The position numbers and the translations under genes are program-made. Below the pieces are notes generated by a model that searched no databases, was not told where the DNA came from, and saw only the letters and a program-made list of their open reading frames with translations. A stretch of DNA of 64,000 nucleotides from Haliotis rubra (Eukaryota), in NCBI RefSeq assembly GCF_003918875.1, contig NW_025766957.1, forward strand, positions 1,860,001-1,924,000, written 5' to 3'. How positions within the stretch are numbered: position 1 is the first letter of the stretch; each line of letters begins with the position of its first letter. Of this stretch, positions 1-64,000 are shown in pieces.

Positions 1-57
1 TCCACTTAGAATATTTATGTCACTGGCCAACTCCACCTCTCATTCTCTCTTTTTCAG

Positions 58-224
58 ATGCTCCAGTTATCAGCCTCTGTCTCCTTGACCTCTGCCTTGT
101 TGTTCTTTTCATTCTTCAACATAAGGTCATGTCAACAGACAGATTCAAGAGGTTCCTTGAATACTGTGGCATCACAGTGGTGGAGAGACTCATCCATGTG
201 GCAGTCACATCCTTTACTCTCATG
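58..224 (+). CDS. NRM: Nurim, internal coding exon (gene begins upstream of window)
   Basis: tttcAG acceptor and GTAAGT donor; encodes APVISLCLLDLCLVVLFILQHKVMSTDRFKRFLEYCGITVVERLIHVAVTSFTLM, resembling the nurim DLGLLLLFVGQHSLMA...QRSLYVACT segment. Confidence 0.85.
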
Positions 225-542
225 GTAAGTTGTACATGCCAAGGTGTGTGATGTGTGTTCAGTAATTTTAGAGGTTCAATGACACACCCACTTACTTGTA
301 TTTGTGCTGGAACAGGTTACCTGAGTACTGATATTTTCCAACCACATGGACCAATGGACATGTGCCTTTATGACAGCAAAATACATGGAATTTATTAGAG
401 TCAAAACAATTTGAATACAAGAAGACAAAGTCATCAATATCCCCCGCAATGGCAAAATACTCTTCATGATTATGTCTACGAGTTATGATTATGTCAAATA
501 TTTAGGTGTGTATATAGAAAAGTGGAAGGAGAGTATTGAAAG

Positions 543-825
543 GTTTTGAAAGTTCTGCTCCAGAAAGGAGCACTATCACCAATTTCAGTCAAAGTCGAAC
601 TTGTTGCCATGGAAACGCCAAAAATATTTAATTCAGAATTCCAAAACTACCAAAAGGCACCAGTACACCACCAGATCCATGTATGTGCCAAGTTTGGTGA
701 AGAAACATTGAACGGTTTTAGAGTTCTGCTCCGGAAAAGACAAATGGGCACTGACAGACGCACGGACACACGGACAGAGTCCATTTTAATACCCCCCAGC
801 AAAACGCGTTGAGGGGGATAATAAC
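543..825 (+). mobile_element. Probable Helitron/Helentron-type non-autonomous element, 3' part
   Basis: Repeated agttctgctcc(a/g)gaaa motif, GACA/GACG microsatellite and terminal hairpin cccccagc...ttgaggggg followed by ataataa; architecture only. Confidence 0.5.
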
Positions 826-1062
826 TTTCAACAATAATTGTCACTTTATTACATATCACACTATTTCATTCTATACATCACATGCTGTGGTTTATCCACT
901 AAGGAACCTTAGTGCACTAATTGTCAGTTTCCTGATTAGGTTGCATTGCCAAAACAAATATCAGGTTACTGTATTTGACTACATTTGTACCTTGTATTAA
1001 TTACGTGTCACAGTACTTATAAATGAATATACAAATTTGTCCTTTGTGTTCAGACTGTGTGT

Positions 1063-1676
1063 GAGGCAGTTGGGTAGCCTAGTGGTTAAAGCGTTTGTTT
1101 GCCACGACGAAGACCCAGGTTCAATTCCCCACAAAAATGGGTACAATCATCCTCGATAATCCCCCAGGGTAAACGTTCCGATAAATCTCCACTATACCCT
1201 GGATGCATCTACGGCTAGCCAATCAGATAAGCCACCGTTAACAACCGAGTTTCCCAGTGTCAAAAAAGATAGTGGTTGCAGCCGCGAAAGTTTGTTCGCA
1301 GTGCGACTCAGATTGGGGAGAAAACAGACAAATTGACAGGTCTGAAATCTGAAAAATATATATGCAAGAACTCCTTCTATCTCTTTCAGAGTACCTCTGC
1401 AACAATATATTATTGTGTTGCCAAGTTTAATCGTTTAGATAATTTAAAAAGCGAAAGTGAGTTGTGATTGGTACGTTCAATTTTCTAGCGTAGGCTACTG
1501 ATTGGATAAAAATCCAACCAAGGGAGGTAATAAAATCATCAGCCGTAGATGCATCCAGGGTATAGTGGAGATTTATTGGAATGGGGTACAATGTGTGAAG
1601 CCCATTTCTGCTGTTCCCTGTCGTGATATAGCTGAAATATTGCTAAAAGCAGCATAAAACCAGACTCACTCACTCA
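1063..1676 (+). mobile_element. tRNA-derived SINE family A, interrupted by an insertion at 1148-1581
   Basis: A-box tagcctagtgg, B-box ggttcaattcc, tail gatatagctgaaatattgctaaaagc...(tcac)n; TSD cagactgtgtg/cagtctgtgtg. Confidence 0.8.
1148..1581. mobile_element. Insertion with 41-bp inverted repeats inside the SINE
   Basis: 1176-1216 and 1541-1581 are reverse complements (1 mismatch); flanked by duplicated atgg(g)gtacaat. Confidence 0.75.
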
Positions 1677-2040
1677 CAGTCTGTGTGAAATATTTTAGTC
1701 TACTATCCCGAATTTGACTCCCAGAACCATTTTATTTTTTAATAGATTACCTGTTTTCATAATGTCCATAGAAATGTACACTATTATTATTATCATCATC
1801 ATAATTAAACTATAATTAGCTGCAGTTACTTGACCAAACTGAATTTTTGAGCTTTTGATAAGAGTCTGTTTCCCTTGTATATGTTGAAATGTAAAAGTCA
1901 CCTGTAAAAGTCATAACTTTCTGTGGAAGTTAAGTTAGATCTTCCCACTGACCAGTATCTCAATTAACGATCTAATGTTATGGATATTAGCTTGTGCATG
2001 AAAACATAGTTGAACCTGACATATGTGTGTTTGTCTTCAG

Positions 2041-2211
2041 ACTGTGATGTACCTGTGGGAGCCCATCACGAACCCATACCTGTGGTACTTTGACACAAGT
2101 GAAAGGTTCTTCCTCTGGCTCTTCTTCTTACTTCTCCATGTGTTCGCCTGGACCATCATGTTTCTGGACGCCCTCACCATGGAGCCACTAGAGATGATAG
2201 GACTCAAGCAG
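2041..2211 (+). CDS. NRM: Nurim, penultimate coding exon
   Basis: ttcAG..GT, phase 0/0; TVMYLWEPITNPYLW...LHVFAWTIMFLDALTMEPLEMIGLKQ resembles nurim VMRYWEPI...LHVISW...ELMGLKQ. Confidence 0.9.
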
Positions 2212-2316
2212 GTGTGTACACTTATTTAATAAGACATTGCTTACAGATCGGACTACCCTTGAATGAACAGTGGGAAACGTCTGAAAGGCATGTTATTTAT
2301 ATTGCTGACTGTATCT

Positions 2317-2615
2317 CGTGAAGATCCGGGATAGATTTGGTCTTCAGCAACCCATGCTTGTCGTAAAAGGTGACAAGTGGGATCTGGTCGTCAGGCTCGC
2401 TGACTAGGGTGACACATGTCATCGTATCCCAATTCTGTAAATAATCAAGTTTGGACCAGACAATCCAGTGATCAACAATATGACCATCGATCTACGCAAC
2501 TGGAATACAATGACATGTGTCAGCCAAGTCAGCAAGCCTGAACACCCAATCCCTTTAGTCACCTCTTACGTCAAGCATGGGTTACTGAAGACCAATTCTA
2601 ACGGGGACCTCGACA
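2317..2615. mobile_element. Two family-B SINE 5' halves fused in inverted orientation
   Basis: 2317-2433 is the + strand family-B head; ~2436-2615 is the same family on the - strand. Confidence 0.7.
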
Positions 2616-2657
2616 GATCGCTAACATGCCATTAATTCATCGACTCTTATTTCCCAG

Positions 2658-2993
2658 ATCTACAATTACCACATGGAACTTGGCCCACCTTTGCAATATC
2701 TACCCAAGATGTTACAGAGATGTTACCGAAGTGTGCGACATCCCGGCCCGGTCCTGTTGGTGCTGGCTCTGTGGGTCCACCCCCAGATGACCTTGGACCG
2801 ACTGGTCCTTAGCTATCTGTTGACGTGGTTCCTGTGGAGTGGCTACAGGATGACCACCAGACAGTACCGGCATGTCAGTCACTGGTTACTGGAGGCCAGG
2901 GAGGAGGTTGTGTTCCACACCAGACACCAGGTGTCCGGTGGACGCAGGCTTGACAGTGCAGACTCTGGCTGTGAAGTGGAGTATTCTGAGTAG
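2658..2993 (+). CDS. NRM: Nurim, last coding exon
   Basis: cccAG acceptor; IYNYHMELGPPL...VRHPGPVLLVLALWVHPQMTLDRLVL resembles nurim VYYH.LG.PL...LRHP...LWVVPTLGTDRLLL; TAG ends at 2993. Confidence 0.9.
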   Translation: MYNYHMELGPPLQYLPKMLQRCYRSVRHPGPVLLVLALWVHPQMTLDRLVLSYLLTWFLWSGYRMTTRQYRHVSHWLLEAREEVVFHTRHQVSGGRRLDSADSGCEVEYSE

Positions 2994-3096
2994 GATCAAG
3001 ATGAAAATGACATCATTGAAATTGTTTCTTGTGCTTGTTGGTAATAATTCTCACTGCCACCCAACCCAAACAGTTTGTCTAGTGTTAAAGAGATGT

Positions 3097-3254
3097 GGGG
3101 GCGGTGGGGTAGGCTAATGGTTAAAGCGTTCACTCGTCAGACCCGGGTTCAAGTCCCCACGTGGGTACAATGTGTGAAGCCCATTTCTAGTGTCCCCCTG
3201 CCGTGATATTGCTTGAATACTGCTAGAAGCATTGTAAACCCATACTCAGTCAGT
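3097..3254 (+). mobile_element. SINE family A
   Basis: ggggcggtggggtag... head, B-box ggttcaagtcc, family-A body and tail. Confidence 0.8.
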
Positions 3255-3956
3255 CAAAGAGGTGCTGGAGATTCAGAGCCTGATTTTGTGAAAGTTCCAG
3301 AATTGCTTCATTTAGGGTGATAGCATATTTCTGTAAGGGCTGAGCAGAAGGGAAAGTAATATGGTTTAGGCAATGTGTGACATATTGGGTTGTATTGATA
3401 TGTTTTGTTGGCTTGTAAATGATCCAGACTAAGGTGCATCCCTGGTCTGGTACATATTTTGTTACACACAAATTATTTGAAATTTACACGTAAAATTTGG
3501 TACACAAGTGTAGCTTGTGGGAAATATAATCATTTTAGTAGCCAACCACACCAGGAGGACCTTTGCTGGTGCAAAATCAAAATCCGTCAAAGATACACAA
3601 AAATAGCCTGAAAAAATGCATGTTTTTACACCTGACTGTCAATACCTTCTGCTCTGATGACAAAGACAAACAAGTAGATTGTTGTTTGCTTTCATTAGCG
3701 TCTAGTGAATCAACATAGTCAGATCTTGTAGGCATTACAGGAGCTTTTCACCCGTCCCAGTTCATTGTTGAGACGTTGGTTTCATCTGCCAAGCATAGGA
3801 ATAAGTACCAAACTGCTAAAACGAATGAGTGTCAGTTTGTGTCAAAGGTATCCTTTCTACATTTGAACATTTTTATAGGTGTATCGATAATTTGTCCTAA
3901 ATTATTTGTTTATTTTCTGGGTTATTTTCTACCCCATTTTGTCATCAAGTTATGCT

Positions 3957-4240
3957 GACCCGTGAAGATCCGGGGTGGAATAGGTCTTCAGCAACCCATG
4001 CTTGCCACAAAAGGCGACTATGCTTGTTGTAAGAGGTGACTAACGGGATCCGGTGGTCAGGCTCGCCGACTTGGTTGACACATGTCATCAGTTCCAATTG
4101 CGCAGATCGATGCTCATGCTGTTCATCACTGGATTGTCTGGTCCAGACTCGATTATTTACAGACTGCTGCTATATAGCTGGAATATTGCTGAGTGCTGCT
4201 TAAAACTAAACTCACTCACTCACTCACTCACTCACTCACA
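3957..4240 (+). mobile_element. SINE-like family B, full length
   Basis: gacccgtgaagatccggg...gctggaatattgctgagtg...(tcac)n, TSD tcatcaagttatgct. Other copies at ~7490-7680(-), 15222-15460(-), 28670-28890(-), 39510-39700(-), 40032-40210(+), 40560-40785(-), 42937-43172(-), 49303-49530(-), 50030-50205(-), 52501-52741(-), 60995-61232(-), 61952-62283(-). Confidence 0.8.
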
Positions 4241-4914
4241 CTCATCAAGTTATGCTATGAACATTTGTAGCTGAAACCTTAACATTTTAACAGTTTTCCA
4301 TTATAGTTTTTAAATGTCCTACCTATTCAATATTGAAATTAATGTATACCACAAGGAACTTAGTTAAGCACCTCCTGACTTATCTCACATATGAATGAGC
4401 CCCGATCTTAACCCTTTGGAGCATGGGACATGATTGGATGTCGTGTGCAACAAAGTGATGCTCCTGTTTGGAACCTGGCCCAATTGGAAACTGCTTTACC
4501 GAGGAATGGTGTAGACTGGCCCTTCAGAGGATCAGGAAGCTGACAGTAGGTATGAGGAGGAGAGTGCTGGCTGTCATACAGTAACAAGGAGGTTACTTTC
4601 GGTATTGATATTTTGAATGTTCACATTCACCAATAAATTCAACATTTAACATTCCACAGCCATACCTGTACATACATGGTTTTGTATGAAAATGAGTTTT
4701 TCTGACCAGTATCATCCTTTGACTCATTTATAACGACAAAATGATTTGAGTCCATGTTGATTTTATGATGATAATTGCTCATTTGGGAAAAATACTGAGT
4801 TTTTCCATTGTGGTCACCACGAGAAGTTTTATGTACGTGTTCAAAACCTATCATTGCAAAAATACAAGGGGTGCTTAATTAAGTTCTGTGTATTTTATCA
4901 AAACGACACCAATA

Positions 4915-6216
4915 TAGTATGACCAGAAATTATTGAGAATTTTAAGAATATGTTTAATTGGATTTGTAGTATAAACAACCTTGACCAGCTATCAAGTGCT
5001 TGGTTTCATTCAAGAGAGAGAACTCCGTTAATCCTTTTTCATTAGTTTGTGAAGAGTTATCCCCCCTTTGTTTACTTGCTAGCAGACGGCATTTTCAGTG
5101 ATCCTGAGTATGGATGATTTAGAGAAGAGGAAGTTGATTTTAGAGTATTATAACAAGGACATCAGATCAGCTAAAGTGATTTCAAGTAGAACAGGCATCC
5201 CTTTGTCCACTGTTTATCGTATTTTGAAAAATATTGCAAATGGATATGGCATTGAGCACCAGGCAGGTGCAGGTTCGCCCAGAAAATTGACTGTCGGTGA
5301 CAGGAGGCGGCTTGGTATTCTTGTTTCTAAAAAACAAACGAAGGAGTTTAGAAAACTTAAGGCTGGATATGATTGATAGAGGAACTGTGGCTGTCTGTAA
5401 GGAGACAATTAGAACTGAGCTGCATGCAATGGGTTGGCAGAAAAGTCGAGGAATTCCATCACCGATCATGAAACCTGAACAAAAGGAGTGAAGGTTGAAC
5501 TGGTGCTTACAGCATAGAAATTTTAACTGGGACAATGTGATTTTCTCAGATGAAAGTTCTGTGTGGCTGTTTCCTAATACACTGAAATTCTGGACCAAAC
5601 AAACTGAAAAACCTTTGTATCAGCTCCCAAAGTACAGTCCGAAATTTAACGTGTGGGGTGGCATATCTGTGTTAGGGGCAACGCCCCTCTGTATATTTGA
5701 AGGGAATATGAACAGTGAGCGGTACACAGATATTCTCGAGGGACATTTACTTCCATCTGCTCACGTGTTCTATGGAAATTTTGTATTTTCCAGCAGGACA
5801 ACAACACAAAACATCGTTCAAAGCATTCACAGGCCTGGTTTCGGACCCAAAATATGACATTATTAGATTGGCCAAGCTATAGCCCTGACCTAAATCCAGT
5901 AGAAAATGTTTGGGGACTTATGAAGGAAAGTGTCAATAAGAAAAATCTGACAAATATTGCTGAAATGAAAGAAGAGGTGGTCCAATATTGGGACAGCATG
6001 GACCATGACTTTCTAACTTCTTTGATCAGTAGTATGCCCCGCCGCATTGAAGCCTGCATTGCTGCCCATGGTGACTTGACAAAATACTAACTGTTCACCT
6101 GTCTTTGAATCTGGAGTTATGTTCTGCTAATATTCACATTTAATATGTGAGTAATGAGTGAAAAAAATATATATAAAATTACAATCTTAAATTCTCAATA
6201 ATTTCTGGTTGTACTG
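4915..6216 (+). mobile_element. Tc1-family DNA transposon (DD34E), full length
   Basis: ~28-bp TIRs (tagtatgaccagaaattattgagaattt / aaattctcaataatttctggttgtactg); TA TSDs at 4913-4914 and 6217-6218. Confidence 0.9.
5110..6090 (+). pseudogene. Tc1 transposase, disrupted (frameshifts near 5330 and 5780, stop at 5489-5491)
   Basis: N-terminal HTH; VIFSDES, FQQDN and WPSYSPDLNPVENVW motifs; 34 residues between second D and E. Confidence 0.9.
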
Positions 6217-6623
6217 TATCTTTAAATATACATTGTACCATCATTTATTTGAACTGGTGCTCTTTAATATCGGTGACAAACTAATCATAGTGTCATGAAA
6301 TCTGAAAAGTTGGGGGTTTTTTTCAAGGATGATTTGAAGGTTGAGTGGCAAAACGTCTGATTTTAATGTGATGGGTAACAATTCCTGTGGTTCTTGCCAT
6401 CTCAGATTACCTGCCCTTGATTTGCATTTTCCAGTTTGACTGGATATGCTACGAAATGACAATTACCAAACAAAGTAAATGATTGTTAGGTTATCAGAAT
6501 CAACAACCTGCAGCCAATCCCACTGATATTGATTGAGATTATGCAAAATTCAATATTTATAAAACTCACGTGATGTGCAAAAGGAAGCGCAAAAACATTT
6601 AACTGAAGCAAGGTATATCTTAA

Positions 6624-6879
6624 GGGACCGTTCATAATTTATGGCTAGGGGGGTGGGGATGATTTTTATGGAGAAGCATGTAAAATGCGAATGATCCTCC
6701 CTAAAATATATGTACAAAGTAAGTGCCCCACCCCCCAACCCCGCATGCCCTATACACAAATCAATGACACCCACCTCTAGTACATCTGTACAAAGTTGAT
6801 GACCCCCTTCCTCCCCAGAACAAAATGGGTGGCACCCCTTAAAATCATCATCCCCCCGCTAGCCATAAATTATGGTCCC
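6624..6879. mobile_element. MITE at a TTAA site (Kolobok/piggyBac-type target)
   Basis: TTAA|gggaccgttcataatttatggctag ... ctagccataaattatggtccc|TTAT; related copy at ~21080-22333. Confidence 0.65.
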
Positions 6880-8029
6880 TTATGTTTATTAAAATCTGCA
6901 GCGGCTTTGGTTTCTAGGTAATACAAGTTACTCTCCTTACCCTTTCTTTGCATTGTTGATTGATTGGTAAAGGTGAATGAAATTATTTATATATATTTCC
7001 ATACAGTATACATATTTTGTATATACTGTAGGGAATCATACTGAAATGTTATACTCTGTGCAACTGCATTTATAGTTCGTGCAATACTTGTTATTTTGAT
7101 ACATAAGTACTTTTGAGTAGACACCATATGTGGAGAAATAGGAAATGGAAAGCTTTTTATGTTGCGATGTACTAGTATTGTCTTTCACTGTATGTACATG
7201 ATTTTTGTACAAATTTCAAATATACTGTTGATACTTTTAACCGATCTACATGTAGGGTACCACATTGTTTCTGATGTAGTGGTGTTAGTTAGTCACTGCC
7301 ACAGGTATGCTTTTATCTCATATTTTTCTATTGACGTTAAATATTCTGTACACACTGTATATGTTTTGTTTTCTAAGATATCATAAAGCGAAATTCATAT
7401 TGAAATGTGTCTTTTAGTAAGTTTGATTTTGTCTCATCCCGTATCAGGAATTGACCCCTTTCTTGCTAGTACTGGGGAATTTCTTTTTAGGTTGGTTGGT
7501 TGGATTGTTGTTTAACGGGGCTGCACGCAGCAATCTTCCAGCTATATGGTGGCAGTCCGTTAAGAACCGAGTCTGGATCAGAAATCCAGTGATCAACATC
7601 ATGAGCATCGAACTTAGCAATTGGAACATGATGACATGTCAACCAAGTCGGCGAGCCAGACCACCCAATCCCATTTGTGAGGGAATATATACTAAGCAGC
7701 AGAAGAAACATCAGTTTGGAACTTTCCTTTGCAGATACAGATAACTGTAAACTCATTTAATGTTTTGATTGTATATTTTTGACAATATCTCCAACTTTAC
7801 CTGAGAAAAGATGGTCTAAAAAAAGCAACCTGATCTCGGAGATTTTGTTTGTTTTGGGTACTATATACAGAAATGTATATCTGTGCAAGCCAAAAACAGT
7901 TTGACTAGGATGAGGTGAGGTGAAATGGAGTTTAACGTCTCATTTATATGGTATATGACCACATGGTGGCCACATGAATACGTGCAAACACCTAGTTGCG
8001 GGTACAGCAACGTGCAGTAAACTTGGACA

Positions 8030-8216
8030 AAGTATATGTGTCCCAGTCCACCCAGCTGTGAATGGGTACCTCGTAAGGATGGGAAAGCCACATTAACTCA
8101 GTGCGCCTTGTGGCTGCAAGAGTTGTATGATCCCCAGGGAGTTGAGATTGATAATACGAAGTGCCGCTGAGACTGACATCTTATGATCGAGGGGAAAAAA
8201 GCGTCTGTGAGCAGCC
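8030..8216 (+). mobile_element. Degenerate SINE fragment
   Basis: cccagtccacccagctgtgaatgggtacc core, similar to the core at ~24610-24640 (-). Confidence 0.4.
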
Positions 8217-8218
8217 TA

Positions 8219-9309
8219 CAGTCCATCAACTGAACTTTTGGCACCCTGTTTTTCACAATTTACCTTTTAACCAAAAAATGCCTTCAAAATGTTTTTAGGC
8301 ATACGCTCTTTATATCTTATGACCTATCTAAGGTTTAAATTTCATCATTTTATGTCAATTATTAAAGCTTCTTCTTAAGAAGCCATCTTATAAAAATATG
8401 AAAAATAGAAGTAGTTATACAAGGGAGTAAAATGATACGATGGAACAGCAAACAACATGGTGGGACACACGTGCATCTTGTTTACATTGTAACGCCTGCA
8501 AGCAAATCTAAAGAGACTGTATAATCATCACAAATCCATTTTTAACAAGTAGATTTATTGAAGTCTTTAAATACTGGTTGCTCAATCTCTTGTATCAAGA
8601 TCCAAACTTGAGCAACAGCTTGCATATGGTATGCTTTGATACATTGATGTCATAGTCTTCTTTTGAACATTATTTTCTTCAGTTTGCTTGACGATATGGA
8701 CTCACTGGATCGATTTAACCGACGCATGACGTCCCTCACAACCCTTCTATCGAATTCATCAAGCTATCTTTTCTTTGCATGTTTTGAGACAGACCCCGAT
8801 TTAACTGCCATGTCATCGTCAGTCTCTGAAATAGTGTCATGGGAGATAACTCTTTGCTATGTTCTTTTGCAGATTTTGGTGGCATTGTGTCTTTTGGAGA
8901 AACACTCAATTGAAAAAAGAGGGCTTTCTTTCGCTTTAAAAAAGATTTACCGGTCATCTTTGTACAACATCGTTTTTACCACAACCTGTGTGTTGACGAT
9001 CTTTGACATCACTTGAGCGTGCTAATGTAAATACCCGTGCATGTACATATCACGCTGACACACATTTTACAATGTTGTTGGCTTTTCCATCACTTGCGTT
9101 AACCCCTCGTAAAACTCTCCACAGTTTTACAATTATATGACAGGTTTAAAGGCAAAATCTTTAATAGTCGTTTTAGAATTACTAAAATCAATATATCTTG
9201 TTAGGTCACAGTATACAATTACCATATGAAGAGAGTAGCGTTTTAAAATATTCAGGAGTTTTATGTAAATTGTGAAAAACAGGGTGCCAAAAGTTAAGTT
9301 GACGGACTC
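8219..9309 (-). mobile_element. Internally deleted IS630/Tc1/mariner element
   Basis: ~45-bp TIRs cagtccatcaactgaacttttggcaccctgtttttcacaatttac; TA TSDs; decayed HTH-like peptide on - strand (LDEFDRRVVRDVMRRL...DINVSKHTICKLLLKFG). Confidence 0.75.
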
Positions 9310-9342
9310 TAGCTGTAATAAATAATCAATTTAAAAATATTT

Positions 9343-9600
9343 CACTCATATGACAACGTGCATGCGTGTGTATGTGTGGTTCTTGTATAGTGTGCTAAGC
9401 TCAGATTCCATGCCACAGTTAAGCATGAATATCCAACTCTGACACATTTATACTGACTGAGCCAAACAGTCCTTGTTGTACCCATTAATGCAAAGGGCCA
9501 GGCAGGAACCAACAAGTACCATATTTTAACGTCTTTCGGTATGATCAAACCCGTGCCCTTCCACTCTCTGGGCTGATGCTCTAACCACTATGACACAGAG
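9343..9600 (-). mobile_element. SINE family C (degenerate)
   Basis: Homologous to 21405-21718 (taccaaaagacgttaaaatatggtacttg...ctgcctgg). Confidence 0.7.
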
Positions 9601-9899
9601 ACTAGGATGAACAGAGGTAAGTTATTCCAAGGAATTATAATTAAAAACAACTTAAGGTTTCAATGCAGTAGGATGTTTTCAGCTCGAAACCTCCTGAATA
9701 CACTTTTACAGTTAAGATGTTCAGTGAGTGAGAGAGTTTTACTCCACCTTTAGCAAGCCATTGTATCACAACTACCTTGATCAATAAGGTGACAGCTATC
9801 TGGATAGTCTTGTCCAGACTCGATATTTTCCAGATTGCCTTCATAAAACTGAAATATTGCACAGCATGGAGTGAAAAACACAAGCAGGTAAATTTCGAC

Positions 9900-11750
9900 A
9901 AAACAAAATCTACATTCAATAAAATTTTATTCAATGAATACATGAGCAGCAATACCATTGTAGTGAAATACAATTTTCTAAAATGTATTACTTGGCAATG
10001 TAACCGTTAAAACACTAGACAATTACAGCAAAGAGATCTAATAATTCAGTTGGACATGAGTGCAATTTACCAGGTACAGTCACCTGTCGTGCTAACTGGC
10101 TCAATCTGGCAACTCCAGCTCTTGCGTCAAGGATCTCACAAGCATTTTCAATCATTGGGGTGAGGACACCTAACAACATCCTTATCCCTTAGATCCCACT
10201 CCCACCAAACACCCTTTAAGATGTTAAGGGTCAGGCAAACATTTCAATCCTTAGGGTAAGTTGTGAGGTAGGGTGTACTTCAAAATGATAAATCCAAAGC
10301 AAGTGATGAAACTCACTGTATTCACTGTTCTTCTGAGTTTAGTGAAATCAACGGCCATTATGCATGTACAAACAGATAAACAAGTGCTGATGACTTGGTA
10401 GAAGAGCACTAATGGTTTGTGATAACAGCCATGGTCCCAGTATAGGCTGTTGGATAATTGGATGTTCTCATTAGCCGAACTTGAGAGTTCAATCCTCTGT
10501 GCCATGCTAATTGAAATGTAAAATAGTGCACCTGGTAAAGTGCACTAATCCTGTTCAGTTGATTTTTTAATTGAGACTTGGACACATAACAGCACAGACA
10601 AATGATTCATTGAACAAAATCAAAGCATATACAGCTAACCTCAGAAAAAACATAACTTTTTGATTAATGAGCTAAGCCAAGTTAACAATTTTGATCTTGG
10701 ATAATGTTTTTTTAGATCAGAGGTTTACTGTGATATAGTCAAGCATATTTACAGAAACTGCCTTCGGAACTTAAACTTCACTGTTTATCTCTGTTTTGTT
10801 TCTTCAGGAACATTTATAGTAGTTAAAAATGTTGAAATATTTTATCAATCTGAAACTCAAAAATATTTCGTAGCTAAATTAGATTTATACATATGAAGGC
10901 TATTCTTCCAAGATAAAGACATCGTAATGTGTGTCTTATTGACATGATTAAACAAAACAACAATCATCCCAAGGATTACAGTGCAAGACAAAGAAAAATA
11001 GGCACATGTTGACAATTTGTAAAAATGCCTTACAAGAACAAAAGGATATTTGATAAAAATACAAGTTCACACTAAAACACTGATCTGTGTAACCCAGTTT
11101 TGCTTCAAGTGTAATGTATGAACTTGGATTGAACTTTGCAACATTTTATTAAAATCATGAACTGAATGAATCCTATATAAAAATGAAAACACTTATTTAC
11201 AGGAAGGACATTGTATTTCAATTTTTTTCTTGGTTACAATGTTTCTTAGGCACCATTTCACAAAGCTATTGTAGGGCTAGAACTATCCTAACCCCTATAC
11301 CTTAACATAAGACTTACAACAGTTGTAGCCCCATGACTGCCTGGTGAACAAGAGCCCTGAACATGCAAGTACTGTGTGATGAATAGAAACACATAAAGTG
11401 ACATGGATTTTAGCCACTTCTAGCATTATTCCAGCAATATAACAACTGGGAGGAATTGAATCAAGGCCTTAAGCATGACAAGCAAATGCTTAGGCCATTA
11501 GGCTACCCCACTTTCATAAGACATTAAAATGTAAGTCTACTTTAGTGATACTGTTAAAAAAGGTCTTGGTAGCCTCAGGTTTAGAAATACAGAGTACTGG
11601 GAGGATCGTCACTGATCGTCACTGTCCGTGAATGCAGTGTGAACACATAGAAGTGATAAGTACACATCACTGCTTACAACAACCTATGGAGATAACTGAT
11701 GTGACAAGGAGCTATCTCCCCGCTGGTATCAACATTTAGGCCCCGATTTC
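9900..11750 (-). other. SRSF3: SRSF3-like copy A terminal exon (mostly 3' UTR)
   Basis: ttctttgcAG acceptor at 11752/11751; first ~140 nt nearly identical to 38172-38310; AATAAA at 9931-9926 in a block shared with 39440-39485; 3' end approximate. Confidence 0.7.
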
Positions 11751-13285
11751 CTGCAAAGAAATAAATGAAATCCATGAACATTTAACAAAAAAAACAGGGG
11801 CAATGCTTCAACTCAGATCACTGATCTACATATATATCGAGATAAATTCAAATTTGAAACACGTTTCATAGACTGACTTATCAGTAGTTTGTGCATCCCA
11901 GCATTTTTCAGCGAGAGGTGGTTTAAGCTTATAACCCCACCCCCCAAAATAAAAGCAAAATTTCTTAAGCATATAACCATCACCTTTCAGATTTTATTTG
12001 CTCCATAAAAGGTAATATTATGAGTATATTACAGCAACTCTGTGTATCCAACTTTCCTATTATGGGCAAGGAATATTGAAAAAGAAATTGAGGTATGATA
12101 AAGTGAGCTGTGGTTTGCCTGGATATTTTTAAACATTTTCCTTAAATACTTAAATGCTCTTAAAACATGCACTCACTTTGCAAAACAGGTAATTCTTCAG
12201 TATCAACAGTCAACAGCTTATCTGCAAGAGAGAAAGAATAAATTAATGGTAAATGAGGCCTTGTACTCACACACAATATAAACCCAGTGACTTTTAATTC
12301 ATCAATAGAATAATGTAACTGCACTCAATTTACATCAATCTACAATACACCAATCAAGTACTTAACAAGTGTAAACAAATGAACTCTAAGTGACTGATAA
12401 AAATGTTAATGCAATCAAGTACTATTTCATCACATTCTTAGGTTCATGAAGCAAGAATTTAATTTTTTAAACATAAGTTCATGGCTGGAAAAGAAACATT
12501 TTGCTTTCCATTTTAAGAGCATGTGGTCATGGGCTATATAGTGCATATTACCAACATCACGACAATATCAGTATATTCCACTCCCAAACAAAACAAGAAT
12601 CTAAGCAACAAAGAAGGGGGAGGGAAGCACATTCAACACTGTCCACCAAAGGAAGCTTCAATTTGATCAGGTACTAACAACTTTTCACTTAACTAAGCCC
12701 ATGTCTACCAACACTATAAGACCTTGACTGAACAACTTAAGGAATCCCTTAAGTATACAGATGTTAAAGGTAGATTTAGTGTCGTTAAATGTTTTTCTAA
12801 AATATATCCGACCTGTACACTAAAGGAGGGTTAATTGCATCAAAAGTAGTACACATCAGTTGAAGCATTTTGTGAGACAATGTTGATGCTTCCACAAGCA
12901 GAGGGAACGTCATGCTGATCACAAACACAGGACTGTTACACAAATAATTATGGTTATCAACCCAGCTATATATACAACCTACGAAATCACACAGCTGCCA
13001 CTAGTCTGTGATAACTTTAATATTTACAGATGCTGCTACAAATATTATCCTCTCTTCTATATAAGCAAAACTGATAATGTCCCAAGTTGCCTTACTATTT
13101 GTTAAATATGAGAGCATAACTGAATGTTTACTACTGGAAAGATCACAGAGACAGACATTAAGAATGGTTGCTTTAAATTGGCAGCCTAGGAAAAGTAGTT
13201 TAGGTGCATATTAAGACAGGATGGCAGTAATGACACTGGCTGCTGTGCTTTTTCTATAATGAAGGAGGCGAGGTGTACGCTACCT

Positions 13286-13439
13286 CTAGTCGTTTTCCTC
13301 TCTCTCCTTGCTCAATTTTGAATGAGGGCTTCTGCTACGATCCCTACTCCTACCCCTAGATCGGGACAGACTCCTACCCCTAGACCTGGATCGGCTTCTA
13401 CCCTTAGACCGACTGCGGCCCCGAGAGTGGGACCGTGAA
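13286..13439 (-). CDS. SRSF3: SRSF3-like copy A exon 5 (RS domain, stop)
   Basis: tttcAG acceptor; SRSHSRGRSRSKGRSRSRSRGRSLSRSRGRSRDRSRSPHSKLSKEREEND*. Confidence 0.85.
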
Positions 13440-13909
13440 CTGAAAGATCATCCATAAAGAAATAAGCCAAAAGAGAACCAGGGTAAAAGAAGGGCGCGCA
13501 ATTAGAGATTGAAAAATGCCAATTCAGCTGATTTGTTCAAAAATTTACCTTTTTAAAAAACATTGACTTATACTCAAAAGTAGCTAAAGAACACTTGAAT
13601 TTTTTCATATGACTTGAGTTCATCGGGTGGGTTTTGCAACACAATGCCTTCTGATCTGGATTTCTTTTACTTCATTTGAGACATTTACTTTCTCATGGCA
13701 CACAGTGGATTAGATTGAGCATCTGGTTAATACACAAACAACACCAAAACACTCTTCCAAACTGCTGAAAGATCTTAACATGAGACTTTTGGAAAGCATG
13801 TGTTCTATGGCATTCTCATTTCATGCAGAAGGTACTGAACTCAACTACAACTCAAAATAAGCATACAACTGCATGAACTACCAAATATGTAGATTAGACA
13901 CCATCTTAC

Positions 13910-13996
13910 CTGCTGCGGCTACGACGACGAGGTGAATTTGAATCGCTGCGACTTCGCCTACGCGGGGAGTAGGATCTGCGACGTGGGGAGAAAGAT
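13910..13996 (-). CDS. SRSF3: SRSF3-like copy A exon 4 (RS domain)
   Basis: gcAG..GTAAGA, 87 nt, phase 2/2; SFSPRRRSYSPRRRSRSDSNSPRRRSRS. Confidence 0.9.
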
Positions 13997-14380
13997 CTGC
14001 AAGTTGACAAATTAAATCCGTAATAATGATGACAGGGGATGATGCAGAAGAGCTGACTGAACGGCTGGCAGCAGCTATGACTCTTTCAACATGCAACAGC
14101 TGACAAATCGAGAACCAAGTTGTCAAGACCTGATTGGCTGGACAGTAAACACTCTCCAACCAGGCGGCTTTCACAAAGTTTTTAAAATTTTGTACTAGAC
14201 TTTATTTTAAATGTAAAATGAGTAATCTGACCTACACATGGCACTACATCTAATAATCAGATCCTATTACATTTTCAATTCTATCATGCCAAAATGAATG
14301 ATATGTCAAATAACTGATGGCAAGACAGTACAGCTTTAACATCCAAATGAGTCCTCTTGATAGTGCTACTATACCCATAC

Positions 14381-14896
14381 CCTGCATGAAGAGGTTGGGA
14401 CGAATCTGCGAAGGTTAGAAGTAGTAGTAGTAGTCCCTAACGTTGCTTTGTATGCATGTTGCAGAGGAAAAGTTGTAAGGCGTTGACAACTTCATTCTGT
14501 ACATAAAGTTGACGGTTGCTTTGTTGATTATAGACGATGTGTCGCTTTAGGGGGTTCATTGTAGATGGGACAGGCTGAAAGCCCTAGTCTGGGACCTGGT
14601 ACGAACGATGGGGGACTGGATTGATGTTGACGCTGACTGAAGAGGAGATTGGACGGCCTTGGACGATGTGACTGCCCACTTGCACTTGCCCGCTGACTAA
14701 AAATGTGTGAAGGGATGGATGGTAAACGTAGAGCGAGCGGGCGCAAGTGAAGGCAGGTGTCGGGGCGGGCTGGCTGGCGAGCAGCTGGTGGTAGGAGTAG
14801 TTAGGGGGCTGATAATGCTATATGAGAACAGTCCGATGAATTTGGAGCAAGCAGCTCATGTGGCTGATGGCTGGTAGTAGTAGTGGAGACCGGAGC
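14381..14896 (-). other. SRSF3: Probable poison (PTC) cassette exon, copy A
   Basis: ctgac branch-like motif plus ccAG acceptor; in-frame TAG at 14820-14818; AGG|GTATGG donor; conserved in copy B. Confidence 0.7.
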
Positions 14897-16701
14897 CTGG
14901 AATTGGGTCAGTCAAAAAATCATCATGTGAATTGGTAATGGCCATACACCTGGTTACTAACACTACTTCTGCTAAAGCAATTACAACCTCATGTTAAACA
15001 ACATATCTATTAAAAAAACTTCAATTAGTCATATGAAAATAAGCTTAATATATTCAACAGTTTTCACTTTGACCTTAAATAATTTCAACTAACAGGTACA
15101 TGACAAATGAACATATATAAATCTGAAAACAATGATTTTCCATTGTCCACAAAATACAAATGGTTCAATATTTGTTCTCTATTTCTTTAAGGTAGTAACA
15201 AACAAAAGCATAGAACAGCTAAGTTGGTTGGTTGTTTAACGCCACACTCAGCACTATTCCAGCTACATGGTGGCGGTCTGTAAGTAATGGAGTTTGGACC
15301 AGACAATCCAGTGATCAGCAGGATGAGCATCAATCTACGCAATTGGGATGCAATGACGTGTCAACAAAGTCTGCAAGTCTGACCACCCGATCCCGTCAGT
15401 CGCCTCTTACAACAAGTATGGGTTACTGAAGACCAATTCTATCCTGGATCTTCACTGGTCAGAACAGCTGTGTATTGTGTTAGGTGTATTACTGTTTTGA
15501 ACCAGTATTCCAGTCATATATTGGCATGTCAGCGTAAAGTGGGAAGGAAGCCAAAAGAAATGCATTTCTATCCATTTAGGGGAAATTCCAAAGCATTCAT
15601 ATGGTGCTGACAAAAATATAAACAATCTGGAGATTCAAAGATTCCTAGGGGACAATTCTGCAGTGAAGTGAACTGCAGTCCCTCAAATAAATGCCACCTG
15701 GTCCCAAACATGCACGTAGACACTATAGGGGCTCTTATGAACAAACAACAATGCACTCTTGTATCACCATAGACCCACACCCTGAACTTTGTTTCCAAAA
15801 GTACAAGAGTATAACCTGCAAGCTCAAAGATAAATTTCAAACAAATTTGTTATTCAAAAGAAATGCCAGACTCTGCATGAAATTGAAAGACTTGAAGAGT
15901 GAACACTTATTAACACTCAAACCCTTGGGGTACAGGCCTATGTTATAACAGTCATGATGTTACCACCAATTTACAAAGATTCATTTCAAAATTAATGCCC
16001 AATCTTAGAAGCCTTCAATAACAGTTTTAGTACTTGTATAAGTTCCAAAATTGAAAACTTGCACTTAAGTGTAACACATAGAGGCAAAGGATGAAATTTC
16101 AAGAAATGGCAGTCTAGAATTTTGATATTACATACAAGTTACATGTACACAAGACTTCTAGACATGATGATCTGTGATACCAAAATATCAAAACAATGTT
16201 ACATTATATTTAAGCATCAAAACAATTTGAAAGAATTCAATACTATTCCTAAACATAATCTGCTTTGAACATATTGCCAAAGTGTTCCAAAAGCAGTGAA
16301 CATACAAAACAAATAAAATGAATTACACATTGGTTTGTATAAGAACAAGATTATTGCCCGAAGTGCTGCCAAAGCATTTTGTATATTGGGGTATACAACC
16401 AATAAGTTTCATTTGAAAATAAAGGTACATTAGTACAATGTTTTTAAATCCAGCTGAAATATACATGCATGCCATGAATTTGATAAAATTAAACCAAAAC
16501 GGTTGGGGACAACATTAATAAAACATACAAATGGAAGCACATATAAAGCATACTTACAAATTTCATGGATATTTTTCATTGTGATCCAAATACAATATTA
16601 AAATCATGACAACATAAGTTTAGAATGAATGTGAAAGATTTTCATTGGCCAAGATGATGCAGCAAGAATATTTTATCTTCCTATAACAGAAGAAAACTCA
16701 C

Positions 16702-16833
16702 CGTGATCTGCCTCTCCTTGGTCTGTAGTCATCATAAGAAGAAGAACCCTGACGGCCAACTGGCGGTCCTCGACTTCCCCAACGAGACTTTCCTGACGAC
16801 ATTTCAACATGCACACGACGACCATTCATTCTC
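16702..16833 (-). CDS. SRSF3: SRSF3-like copy A exon 3 (RRM end and linker, no zinc knuckle)
   Basis: ctgcAG..GTGAGT, 132 nt; RMNGRRVHVEMSSGKSRWGSRGPPVGRQGSSSYDDYRPRRGRSR. Confidence 0.9.
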
Positions 16834-16870
16834 CTGCAGAAATCAACTTATGATATTAGCAGTTATTTAA

Positions 16871-17162
16871 AGGTCACATGCAACCAAAAGGACAAACATA
16901 ATTAAAATTATCACTTATAAAGGACATATAATATAAATTGCTGATTATGAAAAAACATATAAACACAATTATAAGCGTACAATCGCAAATCAAAAGTGCA
17001 ATATTTTGTACTTGGGTTTACTTCCCTTCATTGCGGGGGGGTTCATAGCGTTATATTTCAACTTTATAAATTGAATTTGCATTTTTTTATCATTTGCTAC
17101 TGCAAGTCCATACCGAAAGGTATCAGAATCTGCAAAGTTGTGTTTTATGTTGCATGTGACCT
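16871..17162. mobile_element. Kolobok-like MITE in copy A intron 2
   Basis: TTAA|aggtcacatgcaac ... gttgcatgtgacct|TTAA; absent from copy B. Confidence 0.8.
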
Positions 17163-18404
17163 TTAATGTAAAATGTAAAATGAAAGGCACTTTTCACTCA
17201 GAAGTCCTACTTATCAAGCCCATATATCTCATGTATGACAGATGTAACAACTTCTTTTAGTTCTAATCATATCTAAAATAAAGAGCTACGTCTGTCAAAT
17301 ATACACCATAGCTGATACAAGCAGAGCAGATCAGTAGATGGTCTGCCTGGGGAATACAACTTTGAACAGTTTCAGACCAATGATCCTCCTGGCCATTTGA
17401 TGCTTGAGCTTTCAATCACTGCCCAAAGCAGGGCATAGATTTTCCAAACAATCTTAGCCCTTAGATTATTGTCCATGTTTTAATTTACTGCTATACTTAG
17501 TACAGTAAACATGACCTGAAATTTACTGATCAACAAAAACAGACATCTATGTTTTCCACAATAAATTTTAATTTTGTATTCAGTGGATTGATTTTAAAAG
17601 AAAATTTGGAAAATAAGCAATATTGTCAATGTCTACTAATCATATCAGACTTGAAAACATATTTTGAACTTACAGAATAGTGAATGTCTGATGTTCAGTC
17701 AAAGCTATCACCAATGTTATTCAGGCTATGTTAGTACCGTTAATCGACTTAGTAAGCAGCGTGTTTACACAAAATTTATACATTCAAAAGTGGATCATTC
17801 TAAGGGCAAATGGTGAACATTATTTCAATTCTAATAGCACTAGTATGGTAATGCTATATTTATTGATCATAACATTTCTTGCATTTACAAACGTCTTCAC
17901 ACTGGCAGACATGCCATTGTGTTTGGGTAGTCATGGCATTTTTCATCATAAAAACAAAACATCTGCATGTTGGATATACATGTATGCATGTCAAATAAAT
18001 ACACGTAAAAATTAGTGACCTGACCATATTTACTGTAATTTTGTGCTGCTTCTCTTTAGTCTTGTCAGAAAATGAAAAATAAACATTGATGCCATTTGGA
18101 AATGAGCTGCTTTTACAATCTCCAACACAAATGAGTTACCCGAGTTACAATAGGTATCCTAGTTTTGTACAATCTGCGACAGATTTCAGATAGGTTGATA
18201 GTTATATTGTATCTCCTCTTTACTTAAGATAGTGTATCTTTGAATATAAGACGTTAGAAGTAATCTCACCTTTGATTGTTTCAAAAATCTAAACCCCCCT
18301 AGACCCAAAAGCTTAAAAGAATTCAAGAAAATCAAGCTCCAGAATGTTCATCATCATAAAAGTCATTAATGCCAATAGGGCATTTACACTGGATTATCAC
18401 TTAC

Positions 18405-18619
18405 GCTCCATCAAGGGCTCTTGTGGCATCTTCAGCATCACGGGGATCTTCAAATTCAACAAATGCAAACCCTGGAGGCTTCCTGGCTACCCACACATTA
18501 CGCAAAGGTCCATATTTACTAAACTTCTCTTCAAGCTCTTGTTTGGCTGCACCATAACCGAGATCTCCAACATATACTTTGCAATCTAGTCGCCAGTCTC
18601 TTGTCGAATTACGTGCCAT
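18405..18619 (-). CDS. SRSF3: SRSF3-like copy A exon 2 (start, RRM); predicted full protein 195 aa
   Basis: [10 protein letters not shown]...[33 protein letters not shown] is the SRSF3/SRSF7/Rbp1 RRM; phase-2 intron after LDG as in vertebrates; acceptor at 18634/18633. Confidence 0.92.
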
Positions 18620-20353
18620 TGTGCTGTTATTTCTAAAAACAAATACAAATGCATGCTATTATACTTGTTAAGAACATCATCTTGTAGCATACTTTTCAAA
18701 TTGCAGAGTATTTACCACTATAGAAAGGCCCTCAATCTACAATCAGAATTTGATGAGATTTCACACAATTTATACAAAGTTGACATCATGGTATATCTTT
18801 CTGCATTATACTGCAACCATGTGTAATCATGAAGCCAGGTTCATTGAAAATGTCTACTTTTCTCAGTTTTTTCACCTTCCCATAAGGTCACCATGGTCCA
18901 TGTCAGATGAGTCTTGCTAACAAGAAGTATACAGTAAATCCCAGTGAATGCATATTACAATAAATTAGGAAAATACCAGTACATTGTGCTTTTCAAAATC
19001 ATTACATGCCTTCACGTTCATCTTACCTGAAAGGTTTACATATGTGAGTGAGTGAGTTAAAATTTATCGTCACATCGGCATTATTTCAGCAATATCGAGA
19101 CGAGAACAATGGTTTACATATGTAAGAACCATTGAGTGAGTGAGTGATTTGAGTTTTACGCTGCACTCGGCAATATTCAAGCAATATGGCGGCGGTCTGT
19201 AAATCGAAGTGTTTCCGCATTTAATTACGAGGTAGATGTTGCATTAATGATCCCCAATTTAACTTAAAATTTGTTCCTTTTTTAACTTTTGCTTATGCAT
19301 GGAAACTTTACCCGTAGGGGCGATCGCATTGATGACATTCAGGCTGCTTCTGATGGATGGATTTTCTCCTTCGTTGGTTTCACATAACATAACTCACAGT
19401 GTAAATGCACTCTAAATAAAAGCTGTTATGAAAATTATTTACGTTATGACAACTATTCATAGTTGAGTACATACTGCCATTTGCCTCTGCTTTTCAATAA
19501 TTGATGTCCTATTTTGGTTGCCATTCCATCAGAGATGTGTTTGTTTAGTTGTGAGAAGGGGATGTGCGGAAGGACGGTCTATACAAGAGCTTGTTAACAT
19601 AAACATGATAAATGAAGCTACTTATTTAACTAATCCCGGCCTGTTTCATAAATCAATTGGGATCAGTTAAAAAACTATATATTTGATTTTTGTTTTCTTT
19701 GGATAAAACATACATATCGATAAACATACGACCAAACCGGAAACATGCCACTGGATATTTTTCGCACGCTCTGCGCACGCGCACAGCGAGTTGAAAAGTC
19801 TAATGTGAAACCAACGAATATTCTTGCAATATTAACGGGAATCGTAATGGCCGATCGAAAACATATGACGATCTAAACGTAAGATCACGCGGAAAGACGT
19901 ATGGACACACAACAGCAATCAAACTCTTCGGAATTCTTTCCCCGGTTATTCTGATGTTGAAAATGGAAGTTAATAGTACCCTATTTTGAACTAGCAGACA
20001 TTTATGAACGAGTCCTTGTCCATTTGTGTATTTGACCTATTTACCACGTTTGACTAGCACAATACAGGTTATCGTAGGTCTTCTAACTCATGCGAAGTCC
20101 CATGTAATCGAACATCTCAAACACTCCGCCTACTTCACTGCACCAGCAGTATTATTTGGTTTAAGTACTCCTGCATCGCATTTTGAAAGCTTGAATATCA
20201 CCGAAACCAGGGAATCAAACATGGCCGTGACCCGACGAAAGTGTGCTTCGGTCTCACCACATGTTAACCTTTCATGCAGGTCATGCTCTTTATCAGAATA
20301 CGGAAACGCAACAGTTTTTTCAAAATCAGCAAGCATGTGATGCTTCTACTTAC

Positions 20354-20490
20354 CTTAATACCTTGTAAACTAATTAACGAAGTACTGACGCACAAAACGT
20401 TCAAACAAACACCCACCAACCCTTGTCTACGTCTTTCAGCCTAATGAATACTATACCGCAGAAAAGCATTCATTTGATTTTGATTGGTCG
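20354..20490 (-). promoter_or_regulatory. Probable promoter and non-coding exon 1 of copy A
   Basis: TTAAG|GTAAGT donor at 20354/20353; CCAAT at 20487-20483; locally CpG-rich over ~19730-20520. Confidence 0.55.
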
Positions 20491-20767
20491 ATTTTCGTGG
20501 ATAGCTCCTTACAGGCGCTATGATAACAAACCCTGCTATGAGTATGAAATGAAACAGTTTATTGATGTGATTTACGATCCATATTCAAACAATTATTAAT
20601 ATAACATTCCTGTTACAAGCTGATTTCCGAGAAAAATGGGATTGAAGGAGTTTGATCTGACATAGTTTCTATTTACAACGTCGTGAGACGTAATATAACG
20701 ACATAAAGATTTCATCTATTCGCGAAATGCTGTTCAATCAGAGACCATATAATATATTTTCTTATAT

Positions 20768-20879
20768 ACACTTCAAGTCTCCATGGTCCAGTATATATTG
20801 AACCAGAGACCATATAATATATCTATTATATATATGGTCTCTGGTTCAATATACACTGGACCATGGAGACTTGAAGTGT
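20768..20879. repeat. Near-perfect palindrome with ~50-bp arms
   Basis: acacttcaagtctccatggtccagt...cagagaccatata / tatatggtctctg...actggaccatggagacttgaagtgt. Confidence 0.85.
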
Positions 20880-21404
20880 TATATTTTAACAAAAAGCAAT
20901 AGCTTTGTTTAACAGAGACCATATAATCTATCTAAAATTCGTTAAATTCTGGTCCATTTGTCTTACCTTTGCAATAAGAATTAGCTTTAAAAGAACATTC
21001 AGCCACGAATATGTGAATGTTATGTGGAATAAATAATATGTGTTAATATGATTATGTGTTTGAGGGGATGTTCCTTGCAAAGCCCGTTCGTAATTTATGG
21101 CTCTGTGTGTGCGTGTGTGGGGGTGGGGGGTGGTGGTTTGGGGTGTGTAGGTAATGATGACTTTTATGGAGAAGCATGTACAATGTGAATAACCCTCCCT
21201 AAACTTTATGTGCAAAAGAAGTGACACCCCAGCATGTTATGAACAAAATCAATGACCCCTCCTCCCCTGCCATATTTTGTAAGCATAATATATACATATT
21301 TGTATGTACAAAATTGTTGACACAACACCACAACCCCACCCCACCCCCACCCCCACCCCAGTACACGTGTACCAAATTGATGATACCCCAACCTCTCCAG
21401 AACA

Positions 21405-21718
21405 CCGGCGAGCGGAAGGTCGCGGGTTCAATCCCCGACCGCGTCATACCAAAAGACGTTAAAATATGGTACTTGTTTGTCCCTGCCTGGCGCTCGGCAT
21501 TAATGGGTAAAACAAGGACTGGTCTGCTTGGAGTCAGTATAATGTGTCTGAGTGGGGTATTCATGCTTCACTGCGGCATGGTATCTCAGTGGGCTAGCAC
21601 TATAAAGCCAGCCTCAGTCTGGGCTAGTACAAGCAGCCGCACCTACACATACACACGCATGCACGTCGTCATATGAGCGAAATAATCTCCCGTGCGACGT
21701 TAAACCCAATTTCCCCTC
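21405..21718 (+). mobile_element. SINE family C, 5'-truncated
   Basis: B-box gggttcaatccc; 14-bp TSD acctctccagaaca at 21391-21404 and 21719-21732. Confidence 0.85.
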
Positions 21719-21773
21719 ACCTCTCCAGAACAAAATGGGTGACTCCCCCTGAAAATCATCATCAGCCCTACTA

Positions 21774-22308
21774 TAGTCTGTTTGCAGTAAAAACGTACCG
21801 ATGAATTTCACTTTAAACCAAAAAGTTAATCAAATAATGTGAAATTAAGATTGCGAATCCTCATAACTTTACCTTGCCAATTGAACATTAAAATCTCAGA
21901 ATTTTATTCAACTTACGATAAAAGTTGTTTAACAAACGATCATAGTTTCAAATCGCTATTATTGGTTTGTATTACAAGGGGGTACGCGCAGTAGTTGGAA
22001 TAGTGAAACAAATGCACGTGCGGTCCGTGATGAGCGTAAACTTAGACTACCGTAGAAACCAACCCTTCTTGTTCTCGGGGTTTCATTTAATGTGCATACC
22101 CCCTTGTAATACATACCAATAATAGCGATTTGAAACTATGATCGTTTGTTAAACAACTTTTATCATAAGTTGAATAAAATTTCTGAGATTTAAAAGTTCA
22201 TTTGGCAAGGTAAAATCATGAGGATTCGCAATCTTAATTTCACTTTATGTGATTTACCTTTTTGTTTAAAGTGAAATTCATCGGTACGTTTTCACTGCAA
22301 ACAGACTA
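21774..22308. mobile_element. Fold-back MITE with ~220-bp arms
   Basis: tagtctgtttgcagt...actgcaaacagacta, TA flanks; partial copy at ~50778-50946. Confidence 0.85.
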
Positions 22309-23199
22309 TAGCCATAAATTATGAAAGACCCCTAGCAGCCAAACAAAAAAGACTAATGATATCCCTCATCGTAAAGATGCGAAGGTGAGCAAAATATTCA
22401 TTGGTATAATCCAGCATAGTTGTATTTTATATTATGAGTGCAAACACATTAAGTTTACGACTGACAAGTGTATACTGGCAATAACCCGCTATGGAATACT
22501 CATAACCTATATTGGATAACTCTATATGGGGCTGTTAATACCCGTCACATGTGCCTCTAAATTGATTACACGCTCATACATTGTTAATGCATGCAACCTG
22601 TTGACCTTACATTCAGCTGTTACGAAATTCAATATCGATAAATGGTAAAGCTGACACATATATCAGAAGTTCTTAAGGCGCATTTAATTTACGCCGATGT
22701 AAACTTTATAAAGTATTTTGAAATTGGGTAAACTAAGCCCCATTTTATAGATTGTGAACAGTAAACAGTTTTATATTGATTAGTTCAAAATGTCTATTAT
22801 TTATTTCAGTACTGATTTTGAAATTCAAGTATGTACACACGAACGAGGTACACACTCACATCAAAGTTAACTATTGGTGAGACTAACACATGCTATATTA
22901 GGGATTACATTGCAAGATAATGTAATCCAGCATATAGCATGTGTTACATTAGACTAAATGGCATTGTGTATTCATAGTCTTATTAATATTAAGGTGAGCT
23001 AAGTACAGAGTGATTGTTTAAAGAACAATTTAACTGGCAAATGCACACTAAAATATAGTCATGCTTTTAAATATCAAATAGAAATTCAGCATGTATCGAT
23101 GAAGATTAATTAACGAAAGATTACCCGAACAATGAGCGAAAACGTTCATAAGAGTGTTAGCGTGATTTACCATTCGCTATTGTTGTTGCATCTGATGCT

Positions 23200-23364
23200 G
23201 AGTGAGTGAGTGAGTTTAGTTTCACGCAGCTTTAGCAATATTCCTGCAATATCACAGCGGGGGACACCAAAAATGGGCTTCACATATTGTACCCATGTGG
23301 GGAATCGAACCCGGGTCCCCGGTGTGACGAGCGAACGCTTTACCATTAGGCTACCCCACCGCCC
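23200..23364 (-). mobile_element. SINE family A
   Basis: Full head, body and (tcac)n tail on - strand. Confidence 0.85.
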
Positions 23365-23489
23365 CTTCTGATTTTGAATCAAGAACTCTTTTGCCATTTT
23401 GAACGTAATGATGACGCTTTTTTTCATCAAGCAAAACGGTAGATAAAATACATAATAGCAATATGACATATGATATAATATTATATATC

Positions 23490-24850
23490 ACAATAATAAT
23501 AATAATGAGAATATTTATAACGCGCCTTTTCCAGACTTTTTTCCTGTTCAAGGCGCACACTCTGATCATTATTACCCCGGATAACCCAAGCTGCCTGTTA
23601 GGCGCTAGAAGGTTAATGGTGTCCTCCCATTTGTGAGAACTCCCAGTTGTGAGACACATTAATTAATGGTTCAGTGCACATAGGTGGTGTTTCCACATCC
23701 CTAAAATGAAAGTGGGATCAGCCCAGTTGTTGAAGAGTACCCACAGGAGTCATTGATGAGTAGATTAATGAAATAGATTATCAAAGATTCTATTTACAAA
23801 GAAGAAATAGACTATTATGATGTTTGAAAGTCATTTTGGTTTAAACATATTTTATTATTATTTATGAAAATGAATTGGGATTGGTGAGCAAGCATTACTG
23901 CTTATGTGAACACCGCTCCCATGCAACATAAAATACAAAATGAAATGGAGGATGTGACGTCATCATGTTGACTGTTGCATAAATATATTTTTAAGTATAC
24001 ATCAAATACAACTGTTCTCTAAGTAGTCATAATTAGAGAGTTACAGCAGTGTGTGTCTAACAAGCTATTGTAGGAATATAAATCAATCATGAGAAGGTTG
24101 TTGAGTTAATTTAAGTATTTTCTTGATGATATAATCGTGGACAGATTCAACTATTTTCTGGTTTACGCAAGGAGTAAATTCTTTGTTTCCGTTCAAAATG
24201 GTATCCAGGTTATAACGGGTAGAGCCGGGTAAAAGGATTTGGCTTAAGAGGCAGTTCGACTGTAAACTTGTATTTCAGAGTTATTTCTTAAACTATATCT
24301 TGTAGTTTCGGAGACGGATGTAAAAGTGAGTAGGTAATTTAATTTCTCTTTCAAATGATCACGAAGTTACCTACATTTTGTGTATGTTAATCAATTTATC
24401 TTATAAAGTTTAATTAAGACTTCCACAAGATTCAGTTACATAGCAAATCAGTAATTAGGTAGGGTTAATCCATTCTATCAGACAGGGGAGTATGGTGTGT
24501 TTTCTTTGTTAATTACCTACTCCACTGTCTCATAACTGGGAGTCTCACAATTGGGAGTTCTCACAAATGGGAGTAGACCAGGTTAATAGTCTCACCACTT
24601 ATTTCACCGGGTACCCATTTTCGGTTGGGTGAACAGAGGCAATTTTGAACAAACGCACTTGCCTAAGGTGAGACCACATGTATCGCACGTGCTTCGTTGT
24701 GGGGGCAGGACTGAGGTCCTATATAGAAACTCTCAGGATATGGCTGATATGAGTACTAGTATATGCATGGACACAGATGTTTTCTCCTTCCTCTGTTTTG
24801 CCAAGTCCCAGGTGTCACTGACGAATGCCGACGTGCCCAATAGGTACACT
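23490..24850 (-). mobile_element. SINE-like retroposon with (ATT)n tail, split by a DNA transposon
   Basis: - strand core cttaggcaagt...gttcacccaaccgaaaatgggtacc and tail gcgccttga...aggcgcgttataaat(att)n; 5' end approximate. Confidence 0.5.
23618..24579. mobile_element. Non-autonomous DNA transposon, 8-bp TSD, GG termini (Merlin- or MULE-like)
   Basis: TSD aggttaat at 23610-23617 and 24580-24587; ~38-bp TIRs ggt....ctcccatttgtgagaactccca.ttgtgagac. Confidence 0.8.
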
Positions 24851-25504
24851 TAGCGTATTAATTGACGGCTTTATTGACTAAGTCATTGACTGGTTAAGCG
24901 TTTCAATTATTCACTGCCCGGTGTTGTATATTTGACGAAGGCCACTTATGGCAGGTGTTGCATATGGCTTGTATGGTGGTTGGAGTGTTAGCAGACATAA
25001 ACGTAACCATACTCATCATTTTGTGATATTTTAGAAAAAAAGCAAAACAAACGAAATTATAATCCCTTTGATGTTTTTTCAGTGTATACTATGTTTATTT
25101 GGCTTACAAGTAGACTTCCATTCTCTTCCCACAGAGATGACTCAAGTCATATGACTTGAGTATAACCTCTGTGGGCAGAGAATGTTCGACCCCATGGGCT
25201 TTCGAAGATTAACTTACAGATTCGAAATTCAATTTCCGCATCGTAAAATGTGTCACTTGACAGTTTTTAAGCTTTGTGTTTACGTTGGAATTGATATTCA
25301 GTTCAAAGAGTGGAACGCATGAATATGTCTCACACAGGCATGCGTCCGATGCACGTGAAATATCAGACTGTGTATGGAGCATTCGTTTCAAAGGAATCGA
25401 TAAACCTAATGGTCTTTGAAATATTGACTTGCGTTAACTCCATCCTCAAGATATCAATGAGGTAACTGACTTATTGACGATACTGTTCTAATTCTCATTC
25501 TAAT

Positions 25505-25625
25505 TGACCAATTGCTATACAATAACCATGAATATCTATTAATGTGAAACTACCGTTGCTGTTTTCCTTGAGGGTGGGTGCTGACAGTCTTCTTCTCCTG
25601 GGATTCGGCAGTACAGGCAGTTAAG
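25505..25625 (+). promoter_or_regulatory. Probable promoter and non-coding exon 1 of copy B
   Basis: gaCCAAT at 25508-25512, agggtgggtg motif and tacaggcagTTAAG|GTGAGT donor parallel the copy A exon-1 layout. Confidence 0.5.
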
Positions 25626-25814
25626 GTGAGTTATATTCCTAACACTGAACAACATTATCGTTATATCACAAGACTTTTATGTTGCGTGAGTCCAAGCGTT
25701 CTTGGGAGTTTAAAACTTACAACAAAATTCAGGGTTAATGACACGGCTGTGTAACACCAAGTAACCTAACAGGGAGAACTAATGGATTCTAACACACAAT
25801 CGTGGCATGGAGCA

Positions 25815-26545
25815 AATAGTAAACATCTATGCTAGTCTATATTGTGCTCGAGGGTATCACCAAGCTAGTAAACATCTATGCTAGTCTATATTGTGCTCGA
25901 GGGTATCATCCAACTAGGAAACATCTATGCTAGTCTATATTGTGCTCGAGGGTATCACCAACTAGGAAACATCTATGCTAGTCTATATTGTGCTCGAGGG
26001 TATCACCAGACTAGTAAACATCTATGCTAGTCTGTATTGTGCTCGAGGGTATCACCCAACTAGTAAACATCTATACTAGTCTTTATTGTACTCGAGGGTA
26101 TCACCAGACTAGTAAACATCTATACTAGTCTTTATTGTACTCGAGGGTATCACCAGACTAGTAAACATCTATACTAGTCTATATTGTACTCGAGGGTATC
26201 ACCCAACTAGTAAACATCTATACTAGTCTTTATTGTACTCGAGGGTATCACCAGACTAGTAAACATCTATACTAGTCTTTATTGTACTCGAGGGTATCAC
26301 CAGACTAGTAAACATCTATACTAGTCTATATTGTACTCGAGGGTATCACCCAACTAGTAAACATCTATACTAGTCTTTATTGTACTCGAGGGTATCACCA
26401 GACTAGTAAACATCTATACTAGTCAGTCTGTATATTGTACTCGAGGGTATCACCAGACTAGTAAACATCTATGCTAGTCTATATTGTGCTCGGGGGTATC
26501 ACCCAACTAGTAAACATCTATACTAGTCTTTATTGTGGCCGAAGG
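25815..26545 (+). repeat. 49-bp minisatellite, ~15 copies
   Basis: Unit actagtaaacatctatactagtctttattgtactcgagggtatcaccag. Confidence 0.95.
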
Positions 26546-27289
26546 CGTCACGAAACTAATAAACATCTACACAAACAAATATTGTCTCACCCAATTCATG
26601 GATGGCCGAGTCATCTATATCAACGTAAACAGCTGCAAGTATATAAAACTAGAATTTCTGATAGAATATATGACAGAGCGTGTTCATAAACCGACAGTTC
26701 AATATCTGATTCGTTCATCAACCTTTTCAAGAAGGAGAAAAAAAAGTAAATTAATTCCAACATGCAAATAGTGGCATCAAATATATTATTCAAGCCATTC
26801 GGTGTACTGCAGGCATTGCTATGTCTGATCCGTGCTACACAGACCACATTTAATGAGCTCCAACACAAGACGCCATCTGTTACAGTCTCCACAGCTGACA
26901 GTTTCTACATGTGTAATTTATCAACATGTTCACCTAATAAATAGAGGCTAATAATATGTGCATAGTCAAGTATGTTGTCCGATCTGGTCAATTCGAATTA
27001 CTAGCTTTGTGTTGCCTGTGGCAGAGTTAATGGTAATTTATTGTGAAAGAAGTCAGTAGCAGCACACGTCAATAGTAACGATAAAGTCCTGTACAGGTGT
27101 GTAGAGTTTTGTGAAATAGATTTTAGCAACGCAGCCTGTATGGATCTAAATTTGTGCAAGTAGATCCAATCGATAAATATCGCAGTAAATATATCTGCAA
27201 GCTCATTTCTTATAACAACAAGCCCATAAATTCGAAAACTCAAAGTAGACGTTGGTATAGTGTCTGATGAACAGCATGAATACACAAAA

Positions 27290-27425
27290 CCTTTTAGAAA
27301 GTGGTCAAATGTAACATATGATATATTTGGGATTACACTTTCTCAGTAAAGTACAGATTCTAGTAACATTTATTGGGTTGAGTCCCATCCGGGATTCGAA
27401 CCCACGCCTCAGAGTCAGCACCCTG
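27290..27425 (-). mobile_element. tRNA-derived SINE family D
   Basis: B-box gggttcgaatccc; tail agaaagtgtaatcccaaatat...tttgaccactttctaaaagg; homologues at 37163-37347 and 49140-49295. Confidence 0.7.
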
Positions 27426-29101
27426 ACGAACAGCAGTTAAAAACGGCTGGGCGTGTTTATTGTTGACATTGGTCTATTTTACTATGTATTATTTTGGTAA
27501 TATGCTCTCAAATAATATTGTCGTTACAGCTATTGAGTTTAACCGAACTCTGTATTTAATAATATTCCATTAGGGTCTGAGAGGCTTCTCTGTTGCTTTC
27601 TCTAAAATTTACATATAACATAATTTTTCCGAGAATAGAAGATACTGTGAGTGTGGCAAAAAGGACGTCTATGAAATTTGGCAGTGGTGTTGGGTGGGGA
27701 TCCTAAACACATATACTGTTGCACTGCTCTGTTCTCCCAGAGACCTTAAACTGACCGTGATATTAGTACGACGTGGAAATGGTGTTACAGAAGTACAGTC
27801 AATGTTACCACTGAATAATAATATATAATATTACGAATAGTTTTCTATCGTAATTACAATTGTGCCGTTTTCACCCAAAGAGGTACCGGTTTAGTTTGCA
27901 CCCTCTAACCCCTCATTTCTCACATTGCAAATATTAGATATCGATAACTGTTGTATGAAGACCATTAAGTATAACAATATACAGTTTCTGTCCATACTCA
28001 GAGCAGGGTTTGTTTGCTCATAGAGACTGTAAAGAGCTACACTCGAAGATCGACCAATCAAAGTTGAATGAACGCTTTCGTGCAATAGAAGCCTAGGCTG
28101 AGGCCAAACGACGTAGACAGATCGTCTGCATGTTTGAACAGCAGTATTTTGTTTGTTAGTGTACATTTTATTTGACAATAAGGTAAGTACAGGTAGATAT
28201 GACTTGCAGAAGTGTTGCAAACTGACTCATCACCTGGTAATACTGAAATGCGTGGATATTAACAGATGTGCTAAGACGGAAGCATAGTTTATCGGCCATG
28301 TTTAATTCCTCAGCCTCAGGATTCTCACCATTATTTTAGTTGCCTTTTGTTTAAGTGTTTACGCTAACAGAAAAGTATGTAATTGCTGCGACCACCTACC
28401 TGTTCATTCGTTCAAGAAATAACTAGGTTAGGGTAGACTTATGATTTAGACGCCTTCATGACAATATTTGCTATCCAACGTGCAGTACATTTTGTTTTAT
28501 TATCATTTGATTTTGGAGGAATCAACGTCATCTGTCATCGCTTTTATATTTTGCATTTTAATTACCTTGCCCGAAAGCTAACGTAATCTCGGCTGCAAAG
28601 TTGGGCAAATTGGTTGAACACCCTGTTCAACAAAACTTTCGTGGCCGAAGTAAACGCTAATCGTTGTTTGATTTGTTGGTTGTTTACGTCGCATTCAGCA
28701 ATATCGCAGTTATATGACCACAATCTATAAAAAAATCATGTCTGTCCCAGACAATCCAGTGATTGATGTCATGAGCATCAACCTGCACAAATGGACACAA
28801 ACACATTCATTAACCAAGTCAGCGAGTCTGACCACCTGATCCCGTTAGTCGCCCCATGCGACAAGCATGGGTTACTGAAGCCAAGCCTAATCCAAAACTT
28901 CATGGGTTGATCAAAGTACGTATGTCAGTGAATTTACATTACATCAGGATTTAATGAGTAAAATGAAAAGAAACACCAGACCCTTAATCTGATGCCACAT
29001 AAACAGGTAATGTGAAAGTGTCAGGACAAGTAAGGTGTCTTTTATTGACAAGAAGGGATATCAACTTGGTATCAGATACCTGTGAATGCAATGAAGACTT
29101 G

Positions 29102-30512
29102 TTTTAACCATATTTTATTTCAAGAGAAAGAAAAGGGATTGGCAAACAAGCTCAGTGAGCTTATATAAATGCCTCTCCCGAACATGTACATATTTACGGA
29201 AGTTATTTACAGAAAATCAATTGCCAATAAAATAATAGAATGTATTGGTACCACACGTTTGCTCGTTGAATAAAATATGTTTTTTAATTGTTGAACTTTA
29301 TTAGTAATTTCTTAAGTCATGTTAAATCTTTTTGAAAACTGGATGAAATGGTGAACAGAGGAGAGTCTACGTTAAAATTACCATATAATACCGAATGTAT
29401 GTCGTATCCATGTTGATAAAAGTACATTGAAATACATAAGTCATTATACGACGGACAGGTGAAGAAGTAGTGAATATTATCTTCTCTCGGTTGACCGCAA
29501 GAGCAGGCCCGGTTTGAAGAGATGTGTCTATGGAACTTATGAGAATTTAAATCACTACACCCGAGCCTGAGGTGTGCATGGATTACTTGACATTGTCTAT
29601 TACCAATATTGATATCAAAGAAGAACGAGGCATCTTTACGAGTAGATATTATACTTTTGAAATCAAAGTGATTATTCACAGAGCATGTTAATTGTGGCAG
29701 ATCGTTCCATTGTCTGATTACATCTGGTATAAAGGATCTAGCATAGAGGTTAGATATGCAATAGATATTGCGAATTTGTTCAGAATTTCTTAGAGTGCAG
29801 TTGCTATTATGTGATTTAGATGGGATTAAGTTTTGCAAGTAAGTCGGAGTTTCATTATGTACAATTTTGTGCATCAGTTTTAGTTTTTGAATAGACCTTC
29901 TTTCATCCAAAGGGTAAAAATTGGTTTCGAAATATAACCATAACTGGTGCCGCGTACAACACCACATATTGTGCGTAGAGCATCTAGGTGTAATTTTTCA
30001 AGGGAGTGACTTTGTTCTTTACTGCAGTTGTCCCAGATATGAGAACAGTAGTCAAAGAGAGGAAGAATAGATTGTTTGTAAATAGTGTCTAGGCTCTTAC
30101 GTGATAATCTATATTTCAAGGACCTAAAGCAGTTGATCATCGGGGATACTTTCTTTATTATGTTGCTAATGTGCTCATGCCAATTACAGTTACTTTGCAA
30201 TGTTAAACCAAGATGTTTATGATGAGAAACTACTTTAATATTGATATTATTCATGTGAAGATCAGGAAGTCTAGTGGGTGTTTTTTTACGTGAAAATAAT
30301 ATGCTTTCAGGTTTGTTAGGATTAAAAACGACATTCCAATCTCTAGCCCAATTAACAATTTTTGTAAGTCATTATTAAGGTAAGTAGCAGTATTATCAGG
30401 ATTATCAACAATAATATAAAGGGATGTGTCATCAGCGAATAAACGGATATTACTATCAATGTTATCAACTAAGCCGTTAATGTATATCAGAAATAATAAT
30501 GGACCCAAAACG
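29102..30512 (-). mobile_element. 5'-truncated CR1-group non-LTR retrotransposon (frameshifted RT)
   Basis: VLGPLLFLIYIN...IRLFADDTSLY, C-terminal CSCG..ED..HYFFTCP, 3' stem-loop and aataaa; 9-bp TSD gaagacttg at 29093-29101 and 30513-30521. Confidence 0.88.
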
Positions 30513-30885
30513 GAAGACTTGAGATCAAAAGGAAATCAGGCTGGTTTATGTCAACAAAATCTACATATACAGTACTTTGTGATTGTTACAACTCTAACAC
30601 AGGTCTAGTAATATCATGTAAGTGCTGGTCCTGTGTTATTTTTAGAGGGAACAATATTCAGTTGTGCAGTTTTTAATGATGGGGTACTACTACCATTACA
30701 GCATCTTCAGTTAGAGTCTATATAATTCCATTATATTATACATCTCTGCACTTGGATAATAAACTCATTCACAACTCACCCAAAACCCAACCCCTAAGTC
30801 ATAATTTCCATTGCTATCTAAAATTATATATAAATCAGGCCAGTGTAAATATTTGTATTTCTTTTCAGCAATATATATTTCCGCA

Positions 30886-31100
30886 ATGGCACGGAATGCA
30901 ACAAAAGATTGGAGACTAGATTGCAAAGTGTATGTTGGAGATCTTGGTTATGGTGCAGCCAAACAAGAACTTGAAGAGAAGTTTAGTAAATATGGACCTT
31001 TGCGTAATGTGTGGGTAGCCAGGAAGCCTCCAGGGTTTGCATTTGTTGAATTTGAAGATCCCCGTGATGCTGAAGATGCCACAAGAGCCCTTGATGGAGC
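30886..31100 (+). CDS. SRSF3: SRSF3-like copy B exon 2 (start, RRM)
   Basis: Acceptor at 30867-30868, ATG at 30886, GC|GTAAGT donor; [21 protein letters not shown]...[18 protein letters not shown]. Confidence 0.92.
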
Positions 31101-31589
31101 GTAAGTGATAATCCAGTATCAATGCCCTAAAGTCACTAGTGGCTAGGTGTTGGTGAAAATGTGAAGTGCTTCTCGTTTACTTTCAAGTTACTTCTGCATA
31201 GGGCAGTCTGAAAAAACTCAAGCATCTAACTAACTTAAGGCGACTCATTGGCCTAAGACACTGTTCAAATTTGTATCCCTTGGGGAGAACAGGAACTACT
31301 GATCTACTTGTATCATGTAGGATGCCTATGCCAGCAGCATAATTTGATGCTTCACATTTGAAAATGAGGGATATGTGAATGCTACAATATTGAAAAGTTT
31401 TCTTTCAGATTTAACTAATTCTTTACTTTAGATGTTGTTAGAACCAACACAAGTTAGTATTCATGTCATACATGAAGTATATTCTGTGGATAATATAGAA
31501 TTGGGTGTGAGTATATCTCACAATGAAAGTTCTTTTAATCTTGTGTTCTACATTTATCTGTTGCTAAGATGGTAAGTTGATTTCTGCAG

Positions 31590-31721
31590 GAGATTGAATG
31601 GTCGTCGTGTGCGTGTTGAAATGTCATCAGGAAAATCTCGTTGGGGAAGTCGAGGGCCGCCAGTTAGGCGTCAGGGTTCTTCTTCTCATGATGACTACAG
31701 ACAAAGGAGAGGCAGATCACG
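31590..31721 (+). CDS. SRSF3: SRSF3-like copy B exon 3
   Basis: ctgcAG..GTAAGA, 132 nt; RLNGRRVRVEMSSGKSRWGSRGPPVRRQGSSSHDDYRQRRGRSR. Confidence 0.9.
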
Positions 31722-33662
31722 GTAAGATTTCCTCTTTTGCTAGAGTAGGAAGGGAAGTATTTTCTTACTGCATCATTTAGGCCAATGAAAAATTCTTTGC
31801 ATTTGTTCTAAGATTATGTTATGACTGGTATTGTAAAAGTGATTTCATTCAAAAAAGCAATGTGCTAATAAAATGTTTTAAGCATGTTTTGGATGTGAAC
31901 ATTATTAGATGCCATGGCTTAGATCAAAATATTGTATTTGATCTTAAGTAATGTGGATCCAATTACTCTCTCTGACCGATGCTGTCCCTAACCAGTACTT
32001 TTGAAATTTGTATAAAATTCATTGCAGTTATATTTTCTCCTTTTGCTTCAAATAAAATACTGGTTATTAGCTTAGGTACTTAATTTTGAAATCAATTGTA
32101 ATTGGAACCACAAAATTGATATCTCGTAAGCCTTTCATGTCTCGTTTATCATGATTATTGGTGCCTCTGCTAAGATGTTTTCTGCAAGTCTTAACATATT
32201 CATGCAATTCTTACTTCACACTGAATTTCTATGATTATCAGCACATGTTAGCAATAATTCATTTCTCACAGATTAAGTCTCTAAAACTTTACTCTCTTTT
32301 TTTGTTCAAAGGAACCTACTGCACAGGTTGCAATATCTTTTTGGAATTTAAGTTTTTAAATATCATGTATCATTGCTTTCAGTTAATATTGTGTATTTAC
32401 TTGATTAAGAACACTTTGGCCCAGCAGTCTGTTTTAAAATGAATTTAGGAATTGCATGCTAATCCTTCTAGTCATTTCATATATTTGTATAAAACATACT
32501 GATAATGTTTTAATATTTTGATACATCACAGATCACCATGTCTAGAAGTCTTGTGTACATGTAACTTGTGTGTAATTGATCAGTATTTGTGAGTATATAT
32601 CAAAATTAAGAATGCAATTTTTCAAATTTTCAACCCTTGTTACATGAAAGTGCAAGTTTGCGATTACAGAACTTAGATACCAGATAAATGTATATAGGAG
32701 CTGTTTGAACTTAGGACATTACATTTCTGATGAAACGTAATAAACTTTAACATGACTTTCATATCTAGTCTTGCACTTTCTTGTAATTAGCAAATTTGTT
32801 TGAAATCCTTTAATTGGTGATCAGTTTAGCTTTGTACTCCGTGTGAAATTCATTCTCTAAATCATTTCTTATTTTGGTCACATGGTAATGAATCAACCTT
32901 TTCCCTCTTCCATATACTGTAATTCAATACAGTATTAATCCTTTGTTTCATTTTTACAAACTCTAGCTTCAAGGCTTATTTTCTCACCCTTTTAGAAATA
33001 GGTATAGGATTTGGGTTTGTGGGATGCTAAAGTGGATTGCTGTTTGTCAATATTAGCCCTTTAGGTTTCAACATGCATGTGGGTGTCCCAGGCATCTAAG
33101 GCACTGCACTTCACTGTGCAGAACTGCCTTCCTTGGGCGTGCCAGAAATCTTTTATAATGGGTTTGAATCCCGGTTTGTCAGCACCACACCTGTGCTCAA
33201 AATCAAAAAACATCAGAGATGTGTATCACTTTTGGCTTTCCTCAAAAATTATGCTCTCACGCTGATATGTACAAATTGGAATACTGTTCAAAGCGGTGAT
33301 AAACCCAACTTAGTCTTAATGCATGAATGTTGTTCTTAGCTTGTATTATGTTAACTACTGAAAGAGATAGACCAGTGCATGAGAACCATTCGTAATTTCT
33401 AGACAGAATAGAAAATCATTGTGCTCAGATTTATGTTATGTTCATTTGTCATGTACCTGTTAGTTGAAATTATTGAAGGTCAAAGAGAACATTTCTGAAT
33501 ATGTTAGGCTTATCTTCATATGACTAACTGATGGAATTTTTTTTAATATGTTGTTTGATGTGAGAGGAGTGGTAGTAATTGCTTTAGCAGAAGTAGTGTT
33601 AGTAATCAGGTGTATGGCCATTACCGATTCACATGATGATTTTTTGACTGACCCAATTCCAG

Positions 33663-34243
33663 GCTCCGGTCTCCACTACTACTACCAGCCATCAGCCACA
33701 TGAGCTGCTTGCTTCAAACTCATCGGGCTGTTCTCATGTAGCATTATCAGCCCCCTAACTACTCCTACCACCAGCTGCTCGCCAGCCAGCCCGCCCCGAC
33801 ACCTGCCTTCACTCACGCCCGCTGGCCTGCCCGCCCACCCGCTCTACGTTCACCATCCATCCCTTCACACATAACCCTCACCCTTGCCATCGTCGCGGGT
33901 TTCGTTAGTCAGCGGGCTAGCAAGTGCGAGTGGGCAGTTACATCGTCCAAGGCCGTCAAATCTCCTCTTCAGTCAGCGTCAACACTTCAGCCCCCCATCG
34001 TCTGTACTGAATCCCAGACTAGGGTTTCAGCCCTGACTGGGCTCGGCCTCTCCCATCTACAATGAACCCCCTAAAGCGACACATCGTCTATAATCAACAA
34101 AGCAACCGTCAACTTTATGTACAGAATGAAGTTGTCAACGCCTTACAACTATTCTTCTGCAACATGCATACAAAGCAACGTTAGGGACTACTACTACTAC
34201 TACTTCTAACCTTCGCAGATTCGTCCCAACCTCTTCATGCAGG
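33663..34243 (+). other. SRSF3: Probable poison (PTC) cassette exon, copy B
   Basis: gactgacccaattccAG acceptor; in-frame TAG at 33739-33741; AGG|GTATGG donor; C-rich motifs. Confidence 0.7.
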
Positions 34244-34628
34244 GTATGGGTATAGTAGCACTATCAAGAGGACTCATTTGGATGTTAAAGCTGTACTGTC
34301 TTGCCATCAGTTATTTGACATTTCATTCATTTTGGCATGATAGAATTGAAAATGTAATAGGATCTGATTATTAGATGTAGTGCCATGTGTAGGTCAGATT
34401 ACTCATTTTACATTTAAAATAAAGTCTAGTACAAAATTATATAAAAAAAATGTGAAAGTTGCCTGGTTGGAGAGTGCTTGCTGTCCTGCCGATCAGGTCT
34501 TGACAACTTGGTTCTCGATTTGTCAGCTGTTGCATGTTGAAAGAGTCATAGCTGCTGCCAGCCGTTCAGTCAGCTCTTCTGCATCATCCCCTGTCATCAT
34601 TATTACGGATTTAATCATCAACTTGCAG

Positions 34629-34715
34629 GTCTTTCTCCCCACGTCGTAGATCCCACTCTCCACGTAGGCGAAGTCGCAGTGATTCAAATTCACCTCGTCG
34701 TCGTAGCCGCAGCAG
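34629..34715 (+). CDS. SRSF3: SRSF3-like copy B exon 4 (RS)
   Basis: ttgcAG..GTAAGA; SFSPRRRSHSPRRRSRSDSNSPRRRSRS. Confidence 0.9.
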
Positions 34716-35211
34716 GTAAGATGGTGTCTAATCTACATATTTGGTAGTTCATGCAGTTGTATGCTTATTTTGAGTTGTAGCTGAGTTCAGTACCTTCTGC
34801 ATGAAATGAGAATGCCGTAGGACACATGCTTTCCAACACACTCATGTTAAGATCTTTCAGCAGATTGGAAGAGTGTTTTGGTGTTGTTTGTGTATTAACC
34901 AGATGCTCAATCTAATCCACTGTGTGCCATGAGGAGAAAGTAAATGTCACAAGAGGTAAAGAAATCCAGATTGGAAGGCATTGTGTTGAAAAACCCGATG
35001 AACTTAAGTCATGTGAAATACCTCATCTGATCTTATACTACTTTTGAGTAGTGTATGATATATAGATTAAGTGCAAGATTTCAGTTCATGGAAAAAAGTT
35101 GGTTTTAGAAAAATCAGCTGAGTTGGCATTTGTCTGTTTTTAAAACTTGTTCCTAGCTTTCTTTTTGCCCTGGTTCTCTTTTGGCTTATTTCTTTATGGA
35201 TGATCTTTCAG

Positions 35212-35467
35212 TTCACGGTCCCACTCTCGGGGCCCCAGTCGGTCTAAGGGTAGAAGCCGATCCAGGTCTAGGGGTAGGAGTCTGTCCCGATCTAGGGGTA
35301 GGAGTAGGGATCGTAGCAGAAGCCCTCATTCAAAATTGAGCAAGGGAGAGAGGAAAACGACTAGAGGTAGCGTACACCTCGCCTCCTTCATTATAGAAAA
35401 AGCACAGCAGCCAGTGTCATTACTGCCATCCTGTCTTAATATGATGCACCTAAACTACTTTTCCTAG
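35212..35467 (+). CDS. SRSF3: SRSF3-like copy B exon 5 (RS) with frameshifted C-terminus
   Basis: RS tract as in copy A, but a 1-nt deletion near 35345 puts TAG 35362-35364 out of frame; the unspliced frame ends at TAG 35465-35467. Confidence 0.7.
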
Positions 35468-36790
35468 GCTGCCAATTTAAAGCAACCATTCTTAATGTCT
35501 GTCTCTGTGATCTTTCCAGTAGTAAACATTCAGTTATGCTCTCATATTTAACAAATAGTAAGGCAACTTGGGACATGATCAGTTTTGCTTATATAGAAGA
35601 GAGGATAATATTTGTAGCAGCATCTGTAAATATTAAAGTTATCACAGACTAGTGGCAGCTGTGTGATTTCGTAGGTTGTATATATAGCTGGGTTGATAAC
35701 CATAATTATTTGTGTAACAGTCCTGTGTTTGTGATCAGCATGACGTTCCCTCTGCTTGTGGAAGCATCAACATTGTCCCCAAAAAGCTTCAACTAACATG
35801 TACTTATATAGAGCGAACATTAAAGTAAATTCTATTTAGAAAACACCTAATGATTTTAAATCTACTGTACCTGTAACATTGAGGTTCCAACTCTTCACTG
35901 TAAACATTAATTAATTAAATTTGCTCATGATATCTCATGGTGTAATTATATATTGAACTGATGTAAAAAATAGTTTAAATGTCCTTTGGTTTTGTATCAA
36001 GGGGGTGTATAATTGATACCTAATCAATTCGATGCATTCTTTAGTGGACAATGTTGAATGTGCTGCCCTACTGTTGTCTATGTCGCTTAGATCATTTTGT
36101 GCTTGGGAGTGGAGTGTACTGGTATTGTCATAATTGTGGTAATATGCAGTAACTGACCCATGGCCATTTAACAACAAATTGGACTGCAACAATTTTTCTT
36201 TTTCAGCCATTATTGTTTAGAAGTAAATCTAACATGTAAATGTAATGCAGGACTGTTCAATTGCATTATTTTTTAACAACTGTAGGAGAAATGGTTTCTT
36301 TATGCTTTAATATGATGCCAATGATTTTATAAATTGATTTATTATTGCCCTATGAATGAATTTAAAGTCATTTAGTACTTTTGTTTCTTACAAGACTGCT
36401 TTTGTCATTTATTATACCTTCATCTCTTACAGATAAACTGTTGACTGTTGACACTGTAGAGTGACCTGATTTACAAAGTGAGTGCATGTTTTAAGAGTAA
36501 TATGTTTATTTAAATTAATTAACACACATATTCCTATTTTGCTTGGATTCAATAATGACTTCTGGTCATTGTGTTTTCAATAGTGTTTTGATAATTTAAA
36601 AGATTTTCTGACTTAAACAATGTTGATAAAACTGTACCATCTTGTGGGTACTCATGATCACATAATTGTATCACTTTAGCCCATTATGGTTTTAAAAAAG
36701 AGAAAACTCAGCAGTATATAAATGGCAATGTGTGATGTTTAAATGTCCTGGCAATACACAACTCTGTTTATCATAAATCAGTGGTGACAG

Positions 36791-37148
36791 CAGGGATTTA
36801 CATGGAGTCCTGTATTTCAGGGTCCCGGGGGCTCATACTCCAGGGGTCCTCATTTTCAGGGGTCCTCGACAACAAAATGGGGGTCCAAGACACTTAAATA
36901 TTATTAGTAATACTGTTTTTGTATTGTGTATCATGATCATCACATTGTTACAGTAATTAAATTGCAAATAATACCTTAACCCAGGTAGTAGCAAACTCAG
37001 TGATACGTTATTGTCACTTGATTGAAATTTTTACAAACAGTATTTGGACTTTTTCTCAGTCCCAGTGGACGCGCTAGTAAATTTTGTTGCGTCCATTGTC
37101 AATTATTATGAGTATAGGACGCAGGGATTCGCGTCCTGTAAATCCCTG
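36791..37148. mobile_element. hAT-like MITE with 6-bp TSD
   Basis: cagggatttaca ... tgtaaatccctg; tgacag on both sides. Confidence 0.7.
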
Positions 37149-37162
37149 TGACAGTTGTCATG

Positions 37163-37347
37163 ATTACACAATGCCTTTTAGAAAGTGGTCAAATGTAACA
37201 TATGTTATATTTGGGATTACACTTTCTTAGGTGCGATTAGGTGCCTGACTCTGACGGTGTGGCTTCGAATACTGGATGGGACTCAACCCACCAAAGGTAC
37301 TTGAATCTGTACTGTACTAAGAAAGTGTAATCCCAAATATAAAACAT
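37163..37347 (-). mobile_element. Family D SINE with 5' inversion
   Basis: Tail on - strand (37172-37230) joined to body on + strand; TSD gtgacagttgtcatg. Confidence 0.7.
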
Positions 37348-37499
37348 GTGACAGTTGTCATGTTCGTATCATATTTTCATTGCCCAGATTAAAACAAATA
37401 TTGGGTCCCACTTGGATAGTGATGGGGATGATAGTCATTGTGTGATACAAGTGAAAGAAACATGATGATGAAAGTTGATGGTTTCATACTTTTAAAGTA

Positions 37500-37952
37500 C
37501 AGTCAAATCCCGATGAGTCGAATCGCTGGGGACCAAGTAATAAATTCGACTCATCGATGTATTCGAGACATATCTATGAGGGTAGAAAAAAAGATGATCC
37601 AGTCCAAATTCCTCCGCCTAAGCATTTGTTTATCTAATGATTTCCCTATCACTAATAGGGGCACCTTATCAGTTCCAGTCTGATTAGCACAGACAGTGAT
37701 TTCCGTAAAATCACTAATCTGCCTTTTTGAACTCACCCGTCAATGGCGGAAAGGTGTGAGCCGCGCTGGTTTGTTAATTGGATCAGTTTGCTACACCAAT
37801 CAACTTCTCATTGACTGACTTCGGCTTATGTGTACAAGATTGCTGTTGTTTGAATCTCATGGGACCAAATTTTCTTCTCCAGTCATCGTGTGTATTTATG
37901 AGACGAATTCGTGACACGAGACACCGGCATTCGACTCATCGGGATTTGACTG
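37500..37952 (-). mobile_element. pogo/Tigger-like internally deleted element
   Basis: Perfect 24-bp TIR cagtcaaatcccgatgagtcgaat, TA TSDs; residual ITVCANQTGTDKVPLLVIGKS (pogo-type DDE motif). Confidence 0.85.
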
Positions 37953-38171
37953 TATTTTGAATTAATTTCATGTTTTGTCCATTACTTTGGATTATTTGAC
38001 AAACAGTTCTGAAAAATGCTATGATGCACTGAAAACTACTGATGCACCTTGTTTCAAACTCATCAAACTTGATTTATCATGATACCTATAAAAATTTATC
38101 TTGCACTGTAATAGAGGTGAAAATTGTCAGCTGACTTGTATGTCTTATGGATTTCATTTGATTCTTTGCAG

Positions 38172-39490
38172 GAAATCGGGGCCTAAATGTTGAGACCAGC
38201 GAGGAGATAGCTCCTTGTCACATCAGTTATCTCCATAGGTTGTTGTAAGCAGTGGTGTGTACTTATCACTTCTATGTGTTCACACTGCATTCATGGACAG
38301 TGACGATCCTACCAGTACTTTTATTACTAAACCCGAGGCCAAGGCCTTTTTTTACATTATTACTGGAGTCATGCATTTTATTGTCTTGTGTATATTCATT
38401 ACACAGTCCTGGCATTTTCACGGCCCATTTTTACAAAGCAATCATAGCACTATGACTTTAAGTTAATGTTAAAGTATAAGAGTTGGATGGTTGTAGTCCT
38501 ACAATGGCTTTGTGAAGTGGGACCATTGAGGTTTGTATATAGCAGTCCAGTTCACTCGTCGGTTTTGGCAAGTTGGTTGTTCATACTTATAAGTGATAGA
38601 CACATGAATCCTAAAGGTGCAGTATTGTGTGATATACACTGTACTTCCTGCTCCTGAATGTTTGTTTGTTTTCATAGGAATCATTCATTTGATGTTTTAA
38701 GTGAAATTTCACAAAGTACAATCTGTCTTCATGTGCTACACTTGAAGCTAGACTGGGTTTTACTGGTTGCTGTTTTAGTGTGAAGATAAATTTTTATTGC
38801 AGACCCTTTTGTTTTTGTTTGGCATTGTTTTAAATTGTCAACATGTGCCTTGTTTTTGTGTCGTGTATAGCCATCCTTGGGAAGAATCATGTCATTGGGA
38901 AATACATGTCAAAGTCTTTATCTGATATAATTTTTTTCTTTCCGCTCTGAATACAAGTATTTTAACTGGTGAATAATGTTGAATTTCATATTGCTAACAT
39001 TATTTGAACATTTCAGTCTATCGGACAGATATTCATGTAGAAAGAGAAAAGGAAATATTTTTCTGACATGAGCAAGGGAAAATAAGTTCTGTAGGCAGTT
39101 TGTAAAGAGGTTTGGCTGTATATCACAGTATACCTCTGAGCATTAAGAATATTATCCAAGATCAAAATTTTTCAACTTGGCTTTGCTCATTAATCAAAAC
39201 CAAGGTATGTATTTTTTTCTGAGGTTAGATTTTTATGCTTTCATTTTGTTTAATGAATTACTAGTATTGTCATTGCTCAGTTAAGTGTTTAAGTCTTGCC
39301 TGAAGAAAAAAAGTTGAACAAAATTATTAGAATGCTAGTGCTGCAAGTGATGAAATTACTTTGGAGAGTATTTTCATGGTTATATTGCCAAATAGTAGAT
39401 TTTTGAACAATTTTGTATTTCTCTCTACAAAGTTCATGCTGCTCATGTATTAATGGAATAAAATTTTATTGAATGTAGATTTTTGTTGAA
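38172..39490 (+). other. SRSF3: SRSF3-like copy B terminal exon (mostly 3' UTR)
   Basis: ttctttgcAG acceptor; AATAAA at 39457-39462; homologous to the copy A terminal exon. Confidence 0.7.
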
Positions 39491-42400
39491 AAATTGGTGC
39501 TTTATTCTTTTAAAAGCCCTCTGCAATATTCCAGTTGGACCAGCCCATCCAGTGACTGACATCATGGACATTGATCTACACAACTGGCATAAAATGACAT
39601 GCAATCAACCAAGTCAGCTAGCCTGACCACCTGATCTAAAAGTCACCTGAACAACAAGCATGTATTGCTGAAGACCAGTTCTAAACGAGATCTTAACGGG
39701 ATTTCAGGTGCTTAAATTGTACAAACATTTTTAGAATGTTTTGAGATCAAAATATCATTTTGCTATGATACCAATAATTTGCCATCTCTGGTCATTTGAT
39801 AATCATCTTCATGTGGCAGAAAAATGATGGAACATTTTAACCCGTGCAGATTACAATGAACAAACTGCTCTTGTGAGAATTCATGGCTTTGCTTCTTGAC
39901 ATCCTCCTCAGGCTGTGGTTGTGAGACACTTTCCACCAAATACACTTGCAATAATTTCTTAAATGAACATTATTATCAATAGTAACATCATGCACAAGCT
40001 AAACTTGAACATACTTCTTTTAGTGAGAGTTGACCCATGAAGGTCCGGGTTAGAATATTGATCTTCAGTAACCCATGCTTGTCATAAAAGGCGGCTAACG
40101 GGATCGGGTGGTCAGGCTCACTGACTTGGTTGACACATGTCATCGGTTCCCAATCATGCTGGTGATCACTGGATTGTCTGGTCCAGACTTGATTATTTAC
40201 TCATTCACTCACTTTAGTGCAAGTCTGCAAAATGCACCAATTCAAGATGTGTTTGATATATCTGCTGATTACTATTGAAAAATATTGAATGTTTTAGTTT
40301 TTCCAGAAATGATATGATTACAGATGGACAGACTGCATGATAAACAAATTGACCTTATTACGACAGCTGATACTTGTTACTACATTACTTAAGGCATAAG
40401 GGTTACACAGCATCAAGTAACCTGTCCATGAAATTTTGCATTTGCAAAGAAGTTATGAGAAGACTTTCATAAAAGCTTGTCCTCCTTGGGAGGACGGGAC
40501 TGGTGAGCAGTGCATGTGTTGCTGACAAAGGGGACACAATATTTAAATGTTGAACATTTTTGTTCGTTGTTTAATGCCGCACACAGTAATATTCCAGCTA
40601 TATGATGGTGTTTTGTATTGAGACTAGACAAAAGGTGATCAACATCATTAGCATCGATCTACGCAGATTGAATACGATAACATGTTTACCAAGTCAGTGA
40701 GTCTGACCTCCCGATCCTACCGTATTAGTCACCTTTAACGGCAAGCATGGGTTGCTAAAGATAATTCTAATCCGGATACTCCTGGTATTACCATGCAGTT
40801 CCTTGATAATGCATAAATGATGGTCAATACAGGAGACAACAACAGTGTTAATTACAGGAGTATTTATTATAACAGGTATGTACAGGTATCAGCAGTATTG
40901 AACATATGGTACAATGTGCATAGTTACTACATTATACAAACAAAGAGTTAAACCACATTTAAGAAGAGTACATTGAAGGTAAAAAGACATCTGATCAGTC
41001 CAGATCATCTGAATTACTTCTTTTACAGGCCTTATCCAAACTCTATATACTTTAAAAATCCATCCTGACAGTTGAATCCCTGCTATCTCAGACTCCTGTT
41101 GTCCTTTGAAATAGTTTGACTTCTGAGGTGTTTCACACATCCGACCTTAATGTCAGATCAATCAGTGAGGGCAACAATGTATACTTACCATATTGTCTCT
41201 GACATGAGTTCACCTATAACTATAATCACTGAGTTGTGCCTATTGTATTCTTATGTACACGTACACCTTTTGAAGTTTTGGTGGTAAAGGACTGCTGGAG
41301 TGAACAAGAGAATAATACAGTGTCACTTTTAATGTTGAAATACAAGATTAACAAGTTTATTTCTCAAATCTCCTTCAAGGGTGGGGAAAGGTGGTTAAGC
41401 GATGGTAGATGTGTAAAACAAGTCGTTAAATTGCTGTGGCCTTGAAATTATTGACTGGCCACTAGTTTGTAAAGTGAATCCAGCTCGTGTTAGTTGTCAA
41501 TGGTATTGTCGTGTAATTGTCCTGAGAAAAGGGAGACACTGAGCACATTGCGTAGGAGGGACGGAATATGACAACATACTCAACTCATATCACAGATATT
41601 GGTGCAGAAATTAATGCATTAGAATGAAAATGTCACAATAAGGCCACGATACATTAATGACCTGATTGACAGCCCCCACCCATGCCACCAACAGATGAAG
41701 AAAATCAATTTGATCCCTTTTTCTTGTACTTGATGAAATACATACAAGCATAGTTACGCAACATGCTCTAGGAGAAGCATATACACTAACAGGTGAAAAA
41801 CTTCAAATGATTCTTCCTCAATGTTGATAAATTTGGATGAAAATGTACTCAATTAATGGCCTTATTAATAATTGATAACTTCATTCATAAACTGAGCATT
41901 TATATTCAGAGAAGCAAGTTGAGTACCTCCAAATTATGATTACTTTTGGCAGTATTTATGAAATACATGTGACATGAGACAACATTGCCTTCTGAGACAC
42001 AACTTGAGAATAAAGTTATGAGATGACATGATTATTATCCTGGGCTTGCTAGGAATATAATTAAATACTGATTGTCAACGAAACAATGTAATGTCACATA
42101 TGAATATTTGTATCACTTTTAATTTCTACCAATTACAGTTTTGTATCTGTAAGCAATGAAAGTTCACTTTTAAACTATTGGAAAATACAATTGTCTTGTA
42201 CCTCACTGTATTGCCAAGAGAATTTTAGGACATTCAACATATTAAAGTATGCATTGTGAAAAGTGTCTCTGCTAGAAATTGTGCTTATCAATAATGAAAT
42301 GATTTTTTTATGTGATTATTCAGTTATGTTTTGCAAAGACACTTCCTTCAAGTTTAAATTAACCTCTAGGATATGACTTACACCTCTATGAACAAAACAT

Positions 42401-42753
42401 CTACTTGGGCATCATTCATAAAATTTGAATAAGTAAATTTGTCTTTATCAGTCACAAACATTGTATCAAACAGAAACCATTGTAATAGGTTTTCATCTGA
42501 AAACAGTAAGATTCACTAACAAATCAAAATTAATATTGAAAATGTAGACATAAATACAAATATAATCTGTTTCATAAATTCAATAAATGAATAAAAACAC
42601 TTAACAAAATTCTTAGTTTTTTAATTTAATCTTATAATGATGTTGATATATTTTCCATCTGAAAGGACACAACAATTTGAATAATGAATTGCTATTCTTC
42701 CAGGGAATGGTATCACAGTTCATGATGATATTACTCTTAATGTTGAGCAGTGG

Positions 42754-42896
42754 CTATTTCCTCTTGCCATTGCAAGGTCGCAGATAGGGTGGACGTACTG
42801 TCTTGTACATTGGCAGCCATTGCCGGCCACTGGTCAGCTGGTCAATGTCCTGATGATCAGAACTGATCATCAAGGAGATTTTCGTTGGCACCGCTT
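42754..42896 (-). CDS. Unidentified gene, probable last coding exon
   Basis: ttttcAG acceptor; phase matches the preceding exon; EAVPTKISLM...RPCNGKRK*. Confidence 0.5.
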
Positions 42897-43402
42897 CTGA
42901 AAAAACAAAATGACCCCATAATCTAGTTTTAAACATGTGAGTGAGTTTAGTTTTACACCACACTCAGCAATATTGCAGCTATAATGGTGGCCGTCTGTAG
43001 ATAACCAAGTCTGGCCCACAATCCAATGATCAACAGCATGAGCATCGATCTACGCAATTAGGATACATTGACTTGTCAACCAAGTCAGCGAGCCTGACCA
43101 CTCGATCCTGTTGGTCGCCTCTTGTGACAAACATGGATTACTGAAAACCAATTCTAACCCGGATCTTCATACGTCAGTTTCGGTCATGCAACACAATGGT
43201 TGATAGTATCAGTTAAGGTCCACACTGTCAGGGCCTGACCATCGGCCATAATTACACAAACCCACTATCAAGAACATCCCAACAACATTATTCATGCATG
43301 AACACATTCACTGCGGTCTTCATTATGGGCTCTTATGGGCAGAGCAGTTTTTGACAAGAATATTCTTCAAATGTTTTCATGATTTTGGATATAACAGTGA
43401 TG

Positions 43403-44550
43403 ACACACAACATAAGGGGATCATTGAACCTGACAAGGATAACACACAACATAAGGGGATCATTAAACCTTACAAGGATAATGCACAACATGAGGGGGAT
43501 CATTAAACCTCATGCGGATAACACACAACATAAGGGGTTCATTACACCTTACATGGATAACACACAACATAAGGGGATCATTAAACCTTACAAGGATAAC
43601 ACACAACATAAGGGGATCATTAAACCTTACGAGGATAACACACAAGATGAGGGGACCATTAAACCTGATGAGGATAACACACAACATGAGGGGGGATCAT
43701 TAAACCTCATGGGATAACACACAACATAAGGGGGTCATTAAACCTTACATGGATAACACACAACATAAGGGGATCATTAAACCTTACAAGGATAATGCAC
43801 AACATAAGGGGATCATTAAACCTTACAAGGATAACACACAACATAAGGGGATCATTAAACCTTACGAGGATAACACACAAGACGAGGGGGACCATTAAAC
43901 CTGAAGAGGATAACACAACATAAGGGGGGATCATTAAACCTCAAGCGGATAACACAACATAAGGGGGTCATTAAACCTTACATGGATAACACACAACATA
44001 AGGGGATCATTAAACCTCATGCGGATAACACACAAGATGAGGGGGACCATTAAACCTGAAGAGGATAACACACAACATAAGGGGGGATCATTAAACCTCA
44101 AGCGGATAACACACAACATAAGGGGTCATTAAACCTTACATGGATAACACACAACATAAGGGGATCATTAAACCTTACAAGGATAATGCACAACATAAGG
44201 GGATCATTAAACCTTACAAGGATAACACACAACATAAGGGGATCATTAAACCTTACAAGGATAACACACAACATAAGGGGATCATTAAACCTTACAAGGA
44301 TAACACACAAGATCAGGGGGACCATTAAACCTGAAGAGGATAACACACAACATAAGGGGGGATCATTAAACCTCAAGCGGATAACACACAACATAAGGGG
44401 TCATTAAACCTTACATGGATAACACACAACACAAGGGGATCATTAAACCTTACATGGATAACACACAACACAAGGGGATCATTAAACCTGACAATGACAA
44501 ACAACATAGAAAGTTCATTAAACCTGATGAACTACAACATAAGGGACTCA
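43403..44550 (+). repeat. 39-bp minisatellite, ~29 copies
   Basis: Unit ggataacacacaacataaggggatcattaaaccttacaa. Confidence 0.95.
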
Positions 44551-45112
44551 CTAAACCATGGAAGTTATGTTGATTCCCAGTACCCCAGCACACACTGTCT
44601 AACCCTGTTATCTGACTTAGGAGCACCAATGCCATGCTGTTATTCAGATGATTCACATCAAATTATTGTATTAGTTTCACCAAGGTTACATTCACTGCAA
44701 TCCAAACACCAGAGATATCTTCCAAAGACAAACATACACTGAAATATGTTCATGAATACTTTACATCAGAAACAATAAGCTAAATCAAATTAATCAGAAT
44801 ATTTTATGAAAGAGAATATTTCATGCATAACATTCACATTTTATGGTGTGTCAGCTGCACACAAATACACCTGAGAAAAAGGTTAAGCACCCCTGATTTT
44901 ATATCATTCTAATAAAATAATCTTTTAGAAAATAGCACAAAAGACATCTTGTCTTAATTTTCTTACAAAATACATTGACTTTGTGCACAAAGTGATGTAC
45001 CTGTATTCAAATAAACAAATCTAAAATGGAGTATCTTAAAATTAGTTTTGTGACTGTTCCACAACAATAAATATTTGACAACCCTTTCACTTGCTTTCTC
45101 TCCTTTGTGGTA

Positions 45113-45274
45113 AGGGGTAGCCTAGTTATTAAAGCATTCGCTCACCACGCAAAAGATTTGGGTTTGATTCCCTACATGGGTACAAAGTGAGAAGCACATT
45201 TCTGGTGTCCCCCGCCGTGATATTGCTGGAAGTTTGCTAAAAGTGACGTAAAGCTAAACTCATTCACACTCACT
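45113..45274 (+). mobile_element. SINE family A
   Basis: Same family as 3097-3254; further copies at 46314-46475(-) and 46840-47009(+), both with TSDs. Confidence 0.8.
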
Positions 45275-45489
45275 CCTAGTTCCATCATATGATTCGACCC
45301 TGTATTTGCGAGCATCTGGAGGAACACACAATGTTCTTATCTCATCTTTAAATCAGATAAATGTAACATGCACATATCAAAACAATTAGGAAGATAGTTC
45401 AAAATTTTGAACATCAAATGTTTATCCATAAATAGAAAACATATCTTCATTGTTCTGACAGTATGAGCAAGTAAATTTAAGTTCTGTTG

Positions 45490-45635
45490 CAGGGGCAGAT
45501 ACAGCTTTTTGATAAAGGGGGGTGCACACTGTTGAGAAAAGGCGGGGTGCACACTTCATTTTCAACCGAATTTCAATGGTCATTTAACAAACTTTCAGCA
45601 CAAATCCCCCCCCCCCCCTTCTGGATCCGCCTATG
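45490..45635. mobile_element. Short MITE (caggggcggatccag family)
   Basis: caggggcagatacag...ctggatccgcctatg with tgttg duplicated; related copy at 47926-48061 with TSD actgtt. Confidence 0.65.
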
Positions 45636-47681
45636 TGTTGGCAGTTTGTAAATCTGCTTCACGTTATATCAAAGTAAACCTCTGATCTTAAAAAATATAT
45701 CCAACATCAAAATTATCAAATTGGTTCTACAAACTAATCAAAAACAAGTTAAATATACATGCTTTCATTTTGTGTAATGAATTATTTGTCATTGCTCAGT
45801 AAAGTATGAAGAAAATATTTAGCCGAATTTTTAAAATGCTAATGCTCCAAGTGGTGAAATTTGGTTGGTAATATTGATAACTATATTAATTTGGAACAAT
45901 TTATGGCTCAATGCTGCTCATGTCTTAAGGGAATATAATTGTAATGAATTATTTTCAGGATATGTTGATGCAAGGATATTTTTCTCCAATTCCAAAGTTT
46001 GTGTTGTTAAATATTAGACGAGGGGGTGGTGCTTAACCTTGATGCAGGTATACAATCAAGCTGGTGTTAAATAAATGCTTTTGTCACTCCACGCCACATC
46101 ACACACAGTGCATCTCCCCAACACAGTTCTGACACCGAGGTGACCCCACACACAAGCAGTCAATAATAATATTTGAATAGCAGCCTGAAAACTGTGAGTC
46201 TTCACCAGACAGACAAGTGGTCCACAGCATGAACAACAACCCACTCCACCAGAGGAAGACTACAACGTCAACCAAGTCACCGTAACCATGTTGTGTTATT
46301 GGTATTCAACTTCGTGAGTAAGTATAGTTTAACGCCGCTTTTAGCAATATTTCAGCAATATCACAACAGTGGACACCAGAAATGGGCTTCACACATTATG
46401 CCCATGTGGTGAATCGAACCCAGGTCCACGGCGTGACAAGCAAACGCTTTAACCACTGGGCTACCCCACCGTCCCTATTCAACTTAGCAGATGTGTACTA
46501 GGGCTGAATACAATACATATCACAAATACTGGGTAACGAATACAAAGTTGATGCATAATTTTTGTATTCAGTGAAACAATAAAACATATTCTATTTATCA
46601 CGACAGTGATTAGTGACTACATTACTGTCAATTTAAATATGTAAATATGACTATTATCCTGCCTGGCTTGGATATTCCATTTTGCAAATCTTGTTTTCAT
46701 CATAAACCCAACTTCAAGTGAAAAAAACTCAATTTTAAATAAGTTTGTGAATATTTGGTATTAGTGATCATGAATACTGGATTGAATTCATGAAGGGATA
46801 CGTTTCGATTCATTAAATATGTGATTGAATCCTAACAGTGGGGGCGGTGGGTTAGCTTAGTAGTTAAAGCGTTGGCTTGTCACGCCGAAGACCGGGTTTG
46901 ATTCCCCACATCGGCACAATGTGTTAAGCCCATTTCTGGTGTCCCCCGCCGTGATATTGCTGGAATATTGCTAAAAGCGGCGTAAAACTAAACTCAGTCA
47001 GTCAGTCAGCCTAACACTGATAATATGTACAATGTCCAAAACAACAGGGAACACCTGTTAGCATAAGACTTTTGCTGGTTGATATATCATGCATGGCAGT
47101 CATCTAATTTGAGCAAATGCATTATGGGTTGAATTATGTACAGGGTAAAAACCTTAAAGTAAGAAAAATAATGCCAAACTCTTTCTCAGAAGTTGGTCTG
47201 ATTGGTTGTTGATTTCATGGGTAAAAGTGTCTATCACAAAGGAACAGGGATGTAATACACAGGAAAATTGATGATTGTGGAGACATTCTGTGTTGGCATC
47301 ATTTCAAAAACAGGTCTCAATTCGATCACAGGATCTTTTACCAAAATGTTATGCATATTCATGGTCCAAACCTTCCTTTGAGGCCAAAGAAAAGGCTCCG
47401 AAGGGTGTTTTTTTACCATACATACATACATTTTGATAAATAGAATGGGATTCATTTAAACTCTGATCTAGAAGTAGTTGCTGTCTAACCTGACAAACAC
47501 TGGACAACAGACCAACATACCTACTGAGATTATATATGTGCTGAGAGTATAGTCAAAGTTATCAAGGTGTACAACTGGCTGGATACACTGTGTACTGTTG
47601 AGAGTGTATTATGTCCCCAATACAACACACAGGTGAATGATACACGCAAGCAGTGCAGGGTACACGATACGTGGGTCTTAC

Positions 47682-47727
47682 CAATAACCTGCCGATTAGA
47701 TCGGGCTGACCTTCCCCGAGAAGCAGC
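47682..47727 (-). CDS. Unidentified gene exon
   Basis: cgcAG..GTAAGA, phase 0/1; AASRGRSARSNRQVI. Confidence 0.55.
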
Positions 47728-48087
47728 CTGCGAGAACGGAGGCACAAAATGAAAGAAAACCATGAATTCAAAAACTGCAAGGTTACTTCAAACATGGCAT
47801 CCTAACAAACATCACTGAAAACTCTATTAAATTATGTTAAGTAAGTATTGAAGCATAAATGTTTTTTAGGGGCTATGCCTAATTGTAAGGTTTCATATTT
47901 GAGGTTTGGAAAAAGTGTCACTGTTCAGGGGTGGATCCAGAGGGGGTTAGCGGGGGTGCACACCCCCCCCAAACAATTTCCCTGAGGAGCATTTCCCCCT
48001 AACCTTTGGACTTCATGATTTATGTGCACCCCCTTTCCCCAATATCCTGGATCCGCCCCTGACTGTTACCAAGGTAACATGCCCCAC

Positions 48088-48363
48088 CTCAGAGCATGGT
48101 CTCTCCTCCCGACTGCTGGCGCCACTGTCGTCCCGGGTCAGCTGTGGTGCAGAGGTCACTGTGACATGGTTGTCATACTCCAGCTGGTAGAGTTTCTGTT
48201 GCTTAACTTCAACCTCAGATTTCTTGTTCCTGCGAGCAGTATTGGACTTTGGTCCTAGAGTTACTTCCCTCTGTTCGGCTTCCGGATGTCGATGGTCATC
48301 TCGGTTCTTTCTTTTCCCGTCTATTCTATCATGTTGAATTTCTTTGGTTAGCTTTCTTTCTTT
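48088..48363 (-). CDS. Unidentified gene exon
   Basis: tttcAG..GTGGGG, 276 nt open, phase 0/0; KERKLTKEIQHDRIDG...REERPCSE. Confidence 0.55.
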
Positions 48364-48419
48364 CTGAAAAAGGTAGAGCACCATCACCATCTCACAACCA
48401 TCTTTCCCTGTAACTCCGA

Positions 48420-48790
48420 GGTCAGTCTCATCTCTATCTCACCCTGTAGCTCAGGTGTCAGTGACTCACTTACCTTGTGTCGGTTTAGCTCCAAGATCAG
48501 TAAGTCGCTTCTGTTTCTCACTGAAACTCTGGTGTCAGTTACTCATATCTGAGTCTCTGAGGTCAGTGACTCACCTCTACATCTCCCTATAGCTCTCAGA
48601 TCAGTGACTCATCTCTGTATCTCCCAGAAGCTCTGAGGTCAGTGACTCACCTCCATATCTCCCTGTAGCTCTGAGGTCAGTGACTCACCTCCATATCTCC
48701 CTGTAGCTCTGAGGTCAGTGACTCACCTCTATATCTCCCTGTAGCTCTGAGGTCAGTGACTCACCTCTATATCTCCCTGTAGCTCTGACG
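48420..48790 (-). repeat. 38-bp tandem repeat of an exon end plus 5' splice site
   Basis: Unit tcagagctacagggagatatagag|gtgagtcactgacc; ~9-10 copies decaying away from the exon. Confidence 0.9.
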
Positions 48791-48843
48791 TCAGGCTGTC
48801 AATCTCCTCACTCGTCTCCTTCAGCAGTTTTCGGATGTAGGTT
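48765..48843 (-). CDS. Unidentified gene exon
   Basis: gaAG..GTGAGT, phase 2/0; TYIRKLLKETSEEIDSLTSELQGDIE. Confidence 0.65.
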
Positions 48844-49648
48844 CTTCAAGAAGAAACAAGAGTCATCAGAAGATGACAAATCCCCTGGCACCCACAAATT
48901 TGAAAGAACAAATCATTCGTCCATATACAAGAGTAGTTATAGAGCTGTCAAAACAATAACCTGGAATGGAGATTCATGTCCTTGTACTTCTATGTCAGGT
49001 ACACAACAATATCAAAGTCAAAGGTAAAAATACAAATCTTAAGAGTCCCTGACAGCAAAAGGCAGCAGTTGACAATCTTGTTTTTGTTTGTGCACAGTTT
49101 TATAAAAGAATACCTAATACTCTATCGAGATCTTTTGTAGAGACCGTGGTGGCTGAGCGGGTTAGGTGGCTGACTTTGTGTGCTGGCGATTAGGTGCCTG
49201 ACTCTGAGGGTGTGGGATCGATTCTCGGATAGGACTCAACCCGAAAAGCTCTAGAATCTGTACTTTACTGAAAAATTGTAATCCCAAATATACCATAGAT
49301 AAGAGTGAGTGAGTTTAGTTTTATGCCACACTCGGCAATATTCCAGCCACATGGTGGCAGTCTGTAAATAATCGACGAGTCTGGACCAGACCAGCATCAA
49401 TCTCATTAATTGGGATACGATGATATGTGTCAACCAAGTCAGCAAACCTGACCACCCAATCCTGTTAGTCGCCTCTTGCGACAAGCATGGGTTTACTGAA
49501 GATCAATTCTAACCTGGATCTTCACGGGTCCTGTCAACAAGAGAAATTTATCAATTACTGATTATCATCAGCACAAACTTCAATCTGAAATCCTGACCTT
49601 AACAGTCATCTCACACCCTGATCCTATCCCACTATCACTCTCACTTAC

Positions 49649-49856
49649 CCTGTAGTGGGGCTGAGACTGCTCTGTCCAGCTGTTGTCGCCAGGGACTGTT
49701 TCAGTTCACGGATGCTGTTCATGGCGTTGTTCATCTCTTCGTTGGCATGGGCAGACTGTACACGGGGCTGCTGACGCACATAGGTTGTTGTGAGGTCGAG
49801 TACATCATTAGTGCTGAGAGCTCGTGGAACTTGGGACTCCTCCTCCTCATGCATAC
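49649..49856 (-). CDS. Unidentified gene exon
   Basis: taAG..GTAAGT, phase 1/2; MHEEEESQVPRALSTNDVLDL...NEEMNNAMNSIRELKQSLATTAG. Confidence 0.75.
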
Positions 49857-50237
49857 CTTATTAATAAATTGGAAAGTGCATTTATTCTATGCTAAAAAAT
49901 AGCAATCAATCATTAGCATCCAGTTTCAATGAGAGAACATTAGCACAAGACAGTACAACACTAAATTTTCAATACATCCTCTGTGTTTCCAAATTATTGA
50001 CAATTTAACAGTTACTTTGATTTAAGATTTGGTTTGGTTTGTTGTTCTACACCGCACACAGCAATATTCCAACTATATGGTGGCAGTCTGTAAATAATCA
50101 AGTTTGGACCAGAAAAATCAGTGATCAACAGCATGAGCATCAATCTACACAATCGGGATACGATGACATGTGTCAACCAAGTCTGCAAGCCTGACCACCT
50201 GACCAGTTATGATTGACAGAGAACTATTTGTCCTTAC

Positions 50238-50312
50238 CCATCCTGCTTTTGCGACCATTTTTGTCCCGTTGCCCTCGAAGCGATCCACTTCTCCTGCTAT
50301 GATCGAATGATC
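50238..50312 (-). CDS. Unidentified gene exon
   Basis: tccAG..GTAAGG, phase 1/1; SFDHSRRSGSLRGQRDKNGRKSRM. Confidence 0.7.
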
Positions 50313-50494
50313 CTGGAATCAATAATATTATTAATTATAGAACATCACTTTAACCTAGAACATTCACAAGAGTCAAGAAGAGGATTGCAGTTGAACAAGT
50401 TAACCTAATATGGAACAGCATCTTGATTGAACGTATGTGCTTGAGTTTAATAAACAGGCATAGCAGCAGCAGGAGGTTAGTTTGTTGTGTAACT

Positions 50495-50770
50495 CTAACA
50501 TTAGCTCTCAGCAAAACAAGCATGGGTGACGGAGCTTTCTCTTCTGCAGCTTCCCTCCTCTGGAACAGTCTTTCCCTGTCTCTCATATCACCAATGGAAA
50601 CAACAAACTTCAAATCAGCTCTAAAGACGTATCGCTTTCTTCAAGCATACCCAAACTGACTACCTTCTTGTGTTTCTGTTTTTACATGTTTTAACTCTGT
50701 ACAGCACCACTGAGCACCATACTGATGGATTTTAGGAGCGACAGAAATGCATTATTATTATCATTATTAC
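50495..50770 (+). mobile_element. L2-type LINE 3' fragment
   Basis: KTSMGDGAFSSAASLLWNSL...FKSALKTY resembles the L2 ORF2 C-terminus; (ATT)n tail. Confidence 0.65.
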
Positions 50771-51199
50771 AGCCACATGATTTGTTAAACAACTTTTATT
50801 GTAAGTTGAATAAAATTCTGAGATTTTAATGTTCAATTGGCAAGGTAAAGTTATGAGGATTCGCAATCTTAATTTCACATTATTTGATTTACCTTTTTGT
50901 TTAAAGTGAAATTAATCGGTACGTTTTCACTGCAAACAGATTATAGCTGCTGATCAATTCTAAGCCAGAATCCCTAACCTTTCTTTCTTTCATTAGTTCA
51001 TTAATCTGTTAGCTGGTTCATGTGCCTTTGTGTTTGTTCCACACAGATTTAGCACTTCTGAGTTCATCATTGCAGTCAGTGCAGAAATTATGCTAATAAT
51101 TGTCACTTGTCTGCTGACAGGCAATTTTCAAAATGACTGGGGTATCATGTACCTAACAGATATCTTCTAGATTAATACAGCTGCAAAAACTATGTATAC

Positions 51200-51286
51200 C
51201 TTCTGTATCTACATCCTCTCTGTCGTCTTGGTATGTGTCGTAGTTGACAAACGTTGCTGACGGGATGCGAGCTCGTGGTCGATCAC
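51200..51286 (-). CDS. Unidentified gene exon
   Basis: cctAG..GTATAC, phase 1/1; DRPRARIPSATFVNYDTYQDDREDVDTE. Confidence 0.7.
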
Positions 51287-51319
51287 CTAGGAAGCAACCG
51301 CATACACCTATCATATGAA

Positions 51320-51830
51320 GACATATACTGGCATGTTAACACCTATACTGCCATGTGAACACATGTATTGGCATGTGAACACCTGTACTGGAATGTTAAC
51401 GCCTATTCTTGCATAATGTTAACACCAAAACTGACATGTGAACACCTGTACTGACATTTTAACACCTTTATTGGCATGTTAGCACCTATACTGGCATGCA
51501 GACATCTGTATTGGCATATTAACACCTTTACAGGCATGTGAACACCTATCTTGGCACATTAACACCTTATACTGGCAAGTAAACAATTGTATTGGCATGT
51601 GAACACCTGTATGGCATGTGAACACCTGTATTGCCATGTGGACACATATAGTGGCATGTTCACACCTATACTGGCAAGTTAACACCTGTATTGGCATGTA
51701 AACACCTGTATTGGCATGTGAACACCTGTATTGCCATGTGGACACATATAGTGGCATGTTCACACCTATACTGGCAAGTTAACACCTGTATTGGCATGTA
51801 AACACCTGTATTGGCATGTGAACACCCATG
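51320..51830 (+). repeat. 20-bp minisatellite with a 100-bp higher-order duplication
   Basis: Unit ggcatgtgaacacctgtatt; 51611-51710 is repeated at 51711-51810. Confidence 0.9.
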
Positions 51831-52139
51831 TGGACAAAGATATTATCATGAGAACTTGTACTGTCCTGTATTCTCCTGTGTATATATATATGTGAATACC
51901 TGTCTGTAGACAATATCAACAGGTCAGTTCCTCAGACACTCACAGAGGCCTGATTAATTATCAGAAGATTTGTTGCATGCGTTTTGTTGCATTGTTTTTT
52001 CTTATCCTTCTCAAACTGTGTTAAAGGGAAGAAATATTGCAACTTTTCTCAATGGATGTCTGGTTGTGGCTTTTGGTTCCTGATGGTCCACATGCACACA
52101 TAAACGTCTGTCTGTCTGTCTGTTGCAAATGTCTCTCAC

Positions 52140-52209
52140 CTTTTCTGCCATCAGTGTGCTTCTCATCAAAAGGGTTCGGATGCTGTTTGATGAGATTACT
52201 CTTATCTAC
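52140..52209 (-). CDS. Unidentified gene exon
   Basis: tttAG..GTGAGA, phase 0/1; VDKSNLIKQHPNPFDEKHTDGRK. Confidence 0.65.
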
Positions 52210-52969
52210 CTAAAACATTTTGGGAGAAAAGGTTCATGTCACTTTCAAAACAAATGGGGGTATTTGCAAACCAGGATCTACCCAGAATTCCAAACTAAGT
52301 TTACTGCCATCATATAGCTGGAATATTGCTGAGTGTGGCATTAAATAATAAACAACAAACAAACAAACCAAACTAAGTATTCTTCATATGCAAATTGGGA
52401 ACATACCATTATTTTGTTAAGGCACATATTTTCTGAAATGCAACATAGCATTATGTGCAAAAATGTAATAGTAAGCATTATACATTTTCCCTCTTTACTG
52501 GAGTGAGTGAGTTCAGTTTTACACCACACTCAGCAGCTATATGGCGGCGGCGGCCTGTAAATAAAATCAGGTCTTGACCAGACAATCTTGTGATCAACAG
52601 CATGAGCATCGATCTACGCAATTGGGATACAATGACATGTCTCAACCAAGTCAGTGAGCCTGACCACCCGATCCTGTTAGTCGCCTCTTACGACAAGCAT
52701 GAGTTACTGAAGATCAATTCTAACCTGGATCTTCATGGGTCCTCTTTACTGGGCATGTTACTAGTGTCATCATGTGTACCACCCTATATAGCCATAGCAT
52801 AAGATAAACTACATTACATGAACAAGTTTAGTCTATGAGTTCTTTGAAATGCATTAAGAGTTTAGTTGTAGTTTAGTGTAGATAAATCCGTCATCTATCA
52901 TTATAAAATGGAGACTGGCTATGTTGGAAAATTGTGGATGTGTTGACCTCAGACGAGACTAACACCCAC

Positions 52970-53100
52970 CTTCTGTAGCATATCCTGTTGTCGTTGCTGT
53001 GCTGCTGAAACCTCCACCAGGTGGCGTGGCATCTGCCGCCTGTCCAGCGGGGGTACGTTACTCTGGCGGGACTTGAGGTAGTCCTCCACAGTCACCTCAG
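52970..53100 (-). CDS. Unidentified gene exon
   Basis: tacAG..GTGGGT, phase 1/0, GC3-rich; EVTVEDYLKSRQSNVPPLDRRQMPRHLVEVSAAQQRQQDMLQK. Confidence 0.75.
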
Positions 53101-54004
53101 CTGTAACATGTACAACATCAGCATCTACACACTCAGTGCTACATCAATACACTCCTATATCTTGTTACAATGAATTGAAAATGTCACCCACATTTTTCTA
53201 TGCACATGTAACATTAATGACACTCTGCAGCTGTTATTAACGTGGTCTGTATGTTGTGGTACTTATCGAAATCCAAGATCTAGGAAAACTTCTTACAGTC
53301 TTATAATAAGCTTAGTAAATATATCCATATATTCACATCTATTGAAGAATGTAAACTGACAAATTTGAGCTGGTAGTTTTTGGCACTGACCATAAATGAA
53401 TGTGTACACATTACGTTGGACAATTGTGATTACTGATTGGAATTGAAATGTAAGTGCCAAGCCCTCAATATTTTATTGCTGAAAATATCTCCAGAACTCC
53501 AGATGAGTATTATCTTTGCAGAAAATATATAATCATAACCCCATAAATTTCACGTTGTTTTAGTTCAAATACCTGTCTGTGACTGTATGAACCTTTTTTC
53601 ATGATAAAGAAGTAAAATTATCTTCCTCATCACTTCTCCAACATACACAACCATAATCAACTTGTTTGAAAGTTAGTCATCACATCTATAAAAGTTACAA
53701 CATTTATTACTGAAGTCGATTAAGAAATATAACACATTTAGAGGAAATATTAGAAAAGATGTTGAGACTAAAATACTAAGCTTTAAATTAATAATGATAA
53801 TTCATTGAAAATAATCATCCTAAAACAAAGTAAAACATTCTACCATTCAAACTAAAGAAATAACATTCAATCTGAAAAATGAACATCCATTATATTTTGA
53901 CCATTATATACCGGTACTACTTTCAATAAGCTGACATGGGTTAGTAGGAGAATAGTATTTTTGTTAGTCTGGGAGATGGGCCAGGAATTTGGTGTAAGTC
54001 TTAC

Positions 54005-54058
54005 GCTCATCTGTACTCCGCCGAGAGAATAACTTCCAAATCTTAAAGTAGGAATTGC
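54005..54058 (-). CDS. Unidentified gene, possible 54-nt symmetric exon
   Basis: tctAG..GTAAGA, phase 1/1; NSYFKIWKLFSRRSTDE. Confidence 0.45.
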
Positions 54059-56772
54059 CTAGAACAGTGTAAAACAAAACACAGCTGCAACAACAAAATG
54101 TGCGACAAACAAAACGCTGAGATCTTCTGCACAATGAACACATTCCAATTTTATGTTTAAATTATAATTTTTTGTGAAGAGGGAACTACAAACTTTGAAA
54201 TGCATTCCAAAGTGATATTCTTGTTCCAACCTTATAAAAGGATAAGACTTAAAAACATTTCAGTTTTGATGGATTGAAAAATTAGTCATGAAATGATAGA
54301 GGCAGAAAATCCCTTGTGTATATTAAACACAAATAGTGTAAATATTGTTAACAATTTTAATACACATAATTACTTATGAATCACCTTGTACATCTAATAA
54401 ATGAGAGAAACATCTACAAACACAGTGTATTCACGGGTAATCAATTCTGCCATCTCAAAACAAAATGACATATCTTTTTCAGTAAATAATGAATTACAAG
54501 TATTAAGATATTACTTATAAAATATTATAAAATTCAAACAAAAGTGCTACAAATGATTTCTAAATCACACACATAAAAGTCACTGGAACTATTACATAAA
54601 ACCAGCATTAATTAGAGGCAAGCAACAGGAATATTAATATTCATATTTTTTCAAAATGGCCATCCTCAAAGCTGCATTTGTTTGAAGATAGCAGATAAGA
54701 AATTACCAATTTTGAAAACATATTCACATTGAAACAATACATGAAACATGTTCATAATATTTCCATGAAAACATTGACACAATTTAGATATTTTACAATC
54801 TCTCTCTGAGCAGGTGTTATTTGAGGACTTAAAACACCCCGAAAAGATAACAGATAAAACCATAATTTTGTATTGATGAGTAATATTATTTGCCTGCACA
54901 TTGCTGTATGCTGGTAAGTACAATAACGTTGACCATGACGTCAAATCCCATTTCCCCTCGCCTTCATACTTTTAGGTTGATGGTGGTTGTCGTATTTGTC
55001 TATGAATATATATGATGCTGTTGATAAACTGCATATAACTCAATTAAAAAAGGAATCACAGGGTTGGTACAGTCTATAGACTTACCAAGTCATCATTCAG
55101 ATGACATTTTCAACACAAGTGATACTATCTTATTTGTCTGTTTTACACTAAAATACTTTCTTGTGTTAGAAGACTAGAGATTAGATCATATTCCAAGCCA
55201 TTTTTCCAATGTTTAAGGCAGTTCAATGTATTTTGCTAGTGTGATTGTCACCAAACCCATCTACTCTGAGTAAAGGTGAAATAGTTAGATATTAGACATT
55301 GTCATTATTAGTTAGCTTTTGCAAGAAGAAAGAGTAGCATTGATAACTTTCTTATGATACTATCAGAAGTGGACATGTTAGGCTGTAGACTTTTCTACGA
55401 TATATGTGTGTGTTAATGTACACTGAATGATTTTATGAGATAAGGCTAAAATTATAGCACAAATAGCCAAGAAAACAGTTTAATTTAAGTGTAGAATACT
55501 TCACAAACAAGCTAGATCCCAAATACCACATAGACCAAACCTTGTTAATCCAGACCTAGTACAAATACAGCTCTAAATCATATTGGTTTCAACCAATTGA
55601 TACTTGTTTTGAGAGTAAAGGTAAGGAGAATAAAACATAACATTATTTACTGATCTTGAAGAAATTGTTTTATCATGGCAGATGTTGAAACTTATGGAAC
55701 ACCTTAAGAATAAAATTGTGGAATTAAAAGCTATATTTACATCCCTAAAAATCTTCCACTACAATCTTACTACAGGAAATAGACACATTTACAATGTACT
55801 AAAAGTACATTGTCATATATATAGTCCATTGATTCCTACCTTCCTCGTGTCATAAAATAGGGAGCACTTTGTGTAAAAGTCCATAATCCCATAACTTAAA
55901 CTGTTTGACAGAATCAAGTTCGCTGACACTCTGTTCTGGAAGTTAACTGTCTGGATTAACAAGGTTTTGGTGTGCACGAATGAAGCACTGGTTAAGGTAA
56001 GAAGATGTAATGTTATAAGCCCTAACAGCTTGTTAGCTACTGACTAGATATCCACCTATATTGACAACGTCAGGGGAATTAATTGAGGAATTTATAGATC
56101 CAACACACAAAAATGACAAACATAAAGAAAAACATTTCAGATGTCAATACCACGTGGGTATCTATCCAGTATTAACAGTTCATTACTTGGATCATGGATA
56201 GGGACTGAACAGCCCCACAGAATTAAATGTTTATATAATGTTGACATGAAAAGTTAATTCCCAATCAATATTGCATAAATACATGAGGATTTTTATTGCA
56301 AATTTTCAGAGGAATGACATGAAATATGCTGTTTTGTTTTGCTTTTTATAAATACATAGAACAGACTAGTCAACTATAAAAAGTCAAAGAAACATTCCTC
56401 ACAAAACTTCTACTCAATTTTAACTTACAAAATTACTGAAATAATTTTCTCATTGCAGGAAGCCAGCAACAAAAACCTATGATCCAAGTAATAGGCATAA
56501 AGGTTGTCTCAATAAGCAATTGATTGTCTCTATATTGAAATCTTTAAGGAACAGCTCACACAAAAGGTTAAAAAACTCTGACAGAGTTACACAAGTGACA
56601 GATCATTATTACTACTCAGAACAGCTAAGTTATGACAAGAAATCATTTAAAAACAATTTCTAGTCACAGATACAACAAAATTTAATTGAGGTAAAGGGGT
56701 TTACAAAGGTGAAACCCTAGATCCACATTGACAGGTCAAGGATGAGGGTCAAGGTCAAGAGGTCAAGGCTAC

Positions 56773-56877
56773 CTGACGGAGGTTCAGATGAAGGTGCCAG
56801 GTCCTTATCTTGCTGTTGCTTATCCCTGATTTTCCTAAGTTTACCACCTCGAAGGTCTTTTTTCACCCCGTCGTGAG
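56773..56877 (-). CDS. Unidentified gene, possible 105-nt symmetric exon
   Basis: tatAG..GTAGCC, phase 1/1; HDGVKKDLRGGKLRKIRDKQQQDKDLAPSSEPPS. Confidence 0.45.
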
Positions 56878-58856
56878 CTATATGTGAAATTGTGGATAGC
56901 AATGAAAAAAAAAAACCCAATAAAAAACATAACTAATAGTATGTGAAAGAAAGCTGACCTAATACATGTATTATAATTGTGTAGAGATTCCATTTATAAT
57001 GTAACAGTTTGCTCCTTATTTTAATTTTATTTGTTTTCTGTTATTACGGTCTATTCAGTACACAGCATTGGACCAGGGCACTAATGTGTGTCACATTTCT
57101 GTTCATGTTGCATGAAGCTGGATAATGGACATCTTCTCAGTTTAATAAAAGCTCACACACTTTCAATTTTCACTGCCATTGTGAACAAAATCATTGCAAG
57201 TTTTAAAATTCTGAATTTCAAGTAATCTAAAATATTTTGTTGAATCACTGATGGGGCAGAGAGATGAACTGCATTTGTTCTTTCAAAAAGTATTTATTTT
57301 CTGCAAAGGATGAATAGGAAATTCTGGAGCACAAGATATTAAAGGTCAACATTCTTTCACATAAGGTTCAAAAACTTATTTTTTTCTTTTTGCTTAATGC
57401 AAACATGACATGCAGCAAACTGGTGTAGTTTTTTTTATAAATCAGAATCATAAACAATCAGAATATCCTAGAAAACAAAATGTTAGTTCTTTTTATATGA
57501 CTATGATCATACTTAAGAGATTATATTATTGTGCAATGAAAATGAAACAAAATTCAAAATTCAAAAATATACAAATGCATTTATCTAAAACATGTGATAA
57601 AATAACTCTCCACCATGATCTATTACAACAATAAAATCATTAACAAACAAAATGAACAACTGTAGGAACCCGTTGAAACCAAAAGAGAAGCAAAACAAAC
57701 CCAAAACAACAACACATGGCCTGCAAAACAATTTAAACAAGGAAAAATAATACAAATAAAAGTACAATGTTTCATCTAAATCAGTACTAAGTATATATCT
57801 AAAAATAATGACCAACCAATGTTAGATAAACTACTACTTAAACTACAAAAAACATGAAAAACTCAAGCAGGCAAAGCGTGCAAGCCTAACATGACACCAA
57901 AGCTCCCTACACCATTCCAAAACCATAAGCCTCTGATATAAACGTAAGTGCTGTGCTGGACAAGAAGTGATCAGTGCTTGTTTGAACATCACATCATTAA
58001 CAGGGTTCAAAATTGACTTGTATGTTAAAAATGCATCAAGTGATGGAATATTAAATGATTTGAATAGAATTTTTGTGATAGTTCAGTGATTTCATCACTC
58101 TGGACCAAATATAACAAACAAAATTTTACAGTTTATTAAAGTTGAATGAATTATTATTTTTGGCATCATTTGAAAAAGGTTGAGGTATGATAATGAGGGC
58201 CCCTTTTATACCATTTGAGATATCAGTTCTTTAACTTTAGGTAATTGTTGACAGTTTTACAGATGAAACATATTGGCCACGTTCATGGAGCTTATTAGTG
58301 TTCCATTGGCAAAATATGCACTTAATATTTTATGTTAAGTACAGAAATACGGCTAAAATGACCAAAAAAAGGAATGATCTTTCAAACTTTAACAGAACAA
58401 CATTGAGCAAATACATAAACTCAGGACAACTGTATTTGCCCTGTCCTACATTTCCTTCCGAAATCAAGGACTGTCTGTGTTCAAATATTTGACAAAGATT
58501 TCCTGGAAAATGTAGTTTTTTATGTAAAATTGATATTGATAAGGAAAAATATATATTTTTGTAAATATTTTACATAATTCTTATATTATTCAGATCTATG
58601 GTGCAAAAAAGGCCCATAACACACTGCCCCCTCAAACAAAGAGCTCTCCAAAGAAAAAACAACGAAAAAAGTAATATTTAATAAAAATAACATAAAACAC
58701 ATCACTGACAAACATCAATTACATACATAACTAACCCTGCACCAGACGGAACAACCATTACCAAAGGTGCAACAAAAATATGTGAAGTTCACACAAACCA
58801 ACAGCCCACTTTCTCAAACAAACTGTGGTTAATTGGTGAGGGACAAAATGGTTTAC

Positions 58857-59018
58857 CTCCTGTCCCTTGCAACTGATGTGCAACGTACTGGGCTGCGAAA
58901 GTTTGTTCATGGTGCGGACACAGCCCCTCCAGACTGAAGGGGAGGTTGCCGGGGATGTGTTTGTTGCCAGAATAGCGGAAATGAGGAACTGTCAAAGAAC
59001 AGACTGGCACACTCAGAG
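58857..59018 (-). CDS. Unidentified gene, possible symmetric exon (alternative acceptor at 58988)
   Basis: GC-rich island with AG..GTAAAC, phase 1/1; PHFRYSGNKHIPGNLPFSLEGLCPHHEQTFAAQYVAHQLQGTG. Confidence 0.4.
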
Positions 59019-62000
59019 CTATGAAGGGCAAGGTCAGACAGAGCAGGGGAAGATAACTCTATCACTACCTTCTGTCACATTTTAGAGCTGTTTCCCCATT
59101 ATGAATAAGTAAAAATTGAAATTATTTTAAAAAGTATTTAAGTATTTGGGCATAACCTCCTATTAGGTTTTATTCAGATTCAAGAAATAACAACTTCACA
59201 ATGCTGATAAAGCAACAGAATGGAAGCTGCAAAAGGTAACGCATAGAGTCTAAACAGCTGACAGGGACATACAACAGTATACTACATAACAAACTGATGT
59301 AGTAATATTGTTCAGTATTTCAGAATATTTGTCCCACAACATGTCACCTAATCAAGTATCCATCACGATATTGTATTTTCTTGTTTACTTCATACAAACA
59401 CAAATTGTAGCAGAACTTATAATATGTAAGGTATATTCATCAGTCTGCATATATAAGCTCATATTTTCAGCCATACATTTTGGGACCAAAATATAAATCA
59501 ACAAAAACACACATTAAAGTCTAGATCTTCATGATTACAGGGACAGCTAAGGAAATCCCAAATCCAAACCAACCAACCAAGTACCGGAACATGCCACTTA
59601 AATAACATAACATTGTTATGTGAATATATATATGAATAACACTTTATGTAATTACTACTGCAGTAATTTAATCTTATTTTATCACTTCTTTGGGACATTT
59701 CATCACAAAGATATGTAATCATGAAAGAGTGAATTTACATTGTGATTTTGATTAACAAATGGAGCTCATAAATCACTAGAATTATGACAGTCCATAGACT
59801 GAAACTATTTGGCTCCCACACTTTCTGTTCCCACTCAAACCCTCCATGGGAGGTCATGTCAGTGAACTTTTTAATCAGCAGGAAGACTGAGCTGAAGTTC
59901 TTGTTAGAAGCAAGTCTATGATATTTCAGTTTACTAAAAGATAACAAAAGGGGCAATTACCAACCGAGAGTAATAATGGCTGTAGTTCACACCACAGAAC
60001 TAAACCACAAACATCCATACTTCACCATACCACTCACATCTCTTCACTCGAAACTCACTAGACATTCTATTGACCCTTTGTCTGTTTACAGTGTACAGAA
60101 TTATCAGATGGTTATATATATCATTTTATATGACTCTCATCAAATTGAATCATCTTTGGTGTAATAGTTCAACATTATGCCATTGGCCATGGTGCTGAGC
60201 TGTCATGGATAACAACTGATATCTACAATACCACGGAAATGGTATTTTGTAAAGCCATCAGGCAACAAGAGCTTCTGCACTATTGACTATGCAAAGTGAA
60301 AAGGAAAGAAGAAAACTAAAATTTCAAAACCCGATCAGGATATAAAGACTTCCATCACCAAAAGAAGAGAACATTTACAAAACTTGAATGAACTGTTGGT
60401 CTGAAGATTGTGACATAAAACCCAACACCTCTCAATATTCAGTGAAAGGAAAAAGAAATGCAAGAGAAGAAAATATTTCTTCAAACTTGGGTAAAAGATG
60501 TGTGCACATGCACTTATCTGACTGAATGTTGTGAAGTTGCTTTAATTCTGATTTGATTAGTATGAACAGGAGAATTGGTTAAAGTTAGGACATATTTATC
60601 AAAATGTATTTTTCATTTATTACTCATTGTTTACAATGAACTATACACTGGTTGAACAATGTTTTGTATATTTAAAATAGAAGTTTGTTTAAGTTTCCCA
60701 ATTCCTGACGAAAGAGACTAATATTAGCAAAATTTATTTGCTACGTTTCATTCATGCTGATGTCCTACAAAGATGATGTCTAGGACATTTCAACTAATAT
60801 GCAGACTGATATGATATCCCATCATTAATACATCATTGGTGCACTATGTTCTTCCATCACCTGTAAATACATACTCCTTTATCAGTAAAGCAGCCACTGT
60901 TAACAAATCAAACAGCCTGTTTCAACCAACTGGAAGACTAAACCAATGAGTTCTCATGGTACATAGCACAAATGACAATATTTCTTGTTCAGTAAGCATT
61001 GTTTGTTGTTTAATGCCGCACTCAGCAATATTCCAGCTATATGGCAGCTGTCTACAAATAATCGAGTCTGGAACAGACAATCCAGTGATCAACATCATAA
61101 GCATCGGTGTAGGCAATTGGGATACGATGACGTGCCCAACAAAGCCAGCAAGCCGGAACACCTGATCCCATTAGCTGCCTGTTACGACAGTCATGGGTTA
61201 CTGAAGATCAATTCTAACCCGGATCTTCACAGGTTGTGTTCAATAAGCATTGAGGCCAAAACAGCTTTCATATCAGGCAATGGTACTATCATACAAGTTC
61301 ATGTACAGAGAATGGTTTATTTGACTTAAATTAAAATACTTATAGCATCCTTTAATTTGCATGAAAGTCACTACTACAGTATTCATAAGTGATGGATGAA
61401 CATAGTCTACGAAAAACCATGATGTATTTTGATTATGATATCTATGAAGGAAATGATTGAGATATAAAGAAACAGTAAACGATGCTATTGTCAAGATTAA
61501 GATGCTATGATGCTGGTCAAGAGCAAAATGACCAGGTCAACAAAATACCTCTCTTTGGATCCAGTTTCACAAAAACTGTGAGTGAAAATGTAAATCAAAA
61601 TTAGTTTCAGTGCACATTCACAGAGGCAAGGAAATGTCATATTTCACTGGAAATATTACTGAAGGGGTGTGATAGATAGTGAGTTAGGATTTAATGCTGC
61701 TTTGAACAGTATTCCAGTTATATCACAGCAGGTCATTAGTAGGAAAATCTGAAGTGATGTTGGTCTCAAAAGTTTATCACTTTGATGAAACCCATGAACA
61801 TGGGTATGGGCTTGACATGTTCTCGCTATATAGGGATTCAGTGTGATAATCCAATACTGCAAGGCTATCTAACTGCCCATTCCGAGGGGAGGTCACAGCG
61901 AATGTTTTTGTGTGCTGTGCTTGTCAGTATTTCAACACCTATCAAACATGATTGATTGAGATTAATTTTATGCCGCACTCATCAATATTACATTTACAGC

Positions 62001-62749
62001 TATATGGAGGCGGTCTGTAAATAATCGAGTCTGGACCAGACAATCCAGTGATCAACAGCATGAGTATCGATCTATGCAATTGGGATACGATGACATGTGT
62101 CAACCAAGTCAGTGAGCCTGACCTCCCGATCCCGTTAGTCGCCTCTTACAACAAGCATGGGTTTCTGAAGATCACTTCATGTGTACCACCCTATATAGCC
62201 ATAACATAAGATAAACTAAATTACATGAACAAGTTTCTTCATGGGTTGGTTGAGGAACAGATGCATACCTGTTCTTCACGGGTCTATCAAACATGACATA
62301 AGGCCAATTTATAAATGAAATCCATTTTTCACAGATATGCATTCTTTCTTTTTTAAAAATTATTCATAAATATGTTTTATTTCTACTCATAACAAAGGTC
62401 CTTATAATAGCATGGCAGGAAGAAGAAAGACACAGAGTCACTACTACTTGTCTGTGTGGAATTGGTTAACATGGTTAGGGAAGCAGAATGGAAGAATGTA
62501 ATTATGCAATGAAGTTTATTATTAACCAGTTAGTTCAATAAGTGCGTGTCTCTTGCTTTTCTAGAACTATGATAAAATAATCAAAAGTTTCAGATAATTA
62601 TACTGGAGATGATCAGAATAAATATTAGGACATCTTAATGTTCACACAATGGAGCAGTGATAACAACTTATGTTATATCCCATTGTTCATTCGACAGAAA
62701 GGAAAAAAAAGTAATCTTACACTGTCATATTGTTCCCATGTCAGAAAGG

Positions 62750-64000
62750 AAAACAACTAATGTTATGTCATCCTTCTGTTCACATTACATGGTATTGATA
62801 ACAACTAATGTTATATCATCCTACTGTCTCCATTACATGGTATTGATAACAACTAATGTTATATCATCCTTCTGTTCACATTACATGGTATTGATAACAA
62901 CTAATGTTATATCATCCTACTGTCTCCATTACATGGTATTGATAACAACTAATGTTATATCATCCTACTGTCTCCATTACATGGTATTGATAACAACTAA
63001 TGTTATATCATCCTACTGTCTCCATTACATGGTATTGATAACAACTAATGTTATGTCATCCTTCTGTTCACATTACATGGTATTGATAACAACTAATGTT
63101 ATATCATCCTACTGTCTCCATTACATGGTATTGATAACAACTAATGTTATATCATCCTATAACAACTGTCTCACATTACATGGTATTTAACAACTAATGT
63201 TAATCAACTAATGTTATGTCATCATTACATGGTATTGATAACAACTAATGTTATATCATCCTACTGTCTCCATTACATGGTATTGATAACAACTAATGTT
63301 ATATCATCCTTCTGTCTCCATTACATGGTATTGATAACAACTAATGTTATATATTCTGTCTCATTACATGGTATTGATAACAACTAATGTTATATCATCC
63401 TACTGTCTCCATTACATGGTATTGATAACAACTAATGTTATATCATCCTACTGTCTCCATTACATGGTATTGATAACAACTAATATCATCCTATATTGAT
63501 AACAACTAATGTTATATCATCCTATCCATTACTAACAACTAATGTTATTCATCCATTACATGGTATTGATAACAACTAATGTTATGTTATATCATCCTAC
63601 TGTCTCCATTACATGGTATTGATCTAATGTTATATCATCCATTCCATTACATGGTATTGATAACAACTAATGTTATATCATCCTACTGTCTCCATTACAT
63701 GGTATTGATAACAACTAATGTTATATCATCCTACTGTCTCCATTACATGGTATTGATAACAACTAATGTTATATCATCCTTATATAACTGACTCCATTAC
63801 ATGGTATTGATAACAACTAATGTTATATCATCCTTATATAACTGACTCCATTACATGGTATTGATAACAACTAATGTTATATCATCCTACTGTCTCCATT
63901 ACATGGTATTGATAACAACTAATGTTATATCATCCTATCTGTTCTCCATTACATGGTATTGATAACAACTAATGTTATATCATCCTTCTGTCTCCATTAC
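62750..64000 (+). repeat. 48-bp minisatellite running off the window end
   Basis: Unit cattacatggtattgataacaactaatgttatatcatcctactgtctc. Confidence 0.95.

Follow-up and report, generated by a model that had tools for sequence, protein, structure and literature searches.

Organization of the locus

The 64,000-nucleotide stretch of Haliotis rubra DNA analysed here (the window) carries two inverted genes of the SRSF3/Rbp1 type arranged head-to-head: gene A, on the minus strand, runs from ~20,440 to 9,905, and gene B, on the plus strand, from ~28,100 to 39,483. Self-BLAST of the window reports inverted homology between positions 9,905-20,564 and 39,483-27,975. These limits define the two duplicated units, A covering 9,905-20,564 with an AATAAA motif at 9,931, and B covering 27,975-39,483 with an AATAAA motif at 39,457. 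The identity between the arms reaches 92.5% in the ATG exon, 85% in the 132-nt exon and 89% in a 2.5-kb block (A 12,848-15,217, B 33,331-35,804), and is 55-70% outside these three segments. Both genes, including their poison-exon isoforms, are already present in RefSeq for H. rubra, A as XP_046573769 and XP_046573770 (‘serine/arginine-rich splicing factor 3-like’) and B as XP_046573771 and XP_046573772. The exon joins of gene A match the proteins P0153 and P0152 exactly. The head-to-head SRSF3-like pair proposed in the initial annotation is thus borne out in H. rubra by the inverted homology, the exons and the splice sites. The spacer, previously put at ~5 kb, measures 7.4 kb (20,565-27,974) between the promoter blocks, whose CCAAT boxes lie at 20,492-20,479 and 28,049-28,062; it contains a tandem array of 15 copies of a 49-bp unit at 25,813-26,569, and the two ATGs are 12.3 kb apart. 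In H. rufescens and H. asinina, the sequence lying 5' of the B orthologue aligns collinearly with this spacer.

Gene structure and main transcript

The promoter-proximal conserved block of gene A (20,463-20,564) holds its CCAAT box and is 79-81% identical to B 27,975-28,078. The 5' non-coding exon of A ends at 20,354, with its donor GT at 20,353, while the promoter block and 5' non-coding exon of B occupy 27,975-28,182, the exon end being placed by homology with A. The ATG exon, which encodes the bulk of the RRM, lies at 18,405-18,632 in A (CDS 18,619-18,405, 215 nt), where it includes a 148-nt tract identical to B, and at 30,869-31,100 in B (CDS 30,886-31,100). Splicing was followed in contigs assembled from runs of other Haliotis species that are presumed to be RNA (RNA-type contigs). 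Their loose ends at 30,884/30,885 read ‘...GGTATTAAG|AAATAACAGCA’, an A-type exon-exon joint, and the GT..AG joint 31,100>31,590, seen in A-type contigs aligned on B, fixes the position of the gene B intron. The 132-nt exon, encoding the end of the RRM and the linker, spans 16,702-16,833 in A (CDS 16,833-16,702), with A-type letters in the spliced RNA-type contig X10 record 9, and 31,590-31,721 in B, as located by splice sites and RNA-type contig joints. The same two kinds of evidence place the 87-nt RS exon of B at 34,629-34,715; its counterpart in A is at 13,910-13,996 (CDS 13,996-13,910). The joint 31,721>34,630 has an A-type first base and a depth of 119 in X10 and 84 in X17, depth in such contigs being a poor measure of expression. 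The 46-nt stop exon covers 12,176-12,221 in A, where a TAA at bases 2-4 ends the 145-aa isoform, and 36,433-36,478 in B, reached through the GT..AG joint 34,715>36,433, also written 34,712(+3)>36,430(+3); in B coordinates, this joint from the 87-nt to the 46-nt exon has a depth of 119 in X10 and 37 in X17. Lastly, the terminal 3'UTR exon spans 9,905-11,750 in A, its acceptor being located in the sequence, and 38,172-39,483 in B, as given by alignment, RNA-type contigs and the AATAAA; a contig loose end at 36,478 reads ‘AAATCGG.GCCTAAATG...’ and leads into this exon.

The dominant spliced RNA-type contigs, which come from two related Haliotis species and are of the copy-A type, join the 87-nt exon to the 46-nt stop exon and hence encode a 145-aa protein. 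The main mRNA would therefore comprise a 5'UTR exon, coding exons of 215, 132 and 87 nt, the 46-nt stop exon and a long 3'UTR exon, and its product would be a 145-residue protein with a single RRM and a short RS tail. Since its stop lies only 42 nt upstream of the last exon junction, this mRNA should escape nonsense-mediated decay (NMD).

Protein family

Pfam analysis of the A and B proteins reports RRM_1 only (residues 15-80, E about 1e-18). The best match among solved structures in the PDB is SRSF3 (9asq_H, E 2.5e-38), followed by SRSF7 (2hvz) and SRSF3 (2i2y). Arginine and serine make up 74% of the residues encoded by the 87-nt exon and 64% of those encoded by the alternative RS-extension exon described below. 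A Pfam search for zf-CCHC in P0153, P0151 and P0270 returned no zinc knuckle, and the description of the proteins as RRM plus RS without a knuckle agrees with both the domain search and the exon composition. A zinc-knuckle paralogue is present at an unlinked locus, on contig C2200, with the knuckle CYECGDRGHYAYDC and a near-threshold zf-CCHC match (E 6e-4, 20.2 bits for a cutoff of 20.8). Within the RRM, A and B differ at two residues, M73L and H79R. R79H in A is a change in β-strand 4 of the domain.

Origin and age of the duplication

The gene tree unites Haliotis A and B in one clade (SH-aLRT 97), as expected for the lineage-specific duplicate pair suggested initially, and rubra A groups with rufescens A-like with a support of 88. 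RefSeq lists two genes for H. rufescens, and residues diagnostic of rubra A and B recur in its A-like and B-like proteins. Intron divergence amounts to 0.32-0.37 between A and B, as compared with 0.23-0.30 between B and H. rufescens B and 0.12-0.15 between B and H. asinina B; that the first of these values exceeds the second upholds the view of the duplication as old. Intron quartet site patterns (30:4:3, 35:6:6, 44:6:2 and 57:3:7) favour the grouping of B with asinina B. The introns had also been described as diverged and carrying different transposons, and we find a SINE-like insert in A (15,224-15,460) versus a LINE-like ORF (29,317-30,508) and a very high-copy repeat (about 33,140-33,340) in B. 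Judged from the tree and the intron distances, the duplication is Haliotis-specific and older than the rubra/rufescens split.

These data also bear on the reading in which the arms are alleles, haplotigs or a chimeric palindrome instead of two loci. Several 1-2-nt indel disagreements between the assembly and H. rubra read contigs would fit such an artefact, but the 32-37% intron difference with different repeats in each arm, the A-B divergence exceeding that between B and its H. rufescens orthologue, and the two H. rufescens genes with matching diagnostic residues make it extremely improbable. In an H. rubra DNA run, A-type and B-type letters have about equal depth in three coding exons (120-158 each out of 260-310). 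In the DNA run of organism D, exon 2 comes in two variants, each with about half of the depth, which fits two copies, or two alleles.

Poison exon and cassette exon

Between the 132-nt and 87-nt exons, both copies possess a C-rich alternative exon of ~0.5 kb with a premature stop. The gene A poison exon (14,381-14,896, 516 nt), the splice sites of which were located, has an in-frame stop after 25 codons, and the A-like isoform P0269 of H. rufescens reads into this A-type exon. The gene B poison exon (33,663-34,243, 581 nt), mapped with the P0270 peptide, encodes LRSPLLLPAISHMSCLLQTHRAVLM followed by a stop. Transcript support is provided by the RefSeq isoforms P0270 and P0269 and by the donor joint 34,243>34,630 seen in the RNA-type run X17; A-type letters at 33,714-33,738, within the exon, are present in RNA-type contigs. 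The poison-exon stop is followed, far downstream, by at least three junctions, and from this position we assume that the isoform is sensitive to NMD, which its low depth in the RNA-type contigs of related species (7-10 versus about 120) fits.

The divergence of the poison exon is 0.03-0.06 in all six pairs formed by species and paralogues across three species, as compared with 12-37% in introns; these near-identical islands are explained by constraint across the three species. Each poison exon contains 22-24 WCWWC motifs where about 9 are expected (z 4.5-5.4, both copies). We take WCWWC to be the SRSF3 motif, which would make these candidate SRSF3-type sites.

Contrary to the initial statement, not every regulatory element is shared by the two copies, the exception being a 57-nt in-frame cassette of the B lineage (32,532-32,588, SPCLEVLCTCNLCVIDQYL), mapped with the P0270 peptide and by alignment. 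It is also found in B isoforms of H. rufescens and H. asinina, whereas in gene A a 22-nt deletion removes the end of the cassette and its splice donor.

Alternative RS exon, gene conversion and selection

The alternative RS-extension exon and a tract of ~430 nt following it occupy 12,860-13,439 in A (CDS 13,439-13,286, 154 nt, giving the 195-aa isoform) and 35,212-35,790 in B, the two tracts being 99.3% identical. This fourth exon is a minor alternative exon (depth 7-12 in RNA-type contigs, versus about 120 in constitutive exons) that extends the protein by 50 RS residues in a minor isoform. Its CDS is 1 nt shorter in B owing to a gap after 35,345 that occurs in the assembly only: all four sequencing runs compared with B read ‘+A behind 35,345’, and the H. 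rufescens orthologue lacks the gap. The difference between 153 and 154 nt may thus be an assembly indel. Of the exon sizes given initially (215/132/87/154-or-153), the first three stand on their splice sites, while the fourth belongs to a minor exon whose 1-nt difference has no read support.

Over exon 4 and its 3'UTR tract, A and B differ by 0.007, whereas orthologues differ by 0.05-0.12 (rufescens) and 0.08 (asinina). An A-B difference of 0.7% that is smaller than the orthologue difference of 5-12% therefore indicates that recent gene conversion accounts for the similarity of this tract in the H. rubra pair. Likewise, dS(A,B) is 0.169, below the dS of 0.238 between B and rufescens B. Values of omega of 0.02-0.14 point to purifying selection on both ORFs. 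The interpretation of the A/B similarity as independent retention may hold for the constrained poison exon, but much of the 3' half owes its identity to recent conversion. In the mechanism we propose, selection would keep the poison exon of either copy nearly constant from species to species; in addition, the 3' halves would be homogenised through conversion from arm to arm of the inverted pair, most clearly the RS-extension exon and the following ~430 nt.

Alternatively, every feedback element could have been conserved independently while promoters and C-termini diverged, yielding a cross-regulating, dose-buffering, subfunctionalised circuit. The constraint on the poison exon in both copies, a promoter similarity limited to about 100 nt, the apparent excess of A over B in RNA-type contig depth and the B-specific cassette are all compatible with it. 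The C-terminal divergence, however, rests on the 1-nt frameshift that none of the four runs contains and that the B orthologue of H. rufescens lacks, and the exon bearing it is minor and deleted in H. asinina B. Furthermore, conversion rather than constraint accounts for the tract of highest identity, and the cross-regulation step is putative. We consider this circuit possible but doubtful. We favour as probable the reading of the locus as a genuine, already annotated Rbp1/SRSF3-type pair, derived from an abalone-lineage inverted duplication that pre-dates the rubra/rufescens split, with a shared poison exon and conversion of the 3' part.

Expression of the two copies

RefSeq models exist for both genes. 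Among the RNA-type contigs of two related Haliotis species, those that are spliced and abundant belong to the A type (depth 107-130), and copy A would supply most of the mRNA, as far as such contig depth can tell. B-type contigs have a depth of 3-10 and are unspliced, extending over introns and the poison exon, and could be pre-mRNA or DNA carry-over. No spliced B-type mRNA was seen directly among the RNA-type contigs of related Haliotis species, and transcription of B otherwise rests on the RefSeq isoform models. Copy B might accordingly be weakly expressed and largely unproductive or redundant, making little protein and being kept similar only by conversion from A. The spliced and unspliced contigs just described would suit this, as would the poison form P0270 being listed first among the H. 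rubra RefSeq isoforms of B. Nevertheless, in three species the B ORF is uninterrupted, and omega between orthologues is 0.04-0.05; a conserved cassette exon is peculiar to the B lineage, for which RefSeq also lists several H. rufescens isoforms; and exons 1-3 of B, in which 23 A/B differences persist, have not simply been overwritten by A. A redundant copy B is therefore unlikely, and we retain two genes under selection that share a poison exon.

Putative cross-regulation and comparison with known systems

Each protein would promote inclusion of the poison exon in its own pre-mRNA and probably also act on that of the other copy, mutual recognition of the transcripts being plausible because the RRMs are nearly identical. 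Cross-regulation between the copies is thus plausible from their sequences, and the dose of the two genes would be controlled jointly, as that of a single unit. Going further, the inverted layout itself may be functional, recurrent arm-to-arm conversion making the poison exon, the RS-extension exon and the tract 3' of it, as feedback elements, co-evolve in the two genes. We hold this to be improbable; if true, the pair would for tens of millions of years have remained tied together as one unit that senses dose, without the decoupling seen in other SR paralogues, and the unconverted 5' halves (promoter, B-only cassette, R79H in A) would be free to specialise.

Cross-regulation and dose buffering restate a published general model (PMC4379411; Kumar and Lopez 2005, via PMC4274639). 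Fresh SR-gene duplicates are predicted to be auto- and cross-regulated, feedback buffering their dosage, and the emphasis is on poison exons being lost and replaced in SR paralogues (Lareau and Brenner 2015, PMC4379411). The abalone pair differs in keeping the ancestral poison exon in both copies, conversion slowing their decoupling. In Drosophila, Rbp1 and Rbp1-like are subject to unproductive-splicing feedback in which one paralogue acts on the other (Kumar and Lopez 2005, EMBO J 24:2646, as cited in PMC4274639), and knock-down of Rbp1 raises Rbp1-like (PMC4274639). Like the abalone genes, Rbp1 and Rbp1-like are lineage-specific paralogues of a zinc-knuckle-less SRSF3-type gene and encode short RRM plus RS proteins (145 aa for the main abalone isoform). 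The Drosophila genes are unlinked. The abalone duplication is independent according to the gene tree, and its copies lie next to each other in inverted orientation and have been partly homogenised by conversion, their cross-regulation being putative. Vertebrate SRSF3 contains an ultraconserved poison exon 4, and SRSF3 and SRSF7 cross-regulate (Anko et al. 2012, as cited in PMC4379411; PMC13228269). Like the abalone genes, vertebrate SRSF3 has a long, conserved, C-rich and motif-dense poison exon situated after the linker exon and ahead of the first RS exon. At 94-97% conservation within one genus, the abalone exon does not attain vertebrate-style ultraconservation. The paralogy of SRSF3 and SRSF7 is ancient, and the zinc knuckle distinguishes them, whereas in abalone the SRSF7-like gene is found at a third locus not linked to the pair.

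Structure of the inverted gene pair

The ORF listing and frame scans of the window report every coding piece of an SRSF3-like gene twice, on opposite strands, in gene A (20,564-9,905 (-)) and its paralogue, gene B (27,975-39,483 (+)). The RRM exon, whose product opens with MARN[S/A]T[R/K] followed by 20 protein letters not shown, lies at 18,619-18,405 (-) in A and 30,886-31,100 (+) in B. It is followed by a 132-nt linker exon (A 16,833-16,702 (-); B 31,590-31,721 (+)), an 87-nt RS exon (A 13,996-13,910 (-); B 34,629-34,715 (+)), and an RS-extension exon starting at 13,439 (-) in A and at 35,212 (+) in B. The coding-exon borders are canonical AG/GT in both genes, and the phases are identical. 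Self-BLAST of the window returns a single inverted homology, 9,905-20,564 against 39,483-27,975, in which A/B identity is 55-70% in bulk intron, 92.5% in the ATG exon and 89% over a 2.5-kb block, while the repeats differ between the two arms. A search of the entire 1.38-Gb assembly found only these two copies and a further paralogue, 69% identical, on a different contig. Given the two-copy structure, the inverted homology and the differing repeats, the pair described in the initial annotation is real and far beyond chance, including its shared exon phases, strongly diverged introns and different transposons.

Several repeats were observed along the way. The 5'UTR intron of B contains three overlapping ORFs (29,317-30,508 (-)) with a FADDTSLY motif resembling that of non-LTR reverse transcriptases. 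They are not found in A, and Pfam reports no domain in these LINE-like ORFs. A very high-copy repeat lies inside a B intron (33,138-33,336; word depth ~40,900 vs ~135 for single-copy sequence in contigs of X1, the H. rubra DNA run). A Tc1/mariner-type transposase remnant (5,098-6,090 (+)), with an HTH and a DDE_3 match (E 2.6e-8), is split across three frames.

Both products return Pfam RRM_1 only and are devoid of a zinc knuckle, as had been proposed, and their nearest solved structures are human SRSF3, then the RRMs of SRSF7 and SRSF3. An unlinked paralogue (C2200:680,352-683,003; L009 352-3,003) comprises an RRM, a long poly-Gly linker, a CCHC knuckle and an RS exon; its knuckle makes this third gene SRSF7/x16-type. 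A profile-free RRM search led to a Patella protein, which, used as a query, returned H. rubra RefSeq proteins identical to the predicted exon joins residue for residue. These are XP_046573769 (195 aa) and XP_046573770 (145 aa) for A, and XP_046573771 (160 aa) and XP_046573772 (145 aa) for B, all four on the same 3.76-Mb contig. RefSeq therefore already lists both genes, under the names serine/arginine-rich splicing factor 3-like / RNA-binding protein 1-like. Two other database proteins, P0266 (Gigantopelta-like) and P0267, were rejected as Haliotis proteins.

Transcripts, promoters and spacer

Contigs of four public runs (X1; X10, presumed RNA of a sister species; X16 and X17, from a more distant abalone, DNA and presumed RNA respectively) were aligned to B over window positions 30,750-36,700. 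Abundant spliced contigs (depth ~120-130) exhibit the GT..AG joints 31,100>31,590, 31,721>34,630 and 34,715>36,433. The last of these was unexpected, as it splices the 87-nt exon to a 46-nt penultimate exon (B 36,433-36,478 (+); A 12,221-12,176 (-)), which is kept in H. asinina and H. rufescens. This exon opens with A-TAA, bases 2-4 being the stop codon of the main 145-aa isoform, and its 3' loose end runs into the terminal exon (start at B 38,172 and A 11,750). With its stop 42 nt upstream of the last junction, just within the usual NMD-safe range, the 145-aa isoform should escape NMD. The RS-extension exon resides within the intron between the 87-nt and 46-nt exons, at a contig depth of only 7-12; its inclusion gives rise to the 195-aa isoform of A and of the H. 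rufescens B orthologue. Hence, in the exon series 215/132/87/154-or-153 nt first proposed, the first three members stand and the fourth is a minor exon. In the H. asinina B orthologue the RS-extension coding part is deleted (~370 nt gone, L011 ~14,198-14,235 against window 35,106-35,476), which fits the longest H. asinina product in RefSeq being 145 aa.

The donor of the 5' non-coding exon is at 20,354 in A and 28,182 in B, the A type being confirmed by loose ends at 30,884/30,885. Conserved promoter blocks with CCAAT boxes are located at 20,492-20,479 (A) and 28,049-28,062 (B), and thus place the inter-promoter spacer at 7.4 kb rather than the ~5 kb initially estimated. A tandem array (25,813-26,569; 49 bp x 15.4) occupies part of this spacer. 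A homologous array is found upstream of the H. rufescens B orthologue (L010 5,648-6,816), and in H. asinina collinear homologous sequence flanks the array position (L011 1,179-2,140 and 2,767-3,744).

Age and origin of the duplication

In H. rufescens (L010) and H. asinina (L011), the B locus has the same neighbours as in H. rubra, the tandem array on its 5' side and an M14-peptidase gene on its 3' side. The window region ~40,600-45,500 (-) is homologous to this M14 metallocarboxypeptidase gene of both species, and contains a tandem array of its own (43,399-44,557). A four-way alignment of H. rubra A, H. rubra B and the two B orthologues was used to count per-site differences in unconstrained intron. 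These amount to 0.32-0.37 between H. rubra A and B, 0.12-0.15 between H. rubra and H. asinina B, and 0.23-0.30 between H. rubra and H. rufescens B. Informative quartet sites overwhelmingly favour grouping H. rubra B with H. asinina B (30:4:3, 35:6:6, 44:6:2, 33:6:4 and 57:3:7). Both observations indicate that the duplication is older than the splits between H. rubra, H. asinina and H. rufescens, in agreement with the old age first assigned to it.

H. rufescens has two RefSeq genes whose diagnostic residues match H. rubra A (NST, RVHVEM) and B (NAT, RVRVEM). A tree of 35 mollusc and arthropod proteins unites all Haliotis copies in a single clade (SH-aLRT 97), within which H. rubra A joins the H. 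rufescens A-like protein (support 88); Mya, Sinanodonta and Mytilus pairs also group by lineage. The proposal of an independent, lineage-specific duplicate pair thereby finds support, the lineage in question being that of the abalones. When the 10 kb upstream of each B orthologue were searched with sensitive BLAST, no A-type promoter or exon was detected, the sole match being the paralogous B promoter; the H. rufescens spacer should therefore exceed 9.7 kb, while the H. asinina flank ends ~2 kb short of the expected A-promoter position.

Poison exon, B cassette and C-terminus

Mapping of RefSeq isoforms locates a poison exon between the 132-nt and 87-nt exons, at 33,663-34,243 (+) in B and 14,896-14,381 (-) in A. 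In P0270, the H. rubra B poison isoform, and P0269, an H. rufescens A-like isoform, the 132-nt exon is followed by LR[S/C]PLLLPAISHMSCLLQTHRAVL[M/I]*, and the donor joint 34,243>34,630 is seen in X17. The poison exon has a C content of 35-36%, against 16% in the neighbouring intron. WCWWC is the selection consensus of SRp20; each poison exon contains 22-24 such motifs, vs ~9 expected (z 4.5-5.4), an enrichment that provides a lead to candidate self-binding sites.

The initial annotation held that every regulatory element is retained in both copies. This fails for a 57-nt in-frame cassette of B (32,532-32,588 (+)), used by B-lineage isoforms in three abalone species and encoding 19 Cys-rich residues (SPCLEVLCTCNLCVIDQYL) between the linker and the RS domain: in its A counterpart (16,130-16,170 (-)), a 22-nt deletion removes the cassette end and the splice donor.

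Diverged C-termini had also been proposed. The assembly of B is devoid of one A after 35,345, so that EREEND* is replaced by a 40-residue tail. However, this A is present in all four runs, as read from contigs, whose assembly can drop variants, and the H. rufescens B orthologue has the normal end, KEREEKD. At four further places in this stretch, the assembly departs by a 1-2-nt indel from contigs of single-copy depth, which suggests residual indel errors in the H. rubra assembly; the H. rubra DNA contigs put these places at 30,880, 31,851, 32,338 and 33,205, in addition to 35,345. The 1-nt difference in B is more likely an assembly indel or a private variant than fixed divergence, and the frameshift is doubtful.

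Constraint and gene conversion

The A/B identity islands have two separable causes, constraint and gene conversion. Divergence of the poison exon is 0.03-0.06 in six of six pairs, orthologous and paralogous alike, a rate four to seven times below that of intron, and the alignments thus show cross-species constraint. Record 18 of X16 (88% identity) was dropped as counter-evidence, a second double-depth contig covering the same place.

The tract from the RS-extension exon to ~430 nt past its stop (B 35,212-35,790) behaves differently. A and B differ there at 0.7% of sites, against 5-12% between H. rubra and H. rufescens B and 8% between H. rubra and H. asinina B, and A is equidistant from both orthologues. 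Such a low difference in paralogues older than the species requires recent conversion. The dS of the coding exons (A-B, 0.169; B-H. rufescens B, 0.238; A-H. asinina B, 0.316) and a 148-nt perfect A/B tract in the ATG exon point the same way. In X1, the tract is a single contig of double depth with A-type letters. At the sequence level, these comparisons show the imprint of recent gene conversion between A and B. An alternative view of the 2.5-kb block as ultraconserved was dropped for the exon-4/UTR tract, where orthologues are 5-12% diverged.

Selection, expression and a putative circuit

Purifying selection acts on both ORFs: omega is 0.04-0.06 for the H. rubra copies against either B orthologue (H. 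rufescens, H. asinina), 0.02 when these orthologues are compared with each other, and 0.14 for the A/B pair. Expression appears asymmetric. In presumed RNA of both foreign species, the dominant spliced contigs are A-type by their 5' UTR junction and exon letters; B-type sequence is confined to a depth of 3-10 over B introns and the poison exon. For transcription of B, the support is thus indirect and comes solely from the RefSeq isoform models of three species.

Only two residues distinguish the RRMs of A and B (M73L and the A-specific H79R), so that each protein may act on both pre-mRNAs, where it would increase poison-exon inclusion, and total SR-protein dose would be buffered. The structural claim is confirmed, with corrections to spacer length, the minor fourth exon, the doubtful frameshift and one unshared element; its interpretation is partly supported, the cross-regulating circuit being inferred.

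The locus shows no new mechanism and its genes are already in RefSeq; what most sets it apart is that gene conversion is superimposed on an inverted pair of SR genes. It offers a compact natural example from a lophotrochozoan, in which two adjacent copies share a strongly constrained 0.5-kb poison exon, conversion tracts are measurable, expression appears asymmetric and three or more sequenced abalones provide orthologues, and might serve to ask whether conversion delays the regulatory decoupling of paralogues. SR-protein genes are a standard case of poison-exon homeostasis, the fate of this feedback after duplication being an open evolutionary question, and auto- and cross-regulation with dose buffering is what the literature predicts for newly duplicated SR genes (PMC4379411). 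The fly pair Rbp1/Rbp1-like (Kumar & Lopez 2005, as cited in PMC4274639) provides, as described in that citing paper, a precedent that would match the circuit proposed here for abalone.
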